Below the pieces are notes generated by a model. The model saw only the letters and a list, made by a program, of their open reading frames with translations, searched no databases and was not told the DNA's origin. Below are positions 1-64,000 of a stretch of 64,000 nucleotides of DNA, piece by piece; within the stretch, counting starts at the first letter, position 1; each line of letters begins with the position of its first letter. The stretch is from assembly GCA_050250895.1 (NCBI GenBank), contig JBFWNU010000003.1, positions 64,001-128,000 on the forward strand, read 5' to 3'. Position numbers and translations under genes: made by a program. The DNA comes from Vulcanimicrobiota bacterium. Its GTDB lineage: Bacteria; Vulcanimicrobiota; Xenobia; Xenobiales; JADMJV01.

Positions 1-691
1 CGGCATCCAGTATCGGGGCTACGGTCAGGAGCGGGTCGAGGAACTGGCCGCCCACGCCGGGGTGCCGGTGTGGAACGGTCTCACCGACCAGTTCCACCCC
101 ACCCAGATTCTGGCCGATTTTCTCACCATGCAAGAGCATAATCCCCGGCCCCTATCCCAGCAGTCGTTGGTTTATCTGGGCGACGGCAACAACAATATGG
201 GCAACTCGCTGATGGTTGGCTCGGCCAAGATGGGCATCGACTTTCGCCTGGCCGCCCCCAAAGGGTGTCAGCCGTCCGACGAGATGATCGCCACTTGCCG
301 CGAGTTGGCCGGTCCCACCGGCGCCAAGATCACGGTCACCGAAGACCCGGCCGAAGCGGTGCGCGGAGTCGACTTTCTCTACACCGATGTCTGGGTATCC
401 ATGGGCCAGCCCGACAGCCTGTGGGATGAGCGCATCCGCCTGCTAAAGCCATATCAGGTCAACCGAGAGCTGATGGCCGCCACCGGCAACTCCCAGGCCA
501 AGTTTCTCCACTGTCTGCCCGCCTTTCACAACCGCGACACCAGTGTTGGGGCCGATGTCTATGACAAGTATGGCCTCGACGGCATGGAGGTGACCGAAGA
601 TGTCTTCGAGAGCCCGGCCTCGATCGTGTGGGACCAGGCCGAGAATCGGCTTCACACCATCAAAGCGGTGATGGTGGCCACCATGGCCTGA
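1..691 (+). CDS. argF: Ornithine carbamoyltransferase, 5'-truncated by the window edge
   Basis: Frame is open from base 2 (GIQYRGYGQ). Contains [29 protein letters not shown] and QAENRLH. Anabolic (argF) versus catabolic (arcB) is not resolvable. Confidence 0.93.
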
Positions 692-1851
692 TGAGTTACC
701 TCGACGGCCAGATGAGGCTGTGGCTGGGTAAGAATCTGGCCCCGCCACCCACCCTGCCCGACCCCCTGGCCCGCCTCTTCCTGCGTGACGAAGAGCGCGA
801 GAGAAGCTATCGCAACGGCTGGCGCGTGTGGGAAGCGCCCTGCTCAGAGAACTATCAACGCGGCCAACTGTGGGTGGCTGAAGTCGACCGCTGGGTGGCC
901 GCCCAGCGCCTGGCCTTAATCGAGTCGGGCCACCGCCTCGAGCCGCTGTGGCCCGAGGGCAAACAATTTGCCATGTGCTTGAGCCATGACATCGACAAGG
1001 TTTCGAACGAGCAGACCTACGAGCAGGTTCTGCGGGTCACCGAACAGCGCACCAAGCCCCGCCTGAAGGTCTGGTTTCGCAACCTGAAAGGCCGCTATCC
1101 CAAAGCGCCCGACCTTAAAGATACCATCGAGGTGGCGCTGGCCGTCGAGACCAGCCACCAGGTGGTTTCGAGCTGGTTCTTCACCACCTATCCCGTCGAG
1201 AAAGCCGAGGAGTTCGACTGCGTCTATGTACCCACCGACCCTTGTCGTTATCAAGGCAAAGAGACCACCATCCAGTCGATGATGGCCGATCTGGCTGCGC
1301 GAGGGCACGATGTCGGCTTGCATGGCAGCTACTGGTCGGCCCGCCAGCCGGGCATGCTCAAGAACCAGCGCCTGGCCCTGGCGCGGGCCACCGGCTTGCC
1401 CATCACCTCGACCCGCCAGCACTGGCTGCACTTCGAACTCACCGTGACGCCCGAACTGCAGGCCGAGGCCGGCATCGAAGTCGACGGCACCTTTGGTTTC
1501 AACCGCCACATCGGCTTTCGGGCCGGCACTTCGATGCCGTTTTTCTGGCCGGGCGAGAAGTTGCTCGAGGTGCCGCTGGTGCTCCAGGACGTGGCTCTGT
1601 TCTCGCCGGCGGCCATGGAACTCGACCTGGAGCACGCCAATCGGGTCAGCCGCCAACTGGTCGACGAGGTCGCCTCGGTGGGAGGATGCGTGGGCGTGCT
1701 ACTGCACCCTGAGCAGTTTCCACTCGTGCCCTGGTTGCGTGAGTGGTATGACACCCTGATCGGCGAAGCTCTGGCCAAAGGCGCCTGGGTCACTTCGCAG
1801 CAGGCCGTCAACGACTGGTGGCGCGAACGGGCCAGGAGGGTCCTTGCCTGA
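691..1851 (+). CDS. Polysaccharide deacetylase family protein
   Basis: Contains LSHDID, VGLHGSY, RQHWL, D-x-TFGF..GFRAGT and LLHP motifs. The ATG overlaps the upstream TGA. Confidence 0.8.
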   Translation: MSYLDGQMRLWLGKNLAPPPTLPDPLARLFLRDEERERSYRNGWRVWEAPCSENYQRGQLWVAEVDRWVAAQRLALIESGHRLEPLWPEGKQFAMCLSHDIDKVSNEQTYEQVLRVTEQRTKPRLKVWFRNLKGRYPKAPDLKDTIEVALAVETSHQVVSSWFFTTYPVEKAEEFDCVYVPTDPCRYQGKETTIQSMMADLAARGHDVGLHGSYWSARQPGMLKNQRLALARATGLPITSTRQHWLHFELTVTPELQAEAGIEVDGTFGFNRHIGFRAGTSMPFFWPGEKLLEVPLVLQDVALFSPAAMELDLEHANRVSRQLVDEVASVGGCVGVLLHPEQFPLVPWLREWYDTLIGEALAKGAWVTSQQAVNDWWRERARRVLA

Positions 1852-2818
1852 ACTGTTACTGCTCAAAGGGCCGCTATCGCCCGAGCATCTGGCCGCGGTG
1901 GCCAACCTCTATGGGGTGACCGACGGCAAATACGGTCAGGTCGAGCACTGCGACCTGCTGTTCAATCGCAGTCCCTTCGGCCCCACCCTGCACGCTTTTG
2001 CCTGCGACGAGGAGAAGTTCGTAGGCCACTACTGCCTGATTCCCTACGACCTGATGGTCGAGGGTCGGCAGGTGAAGGCCGCCAAAGGCGAGGCTTTGCA
2101 TGTCGACTCGGACTATCGTCGCACCGAGTGCGACGGACTGCCCACATCGAGCGCCCTGCTCGGGGGGGCCCAACGTTTGGCCGTGGCCGAGGGGATCGAG
2201 GTGAGCTATGCCATCGTGGCGGCTCCGGGCGTGATCCGGCTGTTCGGCCGTTGCGGCTACGTCCACAGCCCTTTCCAGGTGACCGACCTGATCGTGCCCC
2301 AGAGTCGAGCCCTGCCTCTGCCGCGCTTGATGGCTCTCAGAGCGGTCGAAGCCACGGCTCGCTTTTCGAGTTCGAGTCCCCTGCAAGAGGTCGATTTCGC
2401 GGCCGTACGCCAGCGACTGCCCGCCCGCCAGCCCCAACCCGCGGGTTGGCAGCCGGTCGTGGGTCTCGAGGTTCTGGAATGGTTCGGAGCCGCGCCCTCG
2501 AACCTCTACTTCCAACTAGGAGCCGGCGTGGTGTGGTTGGCCCAGACCCACTCGGACTGGGAGGTGCTCTGCACGCTCACCGCCGACTCGAGCCCGGCCG
2601 AACGAACCCGACTGGCCATCGAACTTCGCCGCGAGGCTACTCGGCGCGGCATCGACCGCATTCGGGTGCCCCGACTCGAGGGCCTCGAGCCCGAGATGCT
2701 GACCGCTTTTGGCCGTCTGGCCCGGCGCGAGGTCGAGCGCGAGGTCTCGCTGGTGGTGAGAAGCGAGCTTACTCTCGGCTCGGCGGCGCCGGTGCCTTTT
2801 CTATGGAGCCATTTCTAA
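1844..2818 (+). CDS. GNAT-family acetyltransferase-like protein
   Basis: FVGHYCLIP and LHVDSDYRR resemble GNAT motif A. Coupled to the deacetylase gene. Confidence 0.6.
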   Translation: MPELLLLKGPLSPEHLAAVANLYGVTDGKYGQVEHCDLLFNRSPFGPTLHAFACDEEKFVGHYCLIPYDLMVEGRQVKAAKGEALHVDSDYRRTECDGLPTSSALLGGAQRLAVAEGIEVSYAIVAAPGVIRLFGRCGYVHSPFQVTDLIVPQSRALPLPRLMALRAVEATARFSSSSPLQEVDFAAVRQRLPARQPQPAGWQPVVGLEVLEWFGAAPSNLYFQLGAGVVWLAQTHSDWEVLCTLTADSSPAERTRLAIELRREATRRGIDRIRVPRLEGLEPEMLTAFGRLARREVEREVSLVVRSELTLGSAAPVPFLWSHF

Positions 2819-3701
2819 AGAACTCGAGAAGGTCGTCGCGCATCTCGAGAGTGAGCTTGTGGTCAACGCCCGGATAAAGCTTGAAGGTGGCCCGGCAGCC
2901 AGCTTCGCGATAGAGCCGCTCGGCCACGGGCCAACGCGCCACCGGAGTGGCGCCGAACAGCTCATCGGCCACCTTTTCGTCTTCTGTATCGTAGCCGTCG
3001 CGAAAGGGGAGCGAGTCATTCTCGTCCTGGTCGCCTAGAAAGAAGAACATCGGCACTCTTCGCACCCTTTCCAACGAGAACGGTTGACCGGTGACATCGA
3101 GCCAGTCGCCCACCCCCAGCGGATAGCGCAGCCGCTGGTCTGCGACCTTTTCGGCCGGCACGATGGGCCAACCGCCGGGTGAGCCGATGGCGGCGGCCGC
3201 CACCCGGTCGGGATGGAGCAGCGTAAAGCGATTGGCGAACATCCCCGAGGCCGAGAACCCCATGATATAGATCTGCTTCTGGATGGGTCGCCCCAGCTGC
3301 AAGTGATCCACCATGGCCAGCAACTGAAGGTCCAGCCGCTCGAGGTCGGGACGCCGGGTCAACAGCGTGTCGCGGTCGAGCGCGTGGGTGTAACAGGTCC
3401 AGTTGCTCTCGGGTCGCGGAAAGACGGGCTCGAGCACTACGCACCCCAGGGGCGCGCCGAAGTGTTTAAGGTCGAAGGGGATATCCTTCACTACTCGCGC
3501 CTCGTGTTGGCTCAGGTCGTCATGGAGCAGGCCGCTGTTATTGGGCACCACGAGCACCTGGACCGGCCCCTCGGGCAGGTTTTCGGGAACGGCGTAGTAG
3601 TAGGGCCAGTGGAAGCCTTTCTCGGGCTCGGCTTCGACCCGCACCGGTTGCTGGGCCAGCACGATCTGGCTCAGCAACAAGGCGAGTAGGACCGTTCTCA
3701 C
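2769..3701 (-). CDS. Exported alpha/beta hydrolase (esterase-like)
   Basis: Sec-like signal peptide, GFSASG nucleophile elbow, GDQD and YPGVDH. Confidence 0.75.
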   Translation of the reverse strand: MRTVLLALLLSQIVLAQQPVRVEAEPEKGFHWPYYYAVPENLPEGPVQVLVVPNNSGLLHDDLSQHEARVVKDIPFDLKHFGAPLGCVVLEPVFPRPESNWTCYTHALDRDTLLTRRPDLERLDLQLLAMVDHLQLGRPIQKQIYIMGFSASGMFANRFTLLHPDRVAAAAIGSPGGWPIVPAEKVADQRLRYPLGVGDWLDVTGQPFSLERVRRVPMFFFLGDQDENDSLPFRDGYDTEDEKVADELFGATPVARWPVAERLYREAGCRATFKLYPGVDHKLTLEMRDDLLEFFRNGSIEKAPAPPSRE

Positions 3702-4099
3702 TGCTGTTCGCGGCGCTGGTCGAGATAGTTGGACAGTCCCAGCGATAGCGCGCCCAAGCCGGCCACGCCTACGGCGGCCCAGGGGCCCCAGTGGGCGCCC
3801 ACGTTGGCCGCCGGCATGCCGATGAAGGCTGCCAGGATCAAAGCTCGTGGATTACTTGTGGTGTAGGCGGCGTAGGCGCCCACGCCCACCGCGCCGACCA
3901 CGCCGGCCACGGGATTGACGGCGCTCAGAGCGGCCGGGATACCGTACAGACCGGCCCCCTGCAGCGCGCTCTTGCCGACCGAGTTCCAGTCGATGCTGGG
4001 CCGGTCGGAAGGGTCCGAGGGCGGGGTCTCGGGAGGTTGGCTCTGGTTGGCGGGACGGGTGAGAATGGCACTGGGAGTTCCGAAGCTGGCGATTTTCAT
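3698..4099 (-). CDS. Hypothetical Gly/Ala-rich membrane protein with MKI start
   Basis: An RBS precedes ATG 4099. P/S/Q-rich N-terminus followed by glycine-zipper-like hydrophobic helices. Confidence 0.65.
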   Translation of the reverse strand: MKIASFGTPSAILTRPANQSQPPETPPSDPSDRPSIDWNSVGKSALQGAGLYGIPAALSAVNPVAGVVGAVGVGAYAAYTTSNPRALILAAFIGMPAANVGAHWGPWAAVGVAGLGALSLGLSNYLDQRREQQ

Positions 4100-4145
4100 G
4101 ATCAATTCCTCGCCTCCAAGCCTAGCCATTCAGCCCGCTGGACGG

Positions 4146-4161
4146 GTTACCGCCCTGTAAA
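4146..4161. promoter_or_regulatory. GTTAC-N6-GTAAA repeat box upstream of the 4099 gene
   Basis: On the minus strand it reads TTTAC-N6-GTAAC-N21-TAGGCT. The same layout occurs at other orphan genes. Confidence 0.5.
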
Positions 4162-4425
4162 CTAGCCGGCGCGGGTGGCTTCGAGAATGATCCGGTCGAG
4201 TTCGCCGCTGATCTCCAGGGCCACCAGGTCGTCATAGCCGCCCACCGCCTGTCCCTCGATGAAGATCTGCGGCACGGTCTTGCGGCCGGTCCGCTCGACC
4301 ACCTCCTCGGCGAGTTCGGGGTCGTGAGTGATGTCGATCTCGTCGTAGTCGAGGTTGCGCGCTTCTAGCAACTCCTTGGCTCGGCGACAGTATCCGCAAT
4401 AGTCCTTGGTGAAAATCTCGATCAT
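4162..4425 (-). CDS. grxC: Glutaredoxin 3
   Basis: CGYC, TVPQIFI and GGYDDL motifs; 87 aa. Confidence 0.92.
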   Translation of the reverse strand: MIEIFTKDYCGYCRRAKELLEARNLDYDEIDITHDPELAEEVVERTGRKTVPQIFIEGQAVGGYDDLVALEISGELDRIILEATRAG

Positions 4426-4509
4426 TTTGCTGCTCCAACTTAGTTTACTGGTCGGTCAAATAATAACCCGGGAGGGCGGATCGAGACGGTGACGCCTGTC
4501 ACCGAAACG

Positions 4510-4893
4510 GGGGAGCGCTCGCATTCGCTCGCGGGAAAAGGAGCTCTCGCTGCGCTCGAGAGAGGGGAGCGGCCCTGCGGGCCGGGAGAGGAGCTCTCGC
4601 TTCGGCCGGGAGAAGGGGCGAACTGAGCTGTCGAAATCTCAGCCGCAGGCTGCTCCTCGTCGACGCGCAGCGTCGAGGTCTCCGCGCGTAGCGCACGGCT
4701 CCTTTTCCCGGCGCAGCCGCTCCCCGTCGGCCGTCAGGCCGAAATCTCAGCCGCAGGCTGCTCCTCGTCGACGCGCAGCGTCGAGGTCTCCGCGCGAAGC
4801 CCACGGCTCCTTCTCCCGGCGCAGCCGCTCCCTGTCGACGCGCAGCGTCGAGAGCTCCGCGCACAGCGCGGCTCCCCGCGGCGCGAAGCGCCC
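4510..4893. repeat. REP-like palindromic repeat cluster
   Basis: A ~92-bp direct repeat at 4632 and 4740 (period 108), a partial third copy near 4834, and many GCGNAGC mini-hairpins. Confidence 0.8.
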
Positions 4894-4895
4894 GG

Positions 4896-5681
4896 CTAGG
4901 CCTGCTGTTGCAGCCAGCCCACCGTCTGGACGTTGTCGACCGAAGACGAGATGTTGAGGTAGTTGCCGTTGGCGTGCTCTTTAGCTTCAAAGGTATTGGT
5001 GACCTTGCCGTTGCGCGACGAGACGGTATAGGTGCCGTCGTCGTTGAGCGACAGACTCGAGGTGCGGTTGAGCTGGGTGCTCTGGCCGGCTTCTAAAGAG
5101 ACCTGCTGGCCATTGACCAGCACCGACCCGTCGGCGTTGACGGTGACCTGGTCCTGGTTGCGACCAAAGCCCGTGCTGACGGTGGCCGAGTCGACCACGG
5201 CCGCGCCGTTGTTGCCCCACGGCACGGTCTCGGTTTCGAGCTTGAAGCCGGCACCGGCATACTGAGTGCGGTTGCCCAGGTCCTGGTTGTCGAAGTTGGC
5301 CGACACCTCTTCGCCGTTGATCGAACCGTTGACGGTGAAGTGGGGATCGCCTTTGATGGTAGCGTCGAAGGACTCTTTTTCGCCCAGGGGTCGCGAGCCG
5401 ACCATTCGGCTCCAGGTGGCGCCGGTCTCGGCATTGGTGGCTCGCACCGCCGCTCCGGCCCGCTGGGGGCCAGCATAGCCGGCTGCCGCCAGAGTGCCGT
5501 GGGGGCCGGTGGCCCGGGCCGCACCGGCCACGCCGTCGATGGTCCCGTCCGAGCCCAGATCCAGGGCCGCGCCTCGGGTGGTCAGTGAGCGCGAGGGCCC
5601 CTCGAGTTTGGCCCCACCCCAGTGGACGGTGTTGCCTGCGGGTCCGGTATAGCTGTGCATTCCTGTGGTCTGGACGTTCAT
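4896..5681 (-). CDS. Hypothetical protein with GDPH (VWD/MIIA-like) domain
   Basis: Contains IKGDPHFTVNG and ETVPWGNNG, is beta-rich, has no Sec signal and has a GGAG RBS. Confidence 0.7.
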   Translation of the reverse strand: MNVQTTGMHSYTGPAGNTVHWGGAKLEGPSRSLTTRGAALDLGSDGTIDGVAGAARATGPHGTLAAAGYAGPQRAGAAVRATNAETGATWSRMVGSRPLGEKESFDATIKGDPHFTVNGSINGEEVSANFDNQDLGNRTQYAGAGFKLETETVPWGNNGAAVVDSATVSTGFGRNQDQVTVNADGSVLVNGQQVSLEAGQSTQLNRTSSLSLNDDGTYTVSSRNGKVTNTFEAKEHANGNYLNISSSVDNVQTVGWLQQQA

Positions 5682-5727
5682 TTCGTTGTGCTCCCTCTGT
5701 GTGCTGAGGCTAGATTAGGCGAGGCCG

Positions 5728-5765
5728 GTGACAGGCGGGCGACAGGCGACTTACAACTCACTGAC
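5728..5765. promoter_or_regulatory. Four in-phase 11-bp-period repeats (GTGAC/GCGAC/CTTAC/CTGAC)
   Basis: Pentamers start at 5728, 5739, 5750 and 5761, between the divergent GDPH and ECF genes. Confidence 0.55.
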
Positions 5766-5795
5766 AGGCGTTACAGAATTTCTTTGGGCCGATGC

Positions 5796-5823
5796 GAACT
5801 TTTTTGAACCGAAGGTGACTCTA
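5796..5823 (+). promoter_or_regulatory. Putative ECF-type autoregulatory promoter
   Basis: GAACTT...GACTCTA lies just upstream of the GGAGG RBS of the ECF sigma gene. Confidence 0.45.
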
Positions 5824-5844
5824 TGGACTATAGGAGGATGCGCC

Positions 5845-6423
5845 TTGTCCGAGACCCTGGCCATCCGCCCGGGAATCCGGGCGATGCAAGCGAAGCAGAC
5901 CACGGTGGATGAGTTAGAAGGGCTGATCGACAGGATTGTGCGGGGTGACGATACCGCCCTCGAGCCCTTCATCGACCACACTCGAGATTACGCCTTCAGG
6001 CTGGCCTATTCGTTTTTGCGCGATAGCCATCGCTGCGAGGATGTGTTGCAGGATGTCTATCTGATCGTCTATCGCCAGCTCGGGCAACTGCGCGACCGCC
6101 AGGCTTTTCGCACCTGGTTCGGACGCATCATCGCCAACCGTTGCCGTCGTCTGTTGCGCGAACAGCCGGCCCAGCCCCTCGAAGAGGCCCCCGAGCCCAG
6201 CAGCGAAGGCCCGGCCCGCCAGGTCGAAGACCGCCTGACGGTGCGCCAGGCCCTGGCCGAACTGGGCGAGCAAGACCGCACCGTTTTGAGCCTGCGCGAG
6301 ATGCTGGCCCTTACCTATGAAGAGATCGCCTCGGTGCTCGAGGTCCCGGTGGGAACGGTGCGTTCTCGCCTGGCCAAGGCCCGCCAACGACTCTACGCCG
6401 TCCTGATGGAGAAGAAAGTATGA
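5845..6423 (+). CDS. ECF RNA polymerase sigma-70 factor
   Basis: EDVLQDVYL, FRTWFGRI and YEEIASVLEVPVGTVRSRL. TTG start after GGAGG; ATG 5884 is an alternative start. Confidence 0.92.
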   Translation: MSETLAIRPGIRAMQAKQTTVDELEGLIDRIVRGDDTALEPFIDHTRDYAFRLAYSFLRDSHRCEDVLQDVYLIVYRQLGQLRDRQAFRTWFGRIIANRCRRLLREQPAQPLEEAPEPSSEGPARQVEDRLTVRQALAELGEQDRTVLSLREMLALTYEEIASVLEVPVGTVRSRLAKARQRLYAVLMEKKV

Positions 6424-9173
6424 ATCGCGAGCAGATCGCAGCCGAAATCATCGAATACCTCGAAGGGCTGGCCGACCCCGCGGCGACCGAGTTGACCGCC
6501 CGGCGCCTCGAGACCGATCCCGTCTACGCCGAGGTGCACGCCGAGTTGCAGGCCATCGACCAGCAGTTGGCCGAGGCTCCCCCCACACCAAGCGCGGGTT
6601 TCACTCGCCGGGTGGCCGCTCATCTGCGCCAGGAGGGACGCTGGCCCTGGTGGACGGCCCTGCGTCGCCTGCTCGAGCACCTGACCATCACCGCGCCCAC
6701 CAGCCACCCGGTCGTGAGTCTGATCGAGTCGCGGGCTGCCCGGGCCCGGCGGCAATTGCCCGGGCCCATCTTGCTGGCCTTGATCTTCGGCTGGCCGGGT
6801 CTGCTGTTCCGTCTTGATGACGAGCTGAGCCAGCTCTCTTTCTTGATGGTGGCCGCCGGCTGTCTGCTGGTGGCCCTTCCCTGGTACTACTTCAAGACCG
6901 ATGTCGACATCTTGCGCAGCCTACGCCAGGGGCGCTGCCTCGAGGACTTGCTCTGCGCCGGGGTCGACGGCCGCGGTATGGTCGACACTTTGGCCGTGCA
7001 CAGCCTGCGTTCCATCGTCAAAGTGGCCGTTCCCTGCCTGTTGATCATGCTACCCTCGGTGCTGGTGCTGCCCGAGCGCTATGCCGCCAAAGGGTTGGTG
7101 TGCGCCCTGGGCTGGCTGCCAGCGGTCATGCTGGCCTTTTATGTCGGCTCGTACGTGACCCAGTTCCAGACGGCCTGGTCGCGCCGGGGCGAATCGGTCT
7201 CGGCGATCCAACTGGGCGTGCTGGTGGCGACTTTGCTACCGGTGCTGGGTCTGGGCTGGGTCAGTGCCTATCTTTTCGGGCTCGAGTTTTATGCCGAGGG
7301 TGCCATGGCCCTGGTTTGCTCGGGGGCTCTCTTGACCCTGGCCAGTCGCTCGCTGGCCATCTGGGGTCTCGAGAACGCCCGCACCATCGACCGCTGGAAC
7401 GAACTCGGGCGCAACGGCGGCTATCGCAACCCCACCCTGGCGGTGGACGACGAGAATCCCATCGTGCTGCGCTATCAGGCTCGCATGGCCGCGGGCACAC
7501 CGGGAGGTTGGCTGGGCCGGGCCGCCGCCGAGACCTGGATCCCCCTGATCGGCCTGGCCTGGTTAGGGGTGAGCCTGCTGGGCCAGAACTATTTCTGGTG
7601 GGGCTTACTGATCGTGTTGGCGGTGGGCTGGTTGCAGGCGGCCCTGACCACCCTGGCGGCCGTGGTCGATGAGCGCGAAGCCAACACGTGGGAGACCCTG
7701 CTACAGACCGGTCTTGACCTCGAGACCTTCAGGACCGGCTGGCTCGAGGTGGCCACCCGAGGCAGCTGGGCCCGCCAACTGCCCGCGGCCGTCACTCCGC
7801 TGGCTCTGGCTGTGTTGCATCCCCACTACCTGGCCGGCGATGGTTCTGAAGTGCTGGCCGGAATGGTCGCCTGGGCAGCCTGCTGGCTGGTCTTGATCGC
7901 TCCCCGCTTCGGCGCCCAGGTTGGCCTGGCCGTGTCGGCAACGGTCGCCGGCCGGCGGGTGGCCGGCAGCCGGCTGGTGGCGGCCGTCTTGTTCGGCTTG
8001 ATCGGCTGGTTGCTGGCCTGGGGCGGGTTGGCCTTCGTGGGTATGCTGACGGCCGAAGCCGGCTTTGTCTATTCGGGTGGTGACAACTGGGAGGCGCTGA
8101 TTCAGCGTGTCTTTCCCTTGCTGAGCCTGGCCCTGGTGGGGTGGTTGGTAGAGCGGCGGGGGCAGCCTGAGTTGGCTGCCTCGGGGTTGCTCGTCCCTGA
8201 GGATGAGACGCGCCCCGGAACCCTCTGGCTGGGTTATCTTCCCACCCTGGCCGCCCTGGCGGTCTGGGCGTGGGTGTTCGCTCGTCCCCTGGCCTGGCGC
8301 CTGGCGGATGATTGGGACTACTCGGCCTGGACGATGGTGCTGGTGGTCTGTTTCTTCCTGGGCTTGCGCTGGTTGGTCAAGCCGCAACTGGCTCTTTATC
8401 GTCACAAGACCTGGAGCTGGCCGGCGCTGGTCTCGCTACCGGTCACCGGAGCGAGCCTGGGCGCGGCGCTAGCCTGCCACGCCGAGTTGAGTGCCTACGC
8501 TCGTTGGTTCGACCTGGGCTTCCTTCACTATGGTCGGGGGGCGCCTCCCGATCTACTCGGCATCCCGGCCGTGACTCTACTCGGTCTGCTGGTCGGAGCG
8601 CTCGCCGCCTTCGTGATGAAACATCGGCAGCCCGAGCTAACGCGAGCGGGTTCGCTGTCTAGCCTGGCGATGATGGCCTGGCTGGGGCTGGCGGCTGTGG
8701 GTATCAACGGGCTGGTGGCACCGACCTGGACCTTCGAACCAGAGCTCGCTCGCGTCGTCAACCAACCCGAAAGTCTCCACGATTGGACTCGAGAGAGCGA
8801 GAGCTATCAGCAGTTGAGCCAGGAATTCGGCGGCAGCTACCTGTTTCCCCAGCTCGAGGTGTGGCTAATTAGTATCGACATCGATCTGGATGCACTCTCC
8901 GACCTGCAATTGGCTCTGCTGGAGCGCACCCTCGAGGATGGAGTGGCCGGCCAGCCAGAGCGGATTCTCGATGCCTTCCGCAACCACGTTCGTAGGCTGC
9001 GCCAGGTCACCGGTGGGGGATTGGCCTTCCGCGTTTTGCTGGTGCGAGAATGGCAGGAGTTTCAGCGGCGTAATCCGCCCGACGCCGTCGAGCGCGAACG
9101 AGTGCTGCTATTGACCATGGAGACCCAGCTCAATCGGGTCCGCGCCGAACAGGCCCGGCGGGGTCATCGGTGA
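6420..9173 (+). CDS. Anti-sigma-like N-terminus fused to a large polytopic membrane domain
   Basis: ATGA overlap with the sigma gene. EYLEG...RLETDP resembles an anti-sigma domain. Many TM helices and an EREANTWETLLQT motif like ABC-2 permeases. Confidence 0.65.
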   Translation: MNREQIAAEIIEYLEGLADPAATELTARRLETDPVYAEVHAELQAIDQQLAEAPPTPSAGFTRRVAAHLRQEGRWPWWTALRRLLEHLTITAPTSHPVVSLIESRAARARRQLPGPILLALIFGWPGLLFRLDDELSQLSFLMVAAGCLLVALPWYYFKTDVDILRSLRQGRCLEDLLCAGVDGRGMVDTLAVHSLRSIVKVAVPCLLIMLPSVLVLPERYAAKGLVCALGWLPAVMLAFYVGSYVTQFQTAWSRRGESVSAIQLGVLVATLLPVLGLGWVSAYLFGLEFYAEGAMALVCSGALLTLASRSLAIWGLENARTIDRWNELGRNGGYRNPTLAVDDENPIVLRYQARMAAGTPGGWLGRAAAETWIPLIGLAWLGVSLLGQNYFWWGLLIVLAVGWLQAALTTLAAVVDEREANTWETLLQTGLDLETFRTGWLEVATRGSWARQLPAAVTPLALAVLHPHYLAGDGSEVLAGMVAWAACWLVLIAPRFGAQVGLAVSATVAGRRVAGSRLVAAVLFGLIGWLLAWGGLAFVGMLTAEAGFVYSGGDNWEALIQRVFPLLSLALVGWLVERRGQPELAASGLLVPEDETRPGTLWLGYLPTLAALAVWAWVFARPLAWRLADDWDYSAWTMVLVVCFFLGLRWLVKPQLALYRHKTWSWPALVSLPVTGASLGAALACHAELSAYARWFDLGFLHYGRGAPPDLLGIPAVTLLGLLVGALAAFVMKHRQPELTRAGSLSSLAMMAWLGLAAVGINGLVAPTWTFEPELARVVNQPESLHDWTRESESYQQLSQEFGGSYLFPQLEVWLISIDIDLDALSDLQLALLERTLEDGVAGQPERILDAFRNHVRRLRQVTGGGLAFRVLLVREWQEFQRRNPPDAVERERVLLLTMETQLNRVRAEQARRGHR

Positions 9174-9181
9174 CGTGAAAG

Positions 9182-9332
9182 AGCTGGCTGGGGCCGTCCA
9201 GGCGAGCGCATCTTTACCTTTGCCTCGCCGCAACGTGGCATAAAAACCGGGGTTGCACCGTGCTCTGCAAAAAGTACTGAGCGATCGAACCACCTAAGGT
9301 CGGTGGCTCCGCCGGGTTAAATCCAGCCAGCT
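9182..9332 (-). ncRNA. Candidate rod-like structured RNA (6S-like)
   Basis: The ends AGCTGGCTGG/CCAGCCAGCT pair perfectly, with nested internal stems and a central asymmetric bubble. G-U pairs favour the minus strand. Confidence 0.4.
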
Positions 9333-9795
9333 AAAGCCATTCGGTAGCCAGCACCTGGTCCCAGCCGAAGTCGGCCTCGAAGGCCTGGTGCAACCTGGGA
9401 GTGAGCTGGTTGTGGGCAAAGGCGATGGCGGCCTGCAGGTGGTCGTCGTTGAAAGCGCCTGATTTTTCGCGGTTGTCAGCGTAGAGAAAGCCGGCCAGCC
9501 TGGTCTGCCGCGAGAAGAGGGGCACGAACAGGACCGAGCGCAAGCTCGACAGCACGGCGCTGGTCTGGTGCTTGAACTTGTTGTGCTTGACGGCGTCGTA
9601 GAAGATCATCGGCTCGGCCTCGTCGAGCAAAGACTGGATCAGGGTGTGAGAAAGTTCGCCGGTGGTCCACAGAGTGGCCGCCTCGAAGCCATGGGCCAGG
9701 CCGAAGCCAGCGTAGTGCACGATGGCCCGCTCGCCCCCGAGCCGGTCGGTCAAGAAGCTCAGACCCTGTGCCAGAACGCTCCGCGCAGTCCCCAT
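9331..9795 (-). CDS. Stand-alone GAF domain protein
   Basis: LRSVLFVPL...[16 protein letters not shown]. Start chosen to avoid overlap with the divergent permease. Confidence 0.75.
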
Positions 9796-9850
9796 CGAAA
9801 AGCGCTTTCGGCAACAGGCGACCAGCCCCTCTGCCAGGAACAGACCCCAG

Positions 9851-11518
9851 ATGATGGCCCTGGCTGCTGCCTGCCCGATTCTGCTGGCTGCCCTCCTACT
9901 GGTTGGGGCGCGCTGGCCGGCCCGTTTTGCCATGCCGCTGACCTTCTTCATCGCGGCCGGGATGGGCCTGGGGGTCTGGGGCATGCGGGGCGAGGTGATC
10001 ATCGCCTCGGCCATCCAGGGCCTGGGAGTTACCCTCGAACTCCTCTACATCATCTTCGGGGCCCTGTTCTTGCTCAACACCCTCAAGCACTCGGGAGCGA
10101 TGAAAGCGATCCGGCGCGGCTTCACCAATCACAGCAAGGACCGACGGGTTCAGTTGGTGCTGGTGGCCTGGTTGTTCGGCTCGTTTCTCGAGGGCGCCTC
10201 GGGCTTTGGCACTCCTGCGGCTATCGCCGCTCCGCTGCTGGTAGCGCTGGGCTTTCCGGCCGCCTGTGCGGTCATGCTGGGCATGATGGTCCAGAGCACG
10301 GCGGTCACTTTCGGTGCGGTGGGCACTCCCATCCTGATCGGGGTCAATCAAGGCCTGGCCAGCCCCGAGTTCACGGCCCAACTGGCCGCGGCCGGCATGA
10401 CCATGCCCCAGTATCTCTACCAGGTGGGCGTCCGCTGCGCTGTTTTTCATGCCCTGGTCGGCACCTTCATGCCGCTCTTGATGGTGGCCATGATGACTCG
10501 CTTTTTCGGCAACAAGGGCACCTTCCGCGAGGGCCTCGACATCTGGCCCTTCGCCCTTTTCGGCGGGCTGGCTTTCACCGTTCCTTACCTGGTGACCGGC
10601 ATCGTGCTCGGGCCCGAGTTTCCCACGCTGCTGGGCTCGTTGATCGGACTGGGGACGGTCTCGCTGGTCACTCGCAACGGCTTTTTGTTGCCCAAGGACG
10701 AGTGGGATTTTCCCCCTCGCCCGGTCTGGAAGCCCGAGTGGATGGGCAAGTTCGAGATTCGCTCCGACTTCGAGCCCGGTGGCATGTCGACGGTGACGGC
10801 CTGGGTGCCCTACCTCATGGTGGCGGCCCTGCTGGTGGTGACCCGGGTGCCGGAACTGGCCATCGGTCCCTGGCTCAAGAGTGTGCAGCTCAATTGGAAC
10901 GGCATCCTTGGCACTCAGGTCAACATGTCGCTGAGCCCGCTTTATCTGCCGGGGACGGCCATGCTGGTGGGTTGTCTCATCACTTACTTCCTGCACGGCA
11001 TGCAGACTCGCGACCTGGGGGCCGCCTTCAAAGAATCGGTGAGCGTGCTGTGGGGAGCGGGCTTCGTGTTGGTGTTCACGGTGCCCATGGTGCGCATCTA
11101 CATCAACTCGGGCATCAATACGGCCGGGCTACCCGGCATGCCGGTGGCCATGGCCGAAGGCGTGGCCTCGATCTTCGGTCCCATCTGGCCGCTCTTCGCT
11201 CCGGCCGTAGGGGCGCTGGGGGCGTTCATCGCCGGCAGCAACACGGTGAGCAACCTCATGCTCAGCCTGTTTCAGTTCCAGGTGGCCACCCAGATGAAGC
11301 TGTCCGGCGCGCTGTGCGTGGCCCTGCAAGCGGTGGGCGCCGCGGCCGGCAACATGGTGGCCATCCACAACGTGGTGGCCGCCTCGGCCACGGTGGGCAT
11401 GCTCGATGAGGAGGGAACGACCATGCGCAAGACCATCATTCCCACCCTCTATTATGTTGCCGCCGCCGGCTGGCTGGGCCTGCTGGCTCTGCCGTTCTGG
11501 CCCGATCCCTTCAGCTAG
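9851..11518 (+). CDS. lldP: L-lactate permease
   Basis: [30 protein letters not shown] and GAAAGNM motifs. Confidence 0.9.
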
Positions 11519-11544
11519 TGTTGGGGCGAATACGGCCTCCTCGC

Positions 11545-12282
11545 TCATCTGACCACCGGGGCTAGCTCCAGCAACCGTTGGGGGTGGTTGGTGGTAATGG
11601 CTTCGACGCCCAGAGCCAGCATGGCCTTCATTGCCTCGGGGTGGTCGACGGTCCAGGTGCTGACCTTCAGTCCCAGTCGGTGCGCTTTGTCCACGAAGGC
11701 TCGATTCACCAGGGCATAATGGGGGGCGGCGTAGGTGGCTCCCAGTTCCAGCACCTCTTCGAGCCGCTCGGGACGGCCAAACAGCAATCCGGTGGCCACG
11801 GCCGGGGCCAAAGCATGAACGGTGCGCACGCTTTCGCGGTCAAACGAGATGACCACCGCTCGCTCCAGGCAGCGATGAGCCCTCAGCTCGTCGAGCACGG
11901 CCTCTTCTAGCCCCTGATAGCGGGCACCCGGAGGATGCTTGAGTTCGACGAAGGGGCGGGCCGAGCCGACGGCCTCGAGGGCCTCACCCAGGCTGGGCAC
12001 TCCGGCCGCCTGGAGTTCGGCCAGGGTCAGCTCGTTCACCCGGCCCACCTGCCCGAAGGTGCGCACCAGCGTGTGGTCGTGAATCACGACCACTTGCCCG
12101 TCGCGGCTGAGATGCACGTCAAACTCGACCGCGTCGACTCCCAGGGCTACGGCTTTGGCCAGGGTGGCGGGCATGTTCTCGGGGCCCAGGGCCCCGCCTC
12201 GGTGGGCCACCACCCAGGGGTCGGCCAGGGCGGCCGCCGTCAAGAGCAAAAGGGCGACCAGCGCCCGCAATAACGATCTCAT
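11545..12282 (-). CDS. Glycerophosphodiester phosphodiesterase, exported
   Basis: Signal peptide, AHRGG, PEN, EFDV, HD, ELK, WTVD and ITTN. Confidence 0.9.
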   Translation of the reverse strand: MRSLLRALVALLLLTAAALADPWVVAHRGGALGPENMPATLAKAVALGVDAVEFDVHLSRDGQVVVIHDHTLVRTFGQVGRVNELTLAELQAAGVPSLGEALEAVGSARPFVELKHPPGARYQGLEEAVLDELRAHRCLERAVVISFDRESVRTVHALAPAVATGLLFGRPERLEEVLELGATYAAPHYALVNRAFVDKAHRLGLKVSTWTVDHPEAMKAMLALGVEAITTNHPQRLLELAPVVR

Positions 12283-12318
12283 CCGGCGGCTTTCGCAGCC
12301 TCAGGCGGTGAAGCCTCG

Positions 12319-13686
12319 TCAGGCGGGTTGGAGGAAGCGCTCCAGGCCGGGGTGGTCGCACAGTTGCTGGGCCCGGCGGGCCAGGCGATCGGCCTGCTCG
12401 CGGTCGCCGGTGCGCCAGCACAGGTGAGCCCAATAGCCGAGATAGCGGCCAAGTTTGCGTTCCGACAGCTCGAGAGCGGCGCGGGTGGCCGGGTTGGCTT
12501 TGCGCAGGCGGCGTTCGGCCGCTTTGGCCAGGCCGCGGGCTTCGCGAGTTGCGCCCAGGCATTCAGCCAGCTCTTTCTGGAGCTGGGCCGTGCGAGCGTG
12601 GCGCCGCCCCAGTACCTGCTCGGTGATGCGGGTGGCTTCGCGGAGGGCTTTCTCGGCTTGACCGTTCGAGCAATGGCCAAATAGGCGCAGGCGGTCGGCG
12701 ATTTCGAGGCGGGTGTCTTTGCTGGCCCGAGCCTCGAGGTTGAGCAGGCGGGTCAGCACGGCTTCGGCTTGAGCCACCTCGCCGCGGGCATAAAGCACCG
12801 TCATGAGATGGTGCAGCGACTGGGCCACCCGGGGGCTACTGAGGCCCTGGCTGGTCTCGGCGTGGGTGAGATAGATCCGATAGCACTCTTCCGCCTGTTC
12901 GAAGCGGCCCTGGGCGTGCAGGCAGCCGCCCAGGCTGGCCACGATCTCGAGGTCGGAAGAGAACTCTCGGGCTTTGCGCAGATACAGTTCGGCCTTCTCG
13001 AAGTCATACTCGAGCATCACCACCTGGCCGAGTTGATGGAGAATGGCGGCGGCCTGGGCGCTGCGGGGGCCGAACTTTGCCTCGTGCATTCGCAGCGAAT
13101 GGCGCAGGAAGGCGGCGGCCAGCATGGGGCGACGGGCCTGCAGGGCCAATTCTGCCAGGTGGCGGGCCACCGGGGGCATCGTGGTGTCGACCTGACGGCC
13201 ATAGATACGGGCGCAGATCTGCTCGGCCGACTCGAGCAGTTCGGGACTGTTGCGAACCTGGCTGAGCTTGCCCAGGATATTGGCGTAGCGACTGGTGTTG
13301 CGGCCCAGGCTCTGGGCGAACGAGGCGGCCTGTTCGATCAGGGCCGAATCGGTGACCTTGCCCCAGACGTCATCTCCGACCAGGGCCAAAAGCGCCGAGG
13401 CAGTGGCGGCGTGATCGGGGCCGTGGGCTTTGCGGCGGAGCTTATAGGCTTCCAGCTGCAGGTCGCTGCCCCGGGGGTCCCACCGGGCCTGATGCAGGCG
13501 GGCCAGAGCCTCGACGGTTTCGAGCCGGCGGGGGTCGCGCTTGGAGAACATTTTGTCGGCCCGCGAGCGGGCTCTGATAAGATGACGCTCGGCCGTTGCG
13601 AGGTCGCCTCGGTCGAGGGCCGCCCGGCCCAGTTCGAGGTCTTGATTCCAGCCCTTTTTGAAAAATATCCTTCGTACCAGGCGCAT
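12319..13686 (-). CDS. Tetratricopeptide repeat protein
   Basis: Repeated kinesin-light-chain-like TPR patterns (e.g. LGGCLHAQGRFEQAEECY). TATAAT lies upstream. Confidence 0.8.
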   Translation of the reverse strand: MRLVRRIFFKKGWNQDLELGRAALDRGDLATAERHLIRARSRADKMFSKRDPRRLETVEALARLHQARWDPRGSDLQLEAYKLRRKAHGPDHAATASALLALVGDDVWGKVTDSALIEQAASFAQSLGRNTSRYANILGKLSQVRNSPELLESAEQICARIYGRQVDTTMPPVARHLAELALQARRPMLAAAFLRHSLRMHEAKFGPRSAQAAAILHQLGQVVMLEYDFEKAELYLRKAREFSSDLEIVASLGGCLHAQGRFEQAEECYRIYLTHAETSQGLSSPRVAQSLHHLMTVLYARGEVAQAEAVLTRLLNLEARASKDTRLEIADRLRLFGHCSNGQAEKALREATRITEQVLGRRHARTAQLQKELAECLGATREARGLAKAAERRLRKANPATRAALELSERKLGRYLGYWAHLCWRTGDREQADRLARRAQQLCDHPGLERFLQPA

Positions 13687-13741
13687 TAGCGAGTCCTCTC
13701 AGTTCTGCTCGGGTCGTCGTTTATTATAGTAGAGAATCGGC

Positions 13742-14233
13742 CTAAAGGGAAGATTCTTCCCGAAACTCTCCGGCCCGCAAAAGGTAGCGTGACTGGCGCG
13801 GAACCTGGGGTCGAAGGTCGAGGGTGTCGACCCGGTCGATCTCGCCTTCCAGGACCGTGAAGTTCCATGGGGGGAGGTGGTCGAGGCTGCCATAAATGCG
13901 ACTTCGGGTCTCGGACGAAACCTTAGTCCAGAATCGGTCCCGCACGGCTCCCTCCTCGAGCGGTCGCATGTGACCGGCCAGGCGCAACTGAACGGGGTCG
14001 TCGAGGGCGGCCAGGCACAGCTCGAAGCGACTATCGCGAGCCAGTTGCTCGACCTTGGCCGAATTGCGATCGCAACACGTATAGATCAAGTGACGCTGCA
14101 AGTTGAAACCGCACACTCTCACCGTTCTGACCCGCGGCGAACCGTCAAGGTCAACGGTGGCAAGCCAGGCCGAGGGAAAGGTGGCAGCCTTGCGCGCTTG
14201 ATGAAAAAGCTCGACCGCACCCGCTGGTAGCAT
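13742..14233 (-). CDS. Pyridoxamine 5'-phosphate oxidase-like FMN-binding protein
   Basis: LATVDLDGSPRVRTV, D..SAKV.QL and QLRLAG. Confidence 0.8.
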   Translation of the reverse strand: MLPAGAVELFHQARKAATFPSAWLATVDLDGSPRVRTVRVCGFNLQRHLIYTCCDRNSAKVEQLARDSRFELCLAALDDPVQLRLAGHMRPLEEGAVRDRFWTKVSSETRSRIYGSLDHLPPWNFTVLEGEIDRVDTLDLRPQVPRQSRYLLRAGEFREESSL

Positions 14234-14304
14234 GGGCTGGCACTACGACAGTCGGGCGAGTTTTCCCGGCAGGAGCCAAAAACGCTCGAAGAGAACCTCG
14301 GCAG

Positions 14305-15069
14305 GTGGCTGTTTCCAACGATTTTCTGATTGCAGTCCGGAGAGTCCTCAACGAAACTCGGCAAGACCGTCACTGTCGTCCCATGCTCGAAAAGCGTGAC
14401 ACCGACGTGCTAGTGCCGTTCCTGGGCTGCAAAACCCCCACCTACCTATTTCTCGGCGCTTGCCCGGTCGGTTATGACCTGGAGGGGGTGCCTCGCAAAG
14501 CCGACGAGTATATCGACTATGCCACCGGCTATTTCGGACGGGCTGATACCGATAAGGCTCCCTTTGTGCAATGCCTGCCCTTCACAGCCAACCACCATGA
14601 AGACTACACCACCTTCGGGCAGGTGGCCATGGTGGCGAACATCGTGCCCGTGCCGGCCGAGCGCTCGAGCGAGGTGTCCGTGCCTTTGCTCGAACAGTGC
14701 TGGCCTCGTATGGCCAACTTGATTTCGGCGGTCAAGCCGAAGTTGTTGCTGTGTCACGGCTCGGCCGCCTGGAAGTTTCTGGCCGGCCTCGAAGACGGCC
14801 ACGACCCCGTCTTCACCGAACTGCCTGAAGGTCACCGGTTGGCTCTCAAGGACGTCTTTCAGAAGGTGCCGGGCAACCAGTTGCCCTTCAAGACCAGCTT
14901 GCGCGAACTCGACGGAGACCCGCTCTGGATTTTGCCTCTGCCCAACCTGGGTAAGTCGGCTCCGGCTCGGGCCGACCGCGAGAAGGGCGAAGAGGGTTTG
15001 GCCCAGGCACGGCGCCTTCTCTATGATCAGCCGTCCCGCTCGAGGATTCGAGTGCGTCGACCCGGATGA
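14305..15069 (+). CDS. Hypothetical protein, uracil-DNA-glycosylase-like fold
   Basis: LFLGACP, ISAVKPKLLLCHGSAA and LPLPNLG follow UDG-superfamily motif order, but the HPS motif is degenerate. Confidence 0.45.
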   Translation: MAVSNDFLIAVRRVLNETRQDRHCRPMLEKRDTDVLVPFLGCKTPTYLFLGACPVGYDLEGVPRKADEYIDYATGYFGRADTDKAPFVQCLPFTANHHEDYTTFGQVAMVANIVPVPAERSSEVSVPLLEQCWPRMANLISAVKPKLLLCHGSAAWKFLAGLEDGHDPVFTELPEGHRLALKDVFQKVPGNQLPFKTSLRELDGDPLWILPLPNLGKSAPARADREKGEEGLAQARRLLYDQPSRSRIRVRRPG

Positions 15070-15500
15070 GCGGAACTCGCGTCATCGTGTTGGTGATCGG
15101 GGCGGCCCTTGTGGCTGCCTCGATTCTCTCTTACACCATGGGAAGGCCCCAGGAGGAACTCTCGCGTCAGGAACTCGAGTCGTATACAGGCACTACCCTT
15201 CCAGTCAGAATATTTGACCTTCACGCCCTCCGCTACAAAGGTCTGGTTTTTGCTCGCTTCGAGCTCGAACCGAGTGAACTGGCCGAATGGCAGAAATCCC
15301 TGTCCGGTTGGGAAGAGGGGCTTCGTCCTCGGGGGATGGAGCTCAAGCTCGAGCGGGACTGGTGGAAGCCTGGTGAACTGACCGAAGTCACCGGGCGACA
15401 GGTAAGCGGCGTTTCCTTGATGGCCGCCGCGGCCTCGGGTAACCGGGTGGTGTGCTATATGTTTGGAGATGGCGGCGAGATGTTGCCGTCAAATCCATAA
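15066..15500 (+). CDS. Hypothetical membrane-anchored protein
   Basis: ATGA overlap and an N-terminal hydrophobic helix. Confidence 0.6.
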   Translation: MSGTRVIVLVIGAALVAASILSYTMGRPQEELSRQELESYTGTTLPVRIFDLHALRYKGLVFARFELEPSELAEWQKSLSGWEEGLRPRGMELKLERDWWKPGELTEVTGRQVSGVSLMAAAASGNRVVCYMFGDGGEMLPSNP

Positions 15501-15503
15501 CGT

Positions 15504-15539
15504 TTTACATTTTGCTTACATTGTTAAACAGGCTGTAAC
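15504..15539. promoter_or_regulatory. TTTAC/CTTAC/TAAAC/GTAAC repeats at 10-11 bp period
   Basis: Pentamers at 15504, 15515, 15525 and 15535 in an AT-rich patch upstream of the CHAP gene. Confidence 0.5.
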
Positions 15540-15599
15540 CACACTCTTCTTTCTCCAATACTGTGCAGCCGCTATTATGTTAGTAAGGAGAGAGAGACC

Positions 15600-16379
15600 A
15601 TGAATATTTTTGGACCTCAGACAGGATTCGGTATGCCGATGATGGGTGGACCCATGGGCATGATGAATCCGCTACAGATGATTCTTCAGCTTTTGGTTGG
15701 CCTGCTCAGCGGAATGATGGGCGGGCAGATGGGCGGCCCCTTCGGTGGTGGCGGCCCCGGCGGGGGATGTTTTAGCCCCGGCTTCAATCCTGGTTTCGGC
15801 GGAGGCGGCGGCGGCTGCGGTAGTTGCGGCGGCGGTTTTCCCGGCTCCAACGGATTCTTGGGCGGCGGCAATGGTGGCGGCCCGATTTCGAATTTCAACG
15901 CAGCCAACTTGCCCAACGGTCGCATTAGCGGCAGCGGGCAGGGCACCGATGCCGTCAACTGGGCTCTGACCCAGGAAGGCGTTAGCGAGCGCAACAACCC
16001 CGACACCGTTCGGGCCTACTCGCGGGGCCGCTGGCAATCGTGGTGCGCCGACTTCGTGTCGACCGCTTACGAACGCACCGGTGGCTCCCCCTGGGGACAC
16101 CAGTCCTCGGTGCAGGGCATCCTCGATTGGGGACGTCGCAACCCTGGCCACTTCCTCAGCGCCAATCAGGCTCGCCAGAACCCTGGCTCGCTCAAAGTCG
16201 GCGATGTGGTGGTCTGGAAGCAGAACGGCAAGTCCCACGTGGGTCTGTTGACCGGCGTGAATCCCAACGGAACCTTCAATACCATCGAAGGCAACACCAG
16301 TGACCGGGTCGCCCGGCGAACCCACTCTTTCAGCAGCAATCAGCTGACTGGCTTTGTGCGGGGACGCGGCACCTACTAG
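15600..16379 (+). CDS. CHAP-domain amidase with Gly/Met-rich N-terminus
   Basis: WCADFVS, GDVVVW, SHVGL and TIEGNT; AAGGAG RBS. Confidence 0.85.
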   Translation: MNIFGPQTGFGMPMMGGPMGMMNPLQMILQLLVGLLSGMMGGQMGGPFGGGGPGGGCFSPGFNPGFGGGGGGCGSCGGGFPGSNGFLGGGNGGGPISNFNAANLPNGRISGSGQGTDAVNWALTQEGVSERNNPDTVRAYSRGRWQSWCADFVSTAYERTGGSPWGHQSSVQGILDWGRRNPGHFLSANQARQNPGSLKVGDVVVWKQNGKSHVGLLTGVNPNGTFNTIEGNTSDRVARRTHSFSSNQLTGFVRGRGTY

Positions 16380-16407
16380 GCTCTTAAGGCCTCATCTCTC
16401 AGTCTCG

Positions 16408-16439
16408 AACGGCGCCTCACGAGGGCGCCGTTTTCTCTT
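16408..16439 (+). terminator. Intrinsic terminator
   Basis: AACGGCGCC-loop-GGCGCCGTT followed by TTCTCTT. Confidence 0.75.
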
Positions 16440-16476
16440 GCGAAGGGATGGGTGAAAGCGGTTCGAACTCTACTGC

Positions 16477-16968
16477 GTGTCACAGTTCGAGGAGAGCATC
16501 CTGGTGTCGCTGCGCCGCATCTCGCGCGCCATCGGAATGCACAGTCGCCAGCTCAAGAAAGACTTCCACCTGACCGCGCCGCAGCTCGTGTGTCTGCGTC
16601 AGTTGAGCCAGGGACCGAGTTCGGCCGGGCAGTTAGCCCGGGCCGTTTCTTTGAGTCCCGGCACCGTCACCGGCATTCTCGATCGTCTCGAGGCCCGGGG
16701 GCTGGTCGAGCGGCGCCGTTCGCAGCTGGATAAACGGCGGGTCGAGGTGGCCCTCACGACGGCTGCCGAGAGCCTGATCCGGCAGGCTCCCACCCCCCTG
16801 CATCAGAGCTTTTCGCAGCGCCTACGAGCTTTGCCCGATGAAGAGCAGCACAACATCGATGAGACCCTGCAAAAGATCGTGGCCATGATGGAGGCTCAGC
16901 AACTGGATGCTGCTCCTTTGCTGTCGGAAGAGACGGTTTTGAGCGAAGCAGACGACGGCATGCCTTGA
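16477..16968 (+). CDS. MarR-family regulator (EctR-like)
   Basis: SLRRISRAI..HSRQL, LTAPQL, GTVTGILDRLE, DKRRV and a DAAPLL tail. Confidence 0.88.
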   Translation: MSQFEESILVSLRRISRAIGMHSRQLKKDFHLTAPQLVCLRQLSQGPSSAGQLARAVSLSPGTVTGILDRLEARGLVERRRSQLDKRRVEVALTTAAESLIRQAPTPLHQSFSQRLRALPDEEQHNIDETLQKIVAMMEAQQLDAAPLLSEETVLSEADDGMP

Positions 16969-16975
16969 TCTTCTT

Positions 16976-17012
16976 GTTGCTTTGTGTTAAAAAGGTTTCT
17001 GCACAAAGCAAC
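16976..17012. promoter_or_regulatory. 11-bp perfect inverted repeat (operator or hairpin)
   Basis: GTTGCTTTGTG-N15-CACAAAGCAAC lies immediately before the GGAGG RBS. Confidence 0.55.
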
Positions 17013-17025
17013 CTGGAGGTGGAAC

Positions 17026-17949
17026 ATGCCCACTCTCAAACTTCCCGATACAGAAACCGTGCTAGCTTCTTTGTCGGCTGTAGCCTCAGAGCACGTTTCG
17101 GAGGAGACGGTCTCGTTTAACCTGCCGGTGGCCGACTGTCCCGCAGTGCTCGACCCTTATAACCAGCGCCTGAAGGTCTATGACCTCGGCGCTGGCGAGT
17201 TGACAGCTAGCCTGGCCGAGGTGGGGGAGGGCTCCACCGACCTGATCGGCAAAGTGACGGCTTATGCCCTTCCAGGGGACGGGCGCGACTGGACCGAGAT
17301 GGGTTTTCGGCGCGAAGCTGTCATTCGAGGCTTCTATTCTGACGGCGTCGACGCTCACCTGTGGGCCGCCTACGCCGACCCGGAACGCCTCACTTCGGCC
17401 AACGAGCCGGTGCATCAGGCCGGGGTGGCCATCGCCCAGTCGAAAGGGCGGTTGCTGGCGCCCGAGTTGCCGGAGGGCTTCGACTGCCGTATCGCCGAGC
17501 CCGGTGACGCCGAACAGATCGCCGGCTTGATGGCCCAGACCTTTGAAGACTATCCCACCCCCATCGAAAGCGAGTTGATCAACGAGCAGATTCGCACGCT
17601 CGCCAACCATTTTCGAGTGGTAGAGGATAACGAGGGACAACTGGCGGCGGTGGCCTCAGCCGAGATCGACCACAGTCGGGCTTCGGCCGAGATGACCGAC
17701 TGCGCGACCCGCCTCGACCTGCGGGGTAAAGGCCTGATGGCCTACATCCTCGACCGCCTCGAGCGCGACTTGCGGAGCCGGTTCGGCATCACTGACCTCT
17801 ACACTCTGGCCAGGGCCGACGAGATCGGTATGAACTGCGTGTTTTCCAAGCTGGGCTATGACTTTTCGGGCCGCCTGATCAATAACTGCCGTATGCCCAA
17901 CGGCTGGGAATCGATGAACGTCTGGTGCAAAAGCGCCGTGCCTATCTGA
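17026..17949 (+). CDS. ablB: Putative beta-lysine N6-acetyltransferase
   Basis: DPYNQRL, F..YPTPI, ASAE, AEMTDCAT, YTLARA, GMN and GRLINN..ESMNVW match the AblB/YodP family. Confidence 0.85.
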   Translation: MPTLKLPDTETVLASLSAVASEHVSEETVSFNLPVADCPAVLDPYNQRLKVYDLGAGELTASLAEVGEGSTDLIGKVTAYALPGDGRDWTEMGFRREAVIRGFYSDGVDAHLWAAYADPERLTSANEPVHQAGVAIAQSKGRLLAPELPEGFDCRIAEPGDAEQIAGLMAQTFEDYPTPIESELINEQIRTLANHFRVVEDNEGQLAAVASAEIDHSRASAEMTDCATRLDLRGKGLMAYILDRLERDLRSRFGITDLYTLARADEIGMNCVFSKLGYDFSGRLINNCRMPNGWESMNVWCKSAVPI

Positions 17950-19394
17950 TTGTCGTCTGGCTCGCCCTGGCCGGCCTGGCCTGGGGCCAGGAGGGCGAGC
18001 TGAGGATGGCCATGTCGGGGGCTTTCGCGCCCTTCTCGACCATCGACGAACAGGGCCAACTGGTGGGGTTTGACGCCGACATCGCTCGGGCGCTTGCCAC
18101 CGCCATGGACCGGCGCGCTGTGCTGGTCCAGGTGGACTGGAGCGGCATCCAGGCCGGGCTGCAGAGTGGCAAATACGACCTCATCTGTGGCTCCATGGCC
18201 ATCACCCCCGAGCGCCTCGAGCGTATGCACTTCTCGCTTCCCTACTACGTCAGCGGAGCCCAGGTCTTCGCTTTCGGGCAGCGCCCGAAGCGGTTTGGGG
18301 TGACCGAGGATTCGACCTACGCCACCTATATTCGCGAGCATCCCCAGCTGTTTGGGCGAGCCGAGGTCGTTTATTACGGCAGCGAAGCCGAGATCCTCAC
18401 GGCCATGCGGGCCGACAAGATCGATGGCTTCGTGTCCGACCGAATCGTGGGAGGCTTCTATTTGTCGCGGGCTGGCGCCCCCGACATCGCGCCTCAGGGT
18501 GACCTTCTCTATCAAGAAGCATGCGGCATCGCGGCCCGGCTCGACGATGCCGAGCTGGTGCGCCAGGTCAACGCCGCCCTGCTGGAGCTGGTTCAGTCGG
18601 GGGAATACGACGCGATCTATCGCAAGTGGGTCGGCTCCGAGCCGGATTTGGACACCCTCTTTCGCCAGTGGGGGGCCTTCTCCAATCACATCCCCCAGGA
18701 CGGACAGGCCGGGCCCTCCACCCCCGGCCACAGCCAGAGCGGATGGGGAGACACCCTCACCTTGTTGGCCCGAGGAGCCCTGCTGACCATCGAACTCTCG
18801 CTCTTGACGGCCGGTCTGTCGCTGTTCACGGGTCTGGTGTTGGGCTTGGGGACCGTCTCGCCCAGCCCGGCTCTAGAGCGCCTCTCCCGCGGATACGTGG
18901 CCCTGGTGCGCGGCACTCCGCTGCTGGTCCAACTGTTCCTCAGCTATTTCGTGGTGGCCACCACGGTCAACCGGCTGGCCGGCTTCGAGCTGATGGGCGC
19001 CTTCTTGGCCGCCCTGCTAGCTCTGGTCGTCAACACCACCGCCTACAACGGCGAAACGATTCGGGGCGGCATCCAGGCTGTCGACGCGGGCCAGTGGGAT
19101 GCCGCCTATTCCTTGGGAATGACCCGGGCCAGGACGCTGCGCCGGGTCATCTTGCCCCAGGCGCTGCGCAACTCCATCCCGTCGTTGGGAAACAATCTGG
19201 TGGTGCTGGTCAAGGATACCTCACTGGTCGGCGCCATCACCCTCATCGAGCTGACGTACGCGGCCCGCAACGTGGTCTTCCAGACCGGCCAGGCTTTCGG
19301 GCCCTTCCTGCTGGCGGCCGCCTTCTATCTGGTCATCATCTCGGGGTTATCGTGGGCCGTGGGCAGCTGGGAGAAACGGTTGGCCACTCCGTGA
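17925..19394 (+). CDS. Polar amino-acid ABC transporter, fused substrate-binding protein and permease
   Basis: GFDADIA and ITPER in the SBP domain; RGTPLLVQLF, ETIRGGIQAV and VKDTSL in the permease. Confidence 0.9.
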   Translation: MQKRRAYLIVVWLALAGLAWGQEGELRMAMSGAFAPFSTIDEQGQLVGFDADIARALATAMDRRAVLVQVDWSGIQAGLQSGKYDLICGSMAITPERLERMHFSLPYYVSGAQVFAFGQRPKRFGVTEDSTYATYIREHPQLFGRAEVVYYGSEAEILTAMRADKIDGFVSDRIVGGFYLSRAGAPDIAPQGDLLYQEACGIAARLDDAELVRQVNAALLELVQSGEYDAIYRKWVGSEPDLDTLFRQWGAFSNHIPQDGQAGPSTPGHSQSGWGDTLTLLARGALLTIELSLLTAGLSLFTGLVLGLGTVSPSPALERLSRGYVALVRGTPLLVQLFLSYFVVATTVNRLAGFELMGAFLAALLALVVNTTAYNGETIRGGIQAVDAGQWDAAYSLGMTRARTLRRVILPQALRNSIPSLGNNLVVLVKDTSLVGAITLIELTYAARNVVFQTGQAFGPFLLAAAFYLVIISGLSWAVGSWEKRLATP

Positions 19395-20125
19395 TGCAGC
19401 TGGCTGCCCGAGGCATTCACAAGAATTTCGGAGACCTCGAGGTCCTGCGGGGGGTAGACCTCGAAGTCGCTCAGGGAGAAGTCGTGACGCTGATCGGCCC
19501 CTCGGGCTCGGGCAAGAGCACCCTGCTTCGGTGTTTGAATCTACTCGAGATACCCAATCAGGGCTCGCTTTTTTGGGAAGGCGAACAGTTCGATTTCCGC
19601 ACTTGCAGCGAAGCGGCCCTGGCCCGCCACCGCACGCGGATGGGGATGGTCTTCCAGCACTTTCACCTGTTCCCCCACCTGACTGCCCTCGAGAATGTCA
19701 CCGAGGCGCCCCGCCAGGTGTTGGGATTAACCCGGGAGGAGGCCCGGGGCCGAGCGGCCGAGCTATTGGCTCGAGTGGGTCTGGCCGAAAAAGAATCGGC
19801 CCACCCGTCTCAGTTGTCGGGTGGGCAAAAGCAGCGCGTGGCCATCGCTCGCGCTCTGGCCATGCAGCCAAAGGCGTTACTGCTGGACGAGGTCACCAGC
19901 GCTCTCGATGTCGAGATGGTGGCTGGCATCAATCAGTTGCTGGGCGAGCTGGCCGAATCCATGACCATGGTGGTGGTGACCCACGACCTGGGCTTTGCCA
20001 GTAAGGTGTCCGACCGAATCTGCTTCATGGACAAAGGGAGGCTCCTGGAAACAGGGCCTCCCTCTGAGGTGCTGGACTCGCCAGCCAGCCCGAGAGCTCG
20101 GGAATTCTTGTCGGCTTTGCGCTAA
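19394..20125 (+). CDS. Polar amino-acid ABC transporter ATPase
   Basis: GPSGSGKST, LSGGQKQRVAIARAL, LLDE and VTHD. Confidence 0.93.
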   Translation: MQLAARGIHKNFGDLEVLRGVDLEVAQGEVVTLIGPSGSGKSTLLRCLNLLEIPNQGSLFWEGEQFDFRTCSEAALARHRTRMGMVFQHFHLFPHLTALENVTEAPRQVLGLTREEARGRAAELLARVGLAEKESAHPSQLSGGQKQRVAIARALAMQPKALLLDEVTSALDVEMVAGINQLLGELAESMTMVVVTHDLGFASKVSDRICFMDKGRLLETGPPSEVLDSPASPRAREFLSALR

Positions 20126-20616
20126 GCTGCGTTGGCGCTTGAACAACAGGTCGTCAGACGTTCGTTCATCGCTTCCGGAGTGGTGCCCAGCGCCACGGCC
20201 AATTCTTCGGCCAGCAGGGCCAAAGAACGATCCAGTTGTCTCTGATCGGAGGAGTTTAGGCGGCCCTTCTTTTCTTGTAAGACGGTCAAGCCTTTGACGA
20301 TGTGGGATAGCTCCATGGGGTCGCCGCTCTCGAGTCGTTCTTGATTGCGGCGGTTACGGGTCTTCCACTCCTTGGCCAGATTACCGTCCCACTCCTTGAG
20401 GTGGGTCAGTACCTCGCGGGCCGCGGACTCATCCATGGGGGAGCGGACTTTGTCCGGCAGGTCCCCGATTGGAACCATCATGTCCAACTGTTCTCGTTCG
20501 AAGTACAAAATGGCGAAAGTGATCTTGGAACCTAGCAGCTCCTTGACCTGGATGTCCTGAATGGTTCCGATTCCGTGCAGGGAATGGTGCACGGTATCTC
20601 CCTTGGTGAAATTCAA
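20122..20616 (-). CDS. carD: CarD family transcription factor
   Basis: F.KGD.V...HGIGTI, MVP and W..R.R.NQERL.SGD. TTG start after AGGAG. Confidence 0.85.
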   Translation of the reverse strand: MNFTKGDTVHHSLHGIGTIQDIQVKELLGSKITFAILYFEREQLDMMVPIGDLPDKVRSPMDESAAREVLTHLKEWDGNLAKEWKTRNRRNQERLESGDPMELSHIVKGLTVLQEKKGRLNSSDQRQLDRSLALLAEELAVALGTTPEAMNERLTTCCSSANAA

Positions 20617-20638
20617 ATGTATCTCAGCTCCTTCTAAC

Positions 20639-20818
20639 TTAGTTTCGTCGGGCAGCCCGACGTTTGGCCCTCTCGATGGCCCGCTTGCGTTTCTCGCTAG
20701 GCTTTTCATAGTATGCCCGGCGTTTGATCTCGGCCAGGATCCCGTCGCGTTGACACTGGCGTCGGAAGCGCCGCAACGCCTTTTCGAGGGGTTCTCCTTG
20801 TTCGATTTGGATTTCCAA
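20639..20818 (-). CDS. rpsU: 30S ribosomal protein S21
   Basis: EKALRRFRR...GIL.E.KRR.YYEKPSEKRKR. Confidence 0.93.
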   Translation of the reverse strand: MEIQIEQGEPLEKALRRFRRQCQRDGILAEIKRRAYYEKPSEKRKRAIERAKRRAARRN

Positions 20819-20848
20819 AAACTCACCCTTTCCTTGTGAAGATTGCAT

Positions 20849-20926
20849 AAAAAAACCGGTGGAGTCGTCGCTGGCTCAGGAGGCGGACACAGGTGTGCCC
20901 CCCCAGGCCCTCGATTTTCTCACCGG
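20849..20926 (-). promoter_or_regulatory. Structured 5' leader ending in a U-run upstream of rpsU
   Basis: CCGGTG...CACCGG closes a ~70-nt GC-rich hairpin followed by T7. TATAAT lies just upstream on the minus strand. Confidence 0.45.
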
Positions 20927-20953
20927 ATTTACAATGCCATTATAACTAATATT

Positions 20954-20986
20954 AACATAAATTTGCCTAAACTGCAAATTTATGTT
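20954..20986. promoter_or_regulatory. 13-bp perfect AT-rich inverted repeat (operator candidate)
   Basis: AACATAAATTTGC-N7-GCAAATTTATGTT overlies the -35 region of the rpsU promoter. Confidence 0.55.
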
Positions 20987-21023
20987 TTGGATATCTATGG
21001 CAAATATTTCTTGTTTCTGGTGC

Positions 21024-22307
21024 TCAGCTGCCGGGTTTGGTGTCTCTCCCCACCCAGCGAGGGGAAAGCAACTCTTCCAACCCTTCCTTGAGTTGCGGGT
21101 CGTCGGCGGCCCAAAGTTGAGACAGCGTGCCGGTCACTTCGCGGTCCGGCTCGAGCCCCAGTCCATTGATATCTACATCGCTCGGAGTGCGGTAGTGGGC
21201 TGTGGTCAACTTCAGGGCTGTCCCGTCCCCCAGTTGAACCACCCGCTGGACGGTGGCCTTGCCGAAGCTGCGATGCCCCAACAAGGTCGCCAGGTGATGT
21301 TCGCGCAAGGCGGCCGCAGTGACTTCCGCCGCGCTCGCGGTGTGTTCATTGACCAGCACCACCAGCGGTGCGCGAAAAACCTGGCTGCAATGAAGCGTGT
21401 TGTGATACTCCCGCCGTCCCTCACGATCTACCACCGAGACGACCCGTTGTCCGTCCGGAAGAAGATTCGAGCAAACCTCGACGGCCGATTGCAGATAGCC
21501 GCCGCCATTGTTGCGCAGGTCGAGCACCAGCCCTTCGACGGACTCCTTGCGTAGCTCATCCAGGGCTTTTCGAAATTCTTGGGCGGTTGAAGCTCCGAAG
21601 ACCCGAATGCGCACGTAGCCCAGACGATGCCCGTCGCGTTTCAAGAGGCGATGGTAAACGGTCGGTCGGGTCAAGGGAGCCCTCGTCAGGGTCAACTCTT
21701 TGGTCGCTCCTGCACGGTCGAAGGCGATCGCGACCGGGGTGCCAGGCTCGCCGGCCAGACCGGCCCGAGTCGCTTCGACCCCGATCTCGTTGCAGGCCTG
21801 CGACCCCACGCTCAGGAGCACGTCACCTACCTTCAGTCCAGCTTTGGATGCGGGAGAGTCTTCAAACACATCCAGCACTAGCAGGCCCTGGGGGGCTGAC
21901 TGGTCGGATACCACATAAAGCCCCAGGCCTCCGGCCCGATCGGCCTCGAGCGAACTCAGCAATAGCCGAAACTCGCCCTGATCAAGATAGGCCGTGTACT
22001 GGTCGCCGACGCGGGCTACGGCACCTCGCAAGGCGGCATCGCACAGTTGCGGATGGCGGCGCACCAGTTCCATCACTTGCTGGGCTGGTGTGCCCTGGGA
22101 AGGCTTCCATTCGAGGCCTAGCCGCTCGGCTTCACGCCTGGCGCCCTCGAGGGCCCCGGTCATCAGTTCCCCCTCCTGCAGGCGATTCATGTGACGACTC
22201 TGCAGCAAACGCAGCGTCCGTTCGACCTTTTCGCAAGGTTCGGCCAGACCGGGCAACGTCAACCATAGTAATACCCAGACCATCAACACGCATCGGAAAA
22301 CCTTCAC
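21024..22307 (-). CDS. S41 carboxyl-terminal processing protease with PDZ domain
   Basis: LDLRNNGGGYL, TASAAE, SFGKATVQ and INGLGLEPD; signal peptide. Confidence 0.92.
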   Translation of the reverse strand: MKVFRCVLMVWVLLWLTLPGLAEPCEKVERTLRLLQSRHMNRLQEGELMTGALEGARREAERLGLEWKPSQGTPAQQVMELVRRHPQLCDAALRGAVARVGDQYTAYLDQGEFRLLLSSLEADRAGGLGLYVVSDQSAPQGLLVLDVFEDSPASKAGLKVGDVLLSVGSQACNEIGVEATRAGLAGEPGTPVAIAFDRAGATKELTLTRAPLTRPTVYHRLLKRDGHRLGYVRIRVFGASTAQEFRKALDELRKESVEGLVLDLRNNGGGYLQSAVEVCSNLLPDGQRVVSVVDREGRREYHNTLHCSQVFRAPLVVLVNEHTASAAEVTAAALREHHLATLLGHRSFGKATVQRVVQLGDGTALKLTTAHYRTPSDVDINGLGLEPDREVTGTLSQLWAADDPQLKEGLEELLSPRWVGRDTKPGS

Positions 22308-22447
22308 CCATATACTCCCGCTCCAAAATTAGAGCCCCAAATCGGGGCTCTCTAATGTATTGAGCACGCAACCGCTTGAGCCCTCCCTATTCTTCGGGAA
22401 TTCTTTTCGCGCAGGCTAGCCCGCTCGGCACGCCGAACCAGGCAGCC

Positions 22448-23173
22448 ATGGCTTCAGGCTGGATTCCGCCGGGCTGGGAGTTGCCCGAAGAACTGCGCGA
22501 AAGACTCGGCGATGGGGTAGGTCGTCAGCGCGCCATGCTGGCCAACGAGCACCTGTTGCTGGTGTTGCACGCCCCTCCCGCGCCTGACCAGGACGAACGG
22601 GTGGGCCGGGCCTTCTGGCGGCGCCCCGATGGCAGCTGGAAGGCTAATTTCGGCAAAGGGTTCGAGGGGCTCAAAGCCCACCTCAAGGAATACCAGCAGA
22701 GGATCGACGAACTCGAGAAGATCGAAGCGGCTGCCAGCGACTCTCAGGCTTATTTCCAGGTGATGGCCGCCATCACCCCGGTGCATCGGGCCATCCGCCA
22801 CGGCCACGAGGCCCTGCAACAGGCCCGCGAGTTCGTCTCTAAAGACCGGCGACTGGTCACCGCCCGCGATGACGCCTACGCTCTTGAGCGAGCGGCCGAA
22901 CTGCTTTTAACCGACACGCGCAACTCCTTTGACCTGCACGTGGCCCAGCAGACCGAGGTCATGACGCGTCAGGGCCATGAGTTGGCCGTGTCGGGACATC
23001 GGCTCAACCTGTTGGCCGCCATGTTCTTGCCCATGGCCACACTGGCTTCGGTGCTGGGCATGAACCTCAAGACCGGCCTCGAGAACTCTGACCCCCCCTA
23101 TCTCTTCCTGGCCGCGCTCGGGCTGGGTGCGCTCCTCGGCTTCGTGCTCAAACTCTGGCTCGACCGGCGCTAG
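22448..23173 (+). CDS. CorA-like membrane protein
   Basis: Coiled coil followed by RLNLLAAMFLP...LGMN and a second TM helix. Confidence 0.7.
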   Translation: MASGWIPPGWELPEELRERLGDGVGRQRAMLANEHLLLVLHAPPAPDQDERVGRAFWRRPDGSWKANFGKGFEGLKAHLKEYQQRIDELEKIEAAASDSQAYFQVMAAITPVHRAIRHGHEALQQAREFVSKDRRLVTARDDAYALERAAELLLTDTRNSFDLHVAQQTEVMTRQGHELAVSGHRLNLLAAMFLPMATLASVLGMNLKTGLENSDPPYLFLAALGLGALLGFVLKLWLDRR

Positions 23174-23206
23174 GGGATTCTCAGCGGTGGCGCCGAACGC
23201 CAGCCT

Positions 23207-24205
23207 ATGACCAAATTTGCTTATTTCTGCGGCCACGAGCAGTGGCAACCCGAACAACTCGTCGAGCACGCCAAACTAGCCGAGCAGGCCGGCTTTGACA
23301 TGTGTGTCGTCTCTGAGCACTTTCATCCCTGGGTCGATGACGCCTCGGCGGCAGGTTTCGCCTGGTCGACCATCGGCGCCATGGCCGCCACCACCTCGAA
23401 GCTGGCCTTTTCCACCGGTGTGACCACGCCCTTATGGCGCTACCACCCGGCTCTGGTGGCCCAGGCCTCGGCTACCCTCGATCGGCTCTCGGGCGGTCGT
23501 TTCAACCTGGGAGTGGGCACCGGCGAGAACATCAACGAAGGACCTCTCGGCTACACCTTCCCCAAATACAAGGAGCGCAATGAGCGCATGACCGAAGCCC
23601 TCGAGATCATGCGCCGCCTGCTCGACGGCGAGAAGCTCACCTTCAAAGGCAAGTATTACCAGACCGATAGGGCCAAGCTCTATAGCCCACCCCTGGGCCC
23701 GGTGCCCATCTGGATGGCGGCCGGCGGTCCCAAGTCGGCCGCCCTGGCCGGCCGCATGGCCCAGGGTTTGATCATCTCGGTCAAGGACCCCAAAGCGGCC
23801 ATCGAGGACGTGATCACCCCGGCCCGCCAGGCGGCCGAAGAGGCCGGCAAGCCCCGCCCCAAGGTGATGACTTCGCGCTGGTCGATCTATGCGGCCAATG
23901 ATGACGAAGCGTGGAAAGCCCTTTACTCTTGGCGCGGTCTGCGGGCCCCGGGCCGCCTCGAGGCGGTCGATCCCCAGACGCTGCGCGAGAAGGCCGACGA
24001 GCTTCCCCGCGAAGAGGTGCTGGGCCGCTATTCTCGCTGCCCCAACGCCGAGGAGATCGTGAAGGTCTATGAGCCTCTGGTGAAAGACATCGAGGCCGAC
24101 GTGGTCACGTTGCAGATGGCCGCCGTCGACCAACCCGGCCTGATCAAGCTGCTGGGCGAGAAGGTCCTGCCCGCTCTGCGCGAGATGGCCGCCGCCAAGG
24201 TCTGA
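23207..24205 (+). CDS. LLM-class F420-dependent oxidoreductase (G6PDH-F420 family)
   Basis: HEQ, SEHFHPW, TGVTTP..RYHPA, GVGTGE.INE and AAGGPK. Confidence 0.85.
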   Translation: MTKFAYFCGHEQWQPEQLVEHAKLAEQAGFDMCVVSEHFHPWVDDASAAGFAWSTIGAMAATTSKLAFSTGVTTPLWRYHPALVAQASATLDRLSGGRFNLGVGTGENINEGPLGYTFPKYKERNERMTEALEIMRRLLDGEKLTFKGKYYQTDRAKLYSPPLGPVPIWMAAGGPKSAALAGRMAQGLIISVKDPKAAIEDVITPARQAAEEAGKPRPKVMTSRWSIYAANDDEAWKALYSWRGLRAPGRLEAVDPQTLREKADELPREEVLGRYSRCPNAEEIVKVYEPLVKDIEADVVTLQMAAVDQPGLIKLLGEKVLPALREMAAAKV

Positions 24206-24255
24206 GGCCCGCGGACTAGCCAGGGTTTCCCGACCGCAAGTCGGAAAAAGTCACC

Positions 24256-24930
24256 ATGGAACTTCTGAGACTGGCCGACTTTCGTCCCTCGGCTTCGGCC
24301 GAGACCTTCGCCTGGTCGGGCCCGGGTAAGCTTGTGCCGGTAGGCATCTTCCTGGGGCTGACCGGGTTCTCGGGTTGGCAACTGCTGGCCTCCCAGCGAC
24401 TGGTCGACATGCCCACCTTTGCCTGGTGCCTGATGACCGGCACCTTTGCTCTGTTCTTCTGGGTCGCGCTGGCCCAGGCCCGGGCCGCCTTCGGTCCCAA
24501 TGCCTGGGTGGCGGTGGTCGACCGGGACCGACTCTGGCTCAAGCTGCGCTCGCCTCTCAACGCGCGTCTCGGCCAGCCCGATGATTTCCAGGTCGTATCC
24601 ATTCCGTGGTCAGGGATTGTCTGGTCGCAGCCTGTCCTGGTGCAAACCCTCTCGACCCACGCCCGCGAGAACAAAACCGATACCGCCAATTGCCTCGAAC
24701 TGGGCCTTTCCGAGCCCGATTGCGGCAGGCTGGCCCAGGCCCTGGCCGCCGAGCGAGCCTCGCGCCGCAACACCACCTCCCACGGGCATTCCCCCGTGCA
24801 ACTGATCGAGCCCGAGCGGATTCGCCTCGACCTCTACAGCGTGCCCGGCGGGCCCGCCCGGCTGCAAGCCGCTCTGCCCCCCTCGGTCGCGCGACGCGAT
24901 CCTCGCCACGAGAACATCGATTTGCGCTAG
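24256..24930 (+). CDS. Hypothetical membrane protein
   Basis: Two TM helices plus a soluble domain, in gene order with its neighbours. Confidence 0.55.
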   Translation: MELLRLADFRPSASAETFAWSGPGKLVPVGIFLGLTGFSGWQLLASQRLVDMPTFAWCLMTGTFALFFWVALAQARAAFGPNAWVAVVDRDRLWLKLRSPLNARLGQPDDFQVVSIPWSGIVWSQPVLVQTLSTHARENKTDTANCLELGLSEPDCGRLAQALAAERASRRNTTSHGHSPVQLIEPERIRLDLYSVPGGPARLQAALPPSVARRDPRHENIDLR

Positions 24931-24976
24931 TTCCCTTCGGGGCAGCGGTCCTTGGTCGCTTGAGGAAGTAGCTTGG

Positions 24977-25501
24977 ATGGGACCGAAAGCCGCTCTGGCC
25001 ACCAGCTTCGTTTTCCTGGTCTGCCTGTCACTCTTGCAGAGGCCCCTTTCCCCCTCGGCCTCGCGGACAGATTTGTCGCTGAGCGGGCTCAGGCCGGGCT
25101 CCCGGCTTCGGGATGTTCCCCTCCGCTTCGACTATCGCCGAAGACGCGACCTGTTCGCCACCGACACGCTCGAAGGCCTCTGGTTTGCCGGACAGGTGAA
25201 TCACGAGGACAGGATCGTGTGCCTCGAGAGTTCGCGGCTCGACCTCAACGGGCACACCTTGCAGGCTAACCAATGGACGCTGGCCCGCTTCGAGCACACC
25301 TTCGGTCCACCCGACGAGCGCCAGGGCTTGGCCGGCGCTCGACCCACCCTGTCCTACCGCCGCCTCGGCCTTCAGGTGGTCGGCTCGGCCGGCGGGCCCA
25401 TCCTGCTTTTTCGCCTGCGCAGCCAGGCCCTGTTCGACGTTGGCGCCATAATCGGCGTGCTCGAAGAAGACGACGGCCTCGGGTTTTTCCTGCTCCGTTA
25501 A
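24977..25501 (+). CDS. Hypothetical exported protein
   Basis: N-terminal hydrophobic segment; no recognised family. Confidence 0.45.
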   Translation: MGPKAALATSFVFLVCLSLLQRPLSPSASRTDLSLSGLRPGSRLRDVPLRFDYRRRRDLFATDTLEGLWFAGQVNHEDRIVCLESSRLDLNGHTLQANQWTLARFEHTFGPPDERQGLAGARPTLSYRRLGLQVVGSAGGPILLFRLRSQALFDVGAIIGVLEEDDGLGFFLLR

Positions 25502-25587
25502 GTTCACAATTCGATCGACGGGAGGGCCTGAGCCCATAGAGAAGGGGCACCAATTCCGGTCTTAGCGACCGAAGACTTGGAGCTACA

Positions 25588-25710
25588 ATGGGCCGTCACG
25601 ATCGACTATTCAAGGAGCTGCTCACGCTCTTTCTCTGTGAATTCCTGGAGCTTTTCTTGCCCGACCTGGCCGAGCTGGTCGATCCATCCTCGGTCGGGCG
25701 AGGCAGCTAG
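25588..25710 (+). pseudogene. N-terminal remnant of an Rpn/YhgA-like (PD-(D/E)xK) nuclease or transposase
   Basis: Manual translation MGRHDRLFKELLTLFLCEFLELFLPDLAELVDPSSVGRGS* matches the family's HDRLFKELL..F.EFL.LF.P start. It stops after 40 aa. Confidence 0.7.
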
Positions 25711-26873
25711 CGACTCAGCTTGACCGAGCCGGCCCACTGGTCGGTGCGCCGGCGCATGGGGTTGGCCTCTTCTTCGGGTAGGAAGGTCACCCGGGCGGCG
25801 GTTCTAAAGGAGCGCTCGATCTGGTCGGGGGTGGCCGACTTGCTTTCGAGCAAGAGCGATAGCTCGCTGGCCAGGGTCGTCTTTTGCAGGGCCGGGGCGT
25901 CGGTGCTGAAGGTGTATTCGACCCCGAACTGGTCGAAGAGGTCGAGCAGTTTGCCGTATTCTTCCACCGAGGCCACCGCGCCCGTCAGCAGGTTCGAGAC
26001 CACGCACAGTTCGGCCGCGATGCCGCGTTCGGCCATCAGTTTGAGGCCCCGGTCGTCGCCATTCTCCCAATAGCTGCGGGCCGCCACCAGGGGATGGCCG
26101 ATGCGGTCGGCCTGGAGATTCTCGACCGTGGCCAGGAAGGTCGCGAGGTCGGTGCTGCGAGTCTCGCCGCAGTGAACGGTGCGGCCCACCAGCGGTCCGG
26201 CCAGGCGGTAACACTCGGCCATTTCGCGCATGCGGGCCGGGTCTTTGAGCGGGTTGGCCGATTCGGGACCAGCCAGGTCCAGGCCGACCACGGGCAGGCC
26301 TTCGCTCGACCATAGGGCCACTTTCTCGGCTAGAATGCGGTTCTGTTCATAAGGCAGGTCGCGTCCAAGGCAGACGATGAGACCGGCCCTCAACTGGCCT
26401 TTGTAGGCGGTGCGCACTTCGGTGACCGCCGAGCAGGCAGCCATCATCACGCGGTCGAGGTCCCAGATGCCTCCGCCGTTGCGTTTCATCGGGTTAAAGC
26501 GCAGCTCGAGGGCGCGAATGGGCAGCTGATAGCGAACCGGGGTCACGGCCACTCCCTCGCCGTCGACCCGCTCGGCCCCCTGGGTGCGGGCCGCTCCGTT
26601 GAGGGCGATGAGCACGCTTTCGCGCAGGGCCTGCGGGCCCGATTGGATGCGCTCGGCCACCTCATAAACCTCGAGGTATTGCTCGAGCGAGCCCGAGTTG
26701 TCCTGGCGGCGATGCAGCAAGTTGGCGAATTCGTTGTAGGTGGCCACCGGCAGGCGGATGCCGCGGTCGACGGCCGCTTCGAAGAGGCGGTGGATGGGCA
26801 CCGCCCCGCCCAGATGGACATGCAGTTCGACCACCCCTTCAGGCGGGGCTTCAACCAGGAATGGCGGAGTCAT
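25707..26873 (-). CDS. Adenosine deaminase-like amidohydrolase
   Basis: ELHVHLGG, ELRFNP, GLDLAGPE, HCGE, RIGH, SNL and STD. Confidence 0.85.
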   Translation of the reverse strand: MTPPFLVEAPPEGVVELHVHLGGAVPIHRLFEAAVDRGIRLPVATYNEFANLLHRRQDNSGSLEQYLEVYEVAERIQSGPQALRESVLIALNGAARTQGAERVDGEGVAVTPVRYQLPIRALELRFNPMKRNGGGIWDLDRVMMAACSAVTEVRTAYKGQLRAGLIVCLGRDLPYEQNRILAEKVALWSSEGLPVVGLDLAGPESANPLKDPARMREMAECYRLAGPLVGRTVHCGETRSTDLATFLATVENLQADRIGHPLVAARSYWENGDDRGLKLMAERGIAAELCVVSNLLTGAVASVEEYGKLLDLFDQFGVEYTFSTDAPALQKTTLASELSLLLESKSATPDQIERSFRTAARVTFLPEEEANPMRRRTDQWAGSVKLSR

Positions 26874-26931
26874 GCTGGCGTCGTTCGCTTCGAGCCGAAG
26901 GGAACCTCCCCCTGAAAACGAAGACAAGGGC

Positions 26932-27639
26932 GTGTCTCCACCGCCCCCCATAGGCTGGAGCAGCCCGTCTGATCTCGAGTTGCGCTACACCGGTCAGCTC
27001 AAAGCCGACCTCGACCGTCTGCCCCGCCTGGCCACTTTGATCAAGCAAGAACGAGCCCGCCGCGAAGATCTGGTGCTGCTCGATACCGGAGACTTCTCGG
27101 CTGGTCACGCCATCAGCGACCAGCATGCGGGCAAGCCCGTGGCCGAAGTGATGAACCACCTCGACTACGACGCGGCCGTGCTGGGTCGAGGCGATTGCCA
27201 ATGGGGGGTGGCCGGCTTGCGGCAGTTGGAGCGCACCGCGGGCTTTCCGTTTCTGGCTGCCAATTGGCAGGGGTTTCAGGGGTTTGTGGATCTGAACCGC
27301 TCGGGGGTGAGCCTGCGGGTGGTCGGCCTGGCCTGGCCCGAGCCGCCCCAGGGGGTCGAGGCCATCGAGCCGAAGCTGGCCCTGGCCCGCGCCCTGGAAG
27401 GGTCGAGCGACGATCAGGTGGTGGTGGTATTGTCTCAACTTGGATATCAGCAAGACCGCCAGCTGGCCCTGGGCCACGAGCTGCATGTCTTGTTGGAAGG
27501 GGTTCCCTACGACGGCTTCAGCCAGGTGACCACGGTCAGCGAGACGCTGTTGGTGCCGGCCTGCTCGGGAGCCGGGCACCTGGGCTCTCTGCGGTTGGAG
27601 CTGGCCGGGGGCGTGGGCGACGAGGAGCGAAACGGATGA
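26932..27639 (+). CDS. Degenerate 5'-nucleotidase-type metallophosphoesterase domain
   Basis: LLDTGDF, MN.L.YDA..LG and FPFLAAN are present but the metal ligands are substituted. Start uncertain. Confidence 0.6.
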   Translation: MSPPPPIGWSSPSDLELRYTGQLKADLDRLPRLATLIKQERARREDLVLLDTGDFSAGHAISDQHAGKPVAEVMNHLDYDAAVLGRGDCQWGVAGLRQLERTAGFPFLAANWQGFQGFVDLNRSGVSLRVVGLAWPEPPQGVEAIEPKLALARALEGSSDDQVVVVLSQLGYQQDRQLALGHELHVLLEGVPYDGFSQVTTVSETLLVPACSGAGHLGSLRLELAGGVGDEERNG

Positions 27640-27896
27640 GCGATTGGAAAGAACGCAAGGTGCGCCTGACTCATTATGAGGTCGACCCGGTCAACGGTCC
27701 GGGTCAGATGGTGACCCGACCTTACAACTTGTCAGGCAACCCTTTCGCCGTCTTCTGCTCGAGTAGCGAGTGCGAACACTATTTCGACCGACCCGCCGCC
27801 CTGCCCCATTGGAGCGAGGACTGTCAGGAGTATCTTGGAGTGCTGCGCTGTCCGGCCTGCGGTGAGCCGGTCGTCAAGCCGGCGCCGCCCCGGTGA
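27636..27896 (+). CDS. Small Cys-rich (Zn-ribbon-like) protein
   Basis: ATGA and GTGA overlaps on both sides; CxxxxC...CPAC. Confidence 0.6.
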   Translation: MSDWKERKVRLTHYEVDPVNGPGQMVTRPYNLSGNPFAVFCSSSECEHYFDRPAALPHWSEDCQEYLGVLRCPACGEPVVKPAPPR

Positions 27897-28705
27897 GAGT
27901 GTTGGTGACCGGCGCCGCCGGCAAGTTGGGGGCTTATGTGGTCGAGGCCCTGGCCGGCCATGAAGTGGTCACCTGGGAAACCCGCCAGCAGGTGGACCTG
28001 AGCGACCCCGAGTCAATTGCCCGCGGCCTCGAGCAGGCTCGAGCCGAGGTCATCATTCACACCGCCGCCATGTCGGCCATCGCCGAATGCCACCAGCAAC
28101 CCGAACTGGCTCGGCGCATCAACTGCCAGGCAGTGGGACAGCTCGCGGGCTCGGGAGCCCGGTTGATCCATGTCTCCACCGACCTGGTCTTTGGTGGCGA
28201 TCGGGCCCCCTACTGTGAAGATGACCCTCCCCAGCCTTTGTCGGTTTATGGTCGCACCAAGGCCGAGGCCGAGCCGCTGGTGGTCCATGCCGGCGGTACG
28301 GTGGTGCGGGTGGCCCTGTTGTTCGGGCCGAGCCCGCGGGGAGGTTTCTTCGACAGCCAGCTAGTCAACCTGCGGTCCGGCAAAGCGATGAGTCTGTTCG
28401 TCGACGAATGGCGTACACCGCTCTATCTGGGCTCGGCCGCCGAGGCCCTGGCCCTGTTGGTGGACCACCCCCACCCCGGCATCTTGCACGTGGGTGGCTC
28501 GCTGCGGATGAGCCGCTATGAGATGGGCCGGGCCCTGGCCGAGGCCATCGGGGCCGACCCTGACCTGATTCGGCCCAACCGGTGTGATGAAGTCGACTTT
28601 CCCGAGCCTCGGCCCACGGATGTATCGTTGGCCAGCGACCGCTTCAGGACGCTCTTTCCCGGGTGGAACGACCTGGACGTGGCCCAGGCCCTGGCCGGCA
28701 GATAG
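27893..28705 (+). CDS. RmlD-like SDR (dTDP-4-dehydrorhamnose reductase family)
   Basis: TGAAGKLG, STDLVF, YGRTK, DEWRTP and PRP.D.SL. Confidence 0.85.
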   Translation: MRVLVTGAAGKLGAYVVEALAGHEVVTWETRQQVDLSDPESIARGLEQARAEVIIHTAAMSAIAECHQQPELARRINCQAVGQLAGSGARLIHVSTDLVFGGDRAPYCEDDPPQPLSVYGRTKAEAEPLVVHAGGTVVRVALLFGPSPRGGFFDSQLVNLRSGKAMSLFVDEWRTPLYLGSAAEALALLVDHPHPGILHVGGSLRMSRYEMGRALAEAIGADPDLIRPNRCDEVDFPEPRPTDVSLASDRFRTLFPGWNDLDVAQALAGR

Positions 28706-28771
28706 CAGGAATCGCCCGGGGCCACGCCGCAGACGGTTGTTTCTTTGATCGAATCCTGAGGAAGTCCATAG

Positions 28772-29887
28772 ATGCCCTATCGATATAGCACAGGCGACGA
28801 GCGCCTGGATGAGGATCTGGCCGCCATCGTCGAGCGCTTCGGTCCCAGCCTCAATGCAGACCTCATCCACCAGATGATGGTGACTTGCTGCAAGCTGGTC
28901 AAGGACGGAACCGAACGCGGGGACGTCAAGATTCTCAACACCACCCTCAAGGAGATGCGCTACGCCTTCAAGGTCTTCTCGCCTTATCGCCGCTTGCGCA
29001 AGGTGTCGCTGTTCGGCTCCGCCCGGTGCGGCTCGGACACCGATGATTACAAGCAGGCGGTGGCTTTCGCCGAAGAGATCGCCAGGCGCGGCTTCATGAT
29101 CATCACCGGGGCGGGGCACGGAATCATGGAGGCGGGCAATCGCGGGGCCGGTCGCGACATGTCCTTCGGTGTCAACATTCGTCTGCCGTTCGAGCAGGTC
29201 GCTAACGACTATATCGCCCACGACAAGAAACTGGTCAACTTCAAGTATTTCTTCACCCGCAAGCTGGCCTTTCTTAAAGAGACCCACGGCATCGTCTGCA
29301 GCCCGGGCGGCTTCGGCACCCATGACGAGGGACTCGAGGTGATGACCCTGGTCCAGACCGGCAAGTCGCACATGCTGCCCATCGTGTTCATGCATCCCGA
29401 AGGCGGCACGTTCTGGACTGACTGGCACAACTACGTCACCGATCGCTTGCTCACTCGCGGCATGATCTCTCCCGAGGACCTCAGTCTCTATAAGATCACC
29501 GACAACTATCTCGACGCCTGTGACGAGGTGACGCGCTTCTACCGCCGCTACCACTCGATGCGTTACGTGCGCGATTTTCTGATCATTCGCCTTGAGGCCC
29601 CCCTCAATAGCGATGAGGTAGAACAACTCAACGACGAGTTTTCGGACTTGCTAAAGTCGGGTCGCATCGAGACCTGCGAGGCCCTCAAGGAAGAGACCGA
29701 CGCCGATATTCGCCATCTGCCGCGTCTCAAGATGCATTTTCGGCGCCGGTCTTTTGGCCGATTGCGCCAGATGGTCGACCGCATCAACAGCTTTCCGTTG
29801 CCGTATGAGTGCGTGGTCGAGGTTCCCGAGGCCGGCGAAGGCGGCCAGATTCCCGACGAGATCGATGACGGAGAGATCTCTGGTTAG
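28772..29887 (+). CDS. LOG family nucleotide phosphoribohydrolase
   Basis: FGSAR, TGAG.GIMEA, FKYFFTRK and PGGFGTHDE. Confidence 0.9.
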   Translation: MPYRYSTGDERLDEDLAAIVERFGPSLNADLIHQMMVTCCKLVKDGTERGDVKILNTTLKEMRYAFKVFSPYRRLRKVSLFGSARCGSDTDDYKQAVAFAEEIARRGFMIITGAGHGIMEAGNRGAGRDMSFGVNIRLPFEQVANDYIAHDKKLVNFKYFFTRKLAFLKETHGIVCSPGGFGTHDEGLEVMTLVQTGKSHMLPIVFMHPEGGTFWTDWHNYVTDRLLTRGMISPEDLSLYKITDNYLDACDEVTRFYRRYHSMRYVRDFLIIRLEAPLNSDEVEQLNDEFSDLLKSGRIETCEALKEETDADIRHLPRLKMHFRRRSFGRLRQMVDRINSFPLPYECVVEVPEAGEGGQIPDEIDDGEISG

Positions 29888-30498
29888 TGTCGGACCTGCT
29901 CCAGAAACTGGCTCCCAAGCTGCGTCACGATCTGCGCGGTCCGCTGCTCAACATCAAGATGGGCTTGCAGTTGCTCGAGGGCGACGGCGAGAACGCCGAG
30001 CTGATAAGTTCCTTGTTGGGTGAAGTCGAGCGGGCCCAACAACTGGTGGGCAAGCTGGTCGACCTGGCCGCCGCCGAGGCTCCCAAGAAGGTCGGCATGC
30101 GGCTGGCTCCGGTAGTTCACCAGTTCGCCAGCGAGAGCAAGGTCGAGTTGGGTCAGGTCGATGACCTGACCATCTCGGGCGATCCCGATCTGGTGCTCAA
30201 GACCCTGGGCTATCTCGGTGAGAATGCCCTTCAGGCCGGCGCCGACAAAGTCATGGTCGAGCTGGTTGACGAGGGCGCCGCGGCTCGCTTGACCATTGAA
30301 GATTCGGGTCCTGGACTCGAAGAAGACTTGTGGTCCAAAGTGCTTGAGCCCGGCTTTTCTACCCGCGCCCGCAACGGGCTGGGATTGGCCATCACCCGCA
30401 CCGTCTGCGAGTCGCACGGAGGTTCGATCGAGCTGGGGCGCTCCCAACGCCTGGGTGGGTTGGCCGTGACCGCGCGCTTCGCCAAGGAGACGACGTGA
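29887..30498 (+). CDS. Sensor-less histidine kinase
   Basis: HDLRGPL, ENALQA, DSGPG and GLGLAI; no input domain. Confidence 0.85.
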   Translation: MSDLLQKLAPKLRHDLRGPLLNIKMGLQLLEGDGENAELISSLLGEVERAQQLVGKLVDLAAAEAPKKVGMRLAPVVHQFASESKVELGQVDDLTISGDPDLVLKTLGYLGENALQAGADKVMVELVDEGAAARLTIEDSGPGLEEDLWSKVLEPGFSTRARNGLGLAITRTVCESHGGSIELGRSQRLGGLAVTARFAKETT

Positions 30499-30971
30499 TC
30501 AGCCCTGACACCTTTCGCGCTTGCATGGGACGGTTCGCCACCGGGGTCACGGTGGTGACGACCCGGGCCGGCGATCAGATCCACGGGATGACCGTCAACT
30601 CCTTCACTTCGGTCTCGCTGCACCCGCCCCTGGTGTTGTTTTGTCCCAACAAATTGACCCGCACCCTGGAGTTGATCCGCGAAGGCGGAGTCTTCGCCAT
30701 CAACGTGCTGGCCGAAAACCAGAAAGACCTGTGTCTGCGCTTTGCGGGCATGACCGAACTCGAAGACCGCTTCGTCGGCCTGACCCACCAGCCGGGCCCG
30801 GCCAGCGGATGCCCACTTTTCGACCAGGCTCTGGCCCACCTCGAGTGTCGCAAGGTCGATGAGCGCGAGGCGGGTGACCATGTCATCGTGGTGGGCGAAG
30901 TCATCGGCCTTGACTACCACGACGGCCGACCGCTGCTGTTCTTCTCGAGCGGTTACCCCAGCCTGCGTTAA
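30495..30971 (+). CDS. Flavin reductase family protein
   Basis: FATGVTVVT, SFTSVSL.PP and GDH. Confidence 0.92.
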   Translation: MISPDTFRACMGRFATGVTVVTTRAGDQIHGMTVNSFTSVSLHPPLVLFCPNKLTRTLELIREGGVFAINVLAENQKDLCLRFAGMTELEDRFVGLTHQPGPASGCPLFDQALAHLECRKVDEREAGDHVIVVGEVIGLDYHDGRPLLFFSSGYPSLR

Positions 30972-31018
30972 ACGGTTTCGTGACGCTCCAGCTTTAAGCT
31001 CAGCCTATGCTAGTGCGC

Positions 31019-31936
31019 ATGGCCAGATTTGCTTTGCCCCCGCTGGCGCGGCCGCGAGCGGCCGCGGTGGCCGAGGGACCGGTCGACCTGGTCGAGTTGA
31101 GCGGAGGGGCGGCCCCGGTGGACGCTCCCACGATCGGCGGCGTGGCCCTGCCCCGGTGGGCCCAAAAACCGCTGGCTTTTGGTTGGGACTGCCCGGCCGA
31201 CGAGTTCTCTCGCCGCTGCCGCGAGGCCGTGGCCGGCCTGACGAGCGGCCAGCCCTTAGAGCGGCTCAAACTGGGCGAGAACTTTACCAATTCGGTCTAT
31301 CTGGTGCACCTCGACAACGGCTTGGCGGCTATCTGGAAGCCCGAATCGGGAGAATACGCCCGCCCGTTGCGGGTGAACATTTCCCCTCAGCAAGAGGCTC
31401 GTCGTGAAGTCATGGGCTACCTCCTCGATGCCGCCCTGGGACATCTGGCCCGCGTGCCTCCGCTGGTGCGCCGCCAGCTCGACGGAAGCTGGGGAACCTT
31501 GCAGCTGTTCGTGCCGGGGACGGGACCGGGCCAGCCTTTCGAGGGCACTCCTCGTTATGGGGATGTGGCCGTCTATGACCATGTGGTGGGCAATCTCGAC
31601 CGCCATGATCACAACTGGCTCCAGGACGAGGCGGGTAACATCATTCCCATCGATCACGGCCTGATCTTGCCCGAGAGCAACAGCGCCCAGGGCGCCCACA
31701 ATTTTCTGCTGTCGGAGCCGATCGAACTCGAACCCCGCCATCGCCAGGCCCTCGAAAGACTCCAGCAAAGCTGGCCCCAATTGCAGGCAAGCGCCAGCCA
31801 ATTGGGGCTGCCTCAAGAAACGCTGATGGCTATGCGAGACCGGGTCAAGCTGATGCGGCTCACGGGCCGGACCTCGAACGGCTGGCGGGGCGGGGATGAC
31901 TTTCCCACCTGTTACCAGGCGGGGCTAGCCTTCTAG
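31019..31936 (+). CDS. PI3/PI4-kinase-like protein
   Basis: WKP..GE, REV..YLLD, VPP, GTLQLFV, NLDRH..N and IDHGL.LP. ATG 31007 is an alternative start. Confidence 0.8.
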   Translation: MARFALPPLARPRAAAVAEGPVDLVELSGGAAPVDAPTIGGVALPRWAQKPLAFGWDCPADEFSRRCREAVAGLTSGQPLERLKLGENFTNSVYLVHLDNGLAAIWKPESGEYARPLRVNISPQQEARREVMGYLLDAALGHLARVPPLVRRQLDGSWGTLQLFVPGTGPGQPFEGTPRYGDVAVYDHVVGNLDRHDHNWLQDEAGNIIPIDHGLILPESNSAQGAHNFLLSEPIELEPRHRQALERLQQSWPQLQASASQLGLPQETLMAMRDRVKLMRLTGRTSNGWRGGDDFPTCYQAGLAF

Positions 31937-31937
31937 C

Positions 31938-32435
31938 TTACCAGATTTCGGGTTCGGTGAAGCCGCTGTAGACCCCGACCGCGCCGCCCAGGGCGGCCAG
32001 TCCAATCACGCCGGGCCAGCCAGCGGCTGCGCCCACCACGGAAGTGAGGGTTCCGCTCAGGGCTCCGATGGCGGCCCCACCGGGGACCATCAACATGGCC
32101 AGCATGATGCCACCCTGCTCTTTGCCGGGGGTCAGTTCCCAGCCGGCGATGGCTCCGTGGCAGGCTCCGTAGGCTTGACCACCGGCTCCGCCCACCAGGG
32201 CTCCGGCCAGGTCGCTGTGGGGGCCGTGGCCGAAACCGATGCTGCGTCCGGCGGCGCCGAGGGCGGCCGGAACGGCCATGAAGGCGGCGCACTTGAGGCC
32301 GCGGCGCAGGGCGATCTTCCAGTTGCCCTTGGGCTGCGAGGGCTGAAATTCGTCTTTAGGTTGCTCGGGCGCGGGTTGGTCGGCGGCGCGAGGGGAGGGA
32401 AGGGCTTTGGGCGTGGAAATGGCGGAAATTTTCAT
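31938..32435 (-). CDS. Hypothetical glycine-zipper membrane protein with MKI start
   Basis: AGGAG RBS before ATG 32435; P/Q-rich linker then GxxxG helices. Confidence 0.7.
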   Translation of the reverse strand: MKISAISTPKALPSPRAADQPAPEQPKDEFQPSQPKGNWKIALRRGLKCAAFMAVPAALGAAGRSIGFGHGPHSDLAGALVGGAGGQAYGACHGAIAGWELTPGKEQGGIMLAMLMVPGGAAIGALSGTLTSVVGAAAGWPGVIGLAALGGAVGVYSGFTEPEIW

Positions 32436-32511
32436 GATTGTGCTCCTGCTTTGTATTTGTGTCAAACCAGGAGTATCACGGACTTTCCGCTGGACTATTT
32501 CCGGTGTGTTA

Positions 32512-33843
32512 TCAGTCAGCGATCTCGACCGAGATGCCGCCGATGGTGAGGGCCTCGGGAGTGACCTCGAGTTCGAGCAGCGAGCGCGGCCGACCCGATA
32601 GCGCCGCCAGAGCCGCCTCGAAGGCCTGCTGGGGAAGGCTGCCCACCACCCGTTCGAGCCGCATGCGGTAGGCGCACTCGCGCTCGGCTTCGGCCAGGTT
32701 CTCGAGGCTGAGCTGGCCGCTCTGAAAGGCATCCTGCAGGCGTTTTTGATGCTGGTCGCGGCTGGCGAAGTCGCCGTGCAACCAGAGGTCGTCGGCCAAC
32801 CGCTTGCCACAGTCTTCGAAACTCTCGTGAGCGCCCTTCTCGGCCAGGACCTGGTCGAGGAACTGGCGGTCGTGACGGGCCGGGCCGGGCTCGGCCAGCA
32901 CATCGCCCACCACCCCCGGCAGGTCGGCTCCTTCGGGCAGCTGGGCTTGGAGTTGCGAGTAGTGGTCGACGGTCCAGTCAACGAAGCGGTTGACCTGATC
33001 GGGCTTGAGACCAAGCTCGCTCAGCCGGGTTTCAAGACCGGCGAACTGGTCCCAGAGGGGATCGAGCGTTCCGCCCAGGTTCTCGATGGCAGCCATCCGG
33101 CGTATTGCCTGGTCATAGTCAGGCGCCTGGGCTATGCGTTGCCAGACGCCGTTTTCGGCCCGGGCGGCCAGAGGAATCAGGTGAAAGAGTTCATTATTCT
33201 CGATGCCCGGACGCAGCGAAGCCAGCCGGCCGAGGGCGGCCTCGCGCTCTTCGGGCGAGGCTTCTTCTTCCAGGCGGTGGGTGCCCCAGGCGGCCAGGCT
33301 GGGCGAGCCGGTCAAGCCCAACAGAGTGCGAAAGGGGGTCGAATGGCCGTGGAAGTGGTTGACTTCGATCTTGAGCGCATTGCGGGCGTCGACCTGAGGA
33401 CCCCCGCCGGGACCACCGGCGCGACCGGTCACTACCAGCGCTTGCAGCTCGAGGAAGTCGCGATAGCCGCTAACAAGGTCGGGCGGAGTCTGGTTGGGCG
33501 TATAGTCGAGCGGGGCCGACAAGCCGTTGAGCGAAACGCTTTCGTTCGAGGGCGAGCAGCGATGGAGCACGCCATCTACCTCTTGCAGGCTGGCCCAGGC
33601 CATCTGATCGAGCAGCAGCGCATTGGGGCCGGGCGGGAAGGCATCGATGGCCAGCTGCAGCGCGGTGACTCTGGCCTGCCGGTCAAGTCCCGCCAGGGGT
33701 CCTGGACCTTGCTCGACCATGTTCGACAACAGCTCGAGCGAATCTTCGATCACGGGTTGCTCGTGCTGGCCGACCTGGTGGGCCAGCTTGACGAATCGCT
33801 GTCTTTCGACCGGGCTCAAGCCGGCAGTGGCGCGGACATTCAT
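32512..33843 (-). CDS. Hypothetical helical protein carrying the shared C-terminal tag
   Basis: 443-aa ORF ending LEVTPEALTIGGISVEIAD. Confidence 0.7.
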   Translation of the reverse strand: MNVRATAGLSPVERQRFVKLAHQVGQHEQPVIEDSLELLSNMVEQGPGPLAGLDRQARVTALQLAIDAFPPGPNALLLDQMAWASLQEVDGVLHRCSPSNESVSLNGLSAPLDYTPNQTPPDLVSGYRDFLELQALVVTGRAGGPGGGPQVDARNALKIEVNHFHGHSTPFRTLLGLTGSPSLAAWGTHRLEEEASPEEREAALGRLASLRPGIENNELFHLIPLAARAENGVWQRIAQAPDYDQAIRRMAAIENLGGTLDPLWDQFAGLETRLSELGLKPDQVNRFVDWTVDHYSQLQAQLPEGADLPGVVGDVLAEPGPARHDRQFLDQVLAEKGAHESFEDCGKRLADDLWLHGDFASRDQHQKRLQDAFQSGQLSLENLAEAERECAYRMRLERVVGSLPQQAFEAALAALSGRPRSLLELEVTPEALTIGGISVEIAD

Positions 33844-33910
33844 GCTGCGATGCTAGGACAACGGGCTGAAAAAACAGTGATACTTCGGCCCCGCCGCGAA
33901 AGGCCCGGCC

Positions 33911-35176
33911 ATGAGAACTGTGTTGCTCGTTCTGCTGCTCTTTGCCCAGGCACTGGCCGACCCGGTGCTCGATCAGGTCGTGCCCGGCGCGCTCGAGCAT
34001 TATCGCTGGTTTCACGGCCATCCCGAACTCTCGAACCAGGAAGAGCATACGGCCGCTTACCTGGCCGCCGAGTTGCGCAAGCTGGGTCTCGAGGTCGAAA
34101 CGGGCATCGGCGGCCACGGCCTGGTGGGGGTTCTGCGCGGGCAGGGTCCCGGCCCGGTGGTGCTCTATCGAGCCGATATGGATGCCCTGCCGGTGACGGA
34201 GGCCACCGGCCTGGCCTACGCCAGTACGAACAACGGCGTCATGCACGCCTGTGGCCACGACCTGCATCTGGCCGTGGCCCTGGCCAGCCTGGCCGTGATG
34301 GCGCGCCAGCGGGATTGGCCAGGAACGATCCTGTTTGTCGGTCAACCCGCCGAAGAGGTGGGTAGGGGAGCCCGCGCGATGCTGGCCGACCCCCGCTTGA
34401 TCGAGCTCCTGGGGCGGGTGGGGCGACCGGGTGCCGCCCTGGCCTTGCACGATAGCGCTACCATGCCGGTGGGGCAGGTGGCCGTGACCGGCGGGTTCGT
34501 GAGCGCCAATGTCGACTCGGTCGACATCCTCATCCATGGCCTCGGAGGCCACGGCGCCCACCCCGAGACCACCGTCGACCCCATCGTCATCGGTGCAGAG
34601 ACGGTGCTGGCCTTGCAGACCATCGTCAGCCGCAAGTTGGCTCCCGGCACCCGAGCGGTGGTCACGGTGGGTCGCTTCTCGGCTGGTACCAAGCACAACA
34701 TCATTCCTTCCCAGACTTTGCTGCAGCTGACGGTGCGCTCTTACGAAGACGAGGTAAGAGCCAGGCTGCTCGAGGAGATCGAGGCCGTGGCTGTGGGAGT
34801 GGCTCGGACCCACGGGGCCCCCCGCGATCCCGAAGTGACCTCTTCTGAAGAGTACACCCGGGCCGGCTACAATGACCCCCAGTTAACCGAGCGTATCGCC
34901 CAGGTCTTCAAGCCGCTATTGGGCCCCGAGGGGCTGGCTCCGGACGGTGAACCCAGTATGGGCGGAGAGGATTTCTTCGAGTTTCCCCATCAATTGGGCT
35001 GCCCGGGAATGATGTTCAGTCTGGGGGCGGCTGCCCCGGAGAGCCTGGCCCAACCCAACCCTCCCGGGCTGCATTCCGATCGCTGGTCGCCCGCCGCCGA
35101 GCCGGCTCTGCGGCTGGGAACTCAGCTGATGGTAGCCGCCTTGCGCGAGGTGCTGGGTGCGCGAGCTACAGATTGA
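33911..35176 (+). CDS. M20 family amidohydrolase, exported
   Basis: HPELS, RADMDALP, MHACGHD, QPAEE, GGHGA.P and GGEDF. Confidence 0.92.
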   Translation: MRTVLLVLLLFAQALADPVLDQVVPGALEHYRWFHGHPELSNQEEHTAAYLAAELRKLGLEVETGIGGHGLVGVLRGQGPGPVVLYRADMDALPVTEATGLAYASTNNGVMHACGHDLHLAVALASLAVMARQRDWPGTILFVGQPAEEVGRGARAMLADPRLIELLGRVGRPGAALALHDSATMPVGQVAVTGGFVSANVDSVDILIHGLGGHGAHPETTVDPIVIGAETVLALQTIVSRKLAPGTRAVVTVGRFSAGTKHNIIPSQTLLQLTVRSYEDEVRARLLEEIEAVAVGVARTHGAPRDPEVTSSEEYTRAGYNDPQLTERIAQVFKPLLGPEGLAPDGEPSMGGEDFFEFPHQLGCPGMMFSLGAAAPESLAQPNPPGLHSDRWSPAAEPALRLGTQLMVAALREVLGARATD

Positions 35177-36572
35177 ACTCGCGGCGGGGGCGGAGCCTCT
35201 CTATCGCCGCCTGACCGCCAGCCTGCAGAGTTGCCTGGAAAGCGGCCAGCTGCAGGTGGGTGAGCTGTTGCCCTCGAGCCGCGCCCTGGCTCGCCAGCTC
35301 GGGGTTCACCGCCAGACGGTGTTGACGGCTCTCGACGAGCTGCAGGCCGAAGGTTGGCTGGCAGCCGAGCCCGGGCGTGGCTATCGGGTGGTGGCCCTTC
35401 CGGCCACGGCGCCGACCCGGGCCGGCCAGGCTCGCCCCCGGTTCGTCTGGCAGTTGCGTGCTCCCGACCCCGATCCGCCGCCGGCGCTGGGCTTTCCCAG
35501 TGGCCGGCCCGACCTTACGAAGTTCCCGGTCAAGGAATACTACGCCGCCATTCGCGAGGTGCTGCGTCGCCACGAGCCCACCCAGTTGCTGGGCTACAGC
35601 GATCCGCGCGGCAAGCCGGCCCTGCGCCGCGAGTTGACGCGTTATCTTCGGCGGGCCCGGGGGATCCGAGCCGAAGAGGATGAAGTGGTGATCACCCACG
35701 GCAGTCAAGAGGCCATCTTTCTGCTGGCTCAACTGTTGCTCGAGCCCGGCGACGAGGTGGCCGTCGAGACACCGGGCTACCCTCCCGCCTGGGCGGCCTT
35801 TCGCCAGTGTGGAGCGCGCCTGGTTGGGGTCGAGGTGGATACCGACGGATTACGGCCCGACCAGTTACACGGCCTGAGCTCGAAAGTCAAACTGCTCTAT
35901 CTGACTTCGATTCACCAGTACCCCACCACCGTGACCCTGGCGGGACCGCGCCGCCGGCGGGTCTATGAATGGGCCTGTGAACGCGGTGTGCCTATCCTCG
36001 AGGATGACTACGACAACGAATTTCACTATCGCGGTCCCGGCGACGCCACTCTCAAAGCGCGCGACCCGGCCGGTCTGGTGCTCTATTGCTCGACCTTTTC
36101 CAAGGTGCTCCATCCGTCGTCCCGGTTGGGCTTTGCGGTCGTCCCGTCCGAGGTGGCCGGGCCGCTGGCAGCACTAAAAGACGTGGTCAGTCGTCAGAAC
36201 GACGGGCTCACCCAGGAAGCCGTAGCCTGGTGGATGGAGCAGGGCGGGTTCGAGCGTCATCTGCGCCGCATGCGCCGGCTCTATGAGAAAAAGCGGGACC
36301 ATCTGGCCAGCCTCCTGGCCGAAACCGACTTCACCTTTCAACTGCCCGACGGAGGGATGTGCTTGTGGCTGGATGTGGGCGTCTGTAGCCAGCGAGTAGC
36401 GCACGAGGCGACTCGGCTGGGTCTGGGGCTGCGCCCCGGTAACAGCTATCTCCTCGACGGGGGCCAGAGCACCTGTCTGCGGCTCGGATTTTGTGCTCCG
36501 GCAATCGAGCAGTTGACCCGATCTACGGGCCTGCTCGTGCAGGCCGTCGCCCGCTCGAGGACGAACCTCTGA
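35157..36572 (+). CDS. MocR/GabR-type GntR regulator with PLP aminotransferase domain
   Basis: LPSSR.LA..LGV.R.TV, EDDYDNEF and STFSK. Confidence 0.92.
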   Translation: MRELQIELAAGAEPLYRRLTASLQSCLESGQLQVGELLPSSRALARQLGVHRQTVLTALDELQAEGWLAAEPGRGYRVVALPATAPTRAGQARPRFVWQLRAPDPDPPPALGFPSGRPDLTKFPVKEYYAAIREVLRRHEPTQLLGYSDPRGKPALRRELTRYLRRARGIRAEEDEVVITHGSQEAIFLLAQLLLEPGDEVAVETPGYPPAWAAFRQCGARLVGVEVDTDGLRPDQLHGLSSKVKLLYLTSIHQYPTTVTLAGPRRRRVYEWACERGVPILEDDYDNEFHYRGPGDATLKARDPAGLVLYCSTFSKVLHPSSRLGFAVVPSEVAGPLAALKDVVSRQNDGLTQEAVAWWMEQGGFERHLRRMRRLYEKKRDHLASLLAETDFTFQLPDGGMCLWLDVGVCSQRVAHEATRLGLGLRPGNSYLLDGGQSTCLRLGFCAPAIEQLTRSTGLLVQAVARSRTNL

Positions 36573-36574
36573 GC

Positions 36575-37285
36575 GTGTTTGACAAGTTGCTTAGCAAGTT
36601 CAAAGCGGCTGTGGCGGGGGTGTCGATACCGGCCCAAGAGCGACGGGCCGTCATCCGCATCGGCGGTAAGGGTTTTACCGTCAATGGCCACGATGGTTCT
36701 AGCGCCTTTCAATGTGACCTGCTGGACGTGAGCGTGGCCGGGGCCCGCATTCGGGCCGAACACAGGCTCAAAGTTGGGGCCCGCGTGCGCCTGAGCAAAG
36801 ACACCCTGGGCGATAGCGTCAACGGGCGGGTCGTCTGGGCCGGCAGTCGGCTGGGCACGCTCAAGGGCCAGTATGGTGTGGTGTTCGAAGAGAGCAAAGA
36901 AGTCATGGCTCGCAGTTGGACGAAGCGCTGCTTGCAGCAGCTGGGTCTGGGCTCGAAGATCGGCATTCAAGAGCGGCGCCGAACGGTGCGCATGCCAACC
37001 AATTTCGCTGCCGCCATGGGCAACTTCCAGGGCGAGATCATGTGCGACGGCAAGCTGGTCCAGCTCTCGGCCGGAGGTTGCGTGTTGGCCATTCCCAGCC
37101 ACGTCGACGTGGGCACCCGCGTCTCTTTGATGGTGCCTGCCCTGGGCACGCTCGAGCCTTTGATCTGTCCGGGTACGGTCAAGCATATCCGCAAGGGCGG
37201 TCAGACGGTGCTGGCAGCTATCGAGTTTCACCAGCCCAAGGTGGACCTGGTGGTTCGCTACCTTAACCAGTTGGCCAATACGTGA
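36575..37285 (+). CDS. Tandem PilZ-domain protein
   Basis: ERRAVIR...DVSVAG and ERRRTVR...QLSAGG. Confidence 0.8.
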   Translation: MFDKLLSKFKAAVAGVSIPAQERRAVIRIGGKGFTVNGHDGSSAFQCDLLDVSVAGARIRAEHRLKVGARVRLSKDTLGDSVNGRVVWAGSRLGTLKGQYGVVFEESKEVMARSWTKRCLQQLGLGSKIGIQERRRTVRMPTNFAAAMGNFQGEIMCDGKLVQLSAGGCVLAIPSHVDVGTRVSLMVPALGTLEPLICPGTVKHIRKGGQTVLAAIEFHQPKVDLVVRYLNQLANT

Positions 37286-39135
37286 CCACCCGCAGCGTCA
37301 GTCTAGCCCTGGCTCGGGCCAAGCTGCTCGAGACCCTCGACAAACACCAGATCGACGTAGTGGCCTCGCTTTGCGAGTTGCGCGAGTTCAGCGAGGGAGA
37401 GACCATCGTTCGCCAGGGCGAGCCCGGCATCGAGCTATTCATCATCCTCTCGGGCCAGGTCACGGTGCTGGTCGAAGACGCCGACCTGGGCTATGAGTAT
37501 CCCATTCTCGAGCTGGTCGAGGGCCAGACCTTCGGTGAACTCTCGCTGCTCACTCGCCATCCTCGGGCGGCCACGGTGCGGGCCGACGTCTCTACCCTGT
37601 GCGCTTGTCTCAACCAGCTTTCATTCGAGAAGCTGCTGGGCTCGCTGCCCCAGGTGGGAGTCACCATCTGTCGCTATCTGGCCGAACGCATCAATGCCCA
37701 GGGCGACCGCACCGGTCTGCGCTTCGTCAAGTTGACTCCGGCTCTCTTTGACCAGCGGCTCTATCGCCTCTTGCCCGAGCGGGTCTGGCAGCGCTTTCAG
37801 GCTGTTCCGCTGCGACTGAGCGGCAGCATCTTGACGGTGGCTGTGACCCGACCCGACGAGGTGGCCCAGATGGCCGCTCTCAAACAGCTGTTGCCGACCT
37901 TCGACGTGCGCTGGGTTGCCTGCGGTTTCGAAGACTACTCGGCCCTGCTCACCGAAACCATCCTGCCCGGCCTGGCTGCGATCGCAACCGACCTGCGTTC
38001 TCTGCCGGTCGAAGAGTTCTGTCTCTCGGGCAACCCCCAGGGGCCGGGCGCCAAGCTGTTGGCCAGTCTCTTCCTGCAGGCGCTCTTCACCGAAGCCGAC
38101 GAATTGCTGCTTGAACCCACCTCCGAAGGGGTGCGCCTGCGGGTGCGCCATCAGGGACGCCTCAAGACCCTGGTCGACCGCGACATGACCCGCGAAAGCT
38201 ATCCGGCCCTGGTAGAACTGCTGCGGGGCCTGACCGGCCTCGGCCCCGAGGATCACCATGGCAGCGGGACCTATGTCCTGCGCGCCAAGCTCCACGAATT
38301 CCAGGTCACTTTCCTGGCCACGCGCTGGGGACCCCGCACGGTGGTTCGCTTTTTCTCGTCGGGGCCCGGCCTGAGCCTGACCAGTCTCTTTCGTTCCAAG
38401 GCCATCAGCAGTCTGCTGGCCGAACAGCTTCAAGGCGGACGCCTGTTCCTACTCTCCGGAGGCCGCGGCTCGGGCAAGTCGAGCACCTTCTACCAGATTC
38501 TCGAAGAGTTCTGCGATCTCGAAGAGCAAAGTGTGATCACCGTCGAGCGCCGCCTGCTGCGAGGGCTTCAGGGGGTCAGTCAGTGCGTGGCCAGCTGGGA
38601 CTCGTCCCGCTCGATGGCTCGTCTAACCCGAGCCGCCCTGGCCCAGAACCCCGACGTGTTGGGCCTCGATGAGGTGACCGATCCCGAGACCGCTCAGCTG
38701 GCGGTGTCGGCCGCCCTCAACGGCGCCTGTGTGCTGGTGGTGATGCGGGAAGCCGATGTCCAGTCGGCCCGTCGACGCTTTCTCGAGCTGGCCGGCAACC
38801 CCGATCTCGAGGCCCAGGTGTTGCGCATGGTGGTGTGCCAGCGGTTGGTGCGCAAGTCTTGCTGCGACTGCCGCACAGAGATCCAGGATGACGACTCTTT
38901 ACGGTCCCATCTGCAACGTGCCGGGCTCTTGACCGACACCGACCTGTTTGACTTGCGCCATTCGCCTGGCTGCGACGCCTGCGCCGGCACCGGCGTGATC
39001 GGGCGAATGGCCGCTTTCGAGTTTTTGGCTTACGGCTCTAACGGCTACCAACACCGGGGGATCAAGGCTTTCGGGCGCGAGTTGCTGAGCGAAGGACTGG
39101 TGGCCCCCCTCGAGGCGCTGCGCGTCTTGAACTAG
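37282..39135 (+). CDS. cNMP-binding domain fused to a degenerate GspE/PilB-like ATPase
   Basis: FGELSLL..PRAATV, a GSPII-N-like region, GGRGSGKSST, QNPDV, QRLVRK and two CxxC motifs. Confidence 0.8.
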   Translation: MTTRSVSLALARAKLLETLDKHQIDVVASLCELREFSEGETIVRQGEPGIELFIILSGQVTVLVEDADLGYEYPILELVEGQTFGELSLLTRHPRAATVRADVSTLCACLNQLSFEKLLGSLPQVGVTICRYLAERINAQGDRTGLRFVKLTPALFDQRLYRLLPERVWQRFQAVPLRLSGSILTVAVTRPDEVAQMAALKQLLPTFDVRWVACGFEDYSALLTETILPGLAAIATDLRSLPVEEFCLSGNPQGPGAKLLASLFLQALFTEADELLLEPTSEGVRLRVRHQGRLKTLVDRDMTRESYPALVELLRGLTGLGPEDHHGSGTYVLRAKLHEFQVTFLATRWGPRTVVRFFSSGPGLSLTSLFRSKAISSLLAEQLQGGRLFLLSGGRGSGKSSTFYQILEEFCDLEEQSVITVERRLLRGLQGVSQCVASWDSSRSMARLTRAALAQNPDVLGLDEVTDPETAQLAVSAALNGACVLVVMREADVQSARRRFLELAGNPDLEAQVLRMVVCQRLVRKSCCDCRTEIQDDDSLRSHLQRAGLLTDTDLFDLRHSPGCDACAGTGVIGRMAAFEFLAYGSNGYQHRGIKAFGRELLSEGLVAPLEALRVLN

Positions 39136-39145
39136 GAGGTTATGG

Positions 39146-40132
39146 TTGGAACTGGTTTTCTCCATCGATACCGGCGACATCGTCAGTTATCCCGCCGACG
39201 CGGTCCTGCTCAAGCACGCCGGAGGCTTTCACGGTGCCGACCTCGAGGTGTGCCGGGTGCTCTCGCGCGGAGGGGTTGACCCCGATTCGATCTCGCCTGG
39301 GCCCGATCAGCATGCCCTGGTGGATACGGCCGGCCAGCTGGCTGCTCCTTGGGCCATCTTCGTGGGCGCACCCACTCTGCGTAAGCTCGGCTACAGCCAG
39401 ATTCGCAAGTTCGTCAGAGCCGGTATGGCGGCGCTCGGGCAAGAACTCTCGGTTTGCCGCCACCTGGCCATGACCATCCACGGACCGGGCTTTGGATTAG
39501 ACGAGACCGAATCGATGTTCTCGAGCTTTCAGGCCTGTGTCGACGCCGTGCGCGAGGGCGCTTGCCCCAAGAATCTCGAGCGGATCACGATCGTCGAGCG
39601 AAGCCCCGGGCGGGTCGAACGCTTGCGGCAGGCCCTCGATGCCCACTTGAGAGCCGAATCATGGGCTCAGCGGCAGGGGCGCGATTTTCGATTGCTACTG
39701 GGTCCAGCCCACCAACCCCAGGTGCCGATTCAGGTGGCTGCCGTCACCAAGCCTCACATCTTCGTAGCCATGCCGTTCGCGGTCGAGATGGAGGATGTCT
39801 TCTACTATGGTATCCAACAACCGGTGCACCAGGCCGGCTACCTGTGCGAGCGCGTGGACAAGACGGTGTTTTCGGGCGACATCGTGGGCCGTATCCTCGA
39901 GCGGATCCAGACGGCCACGGCGGTGGTCGCCGACCTGACCGGTGCTAACGCCAACGTCTATCTCGAAGTGGGCTACGCCTGGGGTCTGGGCCGCCCCACC
40001 ATCTTGATTACCAAGAGCCTCAGCGAGCTGTGCTTTGACGTGCGCGGACACCGGTGTCTCGAGTATCGCTCGATCAAGCAGCTCGAGCAGGCGCTCGAGC
40101 GCGAACTGGCCTCGCTAACCTGCGGGCCTTAA
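39146..40132 (+). CDS. Macro-like domain fused to an NDT/TIR-like domain
   Basis: N-terminal GDI....ADAV, GAD and HGPGFG; C-terminal FVAMPF, ADLTG.NANVYLEVGYA and FDV. Confidence 0.75.
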   Translation: MELVFSIDTGDIVSYPADAVLLKHAGGFHGADLEVCRVLSRGGVDPDSISPGPDQHALVDTAGQLAAPWAIFVGAPTLRKLGYSQIRKFVRAGMAALGQELSVCRHLAMTIHGPGFGLDETESMFSSFQACVDAVREGACPKNLERITIVERSPGRVERLRQALDAHLRAESWAQRQGRDFRLLLGPAHQPQVPIQVAAVTKPHIFVAMPFAVEMEDVFYYGIQQPVHQAGYLCERVDKTVFSGDIVGRILERIQTATAVVADLTGANANVYLEVGYAWGLGRPTILITKSLSELCFDVRGHRCLEYRSIKQLEQALERELASLTCGP

Positions 40133-40136
40133 GGCC

Positions 40137-41081
40137 TTAAATCAGACCTGACCACGAGACGCGGTTGCGACCGCTGCGCTTGGCCTGATAGAGGGCCTCG
40201 TCGGCCCGGCCGATCAGCTCGGGCATCTGCTCGTTGGGGCCCAGGGTGGCGCCGCCGATACTCACCGTAATGGGAAGCTGGCCCCGCTGTAGCGGTACCG
40301 GCGTGGTTTCGACCATGATCCGGATGCGCTCGGCTGCCTCTCGGGGAGGGTCGTCCTCGGTGTGAACCAGCAACAGGGCAAATTCTTCACCGCCGTAGCG
40401 AGCCAGGACGTCAGCCTGGCGCTTGCCGGCCATCACGACCTTCACCAGGTGGCGCAGGGCGTCATCGCCGATCTGGTGACCATAGTTGTCGTTGATCTTC
40501 TTGAAGTGGTCGACATCGAGCATCAGCAGTGCGAACTGCAGGCGGTGGCGTTGAGCGCGGGCGATCTCTTCTTGCAAGCGCTCTTCGAAAAAGCGCCGGT
40601 TGTAGGCGCCGGTCAGGGCATCGCGCTGGCTCTGGGCTTTGAGCCGGTCGACCTCTTCGAGCATCTCCTGGCGCGACTCGTGGCGCCGCTCCAGGCGTTT
40701 GAGGGTCGCCTGCAGCTGGGCCACGCGAATGGGACGGGCCAACCAGTCGGTGGCCCCCACTTCGAAGGCCAGATCGCGCTCTTCTTCGGTGTCCACCAGC
40801 AACACCACCAGGGGCGCATTGGGTTGAACCGACAGCTCCTGGGCCAGACGTGCTCCTACGGGCAAGCGCGTAGTGCGCTTCCGGCTGGCGCGGGGCCCAC
40901 CCAAACGTCCCTCAGGCAGGCGGATGTCCACAAACAGGACATCGGGCACGCTTTCCTCGAGCGCCTCCTCTGCTTCGGCCAGCGAGGAAGCCTCTCCGAT
41001 TACCTCAAATCCCGTCTTGAGCAGCCGCCCCAGTCTGCTTCGAGCTGGTCCTTCGTCGTCGACCAGCAAGACCTTGATCAT
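40137..41081 (-). CDS. Response regulator with diguanylate cyclase domain
   Basis: REC domain (LVDDE, VDIRLP), DALTG, DVDHFK.IND.YGH and RQADVLARYGGEEF (RxxD I-site). Confidence 0.92.
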   Translation of the reverse strand: MIKVLLVDDEGPARSRLGRLLKTGFEVIGEASSLAEAEEALEESVPDVLFVDIRLPEGRLGGPRASRKRTTRLPVGARLAQELSVQPNAPLVVLLVDTEEERDLAFEVGATDWLARPIRVAQLQATLKRLERRHESRQEMLEEVDRLKAQSQRDALTGAYNRRFFEERLQEEIARAQRHRLQFALLMLDVDHFKKINDNYGHQIGDDALRHLVKVVMAGKRQADVLARYGGEEFALLLVHTEDDPPREAAERIRIMVETTPVPLQRGQLPITVSIGGATLGPNEQMPELIGRADEALYQAKRSGRNRVSWSGLI

Positions 41082-41131
41082 GCGGGGCCATTCGCGGCTA
41101 CTCCTCGGGAGCCTTCAGGATTTGGCACGAA

Positions 41132-41269
41132 TCAGAGCCACTCACAGAGTAGAGGAATCTCCTCCTTCGATCGGGCGAGAAAGGGGAATGAAAGAGTGAT
41201 TTTCTCGATTTCGTCGAGTTCGTGAAGGCATTCCTCAACCACGACCTCGAGTAAGTTGATCAGTTCCAT
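41132..41269 (-). CDS. Candidate 45-aa acidic small protein
   Basis: Manual translation MELINLLEVVVEECLHELDEIEKITLSFPFLARSKEEIPLLCEWL; TAAGCT lies 6 nt before the ATG. Confidence 0.45.
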   Translation of the reverse strand: MELINLLEVVVEECLHELDEIEKITLSFPFLARSKEEIPLLCEWL

Positions 41270-41347
41270 CTCCTCAGCTTAGTCCGGAATTAGCCTCTAA
41301 TTCTTTTGGAAATATCTTGGAATTGTGGCGGTTTGAGTTGTGACTTG

Positions 41348-41374
41348 TTAACAAGCTGGTTACTGTTTTGTCAC
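41348..41374. promoter_or_regulatory. TTAAC-N6-GTTAC-N6-GTCAC triple repeat
   Basis: Pentamers at 41348, 41359 and 41370 upstream of the orphan gene at 41454. Confidence 0.55.
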
Positions 41375-41453
41375 ATGCGCTCCTTTCCCGGTGACTCTGG
41401 TGATAATTGGGTCGGCATACACTCTGGGTAGATCAACGCAGGAGGTTCCCCCC

Positions 41454-41930
41454 ATGATTTCTCATCGCACTCAGCTCACCCAGCCTGGCAGTGCCCACTA
41501 TCAGATCGGTAACAAGAACGAGACGATGGTCTTCGACGGCAAGCTAGAAGACGCCGTCGTCTCGCATGTCTTCGAGCGCGATCAGCTGGTCAGCGACGTC
41601 AAAGATCTGGCCGTTCTCTTTACCGACCCCAAGGTGGCCGAGGCGGAGCAAAAGCTTAACTCCGGGGCCGAGCGAGTCGAGTTGACCCTGGGCGACAAAG
41701 GCAAGTTCGAAGCCATCAAGGCCGGCGAGGAGACCCGCTTTTATCCGGCCGATTCCTACCTTTCCGAGCACTCTCTGGCCAAGTCCGGCGACAAGGGCTT
41801 CATCCGGGTCGACACCGGTCTCTCCAGCGGCCAAGAGCGAGTGCAGCAGCAGGTGGTGGGCCAATTCAACCCCAGCAACGGCACCATCACGTGCGTCTTT
41901 GAAGAGGTGAATGTCAGTCCTTTCGCCTAG
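41454..41930 (+). CDS. Hypothetical protein
   Basis: Strong AGGAGG RBS, typical codon usage and a downstream terminator. Confidence 0.75.
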   Translation: MISHRTQLTQPGSAHYQIGNKNETMVFDGKLEDAVVSHVFERDQLVSDVKDLAVLFTDPKVAEAEQKLNSGAERVELTLGDKGKFEAIKAGEETRFYPADSYLSEHSLAKSGDKGFIRVDTGLSSGQERVQQQVVGQFNPSNGTITCVFEEVNVSPFA

Positions 41931-41945
41931 TTCAGTCCGACTCTC

Positions 41946-41981
41946 GCAAAAACGGGGCGCCTGCAGGCGCTCCGTTTGCTT
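41946..41981 (+). terminator. Intrinsic (possibly bidirectional) terminator
   Basis: AAACGGGGCGCC-TGCA-GGCGCTCCGTTT. Confidence 0.7.
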
Positions 41982-42047
41982 TCTGATGGTTAGTCTGTTG
42001 CGGCCCGGGGTAGAACATCTCGACACGAGATTTTTACGGAGGTTCCT

Positions 42048-42851
42048 ATGGCTACCAAAGCTGCCAAGCAAGAGCTGGTGCTCTATCGGGTTGAAGACGG
42101 GGTCGCGATTTTCGAACTCAACGATCCCCCCGCCAACACCTACACCTACGAGATGATGCGCCAGCTCGACGAGTGCATCCTCAAAGCCCGCATGGACGAC
42201 AACGTCCACGTCATCGTGGTCACCGGCCACGGCGACAAGTTCTTTTCGGCCGGCGCCAACATCAACATGCTGGCTGAGGTCACCCCGGGCTTCAAATACT
42301 ACTTCTGTCTGCACGCCAACGAGACGCTGTGCCGCCTCGAGCAGACCCCCAAGCTGGTGATCGGCGCCCTCAACGGCCACTGCGTCGGCGGCGGCCTCGA
42401 GATCGCCATGGCCTGCGACATTCGCGTGGGCGCCAAGGGCAAAGGCAAAGTCGGCCTGCCCGAGGTCAACCTGGGCGTTCTGCCGGGCACCGGCGGCACC
42501 CAGCGCTTCTCGCGCATGGTCGGCAAGACCAAAGCCATCGAACTGATGGCCACTGGCGAGACCTTCTCGATGGAGAAGGCCATGGAACTTGGCCTGGTCA
42601 ACCAGCTCTTCGAAGCAGACGACTTCATGGGCCAGGTGATGACCTACGCTCGCCAGTTCTTGCCCCCGAGCAAGGCTTCGATGGCCGTTGGCCGCATCAA
42701 GCGTTCGGTCCAAACGGGCATGGAGATGTCCTTCCTCGACGGCCTGGCCCTCGAGCGCGAGTTGCAGCAGCAGCTGTTCTGCTCGATGGACGCCAAGGAA
42801 GGCATCAACGCCTACGCCGAAAAGCGCTCGGCCAGCTTCAGCGGCAAGTAA
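42048..42851 (+). CDS. Enoyl-CoA hydratase/isomerase
   Basis: FSAGANI, GGGLEIAMACD and LPEVNLGVLPGTGGTQR. Confidence 0.93.
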   Translation: MATKAAKQELVLYRVEDGVAIFELNDPPANTYTYEMMRQLDECILKARMDDNVHVIVVTGHGDKFFSAGANINMLAEVTPGFKYYFCLHANETLCRLEQTPKLVIGALNGHCVGGGLEIAMACDIRVGAKGKGKVGLPEVNLGVLPGTGGTQRFSRMVGKTKAIELMATGETFSMEKAMELGLVNQLFEADDFMGQVMTYARQFLPPSKASMAVGRIKRSVQTGMEMSFLDGLALERELQQQLFCSMDAKEGINAYAEKRSASFSGK

Positions 42852-42868
42852 GCGCGCTCTTCTAGAAC

Positions 42869-42900
42869 GAAAACGGGAGCCCGTGCAGGCTCCCGTTTTC
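42869..42900 (+). terminator. Intrinsic terminator
   Basis: GAAAACGGGAGCC-loop-GGCTCCCGTTTTC. Confidence 0.75.
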
Positions 42901-42908
42901 ATTGGCCC

Positions 42909-43198
42909 GGCGGGCTGGGCGGAGTACGGCACGTGGTAGCGCCGAATTCGGCACCTGGTGGTGCCGTACCCGGGGCTTGGCGGGTTAGGGCGGAGTACGG
43001 CACGTGGTAGCGCCGAATCCGGCACCTGGTGGCGCCGTACTCGGGGCTTGGCGGGTTGGCGCGGAGTACGGCACGTGGTAGCGCCGAATTCGGTACCTGG
43101 TGGTGCCGTACCCGGGGCTTGGCGGGCCGGGGCGGAGTACGGCACGTGGTAGCGCCGAATTCGGCACCTGGTGGTGCCGTACCCGGGGCTTGGCGGGC
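42909..43198. repeat. Four tandem 71-bp palindromic units
   Basis: GGAGTACGGCAC starts at 42921, 42992, 43063 and 43134. Each unit is GTACGGCAC..GCCGAATTCGGC..GTGCCGTAC. Confidence 0.95.
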
Positions 43199-43301
43199 CG
43201 TCAGGGCCGGCCGTCGAGTGGTTCGCCTTTCCTGGGCAATCGAGGGGCGAGGCATATCGTGCTCCGTTAGTCCGGGCGAGGAAGTCGGGAAACCTCGGTA
43301 G

Positions 43302-43332
43302 AAAAAGAAAAAGCCCCGGCTTTCGCCGGGGC
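43302..43332 (-). terminator. Intrinsic terminator
   Basis: GCCCCGGC-TTTC-GCCGGGGC with a long A-tract on the left, which reads as a U-tract on the minus strand. Confidence 0.7.
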
Positions 43333-43432
43333 GTTAGGTCCAACCAATGCTCATCTCACTGAGGAAACTTTACCGCCCCGCCGTCACAAGAGCGTTAAAT
43401 GGAAGTGGCGGGCTACCACCGAAGCTTGGGTG

Positions 43433-43885
43433 ATGAGCGGGCCGCCAAGCTTCGCCTCGGAGTTTAAGCGGGGCCTGAATGCCTTCAATCTCACGGTGGG
43501 CGGCGTCACCTCGGTGGCGGTGGCGCTGGGGCTCTACCTGGCCGCACCTGATCTGCTCGGCCTGGGTCAGGCTGGCCAGGCGACCGTGGGAGGTCTGCTG
43601 ACCATGCTGCTGACCACCGGCCTACACACAGCCGGGCACGCCTACTTCGGCTGGCGTTTCGAGCGGGGCATCGCAGCCCATCAGCGCGGAGACCATCGGG
43701 CGGCGGTGGGCTTGCTGGCGGTGGTCGAGAAACACGAGATGGATCACTTCGACCCCGAAGGCTACGCTCTTAGGGCTTTGCAATCGAGCCGAGTCGCCTT
43801 AGAGGAGCAACCGGCCCAACAGGGCGCCGGCCAGGACAAGCCAGGCCGAGTTGACCTCGAAACGGAGGCCAACCAGCGCCACTAG
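43433..43885 (+). CDS. Hypothetical membrane protein
   Basis: Two TM helices plus a TPR-like helix pair; its 3' end overlaps chrA. Confidence 0.5.
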   Translation: MSGPPSFASEFKRGLNAFNLTVGGVTSVAVALGLYLAAPDLLGLGQAGQATVGGLLTMLLTTGLHTAGHAYFGWRFERGIAAHQRGDHRAAVGLLAVVEKHEMDHFDPEGYALRALQSSRVALEEQPAQQGAGQDKPGRVDLETEANQRH

Positions 43886-44896
43886 CAAGATAATCCAGGC
43901 TGGGCCGGTGACGAGGGTCGAGAGGGAGAGCTGAACAACGACCGTTGCCATCAGAGCTAGAGCCGAGACGTTGACTCCGTCGAGGAAGGCCGAAAGCCAG
44001 ACCGATTTGCGCATTCGCGGAATAAGCGGATTGAGCAGCCAGACGAAGAGGAATGAAGGCAAGAAGATGCCGACGGTGGCGCTGAGCGCGCCGCTCGGGC
44101 CGTTAACGAGGAAGCCGATGAAGGTGGCGGTGGACAAGACCGGTCCCGGGGTAAACTGGCCGATGGCGATGGCGTCGAGCAGTTGGGCTTGGGTCAGCCA
44201 GCCCAGTTGTTGCACGAGCCCCTCTTCCAGGAAAGCCACCAGCACATAGCCGCTGCCATAGAGAATGGAGCCGATCTTGAGAAAGAACAGAAACAGGCTG
44301 GGGTTGCTGACCTGGGTGGCGGCTTTGGCGACCCGAGTGCTCAAGAGCAAGAGGGCGGCCGTCAGGTTTGAGGGAGCCCTTTTGCGCAACCACAGCATGG
44401 CCAAAAGCCCGCCCGCTAGCAGAGCCGGGATTTGCGGGCAACCGGCCAGGACCGCGGTGAAGACCAGGGCCGCCACCAGGCCCAATTGGCGGGTCTTCAC
44501 GGCTTTGCCGCCCAGCTTGTAGAGCGCTCCCGCGATGATGGCGATGACTGCCGGCTTGATGCCGGCGAAGAAAGGCGCCACCTGGGGCAGGCTTCCATAG
44601 GTGACATAGAACCAGGCCAACATCCCCGTGAGCGTGACCGCCGGGCCGATAAAGCAGGCGCCGGCTACCAGCAGGCCGCGCCAACCGGCCCGCTCGTAAC
44701 CGAGATGCATGGTCATCTCGGTAGAGTTGGGGCCGGGGATGAGGTTGGTGGCTCCGACCAGATCCAGGAAGTGTTCGGGCGTGACCCACTTGCGACGAGT
44801 CACGAACTCGTCTTCCATCATGGCGATGTGGGCGGCGGGGCCGCCGAAGGCGAACAGGCCGAGCTTGAGAAAGGCGAGCGCGACCTCGGCGAGCAC
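43799..44896 (-). CDS. chrA: Chromate efflux transporter
   Basis: FGGPAAHI, IPGPNSTE, YGSGYVL and QFTPGP. Confidence 0.92.
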   Translation of the reverse strand: MLAEVALAFLKLGLFAFGGPAAHIAMMEDEFVTRRKWVTPEHFLDLVGATNLIPGPNSTEMTMHLGYERAGWRGLLVAGACFIGPAVTLTGMLAWFYVTYGSLPQVAPFFAGIKPAVIAIIAGALYKLGGKAVKTRQLGLVAALVFTAVLAGCPQIPALLAGGLLAMLWLRKRAPSNLTAALLLLSTRVAKAATQVSNPSLFLFFLKIGSILYGSGYVLVAFLEEGLVQQLGWLTQAQLLDAIAIGQFTPGPVLSTATFIGFLVNGPSGALSATVGIFLPSFLFVWLLNPLIPRMRKSVWLSAFLDGVNVSALALMATVVVQLSLSTLVTGPAWIILLVALVGLRFEVNSAWLVLAGALLGRLLL

Positions 44897-45639
44897 TAGT
44901 GGTGATCGATGTTGTCGAGGCGCTGCTGAAGGCTGGGGTGGGTGCTGCCGCCACCGGGGTGGTCACCGGTGATACGGGTCAGGGCGTCTTTGGCGATCTG
45001 GCGGGGCAGCCCGAGGCTCTCGAGCATGTCGACTCCGACCCCATCCGCTTCCATCTCGAGTCGATGCGAAAGTTCGCGCTCCTCGGCGTCGCTGCCGCTG
45101 AAGGCTCGCTTCTGGGCGCTGTGGTGGTTGGCCACATGGCCAGCCTCGTGACCGGCCACGAAGATCATCTCGTTCTGGTCGAGCTTTTCCATCAGGCCGC
45201 GAGTGAAATAGAGTTTGCCGTTGGGGCAGGCGAAGGCGTTGGTGACGCTCGAGTCGAGCACTTTGTAACGAAGGTCGAGTTCGGAGTCAAAGTGGGGGCG
45301 CACCGTGTCGAGGGCCTGATCGGCTCGGCTGGCGAAGGCAGGGTCGCTGGGACTGGCCAGCGTGCCCGACGAGATGAAGGCGGCCGCGTCGCAGGCCAGG
45401 CTGGTGCCGGCTCCCGAGTGGTTGAGCCAGGCGATGCCTCCGACGGCTCCGGCCACAGCCGCGCCCAGCAACAGGTAGCGGCCGATGCCGCTCTTCTTGG
45501 GTTCGGGCGCGGGAGCATCCCAGTTCTGGCTCAGGGTCAGCTGGTCGGTGGGCAGCGACCGGGAAGCTGGAGGGGCCGCGCTGGCGGTGGGAGGCGCCGA
45601 GCGGGCGAGGAGTGAGGCTGAGTGCGTCGTGATCTTCAT
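44896..45639 (-). CDS. M48 family metallopeptidase with MKI/disordered N-terminus and one TM
   Basis: NAFACP.G, HEAGH, EMEAD and STHP...R. Confidence 0.85.
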   Translation of the reverse strand: MKITTHSASLLARSAPPTASAAPPASRSLPTDQLTLSQNWDAPAPEPKKSGIGRYLLLGAAVAGAVGGIAWLNHSGAGTSLACDAAAFISSGTLASPSDPAFASRADQALDTVRPHFDSELDLRYKVLDSSVTNAFACPNGKLYFTRGLMEKLDQNEMIFVAGHEAGHVANHHSAQKRAFSGSDAEERELSHRLEMEADGVGVDMLESLGLPRQIAKDALTRITGDHPGGGSTHPSLQQRLDNIDHH

Positions 45640-45703
45640 CTATCTTGCTCCTATGTCTATGTGAGTCGAGCAAAGGCAAGATAACACCACCGCCGCCAGA
45701 TTT

Positions 45704-45721
45704 GGTAACGGAAGTGTTACC
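45704..45721. promoter_or_regulatory. GGTAAC-N6-GTTACC box between divergent orphan genes
   Basis: Perfect palindromic arms; 21 nt upstream of TATCTT on the minus strand. Confidence 0.6.
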
Positions 45722-45794
45722 GTTCGGTTTTTAAGGCTAGCTTCAGGCCGCTTCTCTAGTCTTTGCTTGATAGAAGACATAGGAGGAACGACCG

Positions 45795-47054
45795 ATGCAA
45801 ATCGCTCAGGTCAAGACCGGCTTCCCGCCGCTTCGGAGGGCAGCCACCTCCGACCAACCCTCACTCACCATCGAACAGGCTACCGACGTCTTGCTGGGTG
45901 GCGCATACAGAAATGCCGCCCAGCAAGCGCTCTCTCAAATCAGCCGGGCCCAACTGCCCCATGTGCCTAAAGAAGGCGAACGGCTGTGGACCCTGGCCGA
46001 TGGGCGGACCCTCGCCCTGCGCACCGACTTTCGCACCGTCACCGCCACGGATCTCGAGACGGGTAAGGAGCTCTGGGCTCACCATGAGTTTCCTGAAAGC
46101 CTGGGCGGGCTCCGGCCCTTGCGCCCCGACCGCGGTGGCAAGACCCTCGCTTTGACGGACGCTCACCACGGCGTGGCCTTGATCGACGGCGCCACCGGTC
46201 GGGTCAAGAGCCGCATCGAACCGCCCTTGAAAGGCTTCATCACGGCCTCTGAGTTCACCAAAGAGGGGCTGCTGCTGGTGGGCGTGCAACCCAGTCTGCC
46301 CAGTGGCTCAAAGCCGCTGACGCGAATCTTTGCCTACCCGGAAGGCGCCAGCGAGCCGGCCTGGTCGCTCGACCTCGAGCGCAGCGGCATCAACAACGCC
46401 GTCCCCTCTCCCGACGGAAAGAGGCTCTACTTCTCGGCTCACAACGAGTTCAAGATGCACGCTCTGGACCTTGAGAAGGGCGAGATCGTGTGGTCCAAGC
46501 CGCTGGCTCACCACTCGGATCCGGCCGTGGCCCGCGACGGCTCGGTGATTCTCGAGGGCGTGGCCTATGACCCCGAGACGCACCAGCCGCGCTGGAAGGT
46601 CGAAGGCGAGTTTGCTTCCACCCCCATCGAGGATGCTCAGGGTCAGCTCTATTTTGGGGTTGGCGGTCAATTGCAGTGCCGTCGTGAGGATGGCGCTGTG
46701 CTGTGGTCTACCCACGCTTCGGGCAAGAAGTGGAGATTTCCGCCGGTGATCAAGGATGACGCGGTTTTCGCCATGTCGGCCTCTGACCAGGGCACTCAGT
46801 TGCACGTGCTCAATCGCCTGACGGGGGAAGAACTGGCGGTTTCCGAGCCGCTCGGTGATGTGAGCCGGGGCTTCTTCCAGGCCGGCGACCGCGTCTATCT
46901 CGGACTCAAGCAGGGTTATGCCAGCATGGACCTTCCCACCTACACGCTGGCCGCCCTGGCCAGTCAGGCCGCCGAAAAGAACCGGCCGGCCGAGATTGTG
47001 ATCGGCGAAGACAAGCTGTCGGTGGGCGGCTTCGAACTCGACATCCTCGACTAG
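45795..47054 (+). CDS. PQQ-like beta-propeller protein with the shared C-terminal tag
   Basis: Repeated D..TG..LW and ALD..KG...W blades; ends IVIGEDKLSVGGFELDILD. Confidence 0.8.
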   Translation: MQIAQVKTGFPPLRRAATSDQPSLTIEQATDVLLGGAYRNAAQQALSQISRAQLPHVPKEGERLWTLADGRTLALRTDFRTVTATDLETGKELWAHHEFPESLGGLRPLRPDRGGKTLALTDAHHGVALIDGATGRVKSRIEPPLKGFITASEFTKEGLLLVGVQPSLPSGSKPLTRIFAYPEGASEPAWSLDLERSGINNAVPSPDGKRLYFSAHNEFKMHALDLEKGEIVWSKPLAHHSDPAVARDGSVILEGVAYDPETHQPRWKVEGEFASTPIEDAQGQLYFGVGGQLQCRREDGAVLWSTHASGKKWRFPPVIKDDAVFAMSASDQGTQLHVLNRLTGEELAVSEPLGDVSRGFFQAGDRVYLGLKQGYASMDLPTYTLAALASQAAEKNRPAEIVIGEDKLSVGGFELDILD

Positions 47055-47057
47055 GGC

Positions 47058-47930
47058 CTAAGGCTTCGGCAGCATCTTCTCGCAAAAGCCGCACATCTGG
47101 GCTTGAGGCGGGACCGAGCGCTTGCAATCGGGACAGGTGCGCCCCTCGACCACGCGCAGATGGGTGGCCCGTCGCTTCTTACGAGGCTTTGGTGGCACGA
47201 TTCGGCTGGACTGGCCGTGGAAGAGCGGATGAGCGTCGAGCGCTCCGCTTTGCTGCAGCTGGTGCAGTCGGTAGGCTTCATAGAAGAGCAACAGTCCGAT
47301 CAAAAGCGTTCCCCCCAGCACCATCATCACCAGTCCGGCCAGACAGGAGAAGCCGATGGTGAACCGGGCCGTCTTGTCACGATGGAAGCCCAACAAGAGC
47401 AAAGTGCAGACCAGGATTTTGCCCCCGTCCATCGGGTAGGCCGGCACGAACACGTTGAAGAGGAAGAGCTGAATCTGGATTTTGGCGATGCCGATCAGGG
47501 CCCAGGGCCAGAATTCGGACGGCATGCCGGTCCAGAACGGGGAAAAGTATTGCCAGTCGAAGGGCGCCCCGAGAGCCACCGCTCCGCCGATACAGGCCAA
47601 CGTGATGGGAATGTGCACGGCCGGGCCGGCGGCCGAGATTTTTATCTGGTCGCGCAGGTCGCCGCGGTGGCGAACATAGGCCAGCCCTCCCAGAGGCCAC
47701 AGTAGAATCCGGTCGGCGTGCCCTCCCAGCGCCCGAGTCATGAAGGCGTGGCCGAACTCGTGGAGCAAAACCGATAGGAACAAGGCGCCAGCAAAGATCG
47801 CGCTCAGCTCAAAGTGAGCGGGCTCGCTGAACAGGTAGTAGGCTTCGACGATCAGGAGGGTCCAGTGGGCCCGAACCGGGATGCCGCGGAAGGTGAAAAG
47901 GTGGAAGCTCCACCCGAGCGCTTTGTCCAT
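47058..47930 (-). CDS. M50 site-2 protease with C-terminal zinc ribbon
   Basis: HEFGH, AAGP, FN...PAYPMDGG and CPDC..CGFC. Confidence 0.9.
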   Translation of the reverse strand: MDKALGWSFHLFTFRGIPVRAHWTLLIVEAYYLFSEPAHFELSAIFAGALFLSVLLHEFGHAFMTRALGGHADRILLWPLGGLAYVRHRGDLRDQIKISAAGPAVHIPITLACIGGAVALGAPFDWQYFSPFWTGMPSEFWPWALIGIAKIQIQLFLFNVFVPAYPMDGGKILVCTLLLLGFHRDKTARFTIGFSCLAGLVMMVLGGTLLIGLLLFYEAYRLHQLQQSGALDAHPLFHGQSSRIVPPKPRKKRRATHLRVVEGRTCPDCKRSVPPQAQMCGFCEKMLPKP

Positions 47931-48075
47931 GGGCTCCAGTTTAAACCGACTGGACCCAATAGCGCAACGCTCTAACTCTCCTCAAACTATTCTCTAACGC
48001 CAGTGTGGCTTCGGACGTGTTAGTTTCGAGGGTGAATCGGGGTAAGCCCCATGAAACATTTCCAGGAGGTCGCTC

Positions 48076-50016
48076 ATGAGCGCGGTTGAAACTTTCGAAT
48101 TCCAGGCTGAGGCCAAACAGCTTCTCGATCTGATGATCCACTCGGTCTATTCCGAGAAGGACGTTTTTCTCAGAGAACTCATCTCGAACGCCTCGGATGC
48201 CCTCGACAAGCTGCGACTCGAGGCCCTGCTCAACAAAGACCTCGACATCGACACCTCCGACCTGCACATCTTCTTGTCGGTGGACCCCGAAAAGCGCACC
48301 CTGTCGATTTCCGACAACGGCATCGGTATGTCGCGGGAAGATGTGGTCGGCCTCATCGGCACCATCGCCAAGTCGGGCACCCGCGAGTTCTTGCACAACC
48401 TCAAAGCAGGCGACAAAAAGGATGTCACGGCCGAGCTGATCGGCCAGTTCGGAGTCGGTTTCTACTCGAGCTTTATGGTGGCCGACAAGGTCGAACTCGT
48501 GACCAGGAAGCCGGGCGCCGATGAGGCCATTCACTGGCTGTCCGAAGGGGACGGCACCTACACCATCGAGCCGGCCGAGCGCGACGCTCACGGCACCACC
48601 GTGACCCTCCACCTCAAGCCCGAAGATAGCGAAGACGGTCTGCACGACTACACCAAGACCTGGCAGCTGCGCCAGCTGGTCAAGCGCTACTCGGACTTCA
48701 TCAACTATCCCATCCGCATGGATGTGGAGCGCACCGAGAGCGAAAAAGACGCCGACGGTAAGCCCATCGAGGGTAAGACCAAAACGGTGGTCGAGACCGA
48801 GACTCTCAACTCGATGAAGGCCCTTTGGGCCCGCAACCAGGACGAGGTCGAACAGGAAGAATACAACCAGTTCTATCGCCACGTCTCGCGCGATTGGAAC
48901 GAGCCCTGGAAAACCATCCACCTCAAGGCCGAAGGCACCTTCGAATACCAGTCGCTACTGTTCTTGCCTACTAAGGCTCCGATGGACATGTTCATGCCCG
49001 ACGCGGACCGCGGCCTGCAGCTCTACGTCAAGCGGGTCTTCATCATGGACAACTGTGAAGAGCTGCTCTCGCCCCATCTGCGCTTCGTCAAAGGCGTGGT
49101 CGACGCGACCGACCTCTCGCTCAACGTCTCGCGCGAGATCCTGCAAAAAGACCGCCGCATCCAACAGATCAAAAAGCGCCTCGAGCGCAAATTACTCGAC
49201 ACTCTCAAGGAGAGCCTCGATGAGGACCGCGAGGGTTACGAGAAGTTCTGGAACGAGTTTGGCAAGGTGCTCAAAGAGGGCCTCTACCACGACCACCAGA
49301 ACCGCGACAAGCTGCTCGAGAGCTGCCTGTTCCGCTCGACCCACGGTGAGGGTTGGACTACTCTGGCCGACTACGTCAGCCGCATGAAAGAGGGCCAGGA
49401 GGCCATTTACTACCTGACCGGCGAGAATCGCGAGGCGGTCGAGAACTCGCCCCACCTCGAGATCTTCAAGTCGAAGGGCTACGAAGTGCTGATTCTCACC
49501 GACTCGGTCGACGAGATCTGGCTGGGCGTGACCCACGAATTCGAAGACAAGAAGCTGCAGTCGGCCGCCCGCGGCGACCTTAACCTGGGTAGCGAGGACG
49601 AGCAGAAAGCCGCCAAAGAAGAGCGCGAGAAGAAGCAGAAAGAGCTGGCCACCTTTATTTCGTGGATGCAGACCAAGCTCGAGGACCAGGTCAAGGAAGT
49701 TCGTCTGACCGACCGTCTGGTCGACTCTCCGGCTTGCCTGGTGGGCGACACTCACGATATGTCGGCTAACCTCGAACGCCTGATGAAGGCGATGGGCCAG
49801 GAGGTTCCCAAGACCAAGCGTATCCTCGAGCTCAACCCCAAGCATCCGCTGGTCGAGAAACTGCACACCGGCTATGAGGACAAGAAAGACCAACCCGAGC
49901 TAGCCCGGGCCGCTCAGCTCGTCTACTCGCTGGCCGTGCTGGCCGAAGGCGGCGAGCTCGACGAGCCCGCCAACTTCAGCAAGCAGGTGGCCGAGTTGCT
50001 GGCTTCGACCCTCTGA
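48076..50016 (+). CDS. htpG: Chaperone HtpG (Hsp90)
   Basis: FLRELISNASDA, DNGIGM, IGQFGVGFYS, LNVSRE and LELNP.H. Confidence 0.97.
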   Translation: MSAVETFEFQAEAKQLLDLMIHSVYSEKDVFLRELISNASDALDKLRLEALLNKDLDIDTSDLHIFLSVDPEKRTLSISDNGIGMSREDVVGLIGTIAKSGTREFLHNLKAGDKKDVTAELIGQFGVGFYSSFMVADKVELVTRKPGADEAIHWLSEGDGTYTIEPAERDAHGTTVTLHLKPEDSEDGLHDYTKTWQLRQLVKRYSDFINYPIRMDVERTESEKDADGKPIEGKTKTVVETETLNSMKALWARNQDEVEQEEYNQFYRHVSRDWNEPWKTIHLKAEGTFEYQSLLFLPTKAPMDMFMPDADRGLQLYVKRVFIMDNCEELLSPHLRFVKGVVDATDLSLNVSREILQKDRRIQQIKKRLERKLLDTLKESLDEDREGYEKFWNEFGKVLKEGLYHDHQNRDKLLESCLFRSTHGEGWTTLADYVSRMKEGQEAIYYLTGENREAVENSPHLEIFKSKGYEVLILTDSVDEIWLGVTHEFEDKKLQSAARGDLNLGSEDEQKAAKEEREKKQKELATFISWMQTKLEDQVKEVRLTDRLVDSPACLVGDTHDMSANLERLMKAMGQEVPKTKRILELNPKHPLVEKLHTGYEDKKDQPELARAAQLVYSLAVLAEGGELDEPANFSKQVAELLASTL

Positions 50017-50610
50017 GAGTCGGAAAAACCGCGGAGGGCCGCGAAGGGCGCGGAGGATCGAGCCATACCGTGATAGAGCAACCTCGCTCCAGCCGTGGTG
50101 CCTATTTAATAGCTGAGGGACGCGGTCGGTGATTCCCATCAGGATCTCGCGACCGCTGAAGAGGCCTTGACGCTGGGGCCGGGCAGGCTGGTATTGGGAG
50201 CCATCCCAACTCCAGACCCAGAAGCCTGGCTCTGGCTTCTCGCCGCGCAGGTTGAAAGCATGATAGGTGAGCAACTGGCGGGGAAAGGTGGCGCCGGTCG
50301 AGAGCCATAACCGGGGCTTGGTGCACTCGTCGCAGTTGCCGCTAAGCGCGAGTGCGCGCTGCTTGCGGTCGCCGCGACGATAAACGGTGAGGTCGCAGTA
50401 ACGATGATTGCCACCGCCGCACCCGAGCACGATCAGGTCCAGTTGGTCGGGCTCGACGAGGGCGCACCGGATTTCTCGCTCGGCCCACTGCCAGCTCTTG
50501 CGCGCTTGTAGTTCGCCAAGCTCGCGCAGCGGGCGCCAGCCGGGGCCGGGTACCGACATCGCCAGAGCCAGCGGTAGCGGTAGTAAAACGAGCAGCCATC
50601 TCTCCTTCAC
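49900..50610 (-). CDS. Hypothetical exported protein
   Basis: GTG start 6 nt after TACTCT and an N-terminal hydrophobic helix. The 3' end overlaps htpG by 117 nt. Confidence 0.45.
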   Translation of the reverse strand: MKERWLLVLLPLPLALAMSVPGPGWRPLRELGELQARKSWQWAEREIRCALVEPDQLDLIVLGCGGGNHRYCDLTVYRRGDRKQRALALSGNCDECTKPRLWLSTGATFPRQLLTYHAFNLRGEKPEPGFWVWSWDGSQYQPARPQRQGLFSGREILMGITDRVPQLLNRHHGWSEVALSRYGSILRALRGPPRFFRLSEGRSQQLGHLLAEVGGLVELAAFGQHGQRVDELSGPG

Positions 50611-50689
50611 TCGGTCAGAGTAGCAGGGCAATGTGTCACAGTCGTGTCGAGGCGGGGACCGCCAGGACGCTCACCCCACGCGACCCACA

Positions 50690-51030
50690 ACCCTCTCCGT
50701 GCCCTCCCTATCTCCGCGGTTTATTTCTCAGGCGCCCCACTGGCGAGCCACAAGCACGCAAGCACGGAAGAGCAAACTCGCCCGAGTACGGCACCAACGG
50801 CCGGCGGCGTCTTGAACTACGGAAATACCAACGGTCCATCGACTTGCGCGAACCAGAGCCTGGCAAGATGCCAGGCACTAGTGTTTTCCTCACCCGGGCA
50901 CACCCGCCCGAGGGAGAGGCCAGGCTCCAGCCAAGCGGGCTCACCCCATGAATTCGCCAGGACTCCCACCTTTCAGTTCCTCCCGTCCTCTCCACGACCT
51001 CCGTGGTCCTCCTTTGGATCTCCGCGTTAA
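50690..51030. repeat. Mosaic of REP-like elements
   Basis: Two CTCCGTG..CTCC..ATCTCCGCG.TT motifs, a GCCTGGCAAGATGCCAGGC hairpin, and a 16-nt match to the 71-bp array arm at 50781-50796. Confidence 0.5.
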
Positions 51031-51176
51031 ACCCTAGCAAGCGCCCACCTCCGCGTCTGAAGTTAGCAAACTCGCAACATGCAAGCTCAGCAAACGAGCT
51101 AAGCTCGGCTCAGGAGGCCCGCAATGTCTAGTTCAGGCTATGGGGTCGGCCGAGCCATCCACGCCCAGGGGGAGTC

Positions 51177-51815
51177 ATGCGCATAGCCGGCTCACCCCCA
51201 ATTCGTCTGGCCCGCACGAGGACCGAGCCGACTGCTCGGGACGTGCTGCTGCCGCCCTGCCCGGAGAAGCCCGAGGACCTGCCGCTGCTCACGCGCCACG
51301 GCGTGGGCCTCACCGTGGCCGGGACGATGGCCACCTCGATCGGCACCGCGATCGGCGCCTCCTTTGCCGATGGTGGACTGGCTGGCCGGGCGATGGGGCT
51401 CACCTTTGGAGCCATTGCGGGAATGTCGGCCGGGTTCTTCGCGGCCGACCTGACGATGGGTCTGGCCTCGAAGGTCAGCGGGCATCAATTTTCGCCCACG
51501 GCCATCAAGATCGCCAGGGGAGTGGGCATGGCCGGGTGTCTGGCCGCGGGCTGGGCCCTGGCGGGAAAGAGGCTGCCCGACGAGTTCGTGCTCGGGCCAA
51601 TGGTGCCGGGAGTGTTCCTCGGCATGTTCACCGGAATCGGGCTGGCTTTCCGCTACGTCGACCCCATCATCGAGCGACACCGCCAGGCGGTGAGGCAGTA
51701 CGAAGAGGACCTGACCAGCTACAATCGGGCGGTGGCAGAATTGGAGACGGGTGTCGCCCTCAAAGAAACCGACGACTATGTCGAGGTGGGAGACATCACG
51801 CTCGATAAAGCCTAG
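51177..51815 (+). CDS. Glycine-zipper membrane protein with MRI start and the shared C-terminal tag
   Basis: About four hydrophobic helices and a coiled coil; ends LKETDDYVEVGDITLDKA. Confidence 0.75.
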   Translation: MRIAGSPPIRLARTRTEPTARDVLLPPCPEKPEDLPLLTRHGVGLTVAGTMATSIGTAIGASFADGGLAGRAMGLTFGAIAGMSAGFFAADLTMGLASKVSGHQFSPTAIKIARGVGMAGCLAAGWALAGKRLPDEFVLGPMVPGVFLGMFTGIGLAFRYVDPIIERHRQAVRQYEEDLTSYNRAVAELETGVALKETDDYVEVGDITLDKA

Positions 51816-54800
51816 TCTTGCTGGCGCGTGAGCGTGAAGTCGCCTACCGTGACCTGCTCGGCGTCCATCTCGAGCGACAGGTCCTTCTGGTTTTGAACCG
51901 CCTCGAACATCGCGATCACTTCGGTCACCGCTTCCAGTTCGGCTGACAGTGAGCGCCCGCTGGCAACCCGTTCACCGATGGCTTGATAAAGGGAGGCCTG
52001 GTCAGGCGTGCTGACTGCCAGCCAGCCCAGAATGGCCGTGGCCGCCTCGGCGCTCTGGTCGCGGTTGGCAAACCCAAGACCCAGCTTGAGAAATTCGCTA
52101 GGGCGGGTCGGTTGAGCGTCGCTGGCCAGAGCCTGCTCGGCCAGATCCAGCTGACCGGCTTCGGCAAAGCGAGCGGCCAGTTCTCCCGTCCATTTCTTTT
52201 CGGGCGACTGGCTGGCGCTGCGACAGGCCACCGCCATCACCAGGCCGCGGGCCTGATTGTGTTGATAGGCCCGCCGCAGTTGGGCGGCTTCGCGCAGCAC
52301 GCCGTTGTAGAAGTCGCCTGGTTGGGCGTCGGGGTCGGCCACGGCTCGCCGCAACACGATCTCTTCCACGGTGGGGTCGTGCAATTGCTGCCTCAGGGCG
52401 TTGGCCAATCCGGCCAGAGGCTTCTTGCAGTCGGCCAGGATCCGTTCAAGAATGCCCAGAGAAAGCTGGCCCTGCAGCTCTTTGCCGAGCTCTTCGACCG
52501 TGCGGGGTTGCTCGAGCAAGGCGCGGGCGATGAGTCGGCGCTCGCCGGCATCGGTTTCCGGTGTTACGAGCTTTTCGAGGACCGGCAGTTGGGCCGGGGC
52601 GTGCGTGCGCAGCGCCTTTTCGAGCAGAGCGGCTTGCTGGGGACGATAGGTGTAAGAGCGTGACCGTCCCAGGATTTCGTCGTCGGTGGCTAGCGCCGCT
52701 TCGAGGGCCGTGGCCGTGGGGTTGCCCGCTGCCTGGGCCAAGACTGCCGCCGTGGTCAGCTCGTCGCCGCCCTGGGCCAGTTCTAGCACGGCCGGCAAGG
52801 TGGCCTGGTAGGGCGGGTTTTGCGACAGCTCGGTGAGTAGTCCGAGCAAAGCGGGTGTTTCGGCGCCGGGAGCCACCTGCTGGATGAACGCGGCCAGCCG
52901 CTCGGGAGTCGACAGGTCGGGGTTGCGCAGCATCAGCTCCAGAGCCAGCTTGCTCGAGCCCCCCAGGGTGTCTTTGAGTTGCTTGGCCCGGGCCACGGTC
53001 TCGGGATGACTCGGTTGCAGCAGTTCGAGGGCCGACAGATAGACCTTCGAGACCTCCTGGTCGTATTTGTAGGAATAGCGGAACCCTTGAACCTTGCCAC
53101 CGGTGGCCAGGGCCAACTGCTGTGGGGTCTGGGTGGGATGTTCAAAAACGGACTCGTAGATGGCCTTCTGGACCGTTTCGTTGTCGCTGGCCCCGTCCAG
53201 TTGCCTGGCCGCTTGCACCAGCTGACATCCCTTGGCCTCGAGAGCCCCGGCCAGTCGGCGGGTTTTGTCCAGGCTCAACGAGGAGTTGGCGAAGTTGGCG
53301 AAGGCGGCCACCTGCTCGGCGGTGTCAAGCTGGGGCTGGCTGATCAGGCGCTCGAGCAGTGAGGGGGTCACCTCCGTTTCGAGCAAGTCGGCCATGGCCA
53401 CCGCCTGACCGTAGGTTTGAGTGGGAGCCTGAGTCAGGGCCTCTCGCATCACCGCACTCACCGCCGGGTCATACTTGTAGGAATAGCGAAGTTGAGACAG
53501 GCTGCGTCGCACGCGGCCGGCCAGTTCGAGGGCATCGGCGGTGGGGGCGAGCAGGGCGTTCTCGCGGATCGCTCCGGCCACCGTATTGTCGGCGGCGACC
53601 TGGATGTATCTGTCGGCAACCTCCAGGGTGGGGCGGTGGACCGTATCTTGCCGGAGCAATTCGATCATCCCCAGCCGAGCTCTGTCGTAGGATGTGCTGT
53701 TGACCACGGTGCGGGCCAACTCGCGCCGGCCCTCGGGGCTGTCGGGCACCGGCTGTTTCAGCAGATGCTTGACCAGCGGTAGCTCGTTGCTGGGTTCGGC
53801 CGGGTCGCCCAGGGCTTGGAGCAAGGTCAGGTTGTAAGCGAAGCCAGGCTCGTTCTGGCGGGCTTGCAGGCAGTCGCGCAGAATCTTTGCCACCTCGGGA
53901 TCGTGCCTGTAGGCGTAACGCCAGCCTGACACTTCCTCGGCCGTTTTCGTGCCCAGCTCGGTCCTGGACAGTTTGGGATGGGCGAAAGCCTGGTTGTAGA
54001 CGGCCCGGGCGATGCCCGGCGCGGTGGCGGCCAGTTGGCGGGCCTCGGTCATGGTCTGGTTGTAGTCGGGGTTGCGTCCCAGAATGCCGGCTAACCGTTC
54101 GGCTAGATCGACCTGTGAGCTGTGCGAGGTCAACTGCCGGGCGATGTTCAGCCAGTCTACCTTCGGGTCGCCCAGGAGCATGCGGTGGAAGACCACTCGG
54201 GTCGAATCATCGAGAAGGCCCTCGAGCTCGGCAATCGGTCCGTCGCGTCCCTCGAGTTCGAGAGCCGATTTCAGCAGGCGAGCACGGGAAGGGTCGTGCT
54301 GGTAGGCGTGGCGCATCTGGCCGACCTCCGACTCTGCCTTTTGGGCCAGAACGCCGGGGGAGGCCTCGGGGTTTTTGAGCGCCTGGCGGGTTAGCGCCAG
54401 CCGGGTCGTGGCATCGCAATCCTTACTCAGACTGGCCACCCTTTGGGGCAGCTCGGCCAGGCCGGCCCTGGCGGCGACTCCTTCAAGAATACGGTCGGCG
54501 TTGCTCTGGGTGACCGAGTCGGCCAGCTCTCGAGCCAGGCTTAGATAACCTTTGGGCGTGTCGGGACGGTCCGTCTGCAGTAGCTGCTTATAGACGGTCA
54601 GCCGTTCAGCCGAGTCGCTGGCCGGGTCAAGCCATCGGGCTACCTCGGCGCTCAGGCCGCCGGTGAGGTTGCAGGCCGTTTCGAGCAGTTCGGCGCGGGC
54701 ATCGATCCATTGATAGGCGTGGCGCAACCCCTGCATCGCTTCTTCGGTGCGCATGGCCTGATGGCGAGGCTCGGCCGTGGGATAGCGCCGCAGGGCGGCG

Positions 54801-56023
54801 GCCAGTTTTTCGCGCAGAGTGGCATCTTTTGCCACCTCGAAGAACTTCTCGAGGTGGGGCCCGCCGCTGGCCATCAAGGCCGAACAGGTCATCTTGACCG
54901 CGTCCTCGCCACGCAACCCGTCAGCCAACTCGAGCGCCTTGTCGGGGGCGGCCAGTTCGGGCTTTTCCAGCAGCAGAGCGGCCATCGTGACTTTGCCTTC
55001 AGGGCTCAGTTTGGCAGCGTTGTAGAGCTGGCAGGCCTGCTCGTAGGTGGCTTCGTTAGCCAAACTTTGCATGGCGCGGTCGGCAATTTTCTGGTAGGCC
55101 GCGCTTCCGTCTCCGGCGCGCAGGGCTCGCGCCACTACCCCGGCTTTAGCCTCGGGCGAAGAATGGCTGCGGGCCACCAGGGCCTCGTTGAGTAACTGGG
55201 TCCGAGCGCGTTCCCCGTCGAGTCCCTCGACCAGATGGGTGGCGAATCCGGCCATGGGTGCGTAGCTGGGATGGACAGCCAGCACAGGCACCACCTCGGG
55301 TGAGGCCTTCCCGTCTAGAGTGCCTTTGTCCAGCGCGAAAGCCTGTTGGGCCAACTCGAGCGAGCCTGCCTCACGAAGTCTTGCAAACGTCTGCAGATCG
55401 TCCGCCTGGAAGTCGCTGGCCCTGGCCAAAAGCCAGGGCTCGTCCTGGTGGCCGATCCAGCTCTTCGCCTGGCCGTGATTGGCCAGCACGTAGGCGCCCA
55501 CCGGCTGTTTGTTCTCTTCAAAAAAGCTGTATCCGCCGTTCTCGAGGCCGGCCAGGGGGTGGCTGCCCGCATAGAAGGCATCCACTCGCTGCAACTGCTC
55601 GGGGCTCGAGATGGCCAGCAGCGTGCCACGGCGGGCCAGGGTCAACTCGCTCAGGCCGTGGGCCGCATCGGTCAGCGTGTTGTAGGCCCCGTAGAGACCC
55701 ACTTCTACCTGTTGGCCCTCGAAGGTGGCCAGGAAGCGAAATTCTCGCGAGGCCAGATCGTGCAGTTGACTGGCCAGGCTTTTGTGGCTGGAGTTGCCGG
55801 CCAGGTCCTTGACTTCGCCCAGATCTTCCGGACTGCGCAGGGGTAGACGCACAGCGGCGTCGGCCGGTTGCACGCGCAGGCGGTCGGTCTGGGGATGTGA
55901 GCCGAGATACTCCTCGACCTGGGAGGGGGTGACTTCCTTATAGGCATCCATCAGCAAGGGCACGTAGAAGCGCCGCTTCTGGAAGTAGTGAACCTGTCCC
56001 GGCCCGTCTGGGTTGATCCTCAC
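51812..56023 (-). CDS. Giant helical repeat protein (1403 aa) with the shared C-terminal tag
   Basis: Seven ~130-145-aa repeats marked by R[HY][AS]Yx[HY]; ends LEMDAEQVTVGDFTLTRQQD. Confidence 0.85.
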   Translation of the reverse strand: MRINPDGPGQVHYFQKRRFYVPLLMDAYKEVTPSQVEEYLGSHPQTDRLRVQPADAAVRLPLRSPEDLGEVKDLAGNSSHKSLASQLHDLASREFRFLATFEGQQVEVGLYGAYNTLTDAAHGLSELTLARRGTLLAISSPEQLQRVDAFYAGSHPLAGLENGGYSFFEENKQPVGAYVLANHGQAKSWIGHQDEPWLLARASDFQADDLQTFARLREAGSLELAQQAFALDKGTLDGKASPEVVPVLAVHPSYAPMAGFATHLVEGLDGERARTQLLNEALVARSHSSPEAKAGVVARALRAGDGSAAYQKIADRAMQSLANEATYEQACQLYNAAKLSPEGKVTMAALLLEKPELAAPDKALELADGLRGEDAVKMTCSALMASGGPHLEKFFEVAKDATLREKLAAALRRYPTAEPRHQAMRTEEAMQGLRHAYQWIDARAELLETACNLTGGLSAEVARWLDPASDSAERLTVYKQLLQTDRPDTPKGYLSLARELADSVTQSNADRILEGVAARAGLAELPQRVASLSKDCDATTRLALTRQALKNPEASPGVLAQKAESEVGQMRHAYQHDPSRARLLKSALELEGRDGPIAELEGLLDDSTRVVFHRMLLGDPKVDWLNIARQLTSHSSQVDLAERLAGILGRNPDYNQTMTEARQLAATAPGIARAVYNQAFAHPKLSRTELGTKTAEEVSGWRYAYRHDPEVAKILRDCLQARQNEPGFAYNLTLLQALGDPAEPSNELPLVKHLLKQPVPDSPEGRRELARTVVNSTSYDRARLGMIELLRQDTVHRPTLEVADRYIQVAADNTVAGAIRENALLAPTADALELAGRVRRSLSQLRYSYKYDPAVSAVMREALTQAPTQTYGQAVAMADLLETEVTPSLLERLISQPQLDTAEQVAAFANFANSSLSLDKTRRLAGALEAKGCQLVQAARQLDGASDNETVQKAIYESVFEHPTQTPQQLALATGGKVQGFRYSYKYDQEVSKVYLSALELLQPSHPETVARAKQLKDTLGGSSKLALELMLRNPDLSTPERLAAFIQQVAPGAETPALLGLLTELSQNPPYQATLPAVLELAQGGDELTTAAVLAQAAGNPTATALEAALATDDEILGRSRSYTYRPQQAALLEKALRTHAPAQLPVLEKLVTPETDAGERRLIARALLEQPRTVEELGKELQGQLSLGILERILADCKKPLAGLANALRQQLHDPTVEEIVLRRAVADPDAQPGDFYNGVLREAAQLRRAYQHNQARGLVMAVACRSASQSPEKKWTGELAARFAEAGQLDLAEQALASDAQPTRPSEFLKLGLGFANRDQSAEAATAILGWLAVSTPDQASLYQAIGERVASGRSLSAELEAVTEVIAMFEAVQNQKDLSLEMDAEQVTVGDFTLTRQQD

Positions 56024-56063
56024 CAGTCTAACCTAGACCAGGCGACTGAAAATGTCATGAACG

Positions 56064-56088
56064 AAAAAGGCTCCCCTGAGGGAGCCCT
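56064..56088 (-). terminator. Intrinsic terminator
   Basis: GGCTCCC-CTGA-GGGAGCC with an A5 tract on the left. Confidence 0.7.
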
Positions 56089-56111
56089 TGCCTTGTCGAC
56101 GCGGTTTTGCG

Positions 56112-56564
56112 CTAGGCGTCGGGGGTCTGGCCGGCCACGAGGTAACCGTCAAATTTGTTTTCACCGGCGGGGGTCATGACCGCTCCGCGAATCTCGATGG
56201 TGTCGCCGTGGTCGAGCAGGGCGAAGCTCTGCAGGCCTTTCTCGTCGGCGTTTACATAGATGGCGGCTTCTTCATTGGTGGGGGTCTTACCGTAGATGAC
56301 GGCTTCCATCTGTTGCTTGCCTTTGATCTCGAACTCGCAGGCCATGGGACCCTGCACCACTTTGCCGGGTTGGCCCATGGCCTGATCCTGGCCTTCGACT
56401 TCGTCCATCTGAGCCAACATGGCAGCGGCGAAAACGCTCTTGCCGGCTTCTTGCTGACCCTCTTCGGTCAGAGCCTGACGCTCGACGCCTTGGGGGAGTT
56501 CTCCCTGACGTAGCCGATTAACCGGCCCCTGAGCGAACTTGGGTAGTGAGTTGATAACACTCAT
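56112..56564 (-). CDS. Hypothetical protein
   Basis: AGGAGG RBS and its own terminator; no Sec signal. Confidence 0.75.
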   Translation of the reverse strand: MSVINSLPKFAQGPVNRLRQGELPQGVERQALTEEGQQEAGKSVFAAAMLAQMDEVEGQDQAMGQPGKVVQGPMACEFEIKGKQQMEAVIYGKTPTNEEAAIYVNADEKGLQSFALLDHGDTIEIRGAVMTPAGENKFDGYLVAGQTPDA

Positions 56565-56624
56565 AATATGTGAATCCTCCTGAGATTGCTACCAGCAAGC
56601 TACCAATCTCGGCCGGGATGGGGT

Positions 56625-56640
56625 GTGAACACAGTGTTAC
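56625..56640. promoter_or_regulatory. GTGAA-N6-GTTAC repeat box
   Basis: On the minus strand it reads GTAAC-N6-TTCAC-N22-TAGCTT, upstream of the 56564 gene. Confidence 0.5.
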
Positions 56641-56719
56641 TCTTTTCGAAGGCAGTCGGGCTGACGCTGATCATCGCCGTTACCCGATCGCCCTGCTAAC
56701 CTCTGTCCAGGAGGCGGCG

Positions 56720-59419
56720 ATGAGCGTTCATCGATGTTCGCTTGCAGAGTTGTTCGAGCAGCTCGGGACAAGCCACCACGGGCTGGACCCGGTCGAGGCG
56801 GCGGCACGCCTTCAGCGAGATGGACCCAATCGCATCTCAGAGCGGCGTCCCAGGCCTCTGGTGGTGCGGCTGGGCCGGCATCTGGTCAACCCCTTCGCAC
56901 TCTTGCTCTGGGTGGGGGCCGGGCTGGCCTTTCTGGCCGATTCGTTCCAGCCCGGTGAGGGCATGGCCAGTATTGCTCGGGCTCTGGTAGCGGTGGTGCT
57001 GATTAACGCCGGTTTCACTTTCTGGCAAGAGTCCAAAGCCGAGCACGCGATGGCTGCCTTTCGGCGAATGCTGAGTCCCCGGGCCAGGGTGATGCGAGGC
57101 GCGGAGGAGGTCGAGATCGAGGCTGCCGCCATCGTGGCCGGGGATATCCTCATCCTGCGCGAGGGCGACGGCGTGCCGGCCGACGGCCGGTTGTTCGAGG
57201 TCCATGCCCTCAAAGTGAACAACGCCAGTCTGACCGGTGAGAGCGAGCCTCAATTGCGCAGCTTGCACTCTGAAGCGGCTCAGCTGGTGGACGCCCGCAA
57301 CCTGGTCTTCTCGGGAACCCTGGTCAGCGCGGGCAGCGGCCGCGCCGTGGTATTCGCCACCGGTGACCGCAGCCAGTTGGGACAGATCGCTGTCCAGACC
57401 TTGCAGACCCGACCTGGTAGTTCGCCGATGCAGCGCGAGATCGAGCACTTCATCCGGGTCATTTCTTGCATCGCTGTGTCGCTCGGAGTCCTCTTCTTTG
57501 GTTTAGGTTGGCTGCTGGGCAACCCCTTCTGGAGCAATCTCATCTTCGCCATCGGCATCATCGTGGCCAATGTTCCGGAGGGGCTCTTGCCCACCGTCAC
57601 CCTGGCTTTGAGCCTGGCGGCCGTGCGCATGGCCCGGCGCCAGGCGCTGGTCAAGTCGTTGCAATCTGTGGAAACCCTGGGCCGCACCACGGTCATCTGC
57701 ACCGACAAGACAGGAACGCTCACCAGCAACACGATGCGGGTCGACCAGTGTTTTCTGGGATTACAGGACTATCCAAGCGGCCAGGCCCCGCCAGCACACC
57801 TGGGCCAGTGGCTGACGGCCGTCTCGGTGTTGTGCAGCAACGCCGGCCTGAGCCGCTCAGGGGACCAGTTGCGGCTCACCGGTGACCCCACCGAGACGGC
57901 GCTGCTGCTGATGGCCGAAGAGCTGGGCACTGGCTGCAGCTGGCTGCGCCAGGAGTGGCCGCGCCTGCTCGAGCTTCCCTTCAGCAGCGAGACCCGCTGC
58001 ATGACCACCGTCCATCAGCACGGCGCCGACCGGGTGGCTTACCTCAAGGGCGCTCCCGAGGTAATCCTTGAGCGTTGTGACCAGATCTTGTTGGCCGAGG
58101 CTACCTCGCTCGAGGGCGACCACCGCCAACGTCTCACCGAGCAAAGTCGCCTTTATGCCCTCAGCGGCCGTCGGGTTCTGGCTCTAGCTTATCGCCGGCT
58201 CGAGGCCGGACTTGATGCCGAAGAAGAAGTGGAGCGTCCCTTCACTCTGGTGGGGTTGGTGGCGCTCTACGACCCACCCCGGCCCGAGGTGCCAGCCGCT
58301 GTCAGGGACTGTCGTCGGGCCGGAATTCGGGTGGCGGTCATCAGCGGCGACCATCCGCTCACGGTCGAGTCGGTGGCCCGGGAGGTGGGAATCGTCACCA
58401 GTGACCAGAGAGTCTTGCTGACCGGGGCCGAGATGGCCGCTTTGAGCGATCAGCGATTGTCTGATCTCCTGCGCCTTCCCGAGGTGGTGCTGGCCCGAAC
58501 CAGTCCCCAGGACAAGTTGCGAGTGGTGGAGTTGTTGCAGGCCGCCGGCGAAGTGGTGGCCGTGACCGGAGACGGAGTCAACGATGCTCCTGCGCTCAAG
58601 CGTGCCGACATCGGCGTGGCCATGGGCCTGACCGGGACCGAAGTCGCCCGCGAGGCAGCCGACGTGGTGCTAGCCGATGATAACTTCAGCACGATCGTGT
58701 GCGCCGTGCGGGAGGGGCGGGTGATCTACGGCAATATTCGCAAGTTCATCGCCTACGTTCTGACCAGTAACATCCCCGAGATCCTCCCTTACATCGCCTT
58801 TGTCTTGCTGGCCATTCCCCTGCCCTTGACCGTCATTTTGATCCTGGCCATCGACCTGGGCACCGACATGCTGCCGGCCCTGGGGCTGGCCGCCGAAACG
58901 CCCGAGGATGACGTGATGGAGCAGCCTCCTATCGACCCCGCCCAACGCTTGCTTTCCCCTCGGCTGTTGCTGCTCAGCTACGGCGTGTACGGACCGATCC
59001 AGGCGGCCGCGGGATTCGCCGCCTACTTCTGGTTGCTGCATCAGGGGGGGTGGTGGTGGGGCCGGGCTCTGCCACCGTCAGACCCGCTCTATCGGCAGGC
59101 CATCGGAGCCTTCTTTCTGGCCATCGTGCTCAGCCAGGTGGCCAACGTGATGGCCTGTCGCACTCGCCGTCAGAGTGTCTTTTCGAAAGGGCTGCTCACG
59201 AATCGCCTGGTGCTGGCGGGAGTGGCCCTCGAGTTGGCGATGGTTGGCTTCATCCTTTACACGCCGGCGGGCAACGCACTTTTTGGGACCGCCGGCGTGC
59301 CGGTCGTGGCCTGGCTGGTCCCCCTGCCCTTCGCTGGCTTGCTGCTGCTTTTAGAAGAGACTCGCAAGGCCCTTCGCCGGCGCAACAGCCGCTGGGTCGA
59401 GCGCTGGCTTACCTGGTAG
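56720..59419 (+). CDS. Cation-transporting P-type ATPase (P2C/Na,K-like)
   Basis: LTGESEP, VANVPEGL, DKTGT, KGAPE, TGDGVND, TSNIPE and IDLGTD. Confidence 0.93.
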   Translation: MSVHRCSLAELFEQLGTSHHGLDPVEAAARLQRDGPNRISERRPRPLVVRLGRHLVNPFALLLWVGAGLAFLADSFQPGEGMASIARALVAVVLINAGFTFWQESKAEHAMAAFRRMLSPRARVMRGAEEVEIEAAAIVAGDILILREGDGVPADGRLFEVHALKVNNASLTGESEPQLRSLHSEAAQLVDARNLVFSGTLVSAGSGRAVVFATGDRSQLGQIAVQTLQTRPGSSPMQREIEHFIRVISCIAVSLGVLFFGLGWLLGNPFWSNLIFAIGIIVANVPEGLLPTVTLALSLAAVRMARRQALVKSLQSVETLGRTTVICTDKTGTLTSNTMRVDQCFLGLQDYPSGQAPPAHLGQWLTAVSVLCSNAGLSRSGDQLRLTGDPTETALLLMAEELGTGCSWLRQEWPRLLELPFSSETRCMTTVHQHGADRVAYLKGAPEVILERCDQILLAEATSLEGDHRQRLTEQSRLYALSGRRVLALAYRRLEAGLDAEEEVERPFTLVGLVALYDPPRPEVPAAVRDCRRAGIRVAVISGDHPLTVESVAREVGIVTSDQRVLLTGAEMAALSDQRLSDLLRLPEVVLARTSPQDKLRVVELLQAAGEVVAVTGDGVNDAPALKRADIGVAMGLTGTEVAREAADVVLADDNFSTIVCAVREGRVIYGNIRKFIAYVLTSNIPEILPYIAFVLLAIPLPLTVILILAIDLGTDMLPALGLAAETPEDDVMEQPPIDPAQRLLSPRLLLLSYGVYGPIQAAAGFAAYFWLLHQGGWWWGRALPPSDPLYRQAIGAFFLAIVLSQVANVMACRTRRQSVFSKGLLTNRLVLAGVALELAMVGFILYTPAGNALFGTAGVPVVAWLVPLPFAGLLLLLEETRKALRRRNSRWVERWLTW

Positions 59420-59489
59420 TTCGGCTTGGCGTGAACGGGGCGTAGCTCTTTTCGAAGCGTTTTCAGGGCCTGGTGTTAGGCTCGGCTTG

Positions 59490-60752
59490 ATGAGGATTGA
59501 CTCCCAGATAGGTCTCCCCCGGTCGGTTGCCAGGCCCGCGGTCGCTGCTACCGGGCCGATCGACACGGTCGAACTCGGTCGCGAAACTCCGGTCAAACTC
59601 ACGCGTGCGGCCGTGGCCGCCCTGGTCGGCCAGACCTCAAAGGAACTCAAGCCTCTCTGGAACCGCGAAATCTCAGACGTGGTGGGGCCAGACTATCCCG
59701 AAATTCAGGGCGCACCGGTGATTGCAACCGATGGCAAGCGGGCCTTCTTCGCCAGCCAGCACGCTTTGCTCGCGCTTGACTCCAAGACCGGCGCGACCGG
59801 TTGGAGCTTCGACGCCGACGGCAAAGGCATCGCCAGCCGTCCGCTGGTGCACGGTGATCAGGTTCTGGTGTCGGCCCTCGATGGCAGAGTCTATGCTCTG
59901 GATTCGGTTTCCGGCACTCCGGCCTGGAGTGCCCCTTGCGACCATCCCGCAGGCTTGCAACTGGGGGCCGACGGTTCCATCGTGGTGGGGGTCAAGAATG
60001 GCCAACTGGGACTCGACCCCACCACGGGCGAGCAACTGTGGTCCTCTCCGGTTCCTTTTGGCGACTCGGCGGTCGGACTGAATAACCAGATCGTTCGCGC
60101 CGGCGACCAGGTCCGGGCCGCGGTGGCCTATGACCGCGACAGCGGCGAAGAGCAGTGGCGTTTTTCTCAGGGCGGCCTGATCCGTCATCGGCCCACGGTG
60201 GGTCCCGACGGAACGGTCTATGTGGGCGATACCGACGGCAAGTTTTTTGCTCTTGACCCGGCCACCGGCCAGCCTCGCTGGATTCACCAGACCGAGGGCT
60301 ACGTGTTGGAGCCGTCGACGGTATCGGCCGACGGTCAGACTGTCTACGTGGGCAGCAGCGATCAACACCTCTATGCCCTGGATACGGCTACCGGCGACCC
60401 CCGCTGGAAATGCAAGGTCGAGGGCGAGGTGCGCATGCAGCCCAACCTGTCGGGCCAGGGCACGGTGGTGCTGGCCAGCGATAAGAACAAGATTTACGTG
60501 GTCGACGAGGCCACCGGTTCGCCCCTGGCCTCGGCCCCGGCCGCCAGTTACGTGCATGTGGCCCCGGCGGCTGGCGGTGATAGCCTGGTGCTGCAGGCCA
60601 ACAACCACACCCTCTACGGCTTTGGTTCGCCTACCGGGCTGCGCTCGCAACTGAGCCAGGCGATGCAGCAGGCAGACGCTCCCACGATGCGCTTGACCAG
60701 CGACGCCGAGGCCGTTCACATCGGCGAAGTCGACGTGCCCATCCAGCCTTAG
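59490..60752 (+). CDS. PQQ-like beta-propeller protein with MRI start and the shared C-terminal tag
   Basis: Multiple YALD..TG...W blades; ends LTSDAEAVHIGEVDVPIQP. Confidence 0.85.
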   Translation: MRIDSQIGLPRSVARPAVAATGPIDTVELGRETPVKLTRAAVAALVGQTSKELKPLWNREISDVVGPDYPEIQGAPVIATDGKRAFFASQHALLALDSKTGATGWSFDADGKGIASRPLVHGDQVLVSALDGRVYALDSVSGTPAWSAPCDHPAGLQLGADGSIVVGVKNGQLGLDPTTGEQLWSSPVPFGDSAVGLNNQIVRAGDQVRAAVAYDRDSGEEQWRFSQGGLIRHRPTVGPDGTVYVGDTDGKFFALDPATGQPRWIHQTEGYVLEPSTVSADGQTVYVGSSDQHLYALDTATGDPRWKCKVEGEVRMQPNLSGQGTVVLASDKNKIYVVDEATGSPLASAPAASYVHVAPAAGGDSLVLQANNHTLYGFGSPTGLRSQLSQAMQQADAPTMRLTSDAEAVHIGEVDVPIQP

Positions 60753-63700
60753 TCCTGCTGGCGAGTGACGCTGAAGTCACCCACCGTGACCTGCTCGGCG
60801 TCCATGTCTAAAGACAGATCTTTCTGGCTGTTCATGGCCTCGGCCAGGGCGATGACTTCGGTTACGGCTTTGAGTTCGGCGGCCAGCGAACTGCCGTTGG
60901 CAACCTTCTGGGCGATGGTGCTGTAGAGCGAGGATTGCTCGGGGGTGCTGTCGGCCAGCCAGCTCAAGATAGGCTTGGCAGCGCGATTCTGCTTGTCGGT
61001 CTCGGCCAGCTTGAGGCCTAGCTTGAGATACTCGCTCGGTCGGCTGGGCGGGGCCTCTTCGGCTAGGACGGTGGTGGCTAAACCGAGTTCTTTGGCTGTG
61101 GCCAGACGCGCCGCAAGCTCGCCGAGCCACCTCTTCTCGGGGCTGCCCGACAGATTGCGGGCAGCCGCGGCCATGACGATCCCCTGGGACTCGGTGTAGT
61201 TGTAAGCGTCGTTCCGGCTGCGGATGCGTTGCATCACATGCTGATAATACTCCTGGACCGACTGGTCGGGATTAGCGGCCGCTTCACGTAAGGCCAGCAG
61301 CCGGACCGTTTCCTGTTGGAGTTGCTGGTTAAGCGTGTCGACCACCGGAGCCAGGGGATTCGAGCCGACGGCCATCAGCCGTTGCAGCACACCCGTCCCC
61401 AGACTCTCGGCGAGCTTGGTGCCCAATTGCTCGGGGTCGTGGCCCTGCTCGAGCAGGGTCCTGGCCAGCAGACGCCGCTCGGAATCGTTCGGTTTGCCCT
61501 GGAGCAACTGGTCGAGCAGCGAGGCCGAGTCGGCCTGGTGTCCTTTCACGGCGGCCACCAACAAGTTTGCCTGGGCGTTGCGATAGTCGTAGGCATTGCT
61601 GCGCTGGTTGATGCTCGCATCGGCGGCCAGGGCCAGCGTCACGACCGACGCGCTCGGGTCCTTGGCGCTCGCCCTGAGGAATTCGCTCTTGACCACGCCC
61701 TCGAGCTGGGCGGCCAGGCTCAGCGCTGGTGTTAGCGTCGGCTGGTTGGTGGCCAGATCTTGTAGCAAAGCAGTCAGGGCCGCGTCGGACGCGCTCCAGT
61801 TGGCCATCTGCCTGGTAAACTCGGCGAGCTTGCCGGGGGTGGAAAGATCCGGCGATTCGAGCAGGTAGTCCAGCATCCGTCCATTGGCGTAAGTTTCGTG
61901 AAGCTTGTGGGCGCGGTCCACCGTGTCGGGATGGCTCGGTCTGAGGGTGTCCAGGGCCGCCAGTTGCACCTTAGCCAACTCACCCCGATAGTTGTAGGCG
62001 TCGTTGCGTTGGGCCACTTGCCGACTGACGGCCAGGGCTAGCTGGGTGGGGCTGTCATCAGGATGGGCGAAGGCCTCTTGGTAAACGATTCGCTGGATGA
62101 GTTGATTCTCGCAGGCCTGATCGAAGCGCTGGGCGGTGGCGAGCAACTTGCCGCCCTGAGCGGCAACCGCCTCGGCTAACCGGCGAGTGGATTCGAGGGA
62201 AAGACGCTGACTGGCAAAGGCCCCGAAATCGTTGAGCTGGTCCAGGTTGCCAAGCTCGGGGTGCTCGAGTAGCCGGGCGTAGATGTCGGGACGCTTGTTC
62301 TCGCTCAGGCTCTGGGCCATCTGGTTGGCCTGACCGTAGCGCTCGGCCGGAGCCGCCGCCAGCGCTTGTTTGAGTAGCGTCGCCACGGCCTGGCTGTGTT
62401 CATAGCTGTTGTTGAGCTGGTTGACGGCTCGATGGGTGGCCAGGGCCATTTCTACCCCATTCGCTGTGGGCTTTAAGAGGGTCTGCTTGCGCAACTCGCG
62501 CAGCACCACCGGGTCGGCCGGCACCACGAGTTCGCGGTAACTTGCCATGGTGGCCCGGGTTGCCTGATCGCCCTCGAGCAGATCGATCGCGCCTTCCAGG
62601 CAGCGGTCATTGGCGTAGCTATTGGCGATGAAGGTCGCCAGCCGTTGGCGTCCTTCGGGAGTGTCGGCGATGGGAGCTTCGAGCAGATGGCGCAGCCAGC
62701 GAATCTCGTTGGTGGACTCCGGGTTGCCTAAGAGGTCGTAGAGTTTGAGGTTGTAAGCATAGTCGGGATGGCTACTCATCTCGGCCATGCCTTTTCGCAG
62801 CACCTTCGTGAGGTCCCCGTAGTGGTTGTAGCTCGAGGACCAGCTCGAGACTTCGTCGGCGGCGCCCACCGCCAGTTGGGCGGGGTTGGCGTCCGGATGG
62901 GCGTAAGCCTGGCGATAGACGGCCGCTCCGGGCGTGCCTGCTCCAACGGCCAGCTTGGCGGCCGCTTCCATGGTGGGGCGATACTCGGGCGTCTCGGCCA
63001 CCAGAGCAGCCAGTCGCTTGTGTAAGTCTAGCTCGTTGCGCCTGCCCAGCGAACTCCTGGCGACATCCAGCCAGGTGGTCTGGGGCTCGCGCAAGAGCTG
63101 ACTATAGAAGCTGACTTTGCCGCTATCGTCGAGGACAGAGTCGAGCTGGTTCGCCCGGTCGGCCAGACCTTCCATCTTGACGCCGTTGGCCAGTTGGCGG
63201 GCCCGAGAGGCAAAGTGATTGTAGGCCGAGTTGCCCTGGCTGACCTCGGCCTCGACCGCCAGGGCCAGGCGGCCGGGCGGGGCGTCGGGATTGGCCAGAG
63301 CTTTGCGAGCCAGCGCCAGCTTGATCTGGTCGTCACAACCCTCGCTCAACCCCTTCACTCGATCGGCTAGCGAGTCGAACCCCGCCATCTTCGAGAGGGC
63401 CTGTAGGAAGCTCTCGGCGCTGGCCTGACCTAACGAGTTCGCCAGGGTGGCCACCACCCGGCGCTGGTCCTGGGGGGTCTCGAGACGCTGGTCTTGCAGC
63501 ACCCGACGGCAGACGCTGAGGCGTTCGCTGTCGCCGCCTTCGGGCTTGAGCCAGGTCACGATTTCGGCCCCGGGGCCCGCGCCTTCCAGGCAGGCGACCG
63601 CGAGCAGTTTCGCCCGGTCAGCGTTCCACTGATAGGAGTATTGCCACTGGCCGATTTCTTGCTCGGTCCTGACAGCCCACTCGCGCATGCCCGCCTCGGG

Positions 63701-64000
63701 GTCTTTGCGCACGACCCGGGCCAGCACCTCACGAATGCGGGGATTCTTGCTGGCCTCGAAAAGCTTGTGGACCGAACCCTGGCCGCGAGCGAGCATGGCC
63801 GAGCGGGTCATCTCGACCGCGTCTTCTCCTTTGACCCGGTCGGCCAGGGCCAGCGACTGGTCGGGCTCGGCGAGTTCGGGTTGGGCCAACAGAGCGGCCG
63901 CCATCGAGACCTTGCCCGCCGCCCCCAGCGAAGCGTTTTGATAGAGCTTGCAGGCGTTGGCATAGGCCGGCTCGGCGGCCAGAGCGGCCATGGCCCGGTC
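60749..64000 (-). CDS. Giant helical repeat protein, paralog of 51812..56023, 5'-truncated by the window edge
   Basis: Collinear similarity over more than 1080 aa; ends LDMDAEQVTVGDFSVTRQQD. Confidence 0.85.
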   Translation of the reverse strand, partial: DRAMAALAAEPAYANACKLYQNASLGAAGKVSMAAALLAQPELAEPDQSLALADRVKGEDAVEMTRSAMLARGQGSVHKLFEASKNPRIREVLARVVRKDPEAGMREWAVRTEQEIGQWQYSYQWNADRAKLLAVACLEGAGPGAEIVTWLKPEGGDSERLSVCRRVLQDQRLETPQDQRRVVATLANSLGQASAESFLQALSKMAGFDSLADRVKGLSEGCDDQIKLALARKALANPDAPPGRLALAVEAEVSQGNSAYNHFASRARQLANGVKMEGLADRANQLDSVLDDSGKVSFYSQLLREPQTTWLDVARSSLGRRNELDLHKRLAALVAETPEYRPTMEAAAKLAVGAGTPGAAVYRQAYAHPDANPAQLAVGAADEVSSWSSSYNHYGDLTKVLRKGMAEMSSHPDYAYNLKLYDLLGNPESTNEIRWLRHLLEAPIADTPEGRQRLATFIANSYANDRCLEGAIDLLEGDQATRATMASYRELVVPADPVVLRELRKQTLLKPTANGVEMALATHRAVNQLNNSYEHSQAVATLLKQALAAAPAERYGQANQMAQSLSENKRPDIYARLLEHPELGNLDQLNDFGAFASQRLSLESTRRLAEAVAAQGGKLLATAQRFDQACENQLIQRIVYQEAFAHPDDSPTQLALAVSRQVAQRNDAYNYRGELAKVQLAALDTLRPSHPDTVDRAHKLHETYANGRMLDYLLESPDLSTPGKLAEFTRQMANWSASDAALTALLQDLATNQPTLTPALSLAAQLEGVVKSEFLRASAKDPSASVVTLALAADASINQRSNAYDYRNAQANLLVAAVKGHQADSASLLDQLLQGKPNDSERRLLARTLLEQGHDPEQLGTKLAESLGTGVLQRLMAVGSNPLAPVVDTLNQQLQQETVRLLALREAAANPDQSVQEYYQHVMQRIRSRNDAYNYTESQGIVMAAAARNLSGSPEKRWLGELAARLATAKELGLATTVLAEEAPPSRPSEYLKLGLKLAETDKQNRAAKPILSWLADSTPEQSSLYSTIAQKVANGSSLAAELKAVTEVIALAEAMNSQKDLSLDMDAEQVTVGDFSVTRQQD

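Follow-up and report, generated by a model that had tools for sequence, protein, structure and literature searches.

A Short C-Terminal Tail Shared by About Ninety Otherwise Unrelated Proteins in a Vulcanimicrobiota Genome

Short terminal address tags sort large sets of client proteins, and newly recognized ones have led to machines such as exosortases, the type IX secretion system (T9SS), and encapsulins. The C-terminal domains (CTDs) of T9SS clients are β-sandwiches of about 80 to 100 amino acids, and their carriers have a Sec signal as well; the PEP-CTERM, MYXO-CTERM, GlyGly-CTERM, and LPXTG signals, which likewise depend on a Sec signal at the N terminus, join a motif to a transmembrane helix and a basic cluster. 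The cargo-loading peptides of family 1 encapsulins are short and C-terminal and dock diverse cargo to one shell protein. NRPS/PKS docking domains, short terminal elements on flexible linkers, provide specific protein-protein docking, and type I secretion signals are generally poorly conserved in sequence. In the flagellum, residues 360 to 403 of FlgE form its helical D0 C terminus. A C-terminal targeting signal of the early flagellar subunits FlgE, FlgC, and FlgG, placed in FlgE at residues 360 to 403, has been published (PMC10936197).

Here we describe a tail common to about 90 otherwise unrelated proteins encoded by a Vulcanimicrobiota bacterium; it is a real, previously undescribed tag. Six of the tagged genes lie in one window, the stretch of 64,000 nucleotides that was analyzed.

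Six tagged genes in the window

A first-pass annotation, made from the DNA letters, had claimed that six proteins of the window end in a common tail, and all six ends were reproduced at the C termini as it had quoted them. The genes, named A to F, are as follows.

32512..33843, minus strand: gene A, an orphan of 443 amino acids with no Pfam or NCBIfam family; the tail is the last 34 codons, 32515-32616.
45795..47054, plus strand: gene B, 419 amino acids, a PQQ_2 propeller (PQQ/BamB-like); tail at 46950-47051.
51177..51815, plus strand: gene C, 212 amino acids, with a glycine-rich hydrophobic middle and a helical end; tail at 51711-51812.
51812..56023, minus strand: gene D, an orphan of 1403 amino acids with internal repeats; tail at 51815-51916.
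59490..60752, plus strand: gene E, 420 amino acids, a PQQ propeller (PQQ/BamB-like); N-terminal leader at 59490-59627, tail at 60648-60749.
60749..64000, minus strand: gene F, a paralogue of D that extends beyond the window; tail at 60752-60853.

The stop-to-stop ORF of F is 1427 amino acids long and reaches G000:C3:129032. D and F share 47% identity across their last 495 amino acids and both have internal repeats, which identifies them as paralogues; even G088, a genome of the same genus, holds no homologue of D's body. Searches of the genome contigs with E, and with an alignment of its orthologues, returned only distant PQQ propellers (28 to 31% identity).

The annotation had described the bodies as two PQQ propellers, a glycine-zipper membrane protein, a helical orphan, and two giant solenoids. 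The propellers (B and E) stand, whereas A, C, D, and F match no family in Pfam or NCBIfam: C does have an internal hydrophobic, glycine-rich stretch, and D and F are repeat-containing paralogues. The annotation was right that none of the six has a Sec signal, in that a crude hydropathy test found a Sec-like N-terminal stretch in 0 of 6, and right that no housekeeping protein is tagged. The window does contain ordinary housekeeping genes; within it, a profile of the tail (described below) picks out the six named ORFs and no others, and its matches include none of the further 51 ORFs there that were compared with Pfam. The window also contains a gene for an S41/PDZ tail-specific protease (21024-22307), and genes for M48 and M50 peptidases flank gene B.

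Position, spread, and predicted fold of the tail

An unanchored regular expression for the core motif was run over every six-frame ORF of 80 amino acids or more in the 9.5-Mb genome, 58,562 in all. It gave 58 matches, 45 of them at 2 to 6 residues from the stop, versus 0.37 expected from the internal rate; one more lay at 7 to 12 residues, one at 13 to 30, and the other 11 deeper inside. When the last 34 residues were shuffled, 20 rounds yielded 0 or 1 match each, and reversed tails yielded none. A hidden Markov model (HMM) built from the 45 stop-proximal matches, with a cutoff of 8 bits, found 79 matches at or above that score genome-wide; 75 of them end no more than 10 residues from the stop, and 4 are internal. 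The 75 ORFs with a canonical tail and about 13 with variant tails bring the genome total to about 88. Both the shuffled control and the genome-wide scan had been proposed in the first-pass annotation, and their outcome agrees with its reading: the tail is position-locked and modular. Internal matches were considered as Rosetta-stone fusions and rejected, being few and resembling chance hits or repeat proteins, as with FG-GAP-like VAVGDFNLDG repeats, which reached significance only through summed weak stretches.

The conserved unit is 20 to 25 amino acids long, and the spacing from motif to C terminus varies from 0 to 12 residues. The canonical consensus is L-x-[LV]-x-x-[DE]-[DE]-x-[LV]-x-[IV]-G-[DGS]-[FIV]-x-[LV]-x-[IVKR], and that of the tails in other genera is I-E-x-G-[DE]-D-W-V-x-I-G-G-V-R-L-P-R-R. 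The tail is hydrophilic, acidic here and basic in the other genera, with no hydrophobic helix and with charged or polar residues at its end.

When E was aligned with four orthologues (51 to 55% identity), 7 of the last 14 columns were invariant, versus none in the preceding linker of about 22 columns; orthologues keep the tail but differ in the linker ahead of it. As judged from this alignment, the tail is under purifying selection and is selected as protein. Matches in other genomes were mostly terminal too, 16 of the 20 that were fetched lying at most 12 amino acids from the stop, and a search of 1.84 billion library proteins gave 8 single-stretch matches, every one ending 0 to 3 amino acids from the C terminus; the tail of gene C gave no usable match in the ESM Atlas.

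The scan of related genomes, also proposed at the outset, found the terminal tail again, spread patchily across the phylum: it occurs in 18 or 19 of 201 sampled genomes, at 5 to at least 39 copies each, all or none. Per-genome counts were taken with a profile of foreign tails among the best candidates, at most 39 per genome. Matches numbered 20 to 26 in genus g6, 26 in g13, 12 to 19 in genera g10, g19, g29, and g36, and 5 to 8 in g8 and g9; g1 is tag-positive as well. The sister genera g2 and g3, represented by 14 genomes, gave no match, and neither did g4, g5, g7, or f13. The tag is thus distributed lineage by lineage in an all-or-none manner, which is what clients of a dedicated system would show.

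Modeled alone with AlphaFold, the tail is predicted to form a three-stranded mini β-sheet (residues 11 to 34; pLDDT, 87 to 94) with one hydrophobic face. The full-length model of E places a helix at residues 382 to 394, followed by strands at 408 to 411 and 414 to 417 (pLDDT, ∼60), and has a disordered N terminus. On these models, the tail is best read as an independently folding C-terminal module of 20 to 25 residues. The annotation had proposed a β-hairpin behind a helix-like linker, and the predicted strands do follow a helical or Pro/Ala-rich linker. Its claim that the tail matches no known family also held in every collection searched. NCBIfam matched 0 of 44 tails, and none of the six window proteins matched the T9SS CTD models (TIGR04183 and PF18962); Pfam gave three unrelated singletons on the 44 tails and nothing else; a profile search of PDB sequences gave a best E value of 0.29 with alignment A2 and nothing with the tail alignment A1; and Foldseek gave a best E value of 2.4, all of its matches being subfragments of large enzymes. 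No published description of the tag was found in literature covering Myxococcota, Eremiobacterota, Eudoremicrobium, and secretion, sorting, and targeting signals.

Carrier bodies, promoter-like element, and N-terminal leader

Most carriers are orphans, and as a set they are without Sec-like N termini. Among 40 further carriers compared with Pfam (E ≤ 1e-5), 33 had no domain and 7 were PQQ, WD40, or PD40 propellers or an alpha/beta hydrolase. The crude hydropathy test found a Sec-like N-terminal stretch in 4 of 75 carriers; applied to E and its orthologues it gave 0 of 5, versus 53 of 96 complete-looking PQQ homologues from elsewhere. It also detected an internal membrane-like stretch in 19 of the 75, so some carriers may be plain membrane or cytoplasmic proteins.

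Many carriers share a promoter-like element, a TTTCAG repeat (spacing, 11 nucleotides) followed by a −10-like box, TAnnnT, 5 to 8 nucleotides before the start codon. The elements in the window are as follows.

33841..33871, minus strand: element of A, TTTCAG-N10-TAGCAT-N6-ATG, ending on the start codon.
45730..45762, plus strand: element of B, TTTAAG-N6-TTCAGG-N9-TAGTCT, read directly from the sequence.
56021..56051, minus strand: element of D, TTTCAG-N10-TAGGTT-N6-GTG, ending on the start codon.
59461..59492, plus strand: element of E, TTTCAG-N10-TAGGCT-N7-ATG, ending on the start codon.

In B, about 30 nucleotides that include GGAGG separate the element from the ATG at 45795, and gene C has no exact match to the pattern. 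The full element matched three times in the window, versus 0.03 expected, each time on the start of A, D, or E, and 77 times genome-wide, versus 4 for a reversed-pattern control; by eye, 15 of the 77 adjoin the start of an ORF with a canonical tail and 4 that of an ORF with a variant tail. Of 101 tag or leader genes, 33 had TTTCAG in the 200 nucleotides upstream, versus 237 of 4774 controls. Sigma-28 and sigma-54 promoters were rejected as alternatives, their patterns occurring upstream of 0 of 101 genes. At the sequence level, the tagged set carries a signature of co-regulation. The promoter type is also present in tag-negative genomes (39 matches in G050 and 27 in G066), so the co-regulation would be older than the tag. 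The distance of the −10-like box from the start codon, 5 to 8 nucleotides, suggests that the mRNAs of these genes are leaderless.

Many carriers also share a proline/arginine-rich N-terminal leader, which in E reads MRI..R..P..DTVELG. The pattern M-[KRQ]-[IV]-x-[PSG] occurs at the first start codon of 14 of 53 tagged ORFs, versus 62 of 4819 others; some of the M-[KRQ]-[IV] bias may belong to leaderless starts at the nucleotide level and not be a protein signal. Leader and tag show no strict co-distribution across genomes. Small leader-only proteins with glycine-zipper ends exist. A suspected resemblance of the leader to FlgM was not supported: Pfam FlgM matched 0 of 20 leaders, and a leader profile missed the genome's own FlgM. 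The same leader and promoter are carried by untagged hydrolases; from about 140 such untagged genes 20 were hand-picked, and among these are endonuclease I, two alpha-amylases, GHL10, patatin, GDPD, and S9, M61, M90, and C26 peptidases. Judged by these predicted families, the hand-picked genes are a degradative, secretome-like set.

Candidate readers and comparison with known systems

The tag most likely addresses its carriers to one common partner, to judge from the features described above. In the mechanism we favor, the tail, an acidic strand, a turn, and a β-hairpin on a flexible or helical linker, would be recognized in trans by that partner as an address or docking tag. It would have been grafted onto many unrelated, fast-evolving proteins of a co-regulated set handled without a Sec signal, and it would route or fix them in a Sec-independent export or envelope-assembly pathway. 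We give this explanation about an even chance; both the reading of the tail in trans and its connection with export or assembly are inferred. A wider proposal is possible but doubtful: tail and leader together would mark the clients of an undescribed Sec-independent sorting or export system, with about 100 to 200 co-regulated proteins per genome (orphans, propellers, and hydrolases); the system would have been gained or lost as a unit in different lineages, and its machine may be a repurposed flagellar-type exporter or one not recognized so far.

The first-pass annotation had proposed a secretion machine, chaperone, or assembly scaffold as the reader of a modular tag. The modular, position-locked tag on unrelated bodies stands, but no such partner was found. 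Among the neighbors of the 75 carriers, the only families that recur are generic ones (histidine kinases, protein kinases, CBS and ankyrin proteins, and pseudopilin cassettes), and inspection by eye of 60 adjacent same-strand ORFs revealed no conserved small chaperone-like gene. In the genome, which is 99.6% complete, VirB4 (PF03135) of the type IV secretion apparatus had no match, TssC and phage sheath were not found, and the encapsulin shell protein Linocin_M18 (PF04454) had no match at E ≤ 0.01. Two flagellar-type export systems are present, with two full-length FlhA genes and a second core cluster that is complete (FlgBC, FliE-J, FliK, a FlgG-like gene, FliMN, FliOPQR, and FlhBA), as are eight soluble proteins that hold only the cytoplasmic docking domain of FlhA (FlhA-C). 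This expansion of FlhA-C paralogues was rejected as the tag reader; in a first look, with five candidates scored per genome, candidate counts were equal or higher in genera without a tail match.

The flagellar-type genes, the missing VirB4, TssC, and phage sheath, and the predicted disorder at the N terminus of E would all suit a tail that serves as a C-terminal targeting signal for flagellum-type type III export, with the disordered leader as the export signal proper. We nevertheless regard this explanation as unlikely. With five candidates scored per genome, g2 and g3, the genera that gave no tail match, have two full-length FlhA matches (three in G082) and many FlhA-C candidates, so the apparatus does not track the tag; by eye, none of the 77 promoter matches lies at a flagellar cluster or an FlhA-C paralogue; and the leader failed both FlgM comparisons. 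Early flagellar subunits do offer a precedent for C-terminal targeting, but the signal there lies at FlgE residues 360 to 403, in the helical D0 C terminus, and not in a β-hairpin. A lineage-specific type I secretion signal, read by an ABC/MFP/TolC exporter, would account for carriers that are Sec-less, Cys-poor (0.6% versus 0.9%), and up to 1683 amino acids long, and for an uncleaved-looking signal at the extreme C terminus behind a helix; it is nonetheless improbable, since 46 carriers compared with Pfam (6 at E ≤ 1 and 40 at E ≤ 1e-5) contain no RTX or other calcium-binding repeat family, no ABC/MFP genes recur within 6 kb of carriers, a set of about 88 substrates would be unusually large, and the tail is sharply conserved, unlike type I signals in general. 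We hold it equally improbable that the tail is a self-association module, a small β-sheet oligomerization domain with a role like that of the fibritin foldon, which no other protein reads. The tail is predicted to fold alone, as a three-stranded sheet with one hydrophobic face, a helix often precedes it, and the Trp-containing hairpin of the other genera, DDWVIIGG, is reminiscent of the foldon; but enzymes, propellers, and membrane proteins have no evident common need for one oligomeric state, cross-associating tails would mix about 88 different proteins, and neither the PDB sequence search nor Foldseek retrieved fibritin or any small oligomerization domain.

The remaining explanations are more remote. 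Docking of carriers onto the tip complexes of type IV (pseudopilin) filaments is very unlikely, even though the genome has 36 pseudopilin/PilX-like cassettes, an unusual number, and tagged genes directly follow a cassette on the same strand at at least two loci. Seven cassettes lie within 3 kb of a tagged ORF, versus 3.2 in random placements (P = 0.035), but this excess is weak (1 kb, P = 0.14; 6 kb, P = 0.055), most carriers are far from any cassette, and the globular domains of pilins are periplasmic, whereas the carriers lack a Sec signal. There is a very slim chance that the tail has the N-terminal leader as its binding counterpart, whether on its own protein or on a different one, and that the two pair as NRPS/PKS N- and C-terminal docking elements do. 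Both elements are enriched on the same proteins and sit on flexible linkers, and the small leader-only proteins could be anchors; set against this, leader and tag do not co-distribute across genomes, the leader is disordered in the model of E and not placed beside the tail, and part of the N-terminal bias may be nucleotide-level. Slimmest of all is the chance that the tail is a degradation or quality-control signal for a protease or adaptor. Its C-terminal position and conservation, the S41/PDZ protease gene, and the M48 and M50 genes beside B would fit, but a motif-to-end distance of 0 to 12 residues suits PDZ-type end recognition poorly, the predicted ordered fold does not suggest a simple degron, and the tag is patchy, unlike S41/PDZ-type, M48, and M50 proteases, which are generally near-universal.

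The preferred reading, a tag read in trans by one partner, comes with a sharply defined tag, about 88 clients, and a clean presence/absence pattern, which together are material for a search for the reader. Dozens of pure orphan proteins can now be annotated as one functional class that has a promoter type and a leader in common, and this in a phylum where hardly any experimental biology exists. Should the tag drive export or display, it might also provide a portable handle.

Among the described systems, the flagellar subunit signal resembles the tag as a C-terminal element that acts with N-terminal signals, and a flagellar-type machine is present here; that signal is in the C-terminal region of rod and hook subunits (PMC10936197), whereas the tag is a predicted β mini-sheet on nonflagellar proteins and does not track the apparatus across genomes. 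The NRPS/PKS docking domains also sit on flexible linkers, but the carriers are not megasynthases and complementary pairing with the leader is not supported. Type I signals are likewise uncleaved, at the extreme C terminus, and on Sec-less and sometimes giant proteins; the tag differs in that the 46 carriers compared with Pfam have no RTX repeats and no ABC/MFP genes recur within 6 kb of carriers, and in its unusually sharp conservation. Encapsulin cargo-loading peptides share a flexible Pro/Ala-rich linker and a hydrophobic-x-hydrophobic-Gly core, but the shell protein was not found here, and about 88 carriers of up to 1683 amino acids exceed known cargo sets. The tag differs from exosortase- and sortase-type signals in being hydrophilic, without a hydrophobic helix or an NCBIfam model match, and resembles them as a multicopy C-terminal sorting tag that is all-or-none by lineage. 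Compared with the T9SS CTDs (type A, TIGR04183/PF18962, and type B), it is only 20 to 25 amino acids long, has no HMM match, and occurs on carriers without Sec-like N termini (4 of 75 Sec-like); like them, it appears to be a lineage-restricted C-terminal address on many unrelated proteins.

A C-terminal tail on proteins with different bodies

Six ORFs in the window, here called A to F, end in a common module of 20 to 25 residues, which we regard as confirmed to be real, selected, modular, lineage-restricted, and undescribed. The tail sequences quoted in the first-pass annotation agree exactly with the ORF ends, and a hidden Markov model (HMM) of the tail found those six ORFs in the window and no others:

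32512-33843 (-), A
45795-47054 (+), B
51177-51815 (+), C
51812-56023 (-), D
59490-60752 (+), E
from 60749 (-), continuing past the window end, F

Six-frame translation of the genome (G000; 9.5 Mb, 63% GC, 17 contigs; the window is C3:64001-128000) gave 58,562 stop-to-stop ORFs of ≥80 aa, of which 45 match the pattern of the first-pass annotation when it is anchored 2 to 6 residues ahead of the stop. The unanchored core pattern occurs 58 times in 10.3 million residues: 45 matches lie 2 to 6 residues from the stop, against an expectation of 0.37 derived from the internal rate, with a single match at 7 to 12 residues, another at 13 to 30, and 11 deeper inside. Shuffling the last 34 residues left 0 or 1 matches per trial in 20 trials, and reversed tails gave none. 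The HMM, built from the 45 tails, detected 79 stretches at ≥8 bits; 75 end ≤10 residues from the stop and 4 are internal, so the matches are not position-independent. A relaxed pattern gave 17 extra coding-like candidates, 13 of which were accepted as variants with Asn or Asp replacing Gly, for a total of ∼88 carriers (proteins ending in the tail).

The G000 consensus is L-x-[LV]-x-x-[DE]-[DE]-x-[LV]-x-[IV]-G-[DGS]-[FIV]-x-[LV]-x-[IVKR]-x(1-5)-stop, with an acidic end; its counterpart in other genera, I-E-x-G-[DE]-D-W-V-x-I-G-G-V-R-L-P-R-[RK], has a basic end and usually follows a Pro/Ala-rich linker. AlphaFold2, applied to the isolated tail with an alignment of 44 tails (30 from G000 and 14 from other genomes), predicted three short strands at residues 16-18, 22-25, and 28-31, with pLDDT of 87 to 94 across residues 11-34. 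The model of full-length E (76-sequence alignment, mean pLDDT 86) has a confident propeller, disordered residues 1-30 (pLDDT ∼40), and a C-terminal helix at 382-394 followed by strands at 408-411 and 414-417 (pLDDT ∼60). These predictions agree with the helix-like linker and β-hairpin proposed earlier, with an extra strand preceding the hairpin. Four orthologues of E in public assemblies (51 to 55% identity) all retain the tail (AVRIGGVEIPIR); across E and these orthologues, 7 of the final 14 alignment columns are invariant, compared with none of the ∼22 preceding linker columns.

A shared promoter-like element and an N-terminal leader

Of 101 tag or leader genes, 33 have the hexamer TTTCAG ≤200 nt upstream, compared with 237 of 4,774 control ORFs (hypergeometric p ∼8e-18). 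Alignment gave the element ttca-N6-TTTCAG-N10-TA(G)nnT-N5-8-ATG/GTG, with TTTCAG exactly 28 nt ahead of the start codon in fourteen genes; in others a TT(T)CAG-like repeat lies 11 nt upstream of the first copy. The −10-like box 5 to 8 nt before the start codon suggests leaderless mRNAs, and the 11-nt direct repeats ending ∼10 nt before that box resemble promoters of OmpR/PhoB-type activators. The full element occurs three times in the window (0.03 expected), each time with a tagged gene's start codon at its end; B has a displaced copy, and C has no exact match to the pattern:

33841-33871 (-), promoter-like element of A, full pattern
56021-56051 (-), promoter-like element of D, full pattern
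59461-59492 (+), promoter-like element of E, full pattern
45730-45762 (+), promoter-like element of B, ∼30 nt further upstream, then GGAGG

Genome-wide there are 77 matches, compared with 4 for a reversed-pattern control; judged by eye, 15 adjoin canonical tagged ORF starts and 4 adjoin variant-tail ORF starts. Counts in other genomes of the phylum were 49 in G088 (same genus), 85 in G058, and 12 in G108, as well as 39 and 27 in two genomes that gave no tail match, G050 and G066 (reversed-pattern controls, 1 to 7). Because the element is present in tag-negative genomes, the tag would have been joined onto proteins of an older, pre-existing regulon. Among 20 untagged genes with the promoter or leader, hand-picked from ∼140 with enzyme-like ones favoured, 12 have Pfam domains: GDPD, two α-amylases (one with a glycine-zipper 2TM domain after the leader), S9 prolyl oligopeptidase, endonuclease I, acyltransferase, peptidases C26, M90, and M61, a PRK-family kinase, GHL10, and patatin. 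These picks are largely degradative, a class of protein that is normally extracytoplasmic.

Of 53 tagged coding-like ORFs, 14 have M-[KRQ]-[IV]-x-[PSG] at the first start codon, compared with 62 of 4,819 others; the M-[KRQ]-[IV] part of this bias may partly reflect nucleotide constraints at leaderless starts. Many untagged ORFs of this class have a longer leader in common, in which M-[KRQ]-[IV]-x-P is followed by ∼10 residues, an Arg that does not vary, a stretch rich in Pro and Ala, and D-x-V-x-L-S. Its profile matches ∼90 G000 ORFs at ≥10 bits, among them C-terminally tagged proteins (the leader of E spans 59490-59627 (+)), small proteins of 80 to 190 aa with a glycine-zipper end, and enzymes, including hydrolases (amylases, GHL10, and patatin). 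In all 22 best matches the first profile position is ATG or GTG; 19 have no earlier start codon and 3 have one. A likeness of the leader to the N-terminal half of FlgM had no HMM support and was set aside.

Distribution in the phylum and searches of known families

Among 201 sampled genomes of the phylum (one unpublished genome, G177, was counted only; ≤39 candidates were scored per genome), a profile of 46 G000 tails matched 19. A profile of 12 foreign tails matched 18, of which 17 were also positive with the G000 profile, and yielded many more matches per genome: 20 to 26 in each of the five genomes of genus g6, 26 in g13, 12 in g10, 12 in g19, 19 in g29, 15 in g36, 5 to 8 in three of four g8 genomes, and 5 in g9. 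There were no matches in 14 genomes of g2 and g3 (same family as G000, 5 to 8 Mb), and with the foreign-tail profile there were none in g4, g5, g7, or family f13 and two single weak ones in family f15. Of 20 foreign matches inspected, 16 lie ≤12 residues from the stop and 4 do not. Searching 1.84 billion representative proteins with a profile yielded 12 matches at E≤1e-3, but this barely informs on absence elsewhere, because at this depth significance is reachable only by the strongest tails; eight were single stretches ending 0 to 3 residues before the C terminus, and four were long repeat proteins, significant only through summed weak stretches (e.g., FG-GAP-like VAVGDFNLDG).

The tails resemble no described CTERM family: none of 44 matched NCBIfam at E≤1, and Pfam gave three unrelated singletons (E, 0.03 to 0.23). 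When used as profiles against PDB sequences, one alignment (A2) reached at best E 0.29 and another (A1) matched nothing; Foldseek with the tail model reached E 2.4, to fragments of large enzymes, and the ESM Atlas gave no usable match. No description of the tag appeared in full-text literature on the phylum, related large-genome lineages, or C-terminal sorting, targeting, and cargo-loading signals.

Carriers and candidate partners of the tail

The first-pass annotation had described the six bodies as different. Family HMM scans identified B and E as PQQ/BamB-like propellers; A, C, D, and F had no family match in Pfam or NCBIfam. D and F are paralogues containing internal repeats, and a search of 15 further genomes of this family, same-genus G088 included, found no match to the last 495 residues of D. 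Of 40 carriers scanned beyond the window, chosen from 69 by best-scoring tails, 33 lack a Pfam domain at E≤1e-5; the others comprise four PQQ_2, one WD40, one PD40, and one α/β hydrolase. By a crude hydropathy test, 4 of 75 carriers have a Sec-like N terminus and 19 contain an internal membrane-like stretch. The same test found a Sec-like N terminus in none of E and its four orthologues, compared with 53 of 96 complete-looking homologues of other organisms; judged from these sequences, the E-type propeller, commonly Sec-exported elsewhere, has lost its Sec signal in this lineage.

Around the six genes the window holds ordinary housekeeping genes, including OTCase, a sigma/anti-sigma pair, lactate permease, HtpG, a P-type ATPase, and GGDEF; the first two lines below hold the window's only secretion-related genes and its GGDEF regulator, and the others are side observations:

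36491-39135 (+), PilZ-domain gene, then an ATPase with cyclic-nucleotide-binding, MshEN (c-di-GMP-binding), and T2SSE secretion-ATPase domains
40137-41081 (-), response-regulator GGDEF gene
31007-31936 (+), 309-aa protein with a eukaryote-like PI3/PI4-kinase catalytic-domain match (E 1e-9)
44896-45639 and 47058-47930 (-), M48 (HtpX-like) and M50 (site-2 protease-like) membrane peptidase genes flanking B
56112-56564 (-), 150-aa acidic orphan ORF, co-directional with the giant gene D and 80 nt upstream of it; other giant carriers showed no equivalent neighbour

Elsewhere in G000, ankyrin-repeat proteins recur beside tagged genes.

G000 has two secretins and two full FlhA genes, and eight soluble proteins contain the FlhA cytoplasmic C-terminal domain (FlhA-C) without the rest of FlhA, three of them fused, to HTH_3, FliG_N, and the FlhB C-terminal domain:

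C1:1458965-1476156, compact and complete second core cluster of flagellar type: FlgB, FlgC, FliE, FliF, FliG, FliH, FliI, FliJ, SLT lytic transglycosylase, FliK-like, 271-aa FlgG/FlgE-like, FliM, two FliN, FliO, FliP, FliQ, FliR, FlhB, FlhA
C1:585691-587613, other FlhA, ∼27 kb from FlgM (C1:558747-558902)
C6:529401-530381, C1:2013982-2014740, C1:2475431-2476438, C7:121919-122905, FlhA-C proteins 1 to 4
C1:1126976-1127566, C7:117253-118194, C1:2008860-2009774, C8:31716-32150, FlhA-C proteins 5 to 8

The stretch examined at the second cluster yielded no flagellin or L/P-ring genes; an M48 peptidase and three AIM24 genes flank the cluster region. First-look candidate counts, with five candidates scored per genome, suggest that FlhA-C expansions are similar or larger in other large genomes of the phylum.

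The purpose of the tag is likely export or envelope assembly. We give roughly even chances to the reading that it is a tag, recognised in trans by a common partner, that addresses or docks a co-regulated set of Sec-independent proteins. That the tail routes carriers through flagellar-type export is unlikely: VirB4, TssC, phage sheath, and encapsulin were not found in G000, and thus the flagellar-type exporter is the only specialised Sec-independent system seen there, and C-terminal targeting of flagellar substrates has a published precedent (PMC10936197); however, genera without a tail match likewise have at least two FlhA genes and many FlhA-C candidates, and by eye none of the 77 promoter matches lies at flagellar-type or FlhA-C loci. 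A type I secretion signal and a self-association module are each less probable still.

Docking at a pseudopilus has a slim chance. Among 975 neighbour ORFs of 75 carriers, the recurring ones were generic families and pseudopilin cassettes, and 7 of 36 cassettes lie ≤3 kb from a tagged ORF, compared with 3.2 when randomly placed (P=0.035), but the association fades at 1 kb (P=0.14). By BLAST (E≤1e-6), the cassette parts comprise 33 PilX-like proteins (∼600 aa), 16 small pilins bearing an N-methylation motif, and a third small family with 22 members. The cassettes are unusually numerous (examples are C1:2414317-2417502 and C10:30842-35174) and often adjoin histidine-kinase and protein-kinase genes. 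Pairing of leader with tail is slightly less probable again: the leader profile, a narrow one applied to 35 candidates per genome, matches 20 of 201 genomes, taking in some tag-negative g3 genomes and leaving out tag-positive g8, g9, g19, g29, and g36, and the two signals therefore appear separable. Least probable is a degron. Compared with known systems, the preferred reading, a tag recognised in trans, belongs to a kind already described, that of terminal sorting and docking tags; new are the tag itself, its client set, and its putative reader.
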